Of a stretch of 64,000 nt of DNA, positions 1-64,000 are shown piece by piece. The stretch is taken from the NCBI GenBank assembly GCA_016748015.1, contig JAAOMT010000741.1, positions 584,727 through 648,726 on the forward strand, given 5' to 3'. The notes beneath the pieces were generated by a model that had not been told where the DNA came from, searched no databases, and saw nothing but the letters and a program-made list of their open reading frames with translations. The position numbers and the translations under genes were made by a program. This DNA is from Geosiphon pyriformis uo1 (lineage: Eukaryota > Fungi > Glomeromycota). Position 1 is the first letter of the stretch. Every line of letters starts with the position of its first letter.

Positions 1-57
1 AAAAAAAAAAAAAAAAAAAAAAAAAACAGGATCCCCGAAGAATCAAGATTCTTTGTT

Positions 58-1581
58 TTAGAATAACGGGAATTTTTCACGATATATATCATGACACGGT
101 TTCCCGTAAGGTTCACGTTCTTCGGGATACATATCAAAATTACTTGTGTCCCCATCACCGTTCACATGTGGAATATAAGGTGCCTCAATGTCTTGCCTTA
201 ACAGTCGATCCCAATCCACCCCTTTGAACCAATTATGATTCTTGATGTCCTCACTACCGCCTTTTAAATTTCCGAACCGTTTACTGAGATCGGCGGTAAG
301 CAACCGTTTCAGCAGATCTTTCACGACGGGTTCAAAAAAGTTTGGATATTTCACTCGACCCCCCAAAATTTTTTCGTAGAGACGCATATGATCCTCATCG
401 TAAAATGGTGGGTAACCAGCTAACATTTCGAAAATTAGAACGCCTAATGAGTACCAATCCACGGCTTTGCTATATCCTTTCGATTGAATTACTTCTGGTG
501 CAAGATAATCTGGTGTACCACATAACGTCCAAGTGATGTCGGGTACGTGTTTAGCGAAACCGAAATCGGTTATTTTTATGTGTCCGTTACGATCCAATAA
601 TAAATTTTCGGGTTTCAGATCACGATAGATGATATCCTTTTCATGTAAATATTCAAATGCTAGTAATACTTCTGCAGCATAGAATTTGGCTACATGATCA
701 GGAAAGCGCTAATCGTTCATGATTGCGGATTGCAATAAGAAAAAGGCTTTAGGTCTTAATGAATTTTTCTATGCAGCACTAGTGTTACGGAGACTTCAAA
801 ATACCTGTGTTTTTCGAAGCACGCTAAACAGTTCGCCACCGACAACATAATCCATTACCATGTATAAATTTGCGGAATCTTGAAAGGTGCCCCATAAACC
901 AACCAAGAAAGGATGATTAATTTGTTCGAGAATACGTTTCTCATTATTTGTATGCTCCACTTGTTTAAGACGTACGACTTCGGATTTTTTTAAAACTTTC
1001 ATTGCATAGAAATCTCGATTATGATTTGATTGTGCCAGATGAACCCGTCCAAACGAGCCGGTCCCTAATGTTCGACATAGCTCAAAATTGGCTAGAGATA
1101 ATTCTCGGTTGAATGACAATTCCGGGTCAGTTTCTAGTGGGTGTCGAGTGTTTCGAAGTTTTTGTGCAAGAGCTTGAACACCATTATCTGGTGTTGTATT
1201 ATTGCTATTCGGTACACTCTGTTGTTCTTCTAGCGTATTATTATTCTCAGGCATATTTATATCTTCTGTTTCGGGATGGTGGTGGTGGTGGTGAGGCTGA
1301 TTCAGTGTTGAAGTTGATGACAAAATATGGTTTTTATCTATTCCTTTTTGCGTAATCCCGTCCGATTTTTCTATTATATTACCAGCTGTTGTATTACTTT
1401 TACACTTAAGAACTTTTAGAGATAAAGATTTGACAGTATTTGGTGACGGTGACTGCGAACCAACAATAGTATCCGAAGGGGAAGGCGAGATGTTGTTTGT
1501 TGAATATGGACCACTGCCGAAGTTATATTTTGGTGATATCCGAACGGAAAGTCGTTGGAAAAAGGACATAGCAACAGGCAT
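58..1581 (-). CDS. pkaC: cAMP-dependent protein kinase (PKA) catalytic subunit, 2 exons (1581-805, 708-58)
   Basis: Motifs [41 protein letters not shown] and the C-terminal AGC tail (DTSNFD..F). The GT-AG intron 804-709 restores ...[18 protein letters not shown]. Long low-complexity N-terminus with a His6 run. Confidence 0.96.
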
Positions 1582-2491
1582 GTGTTGGAGAGTTAGGGTT
1601 GTAGTTAAAGTAGTGACAAGCCAAAACCGATATACTTTTGGCAGTTATTACTGTACACCCTTTTTTTTTTTGCTTGTCTTTCCAGTTGGGGAGCTTCTCC
1701 TGCTTCAATATTCCTAAAGAAACGAACCGAAAAAGTCAAAAAAGTTTTTAACAGAGGTCTTGATTTGTTAATTAGTGTATCGTATCCGTGCACGGTGAAT
1801 ATGGTTTTTTACCACTTTCGGAAACTTCATCGGCGACAAGCTTTTCAAGAAATCTTTTTATAGACACGTTCTGCTACGCTTGTTATAATGTTAGATATAT
1901 CCAGTAGAAAGGTCTAGGTTAAAATAAAAAATTTTTTTAAATGCAATTGTCTCCGGGAAAATATCCACTTTTAGACCTTTCGCAGTTGAACAAACATAAT
2001 TTTGTGTAAGCCATTGTGCATCATTGTTCATGCCCACTTATCGCGCTAAAATAAGGTGTATAACTGAGAACGTTAAGTATAAGGTTGTATCCGTGGTTCA
2101 GTTTAGAATTTCTGTGTAAAAATAATGTATTTAATGTATCGCGAAAGTCCGAAAAGATGACCTGATTAGAGAAAGTTCGAATGAAATCGCAAATTTCACA
2201 AGTTGACAAATTTGTTTTGAATTGAAAGCATGGCTAAACTTGTTAAAAATTGATGTACAGTAGTTCTAGAAGGAAAGCTCTAGAACTCACTGTATAAAAA
2301 CTACTCAGTCCCTCAAAAATATACTATTGGAAATATCAGCTAGAAGGCCAGCTTATAAGATTAGGGTTTAAGAGCAAAATATTCGGTTACACGGATTTGA
2401 AAAAGGAATTAATCCGCTTCTGATCCCACAAAACTACAGTAATTTAAAGAACTCCTCATAAATTCTTTTTGTGATATTCTCCTAAATTTAA

Positions 2492-4063
2492 TTATCCCAT
2501 TTGTCTATATTCATTTGGATCGATTACTGGTCTACACTTATACCCAAGCTTATCCATCCCCCGTCGCCAGTGTATATACAATTGTAAAACTTTATCAGCA
2601 GGCCGGAACCCACTACTCGCTGTCCAGGCATCATCGATTTCGCCACAAAACAAACGCCAACTATCTTCAGCGTATTGCCCCATTCCAAATAGCTCACGAG
2701 GGCTTTTAAAATTCGGATTTTTTAAATATGATTCAGAAAATCTTAAAATCCGTTTTGCTCTAACATTTCTTTGAATTTGCAAAAACAAATTGATTCAACG
2801 TTATTTGATGTAAAAATTACAAAAAATAAAATTCTTTAGCTATCAATGGAAATGCTCACTGTAATCCAAGAGGTTTGAGAAAAGCAGCCAATTCCTTGAT
2901 ATCAACTTTTAAGGCTTCTTGGGGGGATCTATATCGTTCAAAAAATTCCCATAAAAGAGGCACAGCTTTTGTACCTCTTGTTCTGTTCAAGAACATTGTC
3001 GCGATTAAATGCTATAAAATTGAACATATTAGTTAATATCAAATAACCATCCAACCATTGTGAAAATGCTAACCTTCCAAGGGTCATAAAATAATGTTTC
3101 TTGTACAAGATTCAAGGGTGATTGCATGGGAATAAATTTTGGAACCCATTCTCGTTTAGGGTACACAGGTTTATTAAGGTTATGGTTATTATCCTCTTCT
3201 CTTTTCTCAATATCAAGGCTTTTTGATTTAACTAGCTCTTCAGTTGCTTCTGATTGTTTTTCTATTTTGTTAGCCAATGTGGCTATTGAAGAGGAAGAGA
3301 CAGACATGTCTAAATTGGCTTTCCGTTGTACTTTAGATGATGTTTTTGAAGAAAATGATTCTAGTACTTTTTCATCAGCTTTGCTTTTTTTATTCCTTTT
3401 TTGATCTATAATTGAAGGTGATACAGATATCTCCCGATTTTTAGCATCTTGAATACGACAATATCTCAATTGCAATTCAATGCTCTTTTGAATCAGGTCT
3501 TTCTCTTGTTTTTTCTCAAAATTATTTTCCTGGGATTTTTCACCGGATCTTTCTATTTCTTTTAATGAATCTAAGTCAGGAAAATTTCTACTATTTTTAA
3601 AATGTGTGCTTGTAATTGGCCCGTCTTTTTGGTATGTCTCACTTTGGACTGAGGTTGAGTCATTGTTAAATGTAGATACTTTTTTTACGGAAAAATATGG
3701 TGAAATTCTGGTATTTTTCACAGTACAAAACCTTGCATCTCTCTGATTTTTGAATGATGATTTGGCAAGGCGAATTCTTTTGCAATTATTAATTTTATTA
3801 AATTTTCTTTTTTCTTCAACCATTTCTTTAATAATGGGAATTGATTGAGGTTCGGAAGGGGGTGCTTTCACAGTTAAAAAATAAGGCGAGATTTTTTCAG
3901 CAGCCTTCAGACTTTTTTTTGCCCCTCGTTTAAGCGGTGAAGGCTTAATACTACTTTGTACGCTTTCATCTTTAAAATTTTCACCTTTATTATGCGTAGA
4001 TTCCACGGATGATATTGTTTGTGGATGAATGTGAACTGTATGATGGATTAAGTTAACTTTCAT
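2492..4063 (-). CDS. MBD4: MBD4-like HhH-GPD DNA glycosylase (no recognisable MBD domain), 3 exons (4063-3074, 3011-2860, 2768-2492)
   Basis: Spliced C-terminus SPLNLVQETLFYDPWK/HLIATMFLNRTRG...LKPLGLQ/NVRAKRILRFSESY...ELFGMGQYAEDSWRLFC...PADKVLQLY matches the MBD4 glycosylase domain. The basic N-terminus has repeated ISPYF motifs, as in plant/fungal MBD4-like proteins. Confidence 0.88.
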
Positions 4064-4403
4064 ATTTTGAATATGATATCTCGAATTGGGTTAAGAAGCA
4101 AGCATGAGGGAAAAAAGATTATGGAGAATTTTGGATTTGACGGGATCTACATCACAAGGAGGATCAATCCAAAATATGAAATTCAAAAATAAATAAATAA
4201 ATATTTCATTAATTAAAATTATTGCTGTTTAATTAGCTCTAAATAGCTCATACAATCAATTGATGATTAAAAGATTCTTTCGAGAATCAAGTTTAAAATT
4301 AATAAATATTGTAAAATAAATAAATAAATTCTTTGACATAATTTTCCATGATAGGAATTTAATTTTTAAATCTTCCAAATTTCTACTTTTTTTTTACGAT
4401 AAA

Positions 4404-5691
4404 TTACTTCGCACTTCCCTTCTAAAAATTTTCAAAATTCAATCATTAAAAAATTAATTAAATATAAAAAAACCTAGAAAAATAGTTGTCACTTGCCGGG
4501 ATTTCTTTAATCGATTCAATCACGTAGCTTGATTTATACCGAGCTAAATCTTGGGATCGTAAGGAATAATGGGTACTCCCGAAATATTGTTTACAACCGG
4601 GTAAGAAACGTAGAATTATCGCAAGATCATGATCAGGCGATTGTTTTGGTAGCGAGTAGGCGCCAGAATGGCCAAGTGCTTTTAAGATCATGATAAAAAA
4701 TTATGTTAATTAGATTTTTGAGAATAAAAGCTAAAAACTTTAGAATGAGAATATCAAGATTCAAAGTGTCACCTTTAACAACATCAGAATCAGCTGTATA
4801 AATTCCAGTACCCCAAATAGCTTTTGTCGATGCATAGGTAAAGGTCAAGTAATCGGCAGGTACCAGTAATTCCACAGCTTCACCATCATCTCCAATTACT
4901 TTACGAGAAGGATAAATAATTACTCGTGGCTCTGCTTTTATAAATGAACTCAAGTTTCCAACTTCTTGCTGTCGTTGTCTGTCAATTTCTATTTCAAAAT
5001 TTTAATTAATTAATTAATTTATTTATTATTTATTTATTTATTTATTTATGATTGAAGAAAGTTTTCATGCATTTCCAAGACTTTTACTTGAAACAGTTTG
5101 ATTTGTGACTTCTTCAACAATCTTTGGCAAATTTTCATTGAACCATTTATGTAGAATCCCTTCAGCGATTTCAATTACATCATCACTTGCATTTATCTAG
5201 TGTTTAAAATGAAGAATTTTTTGAATATTTCAAACCAGAAAAACTTTGAGTTATATAGAAATATTTAGTCACCTTTTGGAAATCAAACCCAACTGATTCA
5301 GGTTTCAATGGTTTTACTACCAAATCAAATCTCAAAATAACTCCATTAAATGAAGGTGGATTGTTTAATGTCCCAGCGATTTCGGCATCGGATGAAATCA
5401 CAATTAAGTCACCTTCTTCATCTATAAAACTAAGTCCAAGTTTGACATAAGGGGAGACATTGAACATTTCACGAAGCTAATAAAGACAAAAAAAAAGTTT
5501 AATAATTTTTGATCTGAGAATTATAGTAATTTTAAATTAAATTCCTCAATTGATTTCAAAAGATTCAACCGAATTACCTGTTCTTCAACTTCGGACCATT
5601 TTACATTTTGTGATAAGGTCACTTTTCTATTCTCTAATTCACCCTCAGGATTAGTATATCGGATTTTGACATTGACAACTGCACCGCCCAT
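4404..5691 (-). CDS. PB1-domain protein with C-terminal Rxt3/LCCL-like domain (exons 5691-5578, 5476-5273, 5196-5088, 4988-4773, 4678-~4497; ends at 4458, or at 4404 via a GC-AG intron)
   Basis: In-frame GT-AG splicing. The N-terminal VNVKIRY...LSFIDEEGDLIVISSDAEI carries the PB1 lysine and OPCA motif. The C-terminal IWGTGIYTADSDVVKALGHSG...DLAIILRFLPG..YFGS...SYVIESI resembles Rxt3/LCCL. Confidence 0.75.
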
Positions 5692-6250
5692 GATCAAAGA
5701 TTGTAGAGAAAAATTGTAAACTTGTGAAGGTGATACTAAAACAAATATGTAACTTTTTATAAATTTCTAAAACAGTAAAAGATTAAAATATCTATGGTAC
5801 TTATAATATTCAGAATTTGCAATCTTTGTTTAATATATTTATGTTTGTACCCCACCTCTCGAATTCGTGTCTCTGATAATACTTTTACAAATTTAACACT
5901 GCATCAAAAAAAACTTTATTTCATTAAATCACCAAAGTCAAGTTCAAAAATTTTTTACATCATGAGATTCTTCCAATAAAGAACTTATTCCAACACTGAT
6001 AATTTAAAAAAAAAAAAAAAAAAAAAAAGGCTTAAATCCTGGTCATGATACATTTAGCTTAGGGAAAAAAGGATTTTTTAAATAAAAACTTTTCCATTTA
6101 TTATCCGTTATTATGTCACAGATTTTTATTCAAAATTTCCATCTTTAATTTGAAAAAAGTAAACATTTCGAATAAAAGAATCTCCCAAAAATTATAAACA
6201 AGTAAAATATTATTGTCAAATGACTCTTTTCAACTTTATAATATAGCAAC

Positions 6251-6257
6251 AAAAAAA
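6251..6257 (-). terminator. RNA Pol III oligo-T terminator of the 5S gene
   Basis: T7 run on the minus strand a few nt 3' of the 5S end. Confidence 0.7.
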
Positions 6258-6262
6258 TGTCA

Positions 6263-6381
6263 ATATTACGGCACCCTGTATTCCCGCGTGGTCCCCCACC
6301 GCAGTACTGACAGAGCCATCAGTGGCTTAACTTCGGAGATCGGACGGGTTCCGGTGCTTTTCACTGTGTATGGCCGTAATT
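6263..6381 (-). rRNA. 5S rRNA gene (dispersed copy)
   Basis: The reverse complement reads ATTACGGCCATAC...CACCGGAACCCGTCCGATCTCCGAAGTTAAGC...GTCAGTACTGCGGTGGGGGACCACGCGGGAATACAGGGTGCCGTAAT. It has a complementary terminal helix I, box A/IE/box C and is ~119 nt. A TATA-like element lies at ~6401-6410. Confidence 0.95.
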
Positions 6382-7210
6382 AAATTTTCTTCAAATATAT
6401 GTTATATATACAATAGTCAACTCTGGTTTTAATAAAATTTGAGCAATGTAGAACAGAAATAATGCTTGGATTGACAACACATCAAGATATTGATAATAAT
6501 ATTCTTTAAACAAAAGCAAAATTTTTCGTTAGCTACTTTTTTATTGATAAAATGATTAATAATAAAACTAAGTTTTTTTTGGTAAATAAGACTTTCCAAA
6601 TATTAATTTGCTCTAAAATAACAAAACACAAAAAAAAATATCGTATTTTCATTTTCTCTTTTATAAATAAAACTGAAACCAAAAAAAAAATGAATTTTGC
6701 TTTTATTTATCAACACATAACACTTTGTTCAATGCAAAATTTTAATGTTAATAATCTTTCTGTTTATTATTTTTGACAAAAAAAAAGCTTAAATAAAAAA
6801 CAATATTTTTTCAATAATAACATTGTTTTTAGACTTGACAATAAATTAAATTAAATTAAAACAATAAAAAATTTTAATGTTAATTATAATGTAGCAATAT
6901 GTATTATTCTTAATGAGACTTAAACAAAATTAAATAATCTACAAGTTGATTTCTTTTTGTTAAATATTATTATAATTCTTTAATTTTGTGATGTTTAAAA
7001 TTATCTATTTATTAAAGTGACAATACAAATATCTTTTTTATTCAAAACTAAATAAATGCATATGGTAATGTACAAAATAGTATAACAAAAAATTTATTTA
7101 ATGTAATATTTCAAAGACATAATCTATAATATTATTATAACATACTCAAGAGTTGAACTTTTTTTTTTTTTACAAACATTGCCAAATTACAGTTAATTCT
7201 TTCATATTCT

Positions 7211-9192
7211 TTACAAGCTCTCAATATAAAGTAACGCATCAGTGGTGCCCTTTGGATAATCGACCAGATTTTTGAGAACGCCTCTAGTTGCCATTTCTTT
7301 GATCAATTTTTGCATTTCGGCTGGAGATTTATTTCCATTTTGACTGATTATAGTAGCAATAAAACCAGCGACATGTGGTGATGCCATGCTCGTACCAGAC
7401 ATTGATTTTACTGGGACATTATTTTCCGTTGTCCAATCAGAAGTTATATTTTGACCTTGAAAACATATATTATTTAAATCTCAAAAAGTAAGTATTTTAA
7501 AGTTTTATGAATAAGAGAAAATTTTATCTACCAGGAGCAAACACATCGACACATGGCCCACCATTCGAAAATTTAGCAATATGGTCAGTTATGTCTGTCG
7601 CCCCAGTTGTGATAGCTTCTGGAGCCGAACTTGGTGAGAAATAGCAAGAGTTCGCACCAGCATAGTTTCCAGCAGCCACCACCACATGTATACCCATTTC
7701 AGTGAGAGCTTTGACTGCCATATTGGCTGGTATGAAATATCTTCCAGTCAGAGAGAGACTAAAAATAACAGATTATTCAAATTATGAAGGAAAGGAATTT
7801 TAAAACTGAAAGGCAGAAACTAGTAATAGTACTTGACAATAGTTTGTTTCCTTTTATCAACTTTATGTTGTTCCGCGACCCAGTTCATCGCCGTAATTAC
7901 TTCACTCCACGCCCCACTACCAATATTGGATAGAGCTTTCACAGCAATTACATTTGCTAGCTTGGCTACACCATATTTTGATCCTGTAAAAAATTATTAT
8001 TTTAGAATTGTTTTTAACCACTAAAGCCCTCCAAATATGTCATCTGAATTGTATACCTGCTATAATTCCTGCCACATGAGTTCCATGTCTATTTGGATTT
8101 TATTCAATTTAAATGAACAGAAAGTTAAATTCTTGGAAAGTTGAACAATTATAATTACCCATAATCATCAAAGCTAGGCGCATTAATTCGAGTGGTTACT
8201 CCCCACTTGGCACGTCCTCCAAAGTCGGAACTCATTGTATTGATTCCTCTATATACCAATATTGAGTTTAACATATTTTCAGGCTAATATCAAGCAGATT
8301 TTCAAAAAAAGATTAATTCAATCGTCTACACAATTTTTTTGGAACTTACGTGTCAATAACATAAACTTTTACATGTCGACCACCAGCAACCGGCGAAGCG
8401 TAAAGAGTATCCAAAGGAAGGGTCCGTTGGTCAATACGGTCCAAATTCTAATAAAAAATAACGGAATGCAAAAAAAAATTTATATTAAAGTTATGATTAC
8501 TAAACAAAAACACTAACCCAAGGTGCATCATTTTGAACTCGCGTTCCAAACTTTTCAGATTGTTCGTCTCCTTCAAGAGCATTTTCCTCAGGTTCAGGTT
8601 GTTCATCTTTTTCAAGAGCATTTTCCTCACGGTCAGGTTGTTCACCTCCTTCAAAAGCATTTTCCTCACGTTCAGATTCATTCAAATCTTCCAAGGCAAT
8701 GTGCACTTCACCATCTGCCGTCACATATGCAATCTCCTCACGTTGTTGCAAAATTTCGGCAACAGCAGGTGTAAACTCACCAACGTACCCGCGAAAACTT
8801 TCACCGATAGAAAATTGGTGCACAATGTCTTGAGAGGCGATTTCTTTTTGGTGAGTATTTCGTTGTTCAAAGCGATTTGAGTCATAAGAAGTTGTCATGA
8901 TCGTGGATAAAATATCAACTACATGTTTGTTGTGGTTTTCTGCTAACCAAGCGAAATGTTCATCGTAAATTGAGGTTTTTTGAGACTTTGAATCGGAGGA
9001 AGTTGCAGTAGCAGAAACAGCTGGATTTGATCCCTCATTGACTAGATCAGGGACAAAAACCACAATGTATCGTTCCTGATTTGGCTCAGTAGCTGATGAA
9101 TTTACTTTTGCTTCTTTACCAGGTGGAACAGCATTGGCAAAGAGCGCTAGTAAAGAACAAAGGAAGAATAAAATGTAAGCATTTTTCAGCAT
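7211..9192 (-). CDS. Secreted subtilisin-like serine protease (S8A, proteinase K-type) with I9 propeptide, ~7 exons
   Basis: Signal peptide MLKNAYILFFLCSLLALFANA, I9 propeptide (RYIVVF...FRGYVGEF), and catalytic motifs VYVIDT/G, HGTHVAG, VVAAGN and SGTSMASPHVAG, joined by GT-AG introns. Confidence 0.94.
8554..8683. repeat. 39-bp coding tandem repeat (~3.3 copies) in the subtilisin gene
   Basis: Units start at 8554, 8593, 8632 and 8671. They encode the acidic (E/D)(R/P)EENA(F/L)ExxEQP repeat. Confidence 0.9.
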
Positions 9193-10726
9193 ATTGTGAA
9201 CTATACTTGATATAGATGAAGATTCTTTAGTAGTTAAGATTATTTGATTCTTTTTGCAAGAATTTCCGAAATAACCAATTCTTTAGTTTTAACTATTGGC
9301 CAAAAATCTCATCAAGCAGTAAGGCTTTATGATAAACCTTCCAAAAATTAACCTCTTTAAATTTCTATAACCAGAAATACTGGCCATTTTGTCTTTATCG
9401 TCTTAAACGCCAATTATAAGCCAATTGTGATATATTACAAGTCTTTGAATAGCCTTGGGAATTGGGCTCCGATGTGTTTTTCGAAATTTTGATTTATTGA
9501 AACAAGTCTTGATATTTCGCTCTTGATAAAGCAGCCTCGTTTATCATCCTATCAACCAAATTGCTATTACGTATGTGTTGGATTCTGAAAATTATAAGTA
9601 ACAGTACAGATTTCTTTTGCAATTCTCAAGACTTTAATTTAAAGGTAATATTTGGGGTAAAACTGCAACAAAACCAGACAAAGTGAACATTCTGTGGCTT
9701 GGTGTTCAAGCTGATGTTGTTATGTTTTTTCCTCCTCAGTGCTAAAAATACTAATATCCCTGTTATTCCTGGTATTCAGTTGGAATTAATCACATAAATA
9801 ATATTTGGCCCGAATTTCTCTCTTCTCTTTAGCTAATTCTTGCTTAATTTCTTTTATTCTTTGAGTTTTACTTTCTTCTTGCCCTTAATTGCTTTACTTG
9901 GTTTTGAATTCATTTCATCTTTTAATATAGGTTAAATTTTTGCATTTTTATCAAGTTCCTCTTAGGAATTATTAGTCAGGCTAAGTCGGCGTTTTTAACC
10001 GATTTTCATCCTCTTCTTTTACTAATTGTCAATAAACTTGAAATGCTTGCATCACGAACTCGGCAAACCTTTCGGACTTTCTTTTTGGGTTGACCGAAAT
10101 CTCTAGTTCTATTTCTTTCTCGTCTCTCATGTAGCAAGAGCTCTGGATCTCCCATTTTAGGGGATTATTTGCCTTCAAGTCTGCCATCTCTGTAAGTTCA
10201 GTAATTTGTAAAGAACCACCTTTCCACAATAATGACTAAAGTAGCATTTACTGGTGTTTGGTCGTCTGAACGAATAAATCTTACGTTCTTTAATGGTGAT
10301 TGTCCTTCCAATCTCTTTCAGGAAATTCAATTTTTTTGTTATTAATATAGAGTTGATTCTAATCTATCAATCAAGTTATCTTTGGTTAAAATATTATTAA
10401 TTTTATCTTGATGTGTATTTCATATCTTTGAATTTGATAAATGAATAATCATTCTGATAAAAGTATTCTTAATGCTCAAAAAGACACAACACAGAAAATG
10501 ACGTTAGAAATTTCTGATTTACCAGTTTTCAATATCTTTAAGCTCATTAAAAATTTCATAATCTTAAAATTAAATCTTATTTTATAAGGTTTCAAAATAT
10601 TGAAATAATCAACCTAACAATGTTTAATTTTTTTTACCATGTTATAATATGATTTACATAATCTATTGTTATTTTATAAAATTATCATTTTATTTAAATT
10701 TAATTCAATATTTTTGCAATAATGAA

Positions 10727-10789
10727 AATAATAATAATAGCAATAATAACAATAACAACAACAATAATAATAATAATAATAATAATAAT
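10727..10789. repeat. (AAT/AAC)n microsatellite within an extremely AT-rich block (~10560-12070)
   Basis: Directly visible trinucleotide run. Confidence 0.85.
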
Positions 10790-12099
10790 TTTTAAATCTT
10801 TTTTAAAAAAATTCATTTTTGTATTTAATAATGTTTTTTTATTGTTTTAACAAAATGTAGTTTTTTTACTGTTTATAAAATTATTATTTAAGTGAATTAT
10901 ATGTTTTTAATACATTAATAAATAATTATTTATTTTTGATTTGTGTTTTCAACTTATTTATATAAATATTTAAAACTTTGTTTACTATATTATAAATATT
11001 TAAAAAATAAGGTTTGTATTTGTATTTAAATTAATTAAGGTTTTTAAGCAAATTAATAACTAAATTAAAAATACATTTAATTTAAGTTTTCAAAAAAACA
11101 AACCAGATTTTAATGTTATAATTAAATTATTTTAATAAACAAAAAAATTATATTTTTTATTAAAATTATTAAAAAGTTTAGATTGTAAAATAATAAAAAA
11201 ATAACAGTTTTAACATAAAATATCAAATTACTAAATTAATATACTAAATTTTAGATGTAACAAAAAACTTAAAATATTACAATAAGTATTTTAGTTTTTA
11301 TTTTATTATATTAATCTTTATAATTAGATAATTTAATGACTTAATTAAGTAAGATTATATATATAAAAATATATTTTATTTTATTTTTAAATTAGTAACA
11401 ATTAATTAAAATTTATCATATTAAACAATACAACTAAATACTAATTTACATAAATTTTAACAAATATATTATTGCTATTATTATTTACATATAAAACAAG
11501 ATATAAAAATATAAAAAAAAAAAGCCAAAGATTTATTTTTTAGAAAAAAAACAGATTTCAAATAATAAGAAAAATTGTTTTTTAGCACTTTAAAAAAAAG
11601 AAAAAATAACTTTTTTATTGCTTTGGTTTTTTTGTTATTTAAAGTAAAAAGATTTGTTTTAAAAAAAATAGCTTGATTATTAAATTTTAATGTACTGTTT
11701 TAAAAAACTTTAAAAACAAAATGTATTTTTTTAATAATCAAAAACTGCTTTGTTTTTTTATTACTTAAGAAAAGTGTTTTACCCAAAGGTTATTTAGCTA
11801 TTTTTATAGTTGTAAGAGCTTTTTAGATAATATTACTGTTAAAAACCAAAGAAAAATAGAAGTTGCTTTTTTTTGAGAAAAAGAGTTTTTTTAATAATAT
11901 TAACAAATATATATAAATCTGTTTAATATAATAAATTTATAGCAAAAAATTATTTTTTATCAATATTTTAAATAAATGAAATTAATTTTAAATATTTTGG
12001 ATGCTTTTTAAATTACTATAATATCATCTATTTTTAAAAATATCTTGCTTTTTCATATTTACATTGTTATTTATGTAAATCCGGGCGTGCCTACAATAC

Positions 12100-13606
12100 A
12101 TTAAGCGAAACATGAAATCACAATTTTCGCTGTTCAGGATATATGGGGCAATCTTTAACAATTAACTCCTTTATCGTTGTATTATTACCAATATCAATAA
12201 TTCGACAAGCGAACCAATAAACTCCATTTTCATAAGAAAAATAATATTATGCTTATATATATATTTTAATCAAAAAGTAAAGTTATTCTTGAAATGTTAG
12301 CACAAAATTCATCGAAAGACTAAACTTTGATAATGACAGCAAGAAGAAATAACGAGTGACAAATAATAAGGATTTTTGATCGTATTAGTCTTCAATAATT
12401 TGAATTCTTGGAATGGGCCGTTAGTGACTTCTTGTGCCTTAACCACGCCAGGCTGAGAATAAGTAAAAAGAAAATGCTGAAACTTTTGCATGCCAGGCAA
12501 CTTCTTGAAATGGATTTCCAAACTACTCAGAATATCATTATATTGATAGCCCTCGCTACCATTATAACACCGAGCTTTATTTAGTCCAGTAATGCTAGAT
12601 CTTTTCACCACACCTACAATGTGATCAATAAAATATATTCTGGTTTTGCGATAGAGTTTTTTGATCAGACCAAAGCTACCATCACACTTGAATTTAGTAT
12701 GGCCCGGAACCATGAAGTTCAATTCAATACTTTCATAATAACCAGCAATTATCAGGTACAGGTAAAACCAAAGAGTGGTATTGTTTTTGTTTTGTCCACC
12801 TGCATTGTCGCAAGTGATTTTTAAATGTTATTCAATTTCTTAATCACATCAAAGAGTACCCTTGAGACCTTTTCCAAGCAGTTCATTCTCATCCAGCACA
12901 TAATTAATTTGCTCACGCACCGCTTCATCTTGGATCCCAAACAAATGCACTTTGCGAGCACTATGATAATACACCTTACCGATTTGTTGATCTGAATGGG
13001 GCACATGGACATTTTGCGCTCAATCATAACTGTAATGAGCAGTAGCATCAACGCTGCAATATCGAATTTTATTATTTGTAAGTGAGTGTTGATTGACGAG
13101 TTTTCTGTTCTGCCAACTTAGTATTTTTGTTATAATAGTTTCGCTCCAGCTTAGCCTTGGCTAGATGTTCTTTGTATCTCTTTAATAAGTCTTCCTCTTT
13201 GCGAGCTTTGAGTTGCAAGTCATTTTTCAAACACTGACAAGTGTCGCATAAATCGGTCCTCGGACTCATAATTTGAATTCGTGGAGTCAGTTGATGCCAT
13301 AATTTGCAAAAAGCAACATACTTGATGGCACACAATTTACTATCTTCTTCTAAACCGGCCAAAAGGTCACGGTGAACGGACCTATAACTCATTTCCGCCG
13401 GTAGAAAGATAACCGATTGGGTTCTTTTATTAACGCGAGCCCTATTCTTGAGACGCCGACTAGCACTTACGGATCCACCATCCACGGCCTTGAGTTGGGC
13501 CATCAAGAAAATATCTTTTTCAGACTTGGAAAGCGCTTGAAAAGCCTCACGCATCTCGGCAAACGCTTCCTTGGGAACTTTAGTTGAGCAGCCGCAGCAA
13601 CAGCCT
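12100..13606 (-). pseudogene. Sola1-like DDD transposase relic (frameshifts, nonsense codon, probable internal deletion)
   Basis: Across frames: SPRTDLCDTC, HYSYD*AQNVHVP (D1, W>stop), TCDNAGGQNKNN (D2), VPGHTKFKCDGSFGLIK (D3) and a C-terminal KIAPYI. No TIRs found. Confidence 0.78.
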
Positions 13607-13758
13607 TATTTTTATATAGGAATAGCCCTATATATTCATTTTGCTTTTAAGTGTAGCTATCATATATTTTAATTACAATTTATATTTACAGCTTCGCTCC
13701 CCGAACCAAACTCGGCAACAAAGAATGACCAATCTCTCTGTATCAGCCTTCCAGCCAA

Positions 13759-15994
13759 CTATTTGACCTTCTTCCTGACTGGTGTGTTGACGATATGGCC
13801 AAAACAACCTCCGACCTTTCCACTCTCTAGTGCCTCATCCTCCTCGCCCTCTTCAGTCCGCCGTTTGCGATGGGCCCTAGAGTGTAAGAGCGCTACGTCG
13901 TTGGCGTGATCGCAGATTAGCTTGAGAGTTTGCTGAGAGAAATGGAGAAAGTTAAGTAGCCGAACATCGTACTGCATAGTTAAATATTAAAGAGAAAAAT
14001 CAGTGAAATACCTTGACATTCAACATGAGCACGTAGAAGGCTTCAAGAGTGGCAAGCATCCTGACGGTGGCTGGCAGCTTTGTTGTCGCAAGCCGGCCGA
14101 ATCGACAGAGGTTCGTGGCCCGGCAGTCCATCCCGAACGTATAATGGACCCAGCCTTATACCCCCCCAAAAAAGGTATTATTTCCTTATTTAAAGGGAAG
14201 ACAAAAAATGTACTATATAACGACTGTTTTCTGCATACCCCACGATTGGACGCCGAGCACGAAGGTCCGATGCAGCTCGTCGTCTGGTGCGTTATTGTTC
14301 GAAGCAAAAAACCTGTGCAGAATATCGCGCATAGTGATAGCCAGGTCGACGTGATCTTCAAAAACCTTTTTCCGGTGTGCCTCTGGAAGACCGCCTGATC
14401 TGAGACCAACAATTGCCTCGAGCTTGTCATTGCTGTGTTTGAGCGAGCCCCGAAAGTCACATTTTTGACCGACCCGTGCACGGAGAACGATGGAGCGACC
14501 TTGGTTACGACGAGCCGCAGATGCCCAACAACATATATCTCCACTAAGAAAAAAAAAGATTTCAATAACAGTAATTTGTGCTTTTATTTTCATAAAGACT
14601 TAAGTCAGATCCTTAAAACTCACACGTCCATTTTCAACTCGGATCTGTCAAGGAACCGTTTCATCAGCATGTTAGGAAAAGAGTTGTCAAATCCCGCCTC
14701 TGAGACCGGCAGATCCACGTCCCCGAGGTTTTCCGCACTGATGGTGAATGTCGTATATTAAAGTTTCAGTAGAACATATATTTATCAACGGTAGATACAT
14801 TGCTTCAACTTACTATGTCATGATTGTGAGCATCAAGGTATTGATTTCGCGTCTGTCGTCTGCGGTGAGTGCGATGCCGTACTCTTTCGCAATGGATTCC
14901 GGCATGAGACGATTAAACGCTAGAGTTGGGTTGTTGCCGTCATTGACAATCTGATAAAAAGCATAAGAGAGGGAGGGAATAAGCCAAGGTTCGTCCAAAT
15001 CTCTCTCCGCATGAAATGAAGTTCGAGGTTACCTTGTGAACTTCGTCAAAAAATCGACACACGGCGTCGGATACTTCGGCATGCGACAACCTGACGTCTT
15101 GATGGAAACTCTTTACCATCTCCGCCCAATCCTCAGCAGAAAACAGAGCCTTCGTCTCTGGATGGTCACCGGTGAGATCTAGTATCCCCCAGTAAGCCGG
15201 GCTTCAAAATTTTTTGCAATTAATACAATTAATGTTGATATCGAAGATCGGATCAGCATGACTTACTCTGAGCATTTTTGAGATTCTGGGATCGTCTCGA
15301 CGTATTTCGCTAATATCTCTTGAACTTTAGTCCCACTCGAGAGAATCCAATATTTAGTGTGAGTTGTGGTGTCTTGATTCTCAAGTCTTTCCATAAACGT
15401 GTGGTCGACTTTGTTTCCCATCATCATTGAGGCACCACGGTCTTCTTCTAACGAAACCGCGCAATCTTCATTCTCACGGTTCTTCTCGTCCAACTCACCT
15501 TCATTGGCGTCTTCCTCAGTCGATCTGTCGTTATCGTCTTCATCGATGAGTTGATTGATAATACGCTTGTTCGCATGAAACCCCTAATATTATAATAGTA
15601 TTAGTAAACTATTGTAAAGGATTTTTACATCTAACTTCTAGGTTACCTTTAGTTCTTCAATAGTACACGCTGAAGTATGCTTCATTCTTAATGCTGTCTT
15701 GTGTTCCTCTGCTTCGGCTTTGCATCGTAGCTTATTCTTGAACTGCGACACTTCGACGGCGGAGAAACCTTTGTCATATGCATTCAATATTTTTGTCATC
15801 CTTTTTTTAGCATTTTTGTTGATGCTGTCACTTTTCTCATAGCTCCGGAGCGCGGTATAGATGTCGTCTTTAACACAGTCGAGCATATCGATATATAGTT
15901 CCCGCTTTGATGCTATATATTCCAGTATCGAGATGATTGACCAGTCGCTATATTTCACACTGTTCAGATAATCAAACACGATATCTCGAAACAT
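13759..15994 (-). CDS. Intact 8-exon gene; C-terminal PD-(D/E)XK restriction-endonuclease-like fold of the Crinkler/CR-REase-type families
   Basis: Seven GT-AG introns join the ORF fragments in frame: MFRDIVFDYL...ELK/GFHANK...CSE/PAYWGILDL...VHK/IVNDG...IMTY/AENL..SEAGFDNSF...MDV/GDICCWASAARRNQGR...GQKCDFRG...KKVFEDHVDLAITMRDIL...GVQSWG/WVHYTFGMDC...CRFGRL...LP.../QTLKL...KKVK*. The family call is from motif recall only. Confidence 0.68.
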
Positions 15995-16094
15995 CTTAAA
16001 GGAGAAAATTAAGTTTGTAAGCCATTTTAACACGTATAGAAAACCAAGCGAAAGAAGCACAAGGTTGAGTCAACTTGCGTAACTGGAAAAACAA

Positions 16095-16330
16095 CATGCA
16101 GGTAACAGGCCTTCAGCACGTATGCTCAAGGACGTTCCCTGGAGATTGCTCCCAAGCATCTGACACAGGACGTAATGGCCATATGCCAGTAGATACGCGT
16201 AACACACCCTGGACACTGGCATGCAAGTAACAGGCCTTCAGCACGTATGCTCAAGGACGTTCCATGGAGACCAGCGCCAAACATCTAACGCAGGACGTAA
16301 TGGCCGTACGCCAGTAGGGATGCGCGTGAC
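16095..16330. repeat. Two-copy ~125-bp direct tandem repeat
   Basis: CATGCA(G/A)GTAACAGGCCTTCAGCACGTATGCTCAAGGACGTTCC...CAGGACGTAATGGCC...GCCAGTAG at 16095 and 16220. Confidence 0.9.
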
Positions 16331-16519
16331 TGGTAGCAGGCAAATAAATCATAGTATGTACTTTCCTTGAAAATTACAGACGCGATGGTTCAGTTACTTA
16401 AGAGATTTGACATTGTTTTTGTTAAAATTTTTCAAACCACGGGTGACGTCACAAAGTCACTTAAACGATTATCTAATCATTTATATTTTAAGCTTGCAGC
16501 CTGTTTTGTGACTCCTGAT

Positions 16520-16935
16520 TAGTGATTCTAACCGGTTAAAATTTTTGTAACCGGTTAACTGATTAAATTAAATGGTTAAAACTGGTTAACCGATTTGATT
16601 AATTTCCCTAATTGTAATTGGCTAAATAATAAATATATAATATAAAACGTAATATGTTAATTTTATTTAGGATATACCGCAAAAAATTTTGAATTTTGTT
16701 TAAGAAAAAGAATATCAGAAAAAGTTGTTGAACTAAGTCGGTTACGTTTTTCAGTTAAAGTATTTCCAGCTTAGCTTAAGAACTTCAAAGACTGGCTGTT
16801 CTTTTTGCGGGTCATGAAAAAAAAAATTCCATATGATGATCACGATGAATAATTTTTAATCTATTTCTAAATATGCCAACCGTTAAAACTTTTTAAATGG
16901 TTAACCGGTTAAGCCTTAATCGGTTAGGAACACTA
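16520..16935. mobile_element. Non-autonomous hAT-type element (MITE), 416 bp
   Basis: Imperfect TIRs TAGTGATTCTAACCGGTTAA / TTAATCGGTTAGGAACACTA. Perfect 8-bp TSD CTCCTGAT (16512-16519 and 16936-16943). Subterminal AACCGGTT repeats at both ends. Confidence 0.9.
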
Positions 16936-17030
16936 CTCCTGATACGAGTATTTAAATCCAAATCGGGACACTTTTATTGGAGTTTTATTTTCTTACAGAA
17001 TAAAGAGAGAAACTTTGAAATTTTACAAAT

Positions 17031-17830
17031 ATGAGCCACCATGGACATGATAGTTCAGATGCCCATGAAACTGCCCCACGTCGTTGTATGATGAATGTAA
17101 AGCAAAGGACTTTTATCATATTCTTTTACTTTGCTTATAATAGTAATGTTTTGAAGCAATTCATAAAAAATGGTTCACCTTTACTATAAAATTTTGACTT
17201 TAACAAATCTCAAATCTTCTCTTTTAATCTTCCAAGATGCTATTCAACTGGCAACGCGAAAATCTATGCATCGTATTTAAATGGTGGCGTGTTGATTCTT
17301 TATTCACTCTTCTGATAGCTTGTTTGCTCGTTGCGTTGTTGACAGCCTCGTATGAAGCTCTTCGCGAAGCTTCTCGTAAATACGAACAACGAATCTACGA
17401 GGGTGAATTATACCGGCTACGTGATCATGTTAGTGCTGGTCCACTGCATAGTTCGCGAAATAGTTTAGAGGATGATGGTGATTTAGGCGCTAATATTTAC
17501 GTGAAAGATGATGTACCTCTATTAGGTGCTATTTCAACTGTGAAGTATGTATGATTCAATTTTGGGTTCGTTTGAGATATTCGATTTTATCTAATACTGT
17601 ATTAATTATTATTCCAATCTGAAAGATTAACTCGTCGCCAACAAATGACACGTTCATTTCTTTATGCCCTCCAAGTCTTTATTTCAATGTTTGTGATGCT
17701 TATTTTTATGACTTACAATGGCTTTTTGATGATAAGTGTTGTGATCGGGGCCGGTGTTGGCTATTATATATTTGCCGCGCGTATCCTTTCGCTAAACACT
17801 TCATCCACGAAAAGTGCCGCTTGCCATTAA
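17031..17830 (+). CDS. CTR2: Ctr-family copper transporter (Ctr2-like), 3 exons
   Basis: His-rich N-terminus MSHHGHD, CMMN/MLFNW, three TM segments, MxxxM motif (MLIFMTYNG), GxxxG and C-terminal ACH. Confidence 0.9.
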
Positions 17831-18268
17831 ACGACAATCTACATTGGTCATCTGATTAACACAGTCTCCTAGCTATGTTAGGCGAGCTTCGTAGTACTAT
17901 TAATCGTTTTGACCTTGCAATCACTTATGTTGTTAAACCTAATAAAGAATAATTAAATTGGTCCAACTTTGTGGAATATTTCATTGATTTGTTATGTGGC
18001 TGCTCTTAGTATCTATTCGAATTCTTCTAAAGAAACGGGGATTCATTTGAAAATGTTTCAAATAGTTTGATAAATTTTTTATTCGAAAACTTCCCATTAT
18101 GCTTGAATTCTATTTAATTAAAATTAGTCACTCGGCTACGTAAAATCAGTGCAGCGAAAAACCTCGGGGCACATTTCATTTTTCAACCTGTGTGGTCAAA
18201 ACTCCAAGTTTTTGGTTTAATCCCCATATCTTCAAGAACCAAAGTTTTGATTCTTCAATAATAACATC

Positions 18269-20381
18269 CTAATCAATCTCCAAACTTTGAATTCCTGCTC
18301 GAAGCCTCTCAGTTTCTGGATCTAGTTCAAGCCCTGGAGTTCCTACATTTCTTCGAGAATCAAAAGAATTGTCAAGCATCTCTAACAACTGGTGTTTTGA
18401 TCCTTTCCCTCCTTTTTTGACATACTGGCGAAGGTTTTGTGGAATATCAAAACCAAGGGTTTCCATCTCCTCTAAAGCAATTTTGGCTCTGGGATCCCGC
18501 ATGTAGGCACATTTTCGTATGATCATTTCGTATACAACTTTATCTGGTACAATATTGCGCGATTTCATTTCTTCAAGATAAGCGAATGCTTCCTCATAAT
18601 CCACATTACTGCATGCCAGTTCGATCAAATAGTTATATATTTTTTTGGTAGGCTCGAGACCTCTTCTACGTAATTCTTCTACTAATTGGTGAGCTACAGA
18701 GTGATGTTTTATAGCTACACATATATCTAGTAGTGTCTCGAATGTTTCTTCATTTGGCTCAACCCCAAGTTTTTCAGCTTGATTGTAAGTTTCCACAGCA
18801 CGAACTATGTCAGGTTCGCGACTTCCCGTTTCTGGATTCACCCCAACAAAACCGCAAGAAAAGATTACTACATTCAACGCTGTGACATCAATTTTTTTTC
18901 CATTTTTGTGGAGCTCCTCGAGAATAAAATAAGCCTCATCAACTTTGGCAGCATCTTCTCTGATAGCTAAACAAAGTGGCCAAGCTGTTTTAATGGTCTT
19001 TTTGACACCTTGAATATTAACAAGCTCCAATACATTAAATGCACGTTTAAGATCCCCTCCAGTGACATATGCTTCTAAAAGTCCGGCCCAATGATACTCT
19101 TCAAGCTTAGCTTTTTGCGCCAAAAGATGTTTAATTGCTGCTATAGCAATTTCAGGCTTCCCTAATCTGGCCCCTGAATTAATAATATCGGTGCAAATTC
19201 CTTGATCAAGGTTAAGCTTTAATTCATCCACCGCCTTTTTCCAGCAATAGTCGATACCTTCAGGCTGATAAAAAGAAAACCAGGAAGTCAGCCAGTCATG
19301 AACCCCGCAACACAAATTGGATCATAATAAATCAAAACACTTACAAAATGAAAGAATGCAAAATCTCTTAATAAATGGATATATAACATGGGGTATACAA
19401 TTCGATGATGAGTCTCGGCTTTCTTTAACCATTCTAAAGCTTCATCGCATTCGGCTTGATCAGCTATCAATTTAATAAGCTTTTCGAAAGATACCATACT
19501 TGGAATATCGGATTTTTTGATCATTTCATTCATAAAATCGATAGCATGTTCGGCTTCTTCCTGAGCAACCAATCCATCGATATAAAATTCATATGTCTTT
19601 GGTGTTGGTGTCAAATTATATTTTTCCAAAAGGCTCATTGCATATTCTCTGTAGCAACTCGTCGCAGAATGCACAGAGGCCTGAAACGGGGTAGTTCAAA
19701 GTAAATTCTGTGGTTGCTTAATTAAAACCATTTTCTTTTTAGCTTACCTTCAGAAGGGAGTGACAAATATCCAAATCTGGTTCAATTCCGACGCCTATCA
19801 TTTCATGGACCAGCTCAAGACATTCTTCAAATAAACTCAAGGGCTGGTAAAGAGCCAGCAACGCTTTATATGTTTCTAAATTTGGTTTTATTCCTTTATC
19901 ACTCATTATGGTACAGGTGTTGTACGCTCGTCCAACGTTAAGCCAATGTGCGGATTTGATAAGTTCTTTATTGAGTTCATAAAGAACTTTATTTTCATCG
20001 TTAGGTGAGGGGTTATCGGAAATGTTAGGGCTTGATTCTAAACTTTGAAAGGCTTCAACGGGAGTGAGAGGTGGATTTTGTGAAAGTTGAGGCTCGACAA
20101 GAGGCGAAATATTAGCCACAGAAGACACGGCTTCCACATGAGAATGTCGTTTATGTACTGCAATGCCAAAAAAAAAAGCTCAGAGGTAAGTATCCAGAGA
20201 AAAATATAACCATATAAAGACAATTTGATAAAACATGATCCTTGCCATGAGTAAACCATGTTGAGCTAAACCTTTCGGAAGGCCTTAAAGGTGTAACAAA
20301 AAATTTGTGATTTAATTGAGCGTTTTGCCTGAGCAAAATCTCGAAAAGTGGTTTAGTAGTTCGGGCAATTCGTATCGACAT
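18269..20381 (-). CDS. Pentatricopeptide repeat (PPR) protein, probably mitochondrial, 4 exons
   Basis: Repeated 35-aa helical motifs (GIKPNLETYKALL, GVEPNEETFETLL, GLEPTKKIYNYLI, NIVPDKVVYEMII). Arg-rich presequence-like N-terminus. The first intron (20245-20158) is GC-AG. Confidence 0.9.
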
Positions 20382-21367
20382 TCTTTGTTGGTGGCAATGG
20401 GGGCACTGGAGAGTGTTGATTCAACAATTTTTTTTAGATTATGGTCAATGACTCATAATTGTGTGACCCTGTTTTCGATAATCGAAAGCGGGTAGATTTT
20501 AACCAGTAATACAAAATTCGGAACCTAAAAATATTAATGAAATCATTCTCTCGAAAATACAATAAATGCTACTTTTACAATGTAAACGAACGTTGAATTT
20601 TAATAAAAGTTTTCATACATTTAAATAATTTTTTTTTTCTCCAAATTAAGATAGAAATTTTTTTTAATGTTTAATATCGTTTGATAAAAATGAGTACAAT
20701 TTCAAAATAAAATATTTTAAATGATAAAAATTAATTTTCTTAATTTTCTTAATTTTTAAAAACTAAATAATTCTGCAAATTTTTTATATAATACAAATAA
20801 GTATTATTTTTAAACATAAATTAAGGATCTGATAATTTTTACATCTCTGTGATCAATAAATGGCACTGCAGCTGATTGTAACTTTCATAGAAAAGTATAA
20901 TAACTAATTTTAATTTTAAATATCTTTTTTAAAGTTTGTAACAATTTTTATCCAAAATATGTAAATATGAGATCTTCAAAAATTTTTGGCTTTTTCTATG
21001 AAATAACGGGTTTTTAGTCTAAATTATCCCCGATTTTTATTGCTAAAATCTAAACTGGGTCACATTACCATCACCTCACAATGTGTAACACAGAGAGACA
21101 AATCAGAGTGTATTTTTCTTTGGTCTCCTCGCTTTTTGCCCAACGAAAAATTGTAATAAAGCTTACATTTCAAAAAGCGTTTTTCATCAATAACCGTCTC
21201 GTTCCTTTTACTTACACTTAAGTTCTCCTTTGTCTATGTAACCGGGTGAAAAACTTTTTACCGGGCAAATATTTTAAAAAACGTTAAATTTTGTAGTTTT
21301 AGACCACCATCTTAAGGAAAGATTTAGGGCAAAGTCTATTTGTAAAAAAGATTGAGATAGACTTATC

Positions 21368-23592
21368 ATGGCAGCTGTTGAACCACACCAACAACCTCCT
21401 GCATCACCTTTCACATCTCCACTATCTCCTCCAATACTTTCACCTTCTTCACCGGCTGCCGCACGTTCTTCGTCACCGTCTGTGTTCGATGTTTTTCCGC
21501 TCGTATCAGAAAACCCTCCTGTCAGAGCACTTACCAGCTCTCAATATTACCTAATAAATGAGGCATATTATACCACACCACTTCCAAACGACATTTTGTT
21601 TCCATGGTTACATGGAGTTGATGGTAGTAATTATCAACAAAATCAATTTTTTGGCATAAGTAATTGTCAGGTTCCAGAGCATCGTGGCGTCACGGTAGTA
21701 CAAGCCGAGGAAGATAATACAAAAGCACAATTGGTTGGAACTGTTTTTCCAAGTGATATTCTAAATCCTCCATCTTCTGATGATCCAAATGAATTCAGAG
21801 GTTTTCTTAGGATACCCGATGGGGAAGGAATCAATCTACGAAATTTTAAAATTCAAGTGGCAAAATATGCTACACTTTGTGATATTGTCGTCTATGGAGA
21901 AAACGGATTATCCGAAAAAGTTATGCAAATCGCAAAACAAATATCTCGAGCCCAACAAGCATCTCGAGCCCAAAAAGCAACTCGACATCAAAGGACGAAC
22001 GAGATCCTTTATGAAACATTTGTGATAGTAGGTGAGATTATTAATCTAAATTATGTCCTTGATCTATCTATCCTGGCTGCTATCTAATAAAGTGAAATCT
22101 TAATCACAATTTTCATTCAAACTTGATCATATCATAATTTATACGATTTTCTTAGAGCCATTTTCCTTATTCGAAAAGGATTTTCCCGAACTTGTTGCTG
22201 TAGACTCTCAAGGAGCCATATGTAATAAAATTAACTTCTTAGAGCAAGAAAGAGAAGAAATGCGACTATTAACTGCTGCATCTGAAATATCGCACAATGT
22301 TTGGGTAAATACTGGCTCATCCATAATGATAAGCATTTAATTATTTGGTTATCAATATTAAATAATCAAATTTTATGAAAAATTTTAATAATAGCTAGGC
22401 AATTCACCCGATGTACCTGTGATCAATGAGAATAATCCAGCTGACTCAGCTATATCCTTGATCGATGATAACCCACATCAATTTTCCATTTGTGTAGAAT
22501 CACATGATATGGCAGAAATGCCTACTCGTGAAATCTTCGTAAGCGCGGTAGAGGCTCTTAATAGAGCGGTCCCTTCACCCCCATCAACGCCACGATCGTT
22601 ACTGACCGAACTGATACATCTGGACTGTGTTGCTTCTGGAGTGAATTGCAACACTCTAGCAACATTGGACGTTCTAGTTACAAAATTAATAGATCTTTGT
22701 GGGTTCATCTCAGAACAGGCTAATCTACACAATCGAAAAACTTTGATTCACTGTTTTGATGGATATACAGAAACTTCATTGTTGGCACTGACCTATCTCA
22801 TGTATCAAGAAAATCTGAAGCTTCCAGAAGCCTATCTTAAGCTTCAACAAACGCGTAGCTTTTTCGTATATCCTAATGATATCCCTACCTTGACTGCAAT
22901 TGAGAAACGCGTACACGGGAAAAAAGAATCAGAGCAAGACACCGCTACTAAAATGCACCCTTGGTTTTATTCTCCGCATTTCGAGGGAAGTTTTCCTAGT
23001 AGAGTTTTGCCATTTTTATATCTTGGCAATTTGAATCATGCATGTAATGCTAGCATGCTCAAGATTCTTGGGATCACGCATGTGCTCTCCGTTGGAGAGG
23101 ATGCCAGATTGAACCAGTGTGATTTCAAGGTTAAATTCTTGGACAATCTCTATGATGATGGGATTGACAGTCTATGGAGACATTTAGATGGATGTGTCAG
23201 TTTCATTGGTGAGTTACTGAACTTGATTGTTTTGATCTTGTAAACTTTCCCGTATGTGCTTTCATCAAATATATGAACTTTAACCTTTGGTAATCTTGAT
23301 TGAAAAAGAAAATGCTCGTGAAACAAAAGGGAATATTTTGATTCACTGCCGTGTTGGAGTGTCCAGATCAGCTACCATCACGATCGCCTACATAATGAAG
23401 CATTTGGGCAGGTCCCTCGTTTCGTCTTACTTATTTGTTCGCGCCAGACGTCTTAACGTAATCATTCAACCGAATCTCAAGTTCATGTACGAATTGTTGC
23501 AATATGAACAAAAACTGACTGGACGGATGGGAATCAGTTGGACAGGTCTTGCTAAAGAGGTTCACACTTTGAATATGTGTTACGTTGGCTAA
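21368..23592 (+). CDS. PPS1: Pps1-like dual-specificity protein phosphatase, 4 exons
   Basis: LFPWLHG, NLRNFKIQVAK, degenerate first DSP loop HCFDGYTETS, FPSRVLPFLYLGNL, active loop HCRVGVSRSA and IIQPNLKFMYEL. Confidence 0.9.
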
Positions 23593-26500
23593 AAGATTAT
23601 CGTAAATCGGAAAAATCGTTCGTCGGCTACTTCCCAGAGTATCATATCTGATAAAGTGGAAAGACACTAAATAAATAAATCCCAAATTTTTGTTTAATTC
23701 AAATTTAGTGGTTGGTTAATTTGTACTAACCTGTATATAAATTTTCCAATAGTAATCGATTCTGATCGCATAATATCATTTATTATGAATCCCTTGGTTA
23801 TCCAATCCGATGTCTTAACCTTTCTTAACTCATTTCAATTTTTATACTCACCCTTTTTTTTTCATGTTTTGCTCTTTCCTTTCCATCCGAAATATTTAAT
23901 AGGTTGTTTAATTTTGATACAAAAACAACCTTTCACTTATACAAACCTACATACTTTTGTTTCGAAACACAAAAAAAAGAAAAAATTGAAGGAAAGTTTT
24001 AGATAATTGTTTCTGTAATGAGTGAAAATAATAAGTTGGTAGATTCAGATATTGTTTCTTAGTCATAATATTTTACATTACATATAAGTAATTGCTTTAT
24101 TAAATCTTTGTGTTTTAAGAGATTATTCATGTATTTGAAAATGAAAACCATATGATTGATGTCTTAAAAGCCAATTTTATTTACATTTTAGGAAAAATAA
24201 TAATATATAAAAGTATAAAAAATACCAAAATTAATAAAAATTATATTGTTATGATTGATTTAAGTAATTAATATATATGATAAGTATATAATCTGTATTT
24301 AATTTAAAATACTTAGTTATTATATTATATTAAATAACAATTAAGTCTTACTTATAAAAAAAACTTAAGTTAAAATTTTTATAATATAATTAAATTTAAT
24401 TAAGCCAAAATATATAATATATAAATTAATTATAATTTAAATTAATATAATAAATAGTTTATATTTATATTGTATATATTTTATTTTAGTAAATTATAAT
24501 TAAATTAGATTTATATAAGCAAAATTTTTTTATATTAATAATAATTTATTAAAATAGTATTTTTAATATAAATTTATATATTTTATATTATGAATTATTA
24601 AAAAAAAAACTTCTTTCTCTCTTATATCTCAAATTTTCCAAAGAACATAATTTTGATAAAAAAGTTTTTTATTTTTTCTTGTTGTCTTTGTCAATATTTT
24701 TTATCTTAATAACTTTTTTGTTATAAACTTGAAAGCTGTTTTAAGTAACAATATATATAAAAAAAAAGCACCCAAAAAGGCTTTTTATAATCTTGTTAAT
24801 GGTTTTTTTTTTCAAAAGAAGAAAGTTTTTTTTGGTAATATCAAATACTCTAATAATAAAAAAAACATTTCTTTGGTCAAATTTGGTTCTAATAATAATA
24901 TGTTTTTAAATATAGATGGTAATTTTAATGATAGTAAATATAATAGATCTGTACTTAGTATTAATAGTAGTTCTTTTCTTAATTTAACTGCTATTATTTT
25001 TAAGGTTAGAAAAGTGGCTTTTGCTGTGATTTTTGGCTTTTTTCTTGGTTTTTTTAATTTTAATATAAATAAAAAAGTCAAACCTCTCTTACTTCCTCTT
25101 AGTTTTTCTTTAAACAGAAAATAGATTGACTTTAAGATTACCAAAATTTAAATAAAAGTACTTATCAAAAAAATTTTTGTTTTGGACATTAATTTCTCAG
25201 TTATGGAAAACAAGTCAGCAATACTAAAGACTCAAATAATCAGAAAACTATTTTTAACAATTAATGATTTTGGGAGGACCATTACTTCTTCAAAATTTAT
25301 AGAAATTATCTGATTAATATTTATATCTAATAAAAGTTTAAAAAAACTGTATCATTAGCTGAAAATAAAAGAATCATTGTAAACAATAATGTCAAAAGAC
25401 AAAAAATTTGTTCAGATTAGACTGTTTTTATTAAAAATTTTCATAGATACACCAAAAAAAATAATCATCATAGTTTTTTCTAAGTTTAATTAAGTAATGT
25501 CAATTTAATTATAATTAATTAAGATATGGCAGAAAACTATAATGAAATTGACTGAATCAAATTAAATTGATTAATTGGCAGTAAAATGGTTATTTTTTAT
25601 CAGAAAAAATTTAATACATGTAATAAAAGCTGTGAAAAATTGTAAAATCTGAATGTTAAAAGATTAGTTTAAGGCACTTTTGTTTATTTTGTCTGTAAAA
25701 ACAACTGTCCATAATTTTGGTATTCTATTAGAAAAAACTAGTAAAAAAACTTGTATCATAAATTATTTATTTAATATTGGAAATTGAATTTATTATATAG
25801 TAATTGGCTTTGAATTAAAAAAAAATTGGATTTAGCTTTTTACATAGAATCTATTTTGAATAGTGTTAAGTTTTCTTGGACTAGAATGAATCTGATTTGT
25901 TGTCAGAAATATAGGCATTTTAAACATTTAGCTTTAAAGTGTAATACATCAGGTGTTTGTGTCTTGCTTTCTAAGAAAACATATAAAAAAATTGCTTTAA
26001 AAGAAAATTGTTTTTAGCTGGCTAGGTTATACACTAAAAAAAGTTATTTCTTATTTTGTTGCTTTTGGTGGCAAATCATAAGTGCAAATGGTTTTACTGG
26101 CTGCTTTATTTGATAATACTTGTTTTGATTCTGGTTTTGAATCTTTTTTTTTTAGTATATCACATGTAAAAGAAAGTCTTGTAGTTATTCAAGATAATTT
26201 GTCTATTAATATTTAATTGGCTTTTTTAGAATGTTTTTTAGAGCTTTTAACTAATTAAGTATTAGGTATTATCTGTAAATTAAGCATGGTAGATTTAATA
26301 TCTTTGGTATTTATTTTTCAATTTCAATTTCTACAGTGTTTGTTTTTTCAAATTCAAAATTGAATGTGAATATGGTTTTAAATAACCCACTTGTGTCATT
26401 CATCTTCTCTTTTTTAGTTATAAATAATATAATTTTAGATTTGGGTTTGAGTAAATTTAAAGTTCTGACCACCAAAATAGATAGATTAGAATCTAAAATA

Positions 26501-28906
26501 GTGGCTTTTAAAGTTTCTGTTAATTTAGTTTTAACAAAATTAGATCAGTTGTGTACTGGCTTGAGTTCTTTGGTGTTCTTTTTATCTTAATAAGTAATTT
26601 GGTTTGAAAATTTGCTATGTGCAATATTTGAGATATCAATGTTTTCACCAAGCAAAAAGACATTGTTTATTAGCATATAAAATTAGAAAATATAGTTTCA
26701 ATTATTATAAAAACAAAATTAAGATCTAATATTAGGTTATAAATTATAAATAAGTTTGATGGAGTTAGAATTTTTACTTTTGATCTGGATGTATATTTTC
26801 TTGGTACTGGTATAATCATAATTATGAATAATTTTTTGGCTCAACATATTTCAAAAATAAATAAAATTCTGGGTTATTTAATTTCAATATGTTTTTTGTT
26901 TAAAAACAAGCTTTTAATTACAATTTTGAGTTTATATGCTAGAACATCTGCTAGTATATAATTTGGTCAAGCTTTTAATATTAATTCTATTATTTTCAAA
27001 GCTGTTAATTCTAACTCTTTTGTGATTCTAGACAGCAATTTCAATAAAGATGATTCTAAAAAAAGTGCAAACTTAAGAAAATATTTGGATAGAGATCTGG
27101 TTAATTTATTTAAAAAACATTCTTTGATAAAATTTCCTACTTAGAATAATTTTAAAAGAGCCAAAAAAATTATTAATTACATTTTTGTTAATGAAAATTT
27201 GTCATCAACAATTATAATATATAAGATTAGTAATGTTTTTGAATTTTTTTGTTACAAATTATAAAGCAATTGTGATTTTAGTTGGTCTAAAAAATTTTTT
27301 AAATACATATCTAAATAGTATTCACAAGCAAGCAAACAAAGATCACTGAAAGTTTAATATTAAGAGTACAGATAATGCTAAATAAATCTGTTTTAAGAAA
27401 TGTGTTTTAGTTGAGTTGTTATTAACAGTGAATAAGTTTGTAAATACAAAAGCTCTTGATAAGTTGAATAATATATAAAAAAGTTTAAAAAGAGTAATAA
27501 TGAGTTTAGTAAATATTATTTTCTCTAAACTTTAATACAATAAGTTTAAATGTCCAAAAAATAAGCAATCATTAAAATTTTTTGGATTAAAATTACTGAT
27601 TGCCAGGATTATAAAAGAACTAAACACAGACAAAAAATCTGAATTTAATTATCTTTTTACAAAATAATTAATAATAGAAAACAATAAAACTTTCAAGATT
27701 GTATCTATAGTTTAAGATAATATAAATTCAGCAAATGTTATTAAACAATTATTATTGGTCAAAAAAAAATATAAAATATCAAAGTACTATAAATTAAAAG
27801 TTGCTAAGAATATAGCCATCAAAAAAACAATTAAAAAATGAATAGAAAACTTCAGTTCTAACAAAAAAAACATGATTAAAAGTGTTTTAAATTGAATTTT
27901 TTATAAGGTAGTTTTGAACTATTTGGTAATTGGAAAGAACTTAATTCTAAAACCAGAAAAGGTAAAGTTCAAAGTTAATAAAATCATAATAAATTGGATA
28001 AAAAAACACAAAATGCTTCCAATGTTGTCTATTACTTGGTTTAAACAATATATATCATTAAATTATATAAGAAAAAATACTTTTTTTAAGATTATAAACA
28101 AAATTAATATACATAAGCTAGTTATAATAATTGATGGCCTGTCTAATAATAAAGCAGTTGATTTATTGAACATATCAAATAAACTTTAGAAGCATTATAA
28201 TAATGCAATATTAGACTATTTGTTAAGTTTATTTAGTAATTAATAAAATTTTGATATTTTGGAAAAAAGTGTGAATTTAATGATTTCTAAACCATAAAAT
28301 TAAAAAAACATCTTAACAAATACACAGTCTATTGTACTTATTGAAATGGCTAGAAAAATACTATTTAAAATTTTGTCAAACTGTATTTTATTTGCTTGTA
28401 TTAGACATAATATTTTTTATGGTAATAACTTCTTAGTTTTAAAAAACATCTTAATTTAATTTTCTGTGCTTATAGTTGGATTAATAATAAAAGATGCTTT
28501 AAAAAAGAGTCAAAAAGTTTTGCTAGTTTTGTAAAACATATATAAAGTCTATAACTCTATTGGATAGTAACACTTAAAAACTAGTTTAAAACATATAAAA
28601 ATATGTAATAGATTTATTAAGTTTTTTGGAATTATATATTTAAACAGATTTAACAGAGTAATAATTAATTTTGGTTTTTTGAATAGATATAAGATACAGA
28701 ATAAACTGAATTAGAGTAAAGTTTTTTCATCACTCTTGTAAAGAATTTTTTATGATTCTTTGTTATGCAAGATCAAGAGACAGAAGCATTTGTATGAATA
28801 CAGAATTAATATAAACTTTATAGCAAAACAGACAGAATAGAGATAAATAAAAACAAATCTTTATTTTTTGTAACAGATAAATTTGTTGATAATATAATTT
28901 GGATAG

Positions 28907-29866
28907 TATTACTCATAAAAAAAGAATACAAAAAAAATAGTAGGAAAAACAAATAAGAAAAATAGACTAATAAAAGAATAGTATTTAATACATAAGCACA
29001 TTGCTTAGCAATATAAAGTATTGTTAGAGAATTATGGCACATTGCTCAACAATGTGCACATTGCTAGAAATTACAGACACATTGCTCAGCAATATAAGCA
29101 TTGTTTAAGAAATTATAGCATATTGCTTATGAATATGTAGAATCTTATATAACATAAATTATATATATATAATGAGAATATTAAAAGCAGAAAAAGTAAT
29201 TCAAAGAGAATTCAAGAATTTCTGAAGAATTCAATAAAGTTTTATTAATTTAGAACAATTCCCTTTCTTTTCTATTTATTAACTCTAATTTTAAGAATAG
29301 TTGCTATTAACTAAAATAGAATTATATAAATAAAATATTTCTTCAATTCTTCAAATCCATATTATTGTCATTTGTTTGAAAATCTAATTACTCTTTTATT
29401 TATCAATACTTTATGTTAATAAAATCTAATCCTTAATTACACTGGACCAATAGCTTTTGATTACAGCTATTAACAAGATACTAACTTTTTATTGTTTTGG
29501 CTTATTTTCTTTATCTCTTTTTATTTTTTATTTTTTCTTTTCTTTATTGTTTACTCATTAATTAATATGTGAAAGTACTAACATCAGGATATAGCATTGG
29601 TAAAAAATCCAAGAATAAGAGTAGACACTTGTAATTAAGAATAGCTTACCAGAAGATTGCTGGTCACCAAGCCAAAAAAAAATTGATGAAATTGCAATTC
29701 TGGAAAGTGACAGATAAAAACAACACTTGAATCTCTGTTTATTATACAAAAAACTCAAAACCTTTAAATCATCAAAACCTTCAAATAATACCAATTGTAT
29801 TAGCTATTAAACACCAAGTTATGGATTTGTTATTTGATTTGAGACCCCAAATAATTACTTGTAACA
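28907..29866. mobile_element. Solo LTR (family 2) inserted in the LINE A RT region
   Basis: Termini TATTAC (decayed TGTTAC)...GTAACA. 4-bp TSD ATAG. It splits the LINE codons ...IIWI/ENSQ. Internal ~21-bp GCACATTGCT.. repeats at ~28995-29135. Confidence 0.8.
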
Positions 29867-30823
29867 ATAGAAAATAGTCAGGCTTTAACACAATATATTT
29901 TGAATATTACTAGTAAATTTTTTGAGATTAATAATATTTCTATCAATAATAACAAGACTGATGATTTTTATCAATCAAAAAGTCATAAATACTTTTTTGT
30001 ACATTAATAGTTGGCCAATTTCTATAGCTAGATAAAATGAATCTTACAAATATTTATATATTTTTTTTATTAACAGAGGACTTGTTTAAGCTTAATTTTG
30101 CCAAAACACATTTATATGTTAAGTTTTTTTCTAACTTAATTCTCAAAAAAACATTTTCTAATAAACAATTTTTTATTTGATTTTATTAATTTTATAATCT
30201 ATTATTAGTTATTAAACACAGTTTTGTATTTAAAAGTATATGTCAAAAGTGAGATATTATGTTGAAAAAAATGTTAAAATTTAAAACCAATTTGTCAAAA
30301 AATTTTTTTAACAAGATTTTATATTATTCTACTCTTTATAAACTAAAAAAATTTGAGCAAATACAGACAAAAGACAAAATTGCTTCTCTAATTGGGTTTT
30401 TTAATATGTTTGGAATCCTTAACTAGTTGTTTAAATATTGTTTTTTGGATTTGCAAGTTCTGAAATAGACTTTAATAAATTTTTTGTAGTATTTTATTAG
30501 ATTAAGAATCAGTTTTGTAAATAATTTTTTGGCAGATATTATTAAAGTTTTGCTAAATAACAAGGTTTTTTTAGCCAACAACTTGCCTAATATGTTTTAT
30601 AGTACAAGTTATTTTTTTATGTCTAAAATTTTAAAAAACTTCTTGTATTATAATGTGATTTCTTTTTTGAAGTGCTTTGGTATTGTCTTTAATAACAAAT
30701 TTTTAGATAAATATGATTTAATTGTGAGTTGGAAGATTTTTCATCATTAAAAAAAATTGAATTTTAAAGATTTAGTACTTTTTTGGTTTAAGAAAACTTT
30801 AATCTATATAAATAATTACCTAA

Positions 30824-31611
30824 TGTTATTCATAGAAATTAGAAATTATAATAAGTAGATAAAATAAACAATCAGAAATAATTATAGTAAAAAAAAAATT
30901 CTAAAATTTTTCTTAAAAAATTGCAAGATTCCAAAATTCCAGAATTCCAAGATTCTTTTTAAAAGAATTAAAAAATTTCAAAAAATCTTATATAATACGA
31001 ATTATATATATATAGTGAAAGTATTAAAAGCAAAAAAAACAAACAATTTAATTCAGAACAACAATTTTTTCTCTTTAAAAGATAATTTTCTATAACTTGA
31101 AATGAAATTATACTTATATTAATAAACCATTTATTATTACTTGAATAAAAAAATATTAATCTATTTTATATTATCAACACTTTATATTGATAAAAGTGAA
31201 TACTTAATTACATTAAACCAATAGCTCTTAATTATGGCTATTAATGGAATACTAATTTTTTATTTTTTTTTTATTTTTGTATTTTGTTTTCTTTATTGTT
31301 TACTAATTAATTAAGAAATTAAGTACTAAATAATTGATGTCAAAAATAGCCTGGTAAAAAACCCAGAAACAAAAGTAAAAAACTTAAAAATAGCTTACCA
31401 AAAGAGCACAACTGTCAGAATAAACTGGTTATTATGCAAAAAAAAATTTTACAAAAGAAACTATTAAATTAAATTTTTGCTTATTATATAAAAAACTTAA
31501 CCAAAATCTTTAGACTTCAAAACCTTCAAAAATTATCAATATTCCTAATTATTAAGCACTAAGTTATGAGTTTGTTATTTGTTTTAACATCTCAAATAAT
31601 TACTTGTAATA
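30824..31611. mobile_element. Solo LTR (family 2) inserted in LINE A upstream of RNase H
   Basis: Termini TGTTAT...GTAATA. The 3' half is homologous to the 28907 LTR (…CAAATAATTACTTGTAA). Flanks CTAA/TCAA are compatible with a decayed 4-bp TSD. Confidence 0.75.
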
Positions 31612-33517
31612 TCAATTAGAATTGGTGATATTATTTTTGTTTTTAGCTGCTTGAATGTTATTTATTTAGAGAGTTTTTCAGATATTTAAGAGCATTTACA
31701 CAGACTATAAACTGATGTTTTTAATGTTTACATAAATAAATTTTTAAAGCTATTGGGTATTACAAAGATTGCTAGTAGAATAGTGGCTTATCTTTCTAAT
31801 ATTGGAATGAATATAAGTGTTGAAGTATATAAATTGCTATTTTTTATATTAACAGAACTTCAGGCAATTATTTTAACATTGAAATGTATACTTTTATCTT
31901 GTTTAATAGTTATATACATAAACAGTTAAGTGGTTTTAAATATATGTGTTTTAAAATTCAAGTTTTATTTGCCAAATTTTCAAAACAAATACTAAATAGA
32001 AAGACATTATATAACTAATTTGGTCAAAACCAAGAATATTTTGATTAAATAAGTAAAAATTAAAAGTCATTTGAGAAACAATGATAATAATAAAACTAAT
32101 ATTCTTGTATATGATGTGGTGCATTCAGGTTTTGTTTTTTTTAAGAGAATTCATAAAAAGTATATAATGGCTAATAGCCAGATAATATTAAGAAATGTCT
32201 GCTATTTTATTTGGAATATTTATCAAACTGTTTATCATGCTCAATAAAAGACTGGTTCAGACATTAAAGTCATGAATAAGACAATAATTAGTAATATTAA
32301 TTAGACTACTATTGTTAAAGTTTGGTATCTAAATTTGTATATGCTTTCAAAGTTCATAAACAAAATTTTGTCTGTCTTATATACATATTTAATAAAAACA
32401 GTTCACAAGAAACTGTTTGTTGCTATTAAAAAAAGACTTTATAACAAAAATTATCTTGGAGTTTTGTGTTTAATATGTGGTAATATTGAATTATTTGATT
32501 ATGTTTTTATTTGTTTAAGAGAAACTGAAACATACTTTAAGATTTTATTGAACTATATTAATTTATAAAAGTTTTTAAAAGTTGAATGTTCTTTGCTATT
32601 ATTTCCAGTGTTATGTATTTTTTTTTCTGAAATATCAGATATTGGTATTTATGTGGTTTTATGTAAAAATTTTGTTTTTAAGAATTGAATAGATTAGACA
32701 ATTTTAATTTTTAGCAATAAGAAAAGAGTTGTGTTAACAGTAATCAACTTTGCTCAACATTTGGCTAAAAAACATTAGAGTAAGCTATAACTATTAAGAA
32801 CAAAATTCAAGATAAATATAGAAAAAAATGGCATAGTTAATGAAATAAAATTAATTTCTGCTCTTTCTTGTAATGTATTTAATTGTTTATTAACAAAAGT
32901 TGTTTATCTGCTTTGTATTATTAAGTTTTTTGCTGTAAGTTTTAGTTTGTATAAAACTTGTTATTTTTTTTAAATATTTATAACAGTACAAGAGTATATA
33001 TAAATATATAATATTGTCTTAATTGGTCTAAATGACTAATTACATATAGTAAATATGTAAATCATATTTGGTTAAATTTACTTAGTTTGTTTTTGTATAT
33101 TAGATAATATTTAGACTATACTTATTAAATAATAATATTAAAAAATTATTAAATATTTTAAAATTATTTGCAAATTTATTTATTTTAATAAAAGTTTAAA
33201 TATTATATTTTAAAAAATTAAATTAAAATTTTTTTATTGTTTAATTAAATATATTTTAATTGTTATTTATAAACATAAAATAAAAATATTTTGTAATAAA
33301 TATAGTTTATGTTTTATTTATATATAACTAGTTATTTAAATTAATTATTAATAAACCAAATAACTTGAATAATTTAATTTAAAGACAATTTTAATGTTTA
33401 AATTACTATTATATAAAATTTTTAATACTTTGAGTTTTGTTTTAAATTTAATAAATATTAAACAAATAATTAATTAATATAATATTTTTGAATTTTAATA
33501 ATATATATTATATTTTT

Positions 33518-33520
<3 letters not shown>

Positions 33521-33549
<29 letters not shown>
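33521..33549. repeat. (AAT)n microsatellite in an AT-rich block
   Basis: Directly visible. Confidence 0.85.
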
Positions 33550-34221
33550 GTTTTTTAAAGTTTTCAATTTTAAAATCCAATTTTTATAATAAATTTTATT
33601 AATTTTGTATTGAATTAAAATACATAATTTAATTAATATTAAAATTTCAAAAAAACAAATTGAATTCTTTAATTTTATTGTTTTTTAATAAGATCTGCAC
33701 ATAAAATTGAATATTATAAAATTATGCTTAAAAAATATTTTGTGTACAAAATTCAAATTAAATAAATTTATGCTTTATTAAGTATGGTCCAATAAATTTA
33801 ATTATTTATAAATCAAGATAATATATTTTATAACAAAATTTCAAAATATTCTTAATGTTAAAACAATAATATTTAATAATTAAAACAAATGAATTAATTT
33901 TTAATATATAATTTATTTTTAAACAAATATCTAAACAATTATACGAATAACATTTTTTATAATTCAAACTAGAAATCAAATATGTAAAGCATTGAATGTT
34001 TAAAGTTGAGTTTAAATTAAGCAAGATTTTAAATAAAAGTTTTTGTTATTTTAACTTAGCTGTTATGTGTCAATCTCCTCTTATCAAATAACTTGATTAA
34101 AAGATCAGCTATTTTACGTCATCCGGTTTTCAAATCATTGATAAAAAGGACCCAAACTGGATACAGATTTTACGTAATACCTTAAACTGCAAGAAATATC
34201 AACGTTTATTTCTTGGACAAA

Positions 34222-36135
34222 ATGACATCAAGCAACGCAAATATGCCAATTGATATAACCTCTAGAGATATTGATATGAACCAAGATCATGATCATCGTC
34301 CGACCAGAAACAAGATATTAGTGCTTGGTAGACGTGGTGTTGGAAAATTGTCCTTGATCAAACGTAAATAATCGGTGATCTTAAAAGATAGAAATGGTTT
34401 GAGTTATTCAAAGAAATTTTAGCAGTTGTTAAAGGATTTTGAGTAGATATACAATCATCCTGAAACAGCAAACGTATGATTAAAGAAATATAGTGATGGG
34501 TGTATTTTATTGATTTTCACCGATCATACCGAGGTTATCCAATGGATTTTTGTTATAACTTCTTCAAAGTCTCGCTATTTTTATCTAAATTCAATCTATA
34601 TTATTTTAGCTTCTTATTTCATGCCTGCTTTCTCACTTTGTCTAACGTCAATCTTTTGCCAGAGATCATTTATTCCAAAGATGCTACTACCGAAAAGACC
34701 GAACCTTCCTTCACAGATCTTGAATCTGATAAAAGTACATCCAAGATAAATTCCGGTTTTCACCACAATGTTTTACACGAACCAGAAGACCCAAACCATT
34801 CTGGACACATATTTCCATGGCTTATCTCGACAAAGTATTACACAGCTAATGTACAATTCTGGGTTGATGAAACCTTGTCAGTTGATGCTATTGATGCTGA
34901 AGTCATTAAAGCTTATGAGGCCGAAGAAAATGGAATCGGAAGTGTAGTTGATGCTGTGATTTTTGTGTTTCGGAAGGATCAGGTAGATTTAAATTTCCAA
35001 ATATAATGATATTCTTTGTCCTTGATTTTTTTTATTGATTCCTTTCTTCTTTCCTAAAATATGGCAAAAAATAGCCATCAACATTTAATGATATTCATCC
35101 GTTTTTACCATTCATCGCACGCTATGAACCCGCAATTACACTCGCAGTGGGAATGGGTTTAACATTAGAAAGTTCAGTGGGTCTAACAGATTATGATGAT
35201 CAATTCCCTGATTGGTGTCTAGAAAATGGATTTGAATATGTGGATTTTGAAGCAAAGGAAAACTTGGATGAGCATGGTGAGAAAGCTCATTTCGGCTTCT
35301 TAGTCTTTTTGAGAAAGATTTCCATTCTCATATTCGATGATGTTTTTGCCATAAACTCAGAGTCTGTTGGTATAAATCGCATACTTGAAGCGCTAAAATC
35401 ACACATGTGGGATGGGTTGACGCGAATAAATTTACCAATAACATCAAAAACGTCAAGAGCTTTATTGCAAGACGATGATATTAAAGATGTCTATGAACTG
35501 GGACATATGGATCCTAAATTAAATCAAGAGCTCTTGGAGGGCAAGTCTTAGCATTCATAAATGTGAAGCTATTAATCCCCTTGAAATAATTATTTTTTAT
35601 TACGTCCACATACTATTAAACCTATCACAGCAATCTCGAGACTGGAAATTAACGAAAACAATATGGATCACATTATTCAAAATCGATCAGACACTGGGAC
35701 ACTACAAGATCACTTTAAAGCCCCGTTCGACGACTCTGACCCGGAGTTTTTTCAGGGTAATAATATTAATCCATATCAGTATTTGGACATTCTGTAATTA
35801 GGTACTGATTTTGTAATATTCTAAAGACATGCCAACCCAGAAAGAAATTGCAAAAATACACGAACAACTTTTTGGCGATTTTGGTCATGAAGATCAAGAT
35901 GGTGAAGATGGGATGGATCGGATATTATCACGGTTGAATATCTTAAGAGGCAGGTATTTGGATATCACGTTTGTTTTCAGGTTTTAAAGGCTTTATTTCC
36001 TAACTTTTGATATCAACACCTGAATTTTTGAACCCCATTTTCACAGAAAAAGGTAAACTTTTACCAGACCTGGAACGAAGGAAATTGGCAGCTAGTGTTG
36101 CATATTCATTTGGAATGGGCATTAGTGGTGAGTGA
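34222..36135 (+). CDS. IRC6: Irc6 / alpha- and gamma-adaptin-binding protein p34 (AAGAB) homologue, 7 exons
   Basis: NKILVLGRRGVGK, WLISTKYYTANVQFWVDE, DWCLENGFEYVD, GINRILEALKSHMWDG and the C-terminal LPDLERRKLAASVAYSF. Two introns need GC donors (35541, 35950). Confidence 0.9.
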
Positions 36136-36559
36136 TCTTTGAGAGGCAATAAATGAAATTATCACCTTGGTAAATTTGTATAATGTCGAAGTTCGCTGAA
36201 AGTATGAGAAAGTTTTATTATTTAATAATTCTCAGTTGTTCAGGAGTCTTAAGAAAACTTTAATTTTCATTGTGGCAAATACAAAGTTCCATTAATTAAA
36301 GCATGCGAAAAAAGTTGATGTTATTTTCTTTAGACCCTAGTTGTCACCAAAATTGCAAAATAGATAATTCAAACTGAAAATATACTCCACTGAATGAATA
36401 TATCAGTAATTTATGGTTCCAAATATTATAAAATTGATTCCAATAATTAAAGAAAGTTACCATTTAAAAATATTTCATTGCGTAATAAAGTTAATATCAT
36501 ACAAATCGCTATGAATTGATCATAAAATTAAAGAATCTAAATATAATTTAATAAAAACT

Positions 36560-38410
36560 TGACATTTTAATTCACAAAAAACCTTTTTTGAACAGATTAT
36601 AACAATACTTATTAAAATATTGATAAATAATAATTTAAATTAAAAACAGTTTTTTAATTTTATTTATTTATTTATCAAACAATAAAAATAAAAAAACTTT
36701 TTGAATTTAAAATTTAATTAAATAACATCATATGGGGAAAGTCCTAGTAAAAGTCACTAAAGTTCTAAATACGTAATTAACAGATGGACTATACTTGTTA
36801 ATTAAATAAAATTAAGTTATTTTTAATTTTAAAATTATAAAAATTATTTGTTTTAAATTATAATTTTTTTTAATGCTTACTAAATATAATTTAACTAATA
36901 TCTATTTACATATTTTTAATATTTTCAATTTTCAATTTTTGTTATTAAATATATAAAAATATGTATTTAAATATAATAAAAACAAACTAATAAAACATAT
37001 ATATATATACATAATTTTTTTTAGGCTTAAACAAGTGTATTATAATTAATTCATTATATTAATTGTAATTAATGCATTAATAATACATAATTAATTATTT
37101 AAACTTATATCAAAATCATATTGAGTTAAATTTTATTATTATTCAACGCAAAACTATCCAACTATAAATTATTTTATACAATTTAATTATTATATATTAA
37201 ATATAAATTGTGCTATAAAAAATATGTAATTAGTTATTTAAGCCAACTTAAACTATTTTAAATAAAACAAAAAAAACAAACTTTGTGCTTTAATCTTATT
37301 TATATAACTATTTAAATAATTATTTTTTTTAATAAATCTGTACAACTAAGTTTTAATAGCTTTCTTACTAATTCTGGTTTTTAATAATTTTAAATAAGTA
37401 CCAAATCAAACAAATTTTTTTTTACTTATAATAATATTTAATTTTTTAATTATGTTATTATTATTACAAAATAAAATTTTACCAAACTTATTTTTAAATT
37501 TGAAAAAGTTTTGTACATATTAATTATTATTCTGCCAAGATTTTTAATTTATGTTTTTAAAAAGCAAACTTAAAAATTTAATTTCATTATAAAAACTTAT
37601 TTAATTATCAAAAAAATGTAATTAAAGCAACCAAAAAACCAAAAAACCAATAAACTTAATTATTAATTTTATAAAAGCAAAAAACTCTTAAATTTTTATT
37701 TTTAAAAACATTAATCTGAAATTAACAATAATATTAGAATTAAAAAAGCATATAAATACCACAAAATTTGCAATATTAATATAAAACATAAAAATTTTAA
37801 AAAACTAAAGAACATTGTTTTGTAATTAAAAATTAATTAATCTAATTTAAACTTTAATATTTATAATAATACTAATATTTAAAAGTTTTTTATTAAGTAA
37901 AATTTATGTTAAAATACCAATTTTAAATAATAGTTATATTAAATGTTTTTTTAAACTTAAAAATAACAATAACAAATCTTAATTTCAAAAATTATATGAC
38001 TAAAAAAATTAACCAATTTAATTTAAAATATTTATAAAAAACAATAATTTCTTTTTAATTAACAAAAAATATTTTAAAATTGTTTTTATTATTAAAATTA
38101 ATTAACAAATAAAAACAGTTTTAATGTTTTTTAAAAACTTAAAATATATAATAATAATAATATATTATTATAAATTAACAAATTTTAATTTAATACCTAA
38201 AAACTTTATTAAAAACATTAAAATATAAATTAATTATTTTTAAAATTAAATAACTTAATAAGTTAATTATTTAAAATTATATGTTAAAATTTATTATAAC
38301 TTATTATATTAAACAATTTAATTATGTATTAATTTAAACCAGTTTTAATAAATAAATTTTTATTAAAAATTTTTAAAATCTTTATAACCTTAATTATTTT
38401 ATTTTATTGT
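36560..38410. other. Extremely AT-rich non-coding block, probably terminally decayed repeats
   Basis: Very few G/C bases and no ORFs. It abuts the 3' end of LINE B. Confidence 0.55.
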
Positions 38411-41017
38411 TTAATAAATAAAGTCCAAATACAGCCTAGTTTTATACATCAAAGAAATGACTTATACTAAGTATGAATCATGCTTTTTCTATACACGACC
38501 AGCTACTTGGGCCAATTAGAACAACACTATGCAGCTATATGAACTGAAACCAAATCACTTATCCTAGAAAAAAAAAAACAAGATTTGTGAAATCCAAAAC
38601 ATACACCAAAAGCCTTAGCTATTCCAAGCATCTTAACCACACCAGCAAAAAATTCTAAAGCCAAACCAGAGACTGATATGAGAGCTAAACCATCAAAAAG
38701 AATCAAGCCATTTTTTTTCATATATGTCCAGTGTTTAGCACGAACCAATCAGACATTATCTCTAAAATCAAGACTAAGAAAGCATATGAACTCAACAATC
38801 TCATGACAAGCAACCTTGAGATCATGGAAAATGAAAACAGTCTCATAAAACCAACCATCAAAAACACAACCCTTAAAAAGAGCCATTAATAAAGAATAAT
38901 TAGAAATACAGATTAACAACAACTGGAGCACACCTAAAAAGAAATGAGAAAAACCCGAAAGTAACTTTCAAGAATTCACATGGGATTCCAGAATTTGATG
39001 CCAAGTAAGTTTGTCAACTTTGCAGAAAAACACATAATCTGATACTTCCACCTTACCACAATACAAGCACAGAATACTGAGATAACATTTATCATAAAGA
39101 CACTTATGAACAGCTACAGGCAATCGACAATGCAAAGCTTTCATAAAATAAGTATGCATATTAGCCAAGGCCTTGCTGGTATAATCAGTGGTCATGTGCA
39201 AATTAGGATGCCACATTAGCAAGGACCAGTGCCAATCAATTTCAGAAAGCAAACTATGAGACAAAAACTTTGAGCTGGAACCAATCTCCCAATGTGCACA
39301 ACAGACAGACTGATAAACATTACAAACAAAATGTCTAGAGTTACCAGAAACAATAACACTATTAACCACCAAAAAATGTTCATCCAGACGAGACGGAAAA
39401 AACCACTCAAAAATAGACACATCACCAGTAAGTAAATTAACATGGTTATTTTCCGGGATGCCAGAGTGATCCTTTATCTTGTGCCAACTAACCCTTAAAT
39501 TTTTGCTGCAAATAATATTAACTATGTGGTAATGCTTGATCCAACACTGATTATGAAAATCAAAACATGCCAAAACCAGTTTTGACTTGTAAGCATCCAA
39601 AGCAGATTGACTATCCAAAAACAAGTGAATAGAGCTAGCCAAGAGAACACACTCCAGAGCCAATGCAATAGCTTGCATCTCAGCCAAAGTAGACAATATC
39701 AAACCCAATACACCAATGCCCAAATCTGAATTAATGTTTTCAAAAAAAACAGCAGCACTGGCCCAGCAGCCAACAGTGTCCAAATTTCTTAAAGACCCAT
39801 CCGTGTATATAGAAAAACTATTAGTATCAACCTGAAACAGATGATCACATACAGACATAAAACCACCAGAGCCAAGAATGTTCAGAAAACCAATATTACT
39901 TGATACTGAAGAAAAAGTTGAAGACAAATCCACATTATTAAAAAACACAATGAAAAGTCTAAACCACTCAGGAACAGGCCGATGGGGGTCCAGTCTCTTC
40001 CACCACTTAAATGTGTACCAATCAAAAATAGTGCCATGATGATTGCAAAGTTGATTCACAAATACAATATCATAACATTGAAAAGAAGGGAGAAACTTGA
40101 AAAACATCAACTCACCAAGAGCAACAAACATGGAAACCCCACCACAACCATGAAAAAAATTGGCCAGAGAGCCACCAATAGACAAACTACAATTAAAAAA
40201 AATATGAACCATGCCCACTAAGAAATTATTAGAAGCACCAACATAAATATGAACTAAAAAACACAAAAGATGAACAGGATGCCAACAAAAAACTTGCAAA
40301 TCATGAGATCTGTAAGAAAACAAACAACTCAGAATTCCACCAGAGTTTGCAAAGCTAATAAGAAAAGCAATCTTACTCTTAGACTGAATTTGTGCAAAAG
40401 ATTTCAAACTATAAAAAGAGGAGTAGTGAATAGTATCACTTAGAAAGTCCAAAGACAGGCCAGACTTGATCTTTAGCCTCTTATGAACCAGAACATCCCA
40501 CTAGTTGCACACACTAACCAGAACAAAACTAAACTGCATTCTATAACTAACTATAGAATGAAGTACTATCAACACCAAATATGAAAACTGCTTATTTGAA
40601 ACTGTCTTTCTTAAAACCAAATTGATAAAAAAACAAACATCTGAATACACTTTAGCCAAACTAGGCTTTGAAAGACCTTCAGTTGAAAAAAAAATACTCA
40701 GATACTGATGAGATTCACTCTTTTTAGCAATAGAGATAGGTGTACCACTAATAGAGAGAGAAAGAGTATTAACTCTGCTATTAATAGGAATGGCCACTGT
40801 TTTGTTATTATTAATTAAAATGTCATTAATTTGAAAGAAATCACTTGCAATATTAAGAATATGCTGAGTAGCACTCTGACTGCTACTAATCTAAATTGTA
40901 TTGTTAATGAATCCACTAATAGCAAAAAAGGAAGAAAGCCCAGTCTGAGATTCAGCACAACCACTCTTAAAAACAAAATAAGAAATCAGCCTATATTTGT
41001 ACACACTTTCTTGACAC

Positions 41018-42028
41018 TGTTACTAGTAGAATTTTAGCTAGTAATTAGCATGAAATTACCCTTATAATCCCTATAATTAATTAATATATTAATATTATTT
41101 CAAATTATCATTTATTATTTAATCAATTATCACATATCATGATTCAATTAAAATAATCTAATTAGTATAACAAAAAGTAGGATGATCAAATTACACAATA
41201 CTTTGAACTTTGTAACATTCTAAAATTTGCCAAAATTTACAGAAATTTGCCGAAATTTATAAGAAATTCACCAAAATTTACAGAAATTTGCCAAAATTAT
41301 GAATAGTTCACCCAAATTAATCAATAATTCAGCGAAATAACTTGTAGTTCATCAAAATGTATCTTTAGTTTGCCAAAATTTGAACAAAGAAAAAAAGTGC
41401 AAGTTCATAGACTAGTACTACAACAAATTGTATAAAAGAAAAGCTTTTCTCTTCAAGAAAATGTATCTTACTTTAGATTTATCACTTAGAACCATTTCTA
41501 TACACACAAAAAAAAATAAATATCAAATAATTTAAAAAACCAAATTCTTTAATTATTGCACTTGAAAAATCCTCAAAACCCAACTAACGTTTTAAAATTG
41601 ATTAGCTACCAATTTCAGTAAACTGTTAGTGATTTTAGGCCTGGATAGAAAACGTTTCCTTTGACAAAATTTTATTTCTTTTATATTTCTTTGTTTTTCT
41701 TTTCTTTTTTTATTATAAACATTAGGATAGCCTACAGACAAGATTCCTGTAAAAGAGTTGACTTTCACAGCAAAGTAACTACACATTTTTAGTGAGCTTC
41801 CAAATGAGCAATTTTTGGGAAAAAGTTGACGTTTACTACAATATAACTACATAAAATAACTGGTACAGAATTGGCTATTCCACTCATAAGCCCAGCAGTT
41901 CAAATTATAGAAGATAATTTGAAGATAAATTCGGTTATTGAAGGTTTAACTACTTCTAGAAAATGTGAATTTGCAACCAACAGACATTTACAACATTTAA
42001 AAAAAGAGATCAAAAACCTCTGGTAACA
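41018..42028 (+). repeat. 5' LTR (1011 bp)
   Basis: TGTTAC...GGTAACA; aligns to 49971-50920. Confidence 0.93.
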
Positions 42029-42030
42029 TT

Positions 42031-42045
42031 TGGTGCTCTTCCATA
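42031..42045 (+). promoter_or_regulatory. Primer binding site (TGGTGCTCTTCC...)
   Basis: TGG 2 nt after the 5' LTR, complementary to a tRNA 3' CCA. The tRNA identity could not be determined. Confidence 0.7.
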
Positions 42046-42073
42046 GAAATAATACAGCAACAACAAATTCAAA

Positions 42074-45000
42074 GTGGCAACCACACCAGACACAACAACT
42101 CTAGAGTATTATCAGTCAATTTACACCCACTGCAAGCAAAGATTTAACATCCCAAACGGAATTGAAGTTGTCAAAAAATCAGTATACCAATATATTGAAA
42201 ATTGCATTAACAATTATCTTTTTGAAAACTACAACATTTCAGAAGTTAAAAGCAACCTCTACAATAATTTAGTGCACTATTCACAATTGGGAACAGAAGA
42301 CCTAAACAGTAAAATACTTGCTATCTACTTCCAAAAACTTAATTTTAATATTATTGAGTACTGTGAAGAAAAATACCCAGTACAGTCCAAATATTTTTTT
42401 AACTTTGAATCAGAAACAGAGACAAGCAACAAAGGCAAACAAAAAGTAAAACAATACTCAAGAACCACTCCAAACACTCCAATACTACCAAAGACAACTG
42501 CCAAACACTTGCAAACACCTGAACAAGAAACCAGTATCAAATTACCACTTTCTATTACACCATTTCCAATTTCACTTATTTAATCACAAACACCAAGTTC
42601 ATTACTTAATCATTTTTTCAGACCAGAAGATTTTCAGTCACCTAGAAATCCTACTCAACAACAGGAACCAATATCAACAAGTGCCAATATCATTAATTAC
42701 TTACAGGAAAATGAAAGTAATCATTCAGAAAGCTTGGAAAGTGAAGAAACTAAACCAGAACCAGAAGAAGCCACAGAAAACAAAGAAGAAATGACAACTG
42801 CTTATATTGCAAAGATTCCAGAATTCACGGGTGAAGATAATAATACCAGTCCTCAAAAATGGCTTAACAAAGTTCAAAAAGCAGGAGATGCAAATGGTTG
42901 GAATGCAGCAAGAATGCTCAAAGCAATTCCATACTTTCTCCAAGGAACTGTAGGAGAATGGTTTGAAAACTTAGAAGAACCATTTAAAAACTGGCAAGCA
43001 TTTAAAGATGCTTTTCTACAACAATTCACTGACAACAACACTTCTATTACTCTCAAAAACCACTTTCACAATATCAAGCAAGAAACATCTGAAACTGTTA
43101 TAACCTATCTTGGAAGATTCAACAAACTTCTCAGACAAATTCGACAATTGAAAACCAATGACTACTATTCTGATGCTCAAATTCTGGATCAGTTTATAGC
43201 AGGATTAAAAGACAAACTGATTAAAAAAGTCCATCCACATGCTTCAGCAAACTTAGCAATTGCCATTAAACATGCAAAGAATTATGAAATGGCTATGGAA
43301 GAAGCAAACCACACCAAACTTGTTAACTTGGCTATTGGAGAAACCAGCTCAGCAGCTGAAGAAAAAATAGACCAACTCACAAAGAAGGTTGAAAGCTATT
43401 TTACAAACCAGCAATAACAGCAGCAACAACCACAAAAATATCAACCACCACAGCAACACAACCAAAACAACTTTGGATCACCATCCAACAACTAACCTCA
43501 AAATTGTCACTATTGTGGAATTCCAGGACACTGGAAACGAGATTGCAGGAAACTACAAAGAAACCAACAAAACAGGAGTAATCAACATTACTCTTTACCA
43601 CAACAATTTTATTACCAACTCCTACTACCAACTTATTATTCACTGAAACCACAAATTCAAAACAGCTATTATCAACTAGCTCCACAACTAATTCAACAAC
43701 AATATCAGCAATCTTTACCAATTCAGCAATTTCAGACACCACTCACTCAACAATATCAAGTATCAACAAGAAGATTGGTTTAACATAACCAATTCACACC
43801 CCAAAATCAATTTCAGAGTAACAACAACAGAATCAATCCAAATAACCAGTTGGTTCTCTGAAATTCTGATTAGCAAAGACCCAATCACTATCACACTCAA
43901 CCCAGTTATCTTACAATATCAGAGGAATCGGATTTTCAACAACCTGCACTTTCTGAAAGTGAAGTCACAGCACCCAGATCAAACCCTTCCAACAACACTA
44001 TTTCACCAGCTCAAATTGCCCAAAATGCCAACCTTTCAGATATATTCTCATTCGAATTTGAAGCAAATGAATCACCATTCTTGCTTAGTAATGCAGCAGC
44101 TAATAAACAAAAAGCTATTACTGCCATGTACACTGAAGCTACAGTAGAAGGAAAACCCATCCGACTAATTCTAGATAGTGGATCAGCTGAAAGTATTATC
44201 ACCTACCAGTTAATGCAACAGCTTCAAAGAACTGTTAACAGACCAGCCCAAACTGTAATTGTTACAGCAGATGATATAAAAAAAACACCAGTAGGAGAAA
44301 TTGACAATTTTCTATTCACCATTGATGGAATCACTATTTCAGTCAAAGTTCTAGTCATGAATACATCTCAATACCAAGCTCTAGTCAGAAATGATTGGCT
44401 TCTCAAGGCCAATGCAAATTTGGACTGGAAAACTCAGGAATTAAAAATCTCATACCAAAGACAATATATCATAGTACCTGTTACTTGTGGAACTTTTAAC
44501 AAACAATCAGAAAAAGCCCCAGTATTTGAATTTGAAGAAGAGAAAGAAATGCCACTTACTAAAATCTACATGGCTCTTAAATCAACATACAATTGGGCTA
44601 AAAAAACAGAACAGGAGATTTTTGAAGAATCAAGAGGATAGAAAAAAGTTAGATATTCTACACCAGAACCATGGAAACAACCACTCTATATTCCACTCAA
44701 ATGCAAAGATTGCAACAAAAAACTTTCATCAATGAGAGCATGTATTTTTCTAGAAGAGGAATATGAAACTCGCACCTGTTACTTTTACAAAACATGCCAT
44801 AGAGAACAATTTGGATCTCCAAAAAAAAGTGAAAAATAGAACAAAACTTCTTGCCTTACTTGTGAAGAAATGCTACCAAAAGAATACAATTGAATTGATG
44901 TAGCAATAAGAGGAGGAGTATGTAATCAGACCTGTCAATATGCTCTATCAATTTCGAAAAAAGTCAGAAGAGAAACACTATTTAATGCAGCATACAACAG

Positions 45001-47697
45001 TGCTCTTAATAAACTTTACCACTACCCTTATGATAATAAAATGATTTTTGACCTAGCAATGACATTGATCAATGGAGCCATCCAAGAAGATGTCTGCCAA
45101 ATGAAAGAAGCTGAATACATTAAGTATATTATAGAATTAGCTGGATTTGATTATGAAGATGAAGTAGAAACCTATCACCAAATGGCAAGCCACACATATC
45201 TAATTCAAGAAGCTCAAATTCAATGATTAAAGCAAATAAACATTCAATTGTGTGAAAAATACATCATGTCTTGTGATGACAAATGGTGTCCAAAATGCTA
45301 TGCTCTTAGCATTCCCCTGCCAGAGGAAAATGATGAAAATAAAATCGAATTTGGAGTATCTAAACTGGTAGAAGAACTACCAACCACCCTTATCTATCTT
45401 CTTGAAAAGCAACCACCTTTACAACTTAAATACTTCAACAACCATGGCCAAGGAATCAGACCAGAAAAAGCACATGAAATTAATGCTAGATATGACCTAA
45501 GATATTCAGGAAAAGATACTTTGGTTCTCCAACCAAAGTTCTTGACAAAAATCAATCTCAAAATTGCTCTTGAAATTTCACCTGGAGCAATGGTTCAAAT
45601 TGCATCCAGATTATCATTGGCAAGCAAAAAAATCAATGTTAAAGGAGAAGTTATAGATGCAGGATATACTGGAGACATTACTATTATGTTGCAGAATGAA
45701 ACAGACAAACCATTCAAGATTGAACATGCTAAAAAAATTGCTCAAGCAATTTACCTACCCTTAATTAATATTTCGGGTCTACAATCAGTTAACAACAGAG
45801 AACAATTGGGAAAAAGTGAAAGAGGAATACAAGGTTTTGGTTCAACTGGACAATTTACAGCTCCAATAAACATAGCTTTCAATACACAGAATGAATCTTA
45901 CCAGATTCTTCAACTTTCTCAACCAATTACCATTTCACCTTTTGGTAAACATTACGAAATTTACACTTGCTCAAAACCCACTACTACCCAACAAATTTTT
46001 GAATCCAATGAACAAATCTGTTTGAAGCATGAAATCTTAATTCCAAACGTTTATATTCCCAAAGAAATGAAAAAATTTTGAGTTACATTCTACAACCCCA
46101 ATAATTACTTTATTGTCTTATTAAACAAAGTAGAAATTAGAATCATACACAGCAATATTTTTTAAGATGAAAATCCTTAAATTGTCTCTAATTTCATCGA
46201 AATTGTAAGGCATACTCTACTCCCAAATCCAAATATCATTCTCACTACTGAAAACTATCACTTTTTGGAAGAAAAACTCTCTTGAATCAACATGGGTCTC
46301 TTAGAATTTCAACAACAAAAACAATTAAAACAATTGATAACTGAATTTGCAGATATATTTGCAAAAGACAACAATAACTTGGGAAAAACGGATATTGTTC
46401 AACATCAGATCCATACAAGAGATGCTCCCCCAAAACATCAGCAAGCTTACAGAGTGCCACCTGCCAGCCACCAATTTATCAGAAAAGAAGTCCAGAGAAT
46501 GCTCAATAACGGATTGATTTAACCATCAAGAAGTCCTTGGGCCTCACCAGTAGTCCTTGTCAAAAAAAAAATAGAAAAATCAGATTTTGTGTTAACTATT
46601 GCCAATTGAACAGTGTGACAATTGGAGATACCTATCTTTTTTTAAGAATTGATGACATGCTAGATGCTCTAGAAAAAGCCAAGTTTTTTTCAACTTTAGA
46701 CTTGGAAAGTGGATACTGGCAAGTCGAAATGGACTCAAAAGACCGACCCAAAACAGCATTTACCATCTAAGGAGGAAACTATGAGTTCAATGTTATGCCT
46801 TTTGGACTCTGCAATACACCAGCAACATTTTAGCAACTCATGAATATTGTATATGAAAGGCTCTTGTGGCAATCAGTAGTTGTCTATTTTAATAACACTA
46901 ATGTATACTCACCAAGCTTTGAAGCCCACCTCATTCACTTGCAAAAAGTTTTTCAATGATTACGGAAAGCAGAATTAAAGTTAAACATTAAAAAATGTCA
47001 CTTTGGAAAAACAAGCTTGATCTTTCTTGGACACATAGTTAGTAAAAATGGAGTCAAACCAAACCCAGAAACAATCAGTACTGTCAAAAACTTTCAAACT
47101 CCCAGAAATACCACAGAACTATGAGGATTTGTAGGATTAGCCTCTTACTATCAAAAATTCAGAAAAGAATTCTCAGAAATTGCCAAACCACTCAATTATC
47201 TTACCAACAAAAATGTGCCATACAAATAGACTGAAGAACAACAAAAAGCTTTTGAAACTCTCAAAACAAAATTGACAACAGCTCCAGTTCTTGTTTACCC
47301 AGACTTCAATAAACAGTTCCAATTAGCCACTGATGCTTCACACATAGCATTTGGTGTCATCTTATTACAATTAGATGAAAATGGGCAAGAACAAGTCATT
47401 GCCTATGTTAGTAGAACACTCAAACCAACAGAACTAAAATATGGCTCAACTGAATTAGAAGCTGTCGCAGTTATTTGGGTTCTTAAACATTTTCAACAAT
47501 ATCTGAAGAATGGAAAAAAATTTGACATCATAACTGACAATATTGGTCTCAAATGGCTCAATAAAAAGAAAACTGAACAAAGTGCTAAACAGTCTTGATG
47601 GAATGACTTCTTAGCAGACTACAAATATATTGTACACCACAAACCAGGAAAAATACACACTAATGTTGACAACCTCTCAAGAATGAGACAATATTAA
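42074..47697 (+). pseudogene. Gypsy gag-PR-Cys-rich-dUTPase-RT-RNaseH polyprotein (one frame, with scattered stops and one homopolymer frameshift at ~46570)
   Basis: Capsid (IAKIPEFTGED..QFIAGL), zinc knuckle CHYCGIPGHWKRDC (~43505), protease ILDSGS, RT (PWASPVV, DLESGYWQ, MPFGL, YFNN from YLDD) and RH (LATDAS, ELEAVAV, ITDN). Confidence 0.9.
45419..45850 (+). pseudogene. dUTPase domain within the Gypsy polyprotein
   Basis: All five trimeric dUTPase motifs: ARYDL (from AGYDL), ASRLSL, GEVIDAGYTGDI, KIAQAI and RGIQGFGSTG. Confidence 0.92.
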
Positions 47698-47753
47698 TAC
47701 CAACATCAACACCAACAAACTTAACAACAGAACAAACAACAAAATCAACAACA

Positions 47754-49140
47754 ATGGATTCAGAAAACTACAACAACATCAAAAACTATTTGGAGACTCT
47801 CACCATGCCAGAAAATTGGTCCCCAAGTGAAAAACATCGATTACAACACCAATCCAAACAATATTTTATACACCACAACAAAATCTATTACAAAAATCAT
47901 AAAAACCCAAACCAATCATTCAAATTAGTACAGAAAAATGAAAAAAAAAACAATTTTATATAACATGTACACAAATCTGTCTTCAGCATACTTGGGAAGA
48001 GATGGAACAATTCAAAGAACTCTTGAACATTATTTTTGGCCTCACATGTAAAAAGACATTCAACAATATGTAGAATCTTGTGATAGTTGTCAAAAAAGAG
48101 AAGGAATTTGTTCCACAAAACCTTTAAATCTAATCAAAGTTGAACAACCATTTAACAGAGTTGGAATTGATTTAGTCGGACCATTACCTATCACAACCCA
48201 AGAAAATTGCTATATTGCAGTAGCAGTAAATTATCTTACCAAATGGCCTGAAACTAGAGCCATCCAAAGAGCAGATGCAAAATCAGTAGCAAATTTCATC
48301 TATGAAGACATTATTTGTAGACATAGATGTCTAATTGAACTCTTATCTGATCAAGAAACACATTTTGTGAACAACTTGATACAAGAAATTTGTAAACAAT
48401 TCAATGTTAAAAGACCTCTATCATCATCTTATTACTCTTAAACAAATAGACTTGTAGAACTTTTCAATAGAACATTGTATGAATTGTTGGCCAAAGTCTC
48501 AACAAATTTTAAGCAAAAATGGGATATCTTTATTTTATCAGTGTTACTAGCATACAGAACACTAAAACAAGATACTATAAAACACATACCATTTGACCTT
48601 ACTTATGGAAAGACAGCAACATTACCAATTAATTTCACAGTAGAAACATACCCAGTGCAACCAATCAATAAAGAAAACTTTCAAGAAACACTCCAAAGAA
48701 GGGCCTATACTCTTTTCAGTACACTGGAAGGAAAAAGAAGAATAACAGCAACTCACATTGAACATTCTCAAGCTTAACAAAAAGAAAGACATGACAACAA
48801 ATTACCACCCATTATCAACAAATTTAAAGTTGGAAATAAAGTTCTCTTACACAGAACTAAGGCTGAAAAACAATGGAGTGAAAAATTTGAAAACAAATGG
48901 GATGGACCATTTTATATTCACGAAATTCTAGGCAATAGATCATACAAGTTAAGACTTGATGACAAAATACTAGCAAAAGTTGCACATGGAAACAGATTGA
49001 AACACTATCATTCCAGAGACAATTCTGAAACATTAATTCCACAAATTGGTACACATTCCCCTTTAATTAATCTTAAAGATATTTCCCGAAATTTAGAACT
49101 AATAATTATAATAGAACAACAACCAAACTTGAACACTTAA
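47754..49140 (+). pseudogene. Gypsy integrase (decayed), with GPF motif and no chromodomain
   Basis: YFWPHM..SCDSCQK, RVGIDLVGPL, LLSDQETHF, VELFNRTL and WDGPFYI. Confidence 0.9.
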
Positions 49141-49324
49141 ATTTTACAATAATTCTCTAATAAAAACACAAAGACAAAAATAGTAAATAATTACAAAACA
49201 CCCAAACCCAAAAACAAATAAAAACCCCATATCCAAAAATAATTTTCTTTATTCTCTCTTTTCATAATTAGTCAATTTTATCATAATTATTTCCCGAAAT
49301 ATTCAACAAATATTCCAAAAGTTA

Positions 49325-49936
49325 ATGTTAGCCTTGAAAACACTTCTTGACTTATCCATAATGATTAATGGAAGTCAAATTAATTATATTCAGAAAGAAA
49401 CCACAGCCCCAGTAGCAAATCATTCACAGAACTATCACTCCTATAGAAAAAAAACAAGAAGTCACTCTGAAAATAGGTTACCAAGACTTTTGAAGCAAGC
49501 ACTGGAAGAAAATCTTTTAATTGCTCCTATTGACATTCCACCAAATGCTACAATACAACAAAAACTTCTACTACTTCTCAATGAACAGAACAATAGACAC
49601 ATTCTTATTTATAAATACTTTCACATTGAAAAGACACTTTATGAACAAAAACTGGAACTTGAAGCAACAAATCTCACTTCTGAAGCTATATAAAAACAAA
49701 TCTACAATGAATTCAAAACAGCAGCTGGACCAACAAACACTTGCTACAAACTTAGAGCAGCTTTTAGACTCTATGATTTGTTTAATACTTGTGAAAATGT
49801 TCTACAAAATCTAATATTGCAACCAATGAAAGTCCAATACATTGGCAAACTTACAGAACTGAAATTTTAACAATTTTCAGACCAAATTACTTCAATTATT
49901 TTGGATCACTATCTCAATATTACAGATAGTGCTTGA
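49325..49936 (+). pseudogene. Accessory ORF3 of the Gypsy element, unknown function
   Basis: ~204-codon frame broken by only two TAA codons (plausible CAA>TAA), located between IN and the PPT. Confidence 0.6.
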
Positions 49937-49970
49937 ACTTCAATAGAGCTCAGTCTTGAGGAAAAAATTA

Positions 49971-50920
49971 TGTTACCAGTAGAATTTTAGCTAGTAATTA
50001 GCATGAAATTACTCTTATAATTCCTATAATTAATTAGTATATTAATATTATTTCAAATTATCATTTATTATTTAATCAATTATCACATATCACAATTCAA
50101 TTAAAATAATCTAATTAGTATAACAGAAAGTAAGATGATTAAATTACACAATACTCTGAATTTTGTAAAATTCTAAAATTCGCTGAAATTATGAATAGTT
50201 CACCCAAATTAATCAATAGTTCAGTGAAATAACTTGTAGTTCATTAAAATGTATTTTTAGTTTGCCAAAATTTGAGCAAAGAGAAAAAGTGCAAGTTCAT
50301 AGACTAATACTACAACAAATTGTATAAAAAAAGAGCTTTTTTCTTCAAAAAAATGTATCTTACTTTAGATTTATTACTTAGAACTATTCTTACACACACA
50401 AAAAAAAAAAAATATTAAATAATTCGAAAAACCAAATTCTTTAATTATTGCACTTAAAAAATCCTCAAAACCCGACTAACATTTTGAAATTGATTAGCTA
50501 CCAATTTCAGTAAACTGTTAGTGACTCCAGGCCTGGATAGAAAATGTTTCCCTTGACAAAATTTTATTTCTTTTATATTTCTTTATATTTCTTTTTTTTT
50601 CTTATTACAATTATTAGAATAGCCTATAGACGAGATTTCTGTAGAAGAGTTGACTTTCACAGCAAAGTAACTACACATTTTTAGTGAGCTTCCAAATGAG
50701 CAATTTCTGGGAAAGAGTTGACGTTTACTACAACATAACTACATAAAGTAACTGGCATGGAATTGGCCATTTCACTCATAAGCCCAGCAGTTCAAATTAT
50801 AGAAGATAATTTGAAGATAAATTCAGTTATTGGAGGTTCAACTACTTCTAAAAAACGTGAATTTGCAACCAACAGACATTTACAACATTCAAGAAAAGAG
50901 ACCAAAAACCTCTAGTAACA
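49971..50920 (+). repeat. 3' LTR (950 bp), preceded by a purine tract (GAGGAAAAAA)
   Basis: TGTTAC...AGTAACA; homologous to the 5' LTR, minus three ~20-bp internal repeat units. Confidence 0.93.
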
Positions 50921-53900
50921 ATGCTTAACTTCACATAACAGAGGATCATAAAATATGCACCACAGAAGAAGAGAAAAAACTTTTTCTTGATCCAAATCAT
51001 TATACACACAATAACCATTTGTCAAACCAAAATCTGTTATAACTCTGTTGGTATGACTTTTATGAATACTACCAAAGAATTGAATGAATTTGCTGCACAT
51101 CTTAATCCTGACCAAGCTCTTCTCAAGATGTTCCTAATCAACCAAATTGTATGCTTTCCACATGTCCTGCAAAACCAGCCAAAGCTTTCTGTTCTTTTCC
51201 AAAGTATCTTCAATAACCAAACCAATTGCAAAAATGGGAGACTAAGTTGATGTGTCCTTTAAAACTGAAAAGTTGTCTTCACAAAGAACATTGAAAGTGC
51301 TGTATGCTAAAAAAATCCTATCGGAAAGAATCTTGAAAAGAATCTTGTGAGCTGTCTCAATTAAAACAATAGGACAGACATTCATCAGAACATCCTTCCA
51401 TTCATAAGGCTTAGGAATCATTGAGACTCAAGCCTTCTTCCAAGAACCAGGTACAGATTCACAAGCTAAACAAGAGTTCAAAAGCACCAAAAGCAGATTA
51501 AGAACTGATTCATTACAATGCTTTCATAGTTCATTCGAGATACCTGAAAGGCCAGCAGCTTTGCCATCAGGCAAATGAAAAACCATCTCATATAATTTAT
51601 TAAATTCAATTGAACACATCACACCAGAAAAAGCTTCATCAAAAACATACTCCAAAGATTGATATTAATGGCTCCAATTATCGGCAATATTATTGACCAC
51701 CCAATGTCTTTTAGTCCAACCCTCCATAATTGTATCTATCTTAGATTTGACCAACTTAGGCTCCAAAACCAACTCCTTGTCCACAACTAAATAATCCAAT
51801 ACCATCTTACAAAAGGGATGCTCCAGCACACTCCTGATGATATGACTTTTGTTCAACTCAAAATTCTCCATTTTCTTACAAATTGCCTGTTTGATGTGAA
51901 ACTCTTTAGCACATCTCGATTCTAACAATTTGGAAGATCGATAAGATTTCCTTGCCATAACTAGCTCAGAATGAACAGCATCAAAACTAGAACCAGAAAT
52001 AAAAAGAGATTTCACTTCTGCTGCATCACCACTATCAAGTCTATTCCAAGTTTCTAATAATGAAGCAAAATCTTTACTAGAAGCTGAACAAGAAGCCTTT
52101 ACTAATTTTAACACCAACAATTCGAGTTTATAAAACTTAAAAAACTTTTTGGTAAAAATACCATCAAAATTCTTGAACCATTTTTTCTGAAAGTACCATC
52201 AGCTGAAAAAACCATTATCTTGTGAACAACAGCCCACATTGCATCCAGATCTGAAAATGTTACAGCTCTAGCAAATTCATTCAAAAACATAATGGCATTA
52301 GCTGCTATGGCATCCTTAAACTCACACTATTTTACAACATTGGCATTTTTAACATCAAACTTTTAACAATTCTTATTAGCTTGCTTTCAAAGCAAAAGCA
52401 ATTGCACATCCAATAAACCACTAAGACCCACAAAGACAGCAACAGCTTTGTGATTAGTATTAAAATAGTTCACAACATGAGTTATACTACTATCTATTAT
52501 AGTATTAATCAAACTTAAAGAAATGAGAATATAATTAAAAGCTTTAGTGACACCATGAAAATTGGTCTATGTAGGCATTTTGATGAACAAACTTCCCCTT
52601 AGAGAATCAACTAAACCTAAATTGAAGCACTTCCTGAAGTTAGCACATTTTCAGGCACTGTCTTCATTGAAATTACCACCCAGAATAACAAAAAAGGACT
52701 CATTTACTGCTTTTGCAATAAAAGAGTTGATTTCACCAGCCTGAAAAGACCAAACCACTGACAAAGTACCAGCATAGAGCCCTAAAATTGACACAGAAAG
52801 ATTATTCTTGAAGAGTAGTTTGAGGAAAAAGAGTCAATTGGAAACTTTGAGAACCTTACACACATGTTTTGCCAAAGAATTGTCCATAATAATTGCAACA
52901 CCAGAACCCAAATGACCAGAGTCCAAACCAAAAGTGAAAACCCAAATACTATCAAATTTATTCATAATCTATGGGCAGATTTTGTCCTTTAATTTAGTCT
53001 TAGTAACCACAGAAATCAAATTGTTTATCTCTTTATGCCAACAAATTATATCATTCTGTTTTGTAGAATTGTTCATATCCTTAACATTGCATGTGGCAAT
53101 CTTCTAAACTAGACCAGTCATTGAGAAAAAGGTTTGGGAAGTACACCACCTGCTAAAATTGAGCCATTAAATCTTGTTATTAGACTTAGAACTAAAGCAG
53201 AAAGTTTTTCTAACATGTTTTCCAATCTTTTTACTTCAGGAGAAGTAGAAGAATCCAAAATTGCAGCAGTCTCATTACTTATAGTCTTACCCAAACCCTC
53301 TCCTATCACTACATCACCCACCTAATTCTGTGATGAGGGAGTCACTGGCAGCTGACATCCAGGGCTAGACTGAGAAACTGCTAACATGAATGAATTCAAT
53401 CTCTTAGCCAACTTACCAATTTGTTCTGTGAGGCTGGCAAGACTGCTTTTCAAAACACCAAACTTTTTTTCAATATCATTCATATCAAGGAAGGTAGGCT
53501 TCATCTCCAAAGAGGAGCCAGAATTAACCAGCACATTTCACACAGGGAGAGGAGAAAAAAAAGTTCCATTAGTAATCTTCACCTAAGAAGTCCCATCAAA
53601 AACAACAGGACGAGCAATCAGAGCCGAATGCTTGGCATAGATGGTTGCCAACTTGCTTTTATCTATGTCTGAAAGAGATTTGCTAGAAGGTTTTCCAAAG
53701 GAAAAATTCCCATTCACAGCACAGTTCAAAGATATATGACCCAATTTCCCACACTTAGCACATTTAGAAAAACCCAAATAAGACCAATGCAGATTTACAC
53801 TTCTTAAAACTAGAGTAGTTCCCATAACAGTATCTAATGACTCAGCAGAATCAAAACAAACAGTAGTGCACCTGGCCTGAGCATAAGAAACCAGGTGATG

Positions 53901-55669
53901 ATCAATTACACAAGTTTTCCCACCCACTAAAGCAACATAATTCCAAATATCATGTGCATTGGTTCCCATTAGCAGAGTGTACAAAAGGGCTCTATAAATA
54001 TCTTGTATATTCCATAATTCTTTGTCTATGTCGGATCTAGCAACATGTACTGCATCTTTTCCAATCAGGATGGACCATTTTGCTGTGACCAAATCAGCAT
54101 GATTTACTTGGTCAAATTCAACCACTGCTTTTTGTCACAGCCCCACCAGCTGCATTTTGATCAACTTAATTAATCTGAACTCAGATAGTGCAGCATGCAC
54201 AGCCTCTGTTGATGTCTCAATTGGAATTTCCTTTAACACCACAGCCTAATTTGAACGTCTAAATGATCTTTTGAGATTGGTGTTTACTAAGATCTTTACT
54301 TCTTCAGTTTTTTTTGAAGCCTGTGCCAAACTCAATTCAGAAGTGAATGTTGCTCTGATGATCTCAGCAAATTTTGAGAGAATAGAGGCCCTTCTTCTAA
54401 ACCATTGATTTTTGAAAACAACTTCCTAACTATCACAAGTTTTTCTTGAGCAGATTTCTCAACAACATTTTCCAAACTGATATTCAAAGCGAAAAATTTT
54501 CTAACAGAAACATTGACCAAGTTCTTTAAAGGGAGAGAAAAAACTACAGATTTGTCTAACAGTATGTTGTCATTATTATTGCCCAAAAAGTTAATTTTTC
54601 CCAGCAGCTTTCTCAGTACTCTTTTGGTAATAGTTTTTGAACTTTTAGACATTTGTTCCGAACCCTCTCTAGTGAAAGCTTCACCATCTCCATAATCAAA
54701 GCTGGTTTTTTCAACCAAACACTCCTCCTCCATGTCCACACTATCAGACTCAGTGGTATTACTGGTCTCAGAACCCCAAAAATGATTATTTGACACTTTA
54801 GTAGTAGCGAATTTCTGATTACTAATGTTATCTTCCAAAGCACTACCTCTTCTCTTTTTTCTAGGTTCAGTCGACTTAACACCAATATTAAAACTAGATT
54901 CCATAATAGACTTGTTCAGAACAGCAATATTAGGGCCAATGGTAGCCTTGTAATCAAGCAAAGATGGTTTGAATTTTGCATGCTGAATGATAAAAAACTT
55001 CTTTCAGAAAAATTTTTGGCTCTTTTTTGGGAATTTAGGATGAACAAGAGAAAGAAGTTTTTTTTTTTATTTTTTTTTTATTTTTATTTAACTTAAATAT
55101 TTTGTATAAATTTTTAATTTGGTTAAAGCTTATAAAATTAATATATAATAAATATTAAAAGTTAAAAATTTTGAAATTTTTCAGTTTTAATTTAATTTAA
55201 TTTAAATATATATTAAACTCTTTAAAAATTTTAACACTAATTTTTCTAACTTAAAAAATCTGAATATATTTTTAAATAAATTTAAATTATAGTTTTAAAA
55301 CCAAATCTTATTAAATATTTTATTAATTAATATAGTTAACATTTTTTTAAAAAACCAAAAAATCAGTTTAACAAACTTTATTACAGTTTTTTAATTGTTT
55401 ATACTTTTTTTAATAATTTTTTTTTAATAATTAATAAATTAATATTTAAATTATAAAATTTTTTATTAATTTTTTTAACAATCATAAAAACAAAAAAATT
55501 TAATTTAAATAAAAAAAATAAAAATAAAAAAACCATATTTTTATTTTTAAAATTATAATATATTATACTTAATAATAAAGTTTTAATTTGTTAAATTTTA
55601 TTTTTTTTGTATTAAAAATATTTGTTTAAAAATTTACTTTTATTATTAGTTTTAAATTTAATATTAATT

Positions 55670-57750
55670 ATAAAAAAACTTTTTTCTTTTATTAATTTAA
55701 ATTCTTAAAAGAACAGTATTTTAAAAAAAAATTTGTTTTTTGTCTTTATTTTTTGTTTATTATTTACTTAATTATTCAATTTAATACTTTTAAATCTTTT
55801 GTATTTAACAATAAAGTTGTTAGTAGCAATAGCATTATAATTATGAAAAAAACAATTAAAAATATTAGTGCTAATTTAAATAGAAGTAATATATTGTTAA
55901 AAAAAAAATGTAGAAATAATGTTTTGGTTAATAATAATAATAAATATGAATCTACTGTTTTTTGAAAAAAATATACAAATAATAATAAAAAAAATTAAAA
56001 ATAGATAATATTATTAAATTAGAGAGTATAAACATAGAAAATAAATATAGTATAAAAGAAACCAATATGAATTATAGTAATAAAAATAAGACTAATAAGA
56101 AAAACATTAGCATAATTCTCAAGAACAAAAAAGTGATTACTAAATTGCTAATAAACAAACTTTTGGGCAAAATAAATTTTTTTAACATAAATAAAGTAGA
56201 TAATATAAATAATCTAATTATTTTGTCTCTTTTTCTTAAATGTTTAGTTTAAGTTCTTGTTAAAAAGTTATTTGCTTTGAATTTAAATTTAGAAGTAGTT
56301 AAAAAAAAATCAGCCCAAAAAAAACTCAAAATGACCAAAAAATTATTTTCAAAAATTAATAGTTTTAAACAAGATATTTATTTTCTTAAAATTTGTTAGA
56401 ATTATTAAAGTAATATTTACTTTTAAATTAAGTTTGGTGCTAGTAACAGATAAAGTTAAAGATATAAAAATTCTGATAAACACTAATTTCAAAAAATCTG
56501 CTAAACATTTGGATTAAGCTGTAATTGTTAAAAAAATACTAATTAAGATATTAATAGAGACTATATATACTGTGCTTTTTAAATTTAATATAATTGAGTT
56601 AATTAAAATATAATTGATAAAGATGTGGTAAAAGACTGTGATAAAATTTGGGCAGTCTAATTAAATTAATTTAGCTGTAGTAAAATGATTTATTTTAATT
56701 AAAAAAAATGTTGTGTATATTATTAGAACAGATTTGAACAAAAAATTTTAGAATGCAAAAAACAACAATAAAGTATTGTTTTATATACTATCAATAAAAA
56801 CCAATACTTATAATATCTAAAATTTTATTTAATTAATTGGTAAAAAAATGTGTACTATTAACTATTATCTAATTATATATATTTGAATTAAATGTGTTTT
56901 AATTCTAATGTTTTATTAGATGCTATTATAAGAAATATGCCTATACTAAAAAGTACTAACTTATACTAGTTTTGCTTAAACATAACTAAATACACCAAAT
57001 ATAAAAAATTGAGTTATATATTAATTAAATACTCAGCTGGTATAAAAGTTTCTATAAATGATTTCTTTTAAAGAATTTTTTTAAAGACAAATAAAAGCAG
57101 GCTAAAAGCTATTTATGCCAAAAATCTAGTTTTTATTGTTCATTCAATGTCTTTTAATAGTGTTTTTTAAGCAAAAATTGTTGGTAGCTTTTTATTTTTC
57201 TCTTTTTTTGGGCAAAATAGTTTGTTAAAAGTTAATTTCTCATTAAAAATAAAATTTTCTCTACTAATTACATTGAATATTAATAATAAGTTTACAGTTT
57301 TTGAATACAGTCTTGTTGGTTTTATAAAAAAAATTGGTAAGTTAACAAAAAAATTAAATGTACTTGAATTGATAGTTTTTTAGCTATGTTTTAAATGTTA
57401 ATTGTTAATAACTTTTTTATTATAAGATCAAAAAACAAATATAACAATGAGTAAAAGTTTGAGTGCAATTATTAGTAATAAAACTATAATAGTAAAAGTT
57501 TCTTTATCTTCTATAAACATTATTAAATTAAAAATAAGCATAAACAATTTATTTAATATGGTTTTAAATTTTTTGGCCAAAATAAAAATATTGGTTAAAG
57601 TTTAGATATCTTTTCTCACTAATAACTGATTTAGTTTAGAGAATTGCTATGTGCAATATTTGAGGTATCAATATTTTTGCAAAGCAAAAAAAACATTGTT
57701 TATTAATATATAGATTCAGATAATATAATTTTTATTATTATAAAAACAAT
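55670..57750 (+). mobile_element. LINE copy C: most decayed; 5' UTR + ORF1 + start of ORF2, interrupted by LINE D
   Basis: Remnants collinear with ORF1 of B/D (KLLGKINF, KKLFALNLNL, RIAMCNI) break off at ~57750, where the 5' end of D starts. Confidence 0.8.
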
Positions 57751-57751
57751 A

Positions 57752-60700
57752 ATTATAGGAAAAACAATAAAAACTTCTTTCTCTCCTTCATTCTAAATTC
57801 CAAAAAAGAGTCAAAAGTTTTATTGAAAAAAGTTTTTAGCCATTCAGTATGACAAATCCAAACTGTTTTTTGATTTCAAGGCCACTGTTGGTCCTATTAT
57901 TGCTGTCATGAAGGAGGTTGCAAAAAATTCTGGTGCTGGTGGTGGTTTTAGACCTGTCCTGTCAAGAAAGAAAAGAAAGGGTGGTGTTTTGACTAAGAGT
58001 GTTTTGGTAAGAAGGAGTGTTGTTGAAACAACTGGAAATCATTCACGACATTCTGAGACTAGTGACACTACCGAGTCTGAGAGTGTTGACATAGAGGAAA
58101 AGTGCCTTATTGAAGAGACCAGTATTGATTATGATGAAAAGGATGTCTTTGATGGTGGAGACCTCAACCAAACACCAAAGAGCTTAAGTATCAAAATTAA
58201 GACCAAGAAAGTATTGGGCAAACCACTGGGCAAAATCAACTTTGAAGATGGCTTTGATAATAGTGATTTTCTGAATGAGTCTGCTCTTTTTTTATCTTCT
58301 CTTCTACTTAAACCTTCCATTCATGTTTTTGTTTGCAAATCCTTCGTTTTGGATATCAATTTGGTGGCCGTTGCTGGGAAATCTTCTTAAAAAAAATTGA
58401 ATTTTATCAAAAAAAAATTTTCAGGTGTGAATGGTTTTGGGGAGGCCTCTACTTCCTCAAAATTTGGTGGGATAATTTGTGTGACTTTTACTTCTAAAAT
58501 GGCGATGATGGTCGCAGAAAAATTGGCTCATGATTGTGGTGTTATAGTAAACACCAATCTTAAGTGTCTGGTAAACATTCGTATAAATTGGGATATTGTA
58601 ATTAAGGAGATTCCTGTTAATACATTGATTGAGGCAGTGTGTACAGCTATTTCCGAATTTAAGATTGTTGTGTCAATTAAAATACAGTTGGTAGGATTGT
58701 GACAAAAAGCAATTGTCACTTTGGGAGATTCTGATCAGGCTGATTTGTTGGCATCCAAGTAGTCTATTCTTATCAGGAAAAATGTGGTCTGGGTGGCCAG
58801 AGCTGATGTTGATAAACAGACTTGGAATTTTAGAGATGAGTTTAAGGCGTTGCTTTACACTTTTCTTGTAGGAACCAATACACATGATCTTTGAGATTTT
58901 ATTGGTTCAGTGGATGGAAAAACATGTGTTATTAAGTGCAATTCAGTTAACTACACTCAGACATGCTGCACCACAGTGTGTTTTAAGTCTGGGAGCAATC
59001 TAAATTGGGCTCTGGCCAACACTCTGGTAATAAAAGATATCAGTCTCCATTGGTTGCGCCTGTTTGTTGCCTTGTGTTCCTCTTACAATTTTCTTGGTCA
59101 TACATCTAGGAATTGTAAATCAGCTGGTGTGTTTTTGAGTCCGAAGGGCAAGAGGGCTTCTCTTTCGGCTCAGGATCAGTTTAAATTAGCAAAGATTTAT
59201 GAAAGGAAGTCTGTTCCTGTTTCTCATCCTTTGGCTTTTGGTGGGAAGACTTGGGTGTCAGTGGTTGGCTCTATTCTTTCAGGCACTTCTCTTGGATATG
59301 ACTTTCAGCTTGGTTTTATTGAAAATGGTAAACCTCTCCCTCCAGTAGTAAATGATTTGAAAAAACGTTTGGTTAGCATTGAAAGCAGTCTTGTCAGCCT
59401 TGTGGGACAAATTGGTGGATTGGCTAAGAGATTGGAATCATTCATGCCAGCAGTTTCCCAGCCTAGCCCTGGATGTCAGCTGCCAGTGACCCCCCCATCA
59501 CAGAATCAAGGGAAGGATATAGTGATGGGAGTGAGTTCGGGTAATGCCACTAGTAACAAGACTGCTGCCATTTTGGGTTTAACTGTCTCGCCTGAGGTTG
59601 TGAAATTGGAAAACATGTTGGAAGGTCTTTCTGCTTTAGTCATAAGCCTATCAGCACACTTAGATAGTTTGGCTTTGGCAGGTGGTGCTTCTTTTCTACC
59701 TTTTTCTCAATAAGTAGTCTAGTATGGAAAATTGCCATGGGTTAAACAATCCTGCAAAGTAAGATGATATCATTCATTGACACAAGGATATGAACAATTT
59801 GGTTTCTATTTTTATGGAGTCAAAGCTTAAAAAGAAAGTTCACCCATGGTTGACTAACAAATTTGATGGTGTTTGGGTTTTTACTTCTGGTCTGGATTCT
59901 GGTTTTTTGGGTGCTAGTATGTTGATTGTTGTGAATTTTTCTTTAGCAAAACACGTCTGCAAGGTCTCTAAAATGTCTGGTCGGCTCCTATTCATCAAGT
60001 TGCTTTTCAAAAATAAACTTTCAGTGTCTATTTTGGGGCTCTATGCTGGTGCTTTATTGGTGGTTTGGTTTTCTCAGGCTGGTGAAATCAACTTTTTCAT
60101 TGCTAAAGCCATTAATGAGTCTTCTTTTGTTGTCTTTGGTGGTGACTTTAATGAAGATGGTTCTCAAAAGTGTGCGAGTTTCAAAAAGTGCCTTGAGTTG
60201 GGATTGGTTAACTCTTTGATTGGAAGCCTGGCCATTAAGATGCTCACTTGGGCGAATTCTAGGAGTGTCATGAAAACTATTGATTACGTGTTTGTTTCAC
60301 TGAATCTGGTCAATTCTTTAGTACATTGTGGTATTTCGGACATCAGTGAATATTTTGATACAGACCACCAGGCTGTGTCTGTATCTATAAGCCTGGGTGG
60401 TTTATTAGATACACATTTGTTTTCTCTTCACAAGTAGGCAAATAAAAATCATTGGAAATTTGATGTCAAAAATACCAGTAAGACTAAATGGCTTGAGTTT
60501 AAGGATGCTATGGTTGCTAACACTACTATGTTTTTGGGTACTTTTGGTGATACTGTAAAGTTTTTTGATCTTGGTGCTATGTGGAACGTCATTCGCAAGA
60601 TCATGGTTCTCTCAGCTGGTGGTGCTTTCAAGAAGAGATGGTTCAAAGATTTTAATACAGTTCGCAATAAAGTATTGTCTAGGTTTCATAAGCTGGAACT

Positions 60701-63700
60701 GTTGGTTTCTAAGCTGGTGAAGGCTTCTTATTTGAATTCTAGTGTCAGTTTTGCTTTACTTTTGGGTACATGGGATAACTTTGACTCTGCTGGTGCTTTA
60801 ACAGTAAGATCTATGTTCTTTTCTGGTGCTAAATTTGATAAAATTTATTCTGCTCTGACCAAAGTGAAGAGGTTATACCACTCTTCTAAATTGCTGGAGT
60901 CCAAGCGCACTAAAAAAATTCACATTAGGCAGGCTATTACCAATAGGATGAAGAGTTTTGAGCTAAATAAGGGTTGTACAATCAGAAATGTGTTGGAATG
61001 TCCCTTTTGCAAAGTGGTTTTAAACCATCTGGTCGTGGGTGATGAGTTAGTTCTTAAACCTGATTTGGTTAAGTTCAAGGTGGATGCTATCATGAAAAGA
61101 TAAACCAGAAAGCGTGTAGTGGTTGATAATATTTCTGATACTTGGTCTTGTCAATACCAACCTTTGGACTATGTTTTTGATGGTGCTTTTTCTGGAGTGA
61201 TGAGTGAGATTGATTTTGATGAGTGCATTGTGTGATTACTAGTCTTCCTGATGGGAAAGCTGCTGGTCTCTTGGGCATCTCTAATGAGCTTTGGAAACAT
61301 TGTGATAAGTCAGTTTTGGGTTTGCTTTTGGTTCTTTTGAATTCTTGTTTGTCTTGTGAGTTGGTGCCTGGTTCCTGGAAGAAGGCTTGGGTTTCAATGA
61401 TTCCCAAACCTTATGAGTGGGAGGGTGTTCTCACAAATACTTATCCTATTGCCTTGATCAAAACAGCTTACAAGATTCTATCCAAGGTTTTTTCAAATAA
61501 GATCTCACTGGCTTGCAGCTCATATGATGTTCTGCATGGTAACAATTTTTTGGTTTTGAAGGGTACAACAACTCAGTCTCCTATTTTTGCAGTTGGCTCA
61601 GTAATTGAGGATACTTTGGAAAAAAACTGGGAACTTTGGCTTGTTCTATAAGACATGTGGAAGACATATGATTTAGTTGGCTGGGAACACCTTGAGAGGA
61701 GCTTGATTAGGATCAAAATGTGTAGTAAATTTGTTTGCTTTTTTGGTAGTATTCATAGAGACCAAACCAACCATGTTATGACAGATTTTGGTTTGATTGA
61801 TGGTTACCGAGTGTTTGATGAGTTGAACTAAGGTAAAGTTTTTTCTCCTCTGCTGTGGCACATATTTTATGATCCTCTTTTGTGTGAAGTCAAGTATCAA
61901 GAGAGTATGTGTGATTATAGGCTCAATTCTCATTTTGTTTCTGAGAGTGGTCGCACTGAGTCTCAGACTGGGCTTTCTATCTTTCTTGCTGCTGGTGCCT
62001 TTATTGATGATACTATTTGGGTTGGTAGCAGTCAGACTGCTACTCAGCATATTCTCAACGTTGCTAGTGAATTTTTTCGAGTCAATAATATTTCAATTAA
62101 TAATGACAAAACTGTGGCCATTCCAATCAACAGCAGGGTCAGTGTTCCGTCTCTTTTTATTAGTGGTTCACCTATTTCTGTTGCCCATAGAGGGAAACCT
62201 CATTGGTATCTTGGTATTTTTTTGTCAATTGAGGGTCTTTCAAAGTCTAGCTTGGCTAAAGCACATTCAAATATTCATTTTTTTACTAATTTAGTTCTAA
62301 GGAAGGTGGTTTCAGATAAGCAGTTCTTGTATCTGGTGTCAGCAGTTCTCCATTCCATAATTGGCTACAGAATGCAGTTTGGCTATATTCCTGTTGGTGT
62401 GTGCAATAAATGGAATGCTCTGATTCGCAAGGGCTTGAAGCTAAAAGCTGGTCTTCTGATAGACTTTCCTAGTGATACTATTCACCATCCCTCTTTTTAT
62501 GGTTTAAAATCTTTTTTACAGTGTCAATCTGAAAGTAAAGTAGCTTTGCTTATTAGTTTTGTGAACTCTGGCAGGATCTTGGGGTGTCTGTTTGGTCACA
62601 GGTCACATGACTTACAGATTCTGTATTGGTGGCCCATTCACCTTTTGATTTTTTCTGTTTGTATTCGTGTCAGTGTTTCTAATAATTTCTTGGCTGGTAT
62701 GGTTTACATTCTCCTTAATTGCAATTTGTCTTTGGGTGGCTCTTTGGCCAGTGCTTTTCAGTTTTGCGATGGGGTTCCTATATTTGTTGTTCTTGATGAG
62801 TCTTTGTTTTTCAAGTTTTTATTTTTTTTCTAGTGTTTTGATGTTGCCTTCATGGATCAGTTCTGTGATCATCATGACATTGTTTTTAGCTGGCACACCT
62901 TCAAGTGATGGAAGAGGCTGGACTCTTGTGGCCCAGTTTCTGAATAGTTTAAACTTTTTGTTGCATTTCTTATGGCTTCTCATTCATCTTTTACAGCCTC
63001 AGTTGGTACTGGTCTTCTTAACTTTTGTGAGTTGGATGATTTTGTGGCCACTCGTGGTTGTCTTTCCCAGATTGACGTCAATAGTTTGTCTGTATATATG
63101 GATGGTTCTTTGAAGTATTTGGGCACAGTTGATTGTAGAGCTGGGGCTGTCATTTTTTTTGAGGACATTAATTTGGGTTTGGGTGTCGGTGTTCAGGGTT
63201 TAGTGTCATCTACTTTAGTAGAATTACAGGCTATAACATTGGCTTTGGAGTGTGTGTCTGCAGCTTATTCTGTTAATTTGTTTTCAGATAGTCAAGCAGC
63301 TTTAGATGCTTGTAGGTCTGAGTTAAGCCTGGTGTGCCCTGACTTTTACAATTGATGTCGAGTGTCGGCATATTTGGAATGTTATCTACAGTAAGAATTT
63401 GAGAATTAGTTAGCACAAAGTTAAGAGCCATTCCAGCATTTCAGGGAATGACTGCACTGATAACATTGCTGATGCTGTATCTCTATTTGGTTGGTATCTT
63501 TTTCCTCACATGGATGAACATTTTTTGTTGGTGGATGATAGTGTTGTTTCTGGTAATTCTAGACACTTTGTTTGAGATGTTTATCATGCAGTTTGTTATG
63601 CACACTGGGAGATCAGTTCCAGTTCTGGATTTCTAGCTAGTAGTTTGCGTTCAGATGTTAACTGGCTCAGTTTTTCTAGAGTTTGGCACTCTGATTTGCA

Positions 63701-64000
63701 TATGGCCACTGGTTTCATTAGCAGGCTCACTGCTGATACTTGTACTTATCTTATAAAGACTTTGCACTGTTGGCTTCCTGTGGCTGTCCAGAAATGCATT
63801 TACAATAAATGTTATCCTAGTATCCTGTGTCTGTATTGTGGTAAGGTAGAGGTTTCTGATCATGTGTTTTCTTGTGTGGTTGATGATTTGGCTTACTGTC
63901 AGGTTCTGGAATCCTGCATGTCTTCTTAGAAGTCACTTTCTGAACTCTCTCTTTCCTCTTTGGTTGTGTTGCAGTTTATGTCGACCTGTGCTTCGGATTT
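57752..64000 (+). mobile_element. LINE copy D: least decayed; ORF1 57908-59713, ORF2 59710 to beyond the window (APE endonuclease, RT, RNase H, CCHC)
   Basis: GGDFNE, IDYVF, TDH (EN); KAAG, WKKAWVSMIPK, AGAFIDDTIW (RT); VYMDGS, ELQAITLALE, DSQAAL (RNase H); CLYCGKVEVSDHVFSC. Confidence 0.93.

Follow-up and report, generated by a model that had tools for sequence, protein, structure and literature searches.

What process strips cytosines from dead retrotransposons in Geosiphon pyriformis, and does it amount to repeat-induced point mutation (RIP)? Arbuscular mycorrhizal fungi (AMF) are said to lack RIP, yet a preliminary description of a 64,000-nucleotide stretch of this genome (contig JAAOMT010000741.1; hereafter the window) proposed a RIP-like, repeat-restricted cytosine-mutating defence. 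We find that C-to-T accounts for nearly all change in dead retrotransposons of G. pyriformis, and that it affects non-CpG sites in addition to CpG. The window contains the following elements, including one dead non-retroelement used as a control:

12300..13630, minus strand: dead DUF7869 element (control), with W>TGA, a frameshift and a gap of ~85 codons; a CpG-rich block
25140..33650, plus strand: LINE copy A, heavily decayed, ends approximate, 3' tail AT-rich
37900..41017, minus strand: 3' part of LINE copy B with an RNase H domain, parted from the 5' part by the Gypsy insertion
41018..42028, plus strand: Gypsy 5' LTR, with TG...CA ends
42029..49970, plus strand: Ty3/Gypsy internal region (gag, protease, dUTPase, RT-RNase H, integrase, SH3)
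49971..50920, plus strand: Gypsy 3' LTR, with 74 substitutions (70 transitions) and a single 61-nt gap relative to the 5' LTR
50921..55090, minus strand: 5' part of LINE copy B
56129..57763, plus strand: 5' fragment of LINE copy C, the most decayed (GC 0.186, CpG = 0), ending at the start of D
57741..64000, plus strand: LINE copy D, the least AT-shifted (GC 0.383), continuing past the window end

The four LINE copies are homologous (58–68% DNA identity) and had been described as a decay series in the order D, B, A, C. The order holds for GC (0.383, 0.35, 0.211, and 0.186, respectively), and CpG observed/expected (o/e) is 0.19, 0.11, 0.01, and 0.00, but the loads of D and B are nearly equal (14% of conserved codons altered in D, 15% in B). 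The series is thus better written D~B << A < C, where C is placed by DNA alignment only, having no aligned codons at the protein level. Copy A (GC 0.21) keeps a single CpG in 7.5 kb and has 49% of its conserved codons changed. As for the nesting of D inside C, copy C is indeed cut short at ~57750, within the coding region and at the start of D, although only the 5' junction is visible; if D is nested in C, the rest of C would fall past the window end. The Gypsy element (8% of codons changed) is nested in LINE B (15%), which matches the expectation of a clock. Stops arose mostly through W>TAG/TGA and Q>TAA/TAG, as the preliminary description had noted for TGG and CAA codons, and they interrupt the Gypsy internal region, with three Q>TAA changes in gag/PR. 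Because the LINEs are diverged subfamilies, whose pairwise differences are partly older than insertion, polarisation was taken from family stacks.

Differences between the two Gypsy LTRs number 74 in 948 columns (41 C/T, 29 G/A, and 4 transversions), i.e. 95% are transitions, and each LTR carries both the C/T and the G/A kind. Our recount of the first 203 aligned columns returned exactly the 12 differences and 11 transitions given earlier, and the claim that several transitions lie outside CpG extends to the whole pair (54 of 70). CpG is the most mutable context, with 16/26 sites mutated vs 54/256 non-CpG sites (P = 3e-5), while CpA (20/105), CpC (9/43), and CpT (25/108) do not differ (P = 0.76). 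There is also a bias on the 5' side: TpC is mutated at 30/93 sites, compared with 23/162 for other non-CpG sites (P = 0.001). Same-strand runs were not detected among the LTR differences (P = 0.71 and 0.28), nor were mutations clustered (P = 0.84).

The same spectrum is found genome-wide when 119 Gypsy and 119 LINE copies are polarised against their family consensus, in protein stacks that are limited to predicted genes and to non-synonymous, non-stop changes, and whose copies are non-independent. C:G>T:A changes affect 7–9% of essentially non-CpG sites vs 0.3–0.8% for T>C; specifically, 910/12317 (7.4%) vs 71/23379 (0.30%) in the Gypsy stack, and 8.9% vs 0.79% and 9.0% vs 0.70% in two LINE stacks. 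Each transversion type reaches 0.1–0.6% (0.11–0.57%), such that non-CpG C>T occurs at 25–46 times the transversion rate and at a C>T:T>C ratio of about 10–25:1. Contexts fixed by the encoded amino acid still mutate (CpA 5.9%, CpC 9.3%, and CpT 5.9% in the Gypsy stack), which rejects an origin of the non-CpG signal in hidden CpGs. CGN-type arginine positions have decayed in 57% (526/923) and 63% (734/1163) of cases, from which arithmetic gives a per-base CpG hazard ~5 times that of non-CpG sites. TpC mutates ~1.5–2 times faster than the remaining non-CpG sites (12% vs 5–9% in the stacks), a preference for 5' T that appears in three data sets (stacks and LTRs), while ApCpA and GpCpA sites mutate at 4–11% in the stacks. 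Coding-strand C and G rates are 5.8/9.2, 9.8/8.3, and 9.1/9.0% in three stacks, with no same-strand runs detected (P = 0.14, 0.47, and 0.89). The distance of non-CpG changes from ancestral CpGs is no shorter than expected at random (P = 0.71), hence spreading from CpG is not seen. When the window was compared with reads, a family majority of at least 60% differed from the window copy at 23 of the 40 best-supported of ~4,570 rows, and at 20 of these 23 the window copy carries a non-CpG C>T change; the other 17 rows, with a majority below 60%, were excluded. Overall, a broad-context mutation of cytosines, as originally proposed, is borne out: the excess covers CpA, CpC, and CpT, is strongly directional, and arose after insertion. 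TE decay follows a strand-symmetric ranking, with CpG (~5x) above TpC, TpC above other CpH, and all of these far above T>C and transversions.

The dead DUF7869 element lacks this skew. Its 23 polarised codon changes (9 C>T, 4 T>C, and 10 transversions) come from a single element of ~1.3 kb, and some may be older than its death or its entry into this genome. The corresponding TE counts are 29:3:0, 57:3:7, 51:6:3, and 131:6:28, each different from the control (P ≤ 1.3e-4). At the DNA level, the element has CpG mutated at 1/29 sites, CpH>T at 5/196, and T>C at 14/453, and its CpG o/e is 1.03. The element has at least two Geosiphon paralogues (60–66% amino acid identity) with no skew visible, although their divergence may be too great for pairing. 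Metagenomic, CpG-depleted DUF7869 relatives have a non-CpG C>T:T>C ratio of only 1.5, indicating that CpG loss alone does not yield the TE signature. The suggested restriction to repeats is therefore upheld against the one dead, low-copy non-retroelement available, a small control, and by the composition of introns and fourfold sites (below); with DUF7869 free of skew, non-CpG rates in TEs do not simply equal those of neutral single-copy DNA. Two short tandem duplications (16095–16330 and 8555–8678) have too few differences to act as a control.

We consider that this decay probably reflects 5-methylcytosine (5mC), at CG and non-CG sites, deaminating faster than it is repaired, in scattered single events. 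Under this model, retroelements would be methylated at CG and non-CG cytosines after insertion; non-CG 5mC on TE chromatin could be deposited by a DIM-2-type enzyme and CG 5mC by DNMT1/DNMT5. Deamination would then accrue gradually over mitotic divisions, with repair presumably weak in heterochromatin, and the net effect would be inactivated elements. In sequence alone, spontaneous and enzyme-assisted deamination would look the same. The preliminary description reasoned that deamination explains only methylated contexts and that a new mutator must thus be involved; this does not follow, because Rhizophagus and Phycomyces methylate widely and a broad-context signature is possible from broad-context methylation (PMC8298701, PMC11258239). 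Specifically, 32.5–49.5% of all cytosines are methylated in Rhizophagus (LC-MS), and AMF are reported with DIM-2 and RID (PMC8298701, in the part of the text available), while in Phycomyces both CG and CHH sites of TEs are methylated (WGBS; PMC11258239). Against the model, no citable methyltransferase specificity would predict a favored 5' T, and the Zymoseptoria precedent (below) differs in context.

In Rhizophagus irregularis, from the same subphylum as Geosiphon, TEs carry CG methylation and are silenced, and genes keep CpG, but the available parts of those reports cover methylation rather than a mutational signature (PMC8647823; PMC8298701). The methylation-linked decay known from TEs of Basidiomycota and Tuber likewise strikes CpG hardest and almost eliminates it, and a 5' T is also favored in Microbotryum, at TpCpG (PMC4352252); unlike there, the Geosiphon events are mostly non-CpG. 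Plain CpG methylation decay would explain why TEs have lost CpG and genes have kept it, but non-CpG rates above background are contrary to it. The Dim2-dependent mitotic mutation of repeats in Zymoseptoria tritici is likewise repeat-restricted, mostly C>T, and inclusive of non-CG cytosines, and this methyltransferase-linked system needs no sexual cycle; however, over 95% of its changes are C>T and over 98% fall at CpA, with CG spared (PMC8016269), whereas in Geosiphon, a host outside Dikarya, CpG ranks first, the other 3' contexts are flat, and 5' T is favored. RIP signatures are described as undetected in Gigaspora margarita and Mucoromycotina (PMC8647823; PMC8298701, in the parts available), and a survey of 1,239 genomes confines RIP-like signatures to ascomycetes (PMC12543289), with Geosiphon not found in its text or in the 12 of 19 supplements searched. 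No prior report of such C>T decay in Geosiphon or AMF was found in the literature searched, and the variant of repeat-targeted mutagenesis seen here is real and apparently unreported. On the presence of RID in AMF, the available portions of two sources conflict (PMC8298701 vs PMC13297926).

A bolder proposal, which we regard as tentative and rather unlikely, is that Glomeromycotina possess their own repeat-destroying mutator, driven by a methyltransferase or a deaminase, which would actively convert retroelement cytosines during vegetative growth, favoring a 5' T but not CpA. It would be an analogue of RIP, or the ancestral context-free form of RIP, older than Dikarya and missed by CpA-based indices.

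More doubtful is a relaxed-context, homology-sensing RID-type variant of RIP, which would target duplicated DNA when nuclei pair or during a cryptic sexual stage. In canonical RIP, each round makes numerous mutations, which lie in clusters and often on a single strand. The Geosiphon repeats resemble those of Neurospora crassa (RID/DIM-2) in their C:G>T:A changes, stops in TE ORFs, AT-rich relics, and sharp borders with host genes. Only high-copy retroelements are affected (by a rough measure, summed Gypsy read depth is 1e5–5e5 vs ~80 on single-copy contigs), the best Gypsy Gag relatives are 86–87% identical in amino acids with no near-identical copy among the matches, LTR differences are overwhelmingly transitions, and RID is reported from the AMF clade in the available part of one source (PMC8298701). 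Against this, another review, as far as its available text goes, gives RID as Ascomycota only (PMC13297926), the genome is TE-swollen, and per-copy Gypsy loads are even (interquartile range 2.1–4.1 per 100 codons). The dinucleotide-context analysis against consensus, while confirming that non-CpG cytosines mutate in all contexts, finds no CpA preference. The RIP composite index (-0.80 to +0.11) and substrate index (at least 1.02) give no RIP signal; because CpA is not depleted, standard RIP indices miss the Geosiphon signature. Strand-coordinated clusters, for which a test had been suggested, are absent from the LTRs and stacks tested, although many rounds could blur them. The decay is thus not canonical RIP, and the RIP label is not supported in its narrow meaning.

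It is also improbable that the cytosines deaminated in TE chromatin are unmethylated ones, changed either spontaneously, where repair of uracil or mismatches is poor, or by an APOBEC-like deaminase with a preference for TpC, and that CpG decay is a separate, ordinary process. The recurrent 5'-T preference would fit, and MMR and NER are less effective in Arabidopsis TEs, according to the part of that study available (10.64898/2026.08.04.742834). Yet the preference is just 1.5–2-fold, ApCpA and GpCpA remain clearly mutated, and there is no rise in T>C or transversions, contrary to a general failure of repair. Editing of cDNA is excluded for this deaminase by strand symmetry and by the LTR-LTR differences.

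We give little weight to a genome-wide AT-biased mutation, possibly from a recent mutator, combined with CpG deamination in TEs that are merely free of selection. The genome is AT-rich, introns have 22.6% GC and are slightly short of CpG (o/e 0.56; 11 vs 19.6 expected), some intergenic DNA has 17–19% GC, and the control is small. The dead DUF7869 element, however, has a balanced spectrum and intact CpGs. Introns and fourfold sites (GC4 31.2%) both lie above the equilibrium GC of 5–10% implied by the TE spectrum, and they imply a GC>AT/AT>GC ratio of 2–3.4 vs 9–18 in TEs; the intron set comprises 21 plausible introns from 7 genes called by a simple predictor (DUF, PPR 3', and opposite-strand models dropped), and intron GC could be kept up by selection or biased gene conversion. 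Old TE DNA (GC 11–19%) is depleted in TpC (0.55–0.83) and enriched in GpC (1.7–2.6), a fingerprint that introns lack. Host genes retain CG, as had been stated: CpG o/e is 1.32 in the PKA exon and mostly 0.5–1.35 in 1-kb windows over genes.

Geosiphon lives exposed to light at the soil surface, but UV damage with poor repair in silent DNA is a highly improbable explanation and is largely refuted as the main cause, since cytosines without an adjacent pyrimidine are strongly mutated (ACA/GCA as above; 6/46 in the LTRs) and tandem changes occur in only 1 of 43 CC/GG doublets; it could contribute to the TpC excess.

Two further candidates were rejected. APOBEC-type editing of cDNA is strand-asymmetric (G>A) and made before integration, and is ruled out by the strand symmetry and by both LTRs carrying both kinds of mutation. 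Reverse transcriptase error is incompatible with a load that is far too high and with LTRs that differ.

If TE cytosines do mutate at 5–10 times background in all contexts, dates from LTR divergence and TE age landscapes of this lineage would be inflated. Part of the low GC of the Geosiphon genome would then be owed to TE relics, and the transition from methylating repeats to mutating them may be older than Dikarya.

An exact look-up of three host ORFs gave no match, and short pieces of host genes matched in two sequencing runs showed no differences. The 4-bp flanks of the Gypsy element mismatch at two positions, which would fit a target-site duplication with one CpG decayed on opposite strands.

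The C>T signature in the retroelements of the window is real and strong. Self-alignment and Pfam resolve the TE layout, listed here with the AT-extreme tracts (GC 10–15%, no CpG):

~25.1–33.6 kb, + strand: LINE A
37.9–41.0 plus 50.9–55.1 kb, − strand: LINE B
41018–50920: complete Ty3/Gypsy element with dUTPase, inserted in LINE B
56.1–57.75 kb, + strand: LINE C, 5' fragment
from the break of LINE C and out of the window: LINE D
10600–12080, 24150–24700, 33050–33700, 55090–55780: AT-extreme tracts

CpG is nearly absent from ~24.2 kb on, except across one host gene at 34–36 kb. The AT-extreme tracts align weakly among themselves and to LINE 3' tails and are probably end-stage TE relics, although low-complexity convergence can imitate homology. 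Among the matches listed, Geosiphon pyriformis is the source of 119/119 named LINE homologues and 120/120 Gag homologues, one of the latter being 100% identical across 72% of the window's Gag. The Gypsy dUTPase (45227–46081, +) lies between protease and RT, and three 21-nt tandem units at 41218–41280 in the 5' LTR are absent from the 3' LTR (61-nt gap).

The preliminary description arranged the LINE copies as a decay series, and GC content reproduces its order (D 0.383, B 0.35, A 0.211, C 0.186), but D does not separate from B, as their mutation loads are similar. The proposed position of D inside C is supported by one of its two borders only. Mutation load in the nested, younger Gypsy (8%) is half that of its host LINE B (15%). 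The 12 differences, 11 of them transitions, described for LTR columns 1–203 were recovered, and the entire pair has 74 differences in 948 columns (70 transitions).

LTR differences lack polarity, so family proteins were stacked on the window DNA, scoring those amino acid departures from consensus that can be traced to one base change and no other; a prior version of this scoring gave an agreeing result. In the Gypsy stack (119 copies, 363 codon sites), C:G>T:A reaches 910 of 12,317 opportunities (7.4%), compared with 71 of 23,379 (0.30%) for T:A>C:G and 0.11–0.23% for transversions. The LINE stack (119 copies) gives 8.9% vs 0.79% with B as reference and 9.0% vs 0.70% with D, two results that are not independent because they are built from the same proteins. 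Where the amino acid fixes the context, making hidden CpGs impossible, CpA (5.9–11.1%), CpC (5.2–9.3%), and CpT (5.9–8.9%) are all mutated, bearing out the claim of C>T transitions outside CpG. CGN-type arginine columns, a rough column choice, are 57–63% decayed, which by arithmetic makes the per-base hazard of CpG roughly fivefold that of non-CpG sites. DNA from the matched sequencing run agrees with the protein stacks: among the best 40 of about 4,570 rows, the family opposes the window with a majority of ≥60% in 23, and in 20 of these 23 the window's own copy has undergone a non-CpG C>T change.

The simplest reading would be broad-context cytosine methylation of TEs, then deamination, and the signature appears to behave as methylation-coupled repeat mutation. 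According to PMC8298701, 32.5–49.5% of all cytosines are methylated in Rhizophagus (LC-MS), a level that would exceed a CpG-only supply in so AT-rich a genome, and DNMT1, DNMT2, DNMT5, DIM-2, and RID are reported for the AMF clade. Phycomyces TEs carry CG and CHH methylation (3.4% vs 0.9% genome-wide; PMC11258239), a ratio close to that of CpG to non-CpG mutation in Geosiphon TEs. In Zymoseptoria, Dim2 can increase mitotic C>T mutation of repeats more than tenfold (PMC8016269), in CpA only, whereas Geosiphon TEs mutate in CpA, CpC, and CpT. The window also holds an MBD4-like G:T/G:U mismatch glycosylase gene (2492–4063, −; E = 3e-12 to MBD4 in PDB), which our own gene model shows as apparently intact. 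MBD4-type enzymes repair deaminated 5mC, and the gene's presence thus bears on the mechanism.

Relaxed-context RIP ranks first among four alternatives. Of the RIP-like mutagenesis proposed earlier, the C>T excess in retroelements stands, but the signature fails sequence-level tests for canonical RIP. The LTR pair lacks CpA preference, CpA behaving as other CpH (CpA 20/105, CpC 9/43, CpT 25/108; P = 0.76). The composite RIP index is negative in A, B, D, and Gypsy (−0.80 to −0.20) and reaches +0.11 in C, and the RIP substrate index is 1.02 or higher in every copy (A, B, C, D, Gypsy). In both LTRs and in all stacks, neighboring mutations share a strand no more often than expected at random, so the suggested test for strand-coordinated clusters came out negative; nor are mutations clustered or near CpGs. 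The pattern looks like a slow, steady build-up, although same-strand runs could be obscured by repeated rounds of RIP. RIP signatures are stated, with citation to another paper, to be undetected in Gigaspora margarita or Mucoromycotina (PMC8647823, accessible text), and RIP-like k-mer signatures to be limited to ascomycetes (PMC12543289, accessible text); Geosiphon is absent from 12 of the latter's 19 supplements, and files 13–19 could list it. In PMC11952901, the accessible text deals with Geosiphon TEs and never mentions RIP. The signature was found nowhere in the AM fungal literature searched and is apparently unreported in Geosiphon.

A TpC-leaning deaminase or repair gap, ranked second, would draw on the higher rate after a 5' T, both in the stacks (12% vs 5–9%) and in the noncoding LTR pair (30/93 vs 23/162, P = 0.001), and has to be weighed with the mutation of every other context.

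For a genome-wide mutation bias, ranked third, the dead DUF7869 element (12.3–13.6 kb), a non-retroelement, serves as control. C>T : T>C : transversion counts are 29:3:0 in Gypsy, 57:3:7 in B, 51:6:3 in D, and 131:6:28 in A, vs 9:4:10 in the control (P ≤ 1.3e-4 per comparison), which is a single small element, some of whose changes may be older than its death. Against 45 de-replicated metagenomic relatives (out of 80), its DNA at a 90% (80%) consensus threshold shows CpG>TpG at 1/29 (1/29), CpH>T at 5/196 (9/226), and T>C at 14/453 (34/539). With transversions as clock, C>T runs 25–46x in retroelements vs ~5x in the control (arithmetic on site sets that differ slightly). At equilibrium, the TE spectrum would give 5–10% GC; GC in the window's host genes is 22.6% in 21 introns and 31.2% at fourfold sites, and selection or conversion may keep intron GC up. 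Old TE-derived tracts are down to 11–19% GC and show the TpC-low/GpC-high fingerprint that the context ranking predicts. The introns themselves are CpG-deficient (o/e 0.56). UV is the weakest of the four alternatives.

Non-CpG C>T:T>C is only 1.5 in a CpG-depleted cluster of metagenomic DUF7869 relatives, similar to CpG-rich clusters, so CpG decay alone comes without this signature, with the caveat that these clusters mix selection with hosts known only as metagenomic. The cluster (L015–L078, e.g. L026, L050, L072; CpG o/e 0–0.5, no non-CpG C>T excess) is plain CpG decay in another organism. A dispersed 5S rRNA gene (6263–6381, −; Rfam RF00001) is a GC- and CpG-rich short repeat without decay. 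The DUF7869 element lies with more intron-bearing ORFs in a CpG-rich block (12100–16400, −; GC 0.42, o/e 1.03) containing a ~110-nt tandem duplication at 16095–16330. Close relatives are known from Ambispora and from soil metagenomes, and one is a protein of a Moeniiplasma endobacterium (P0254), a distribution that hints at a mobile unit.
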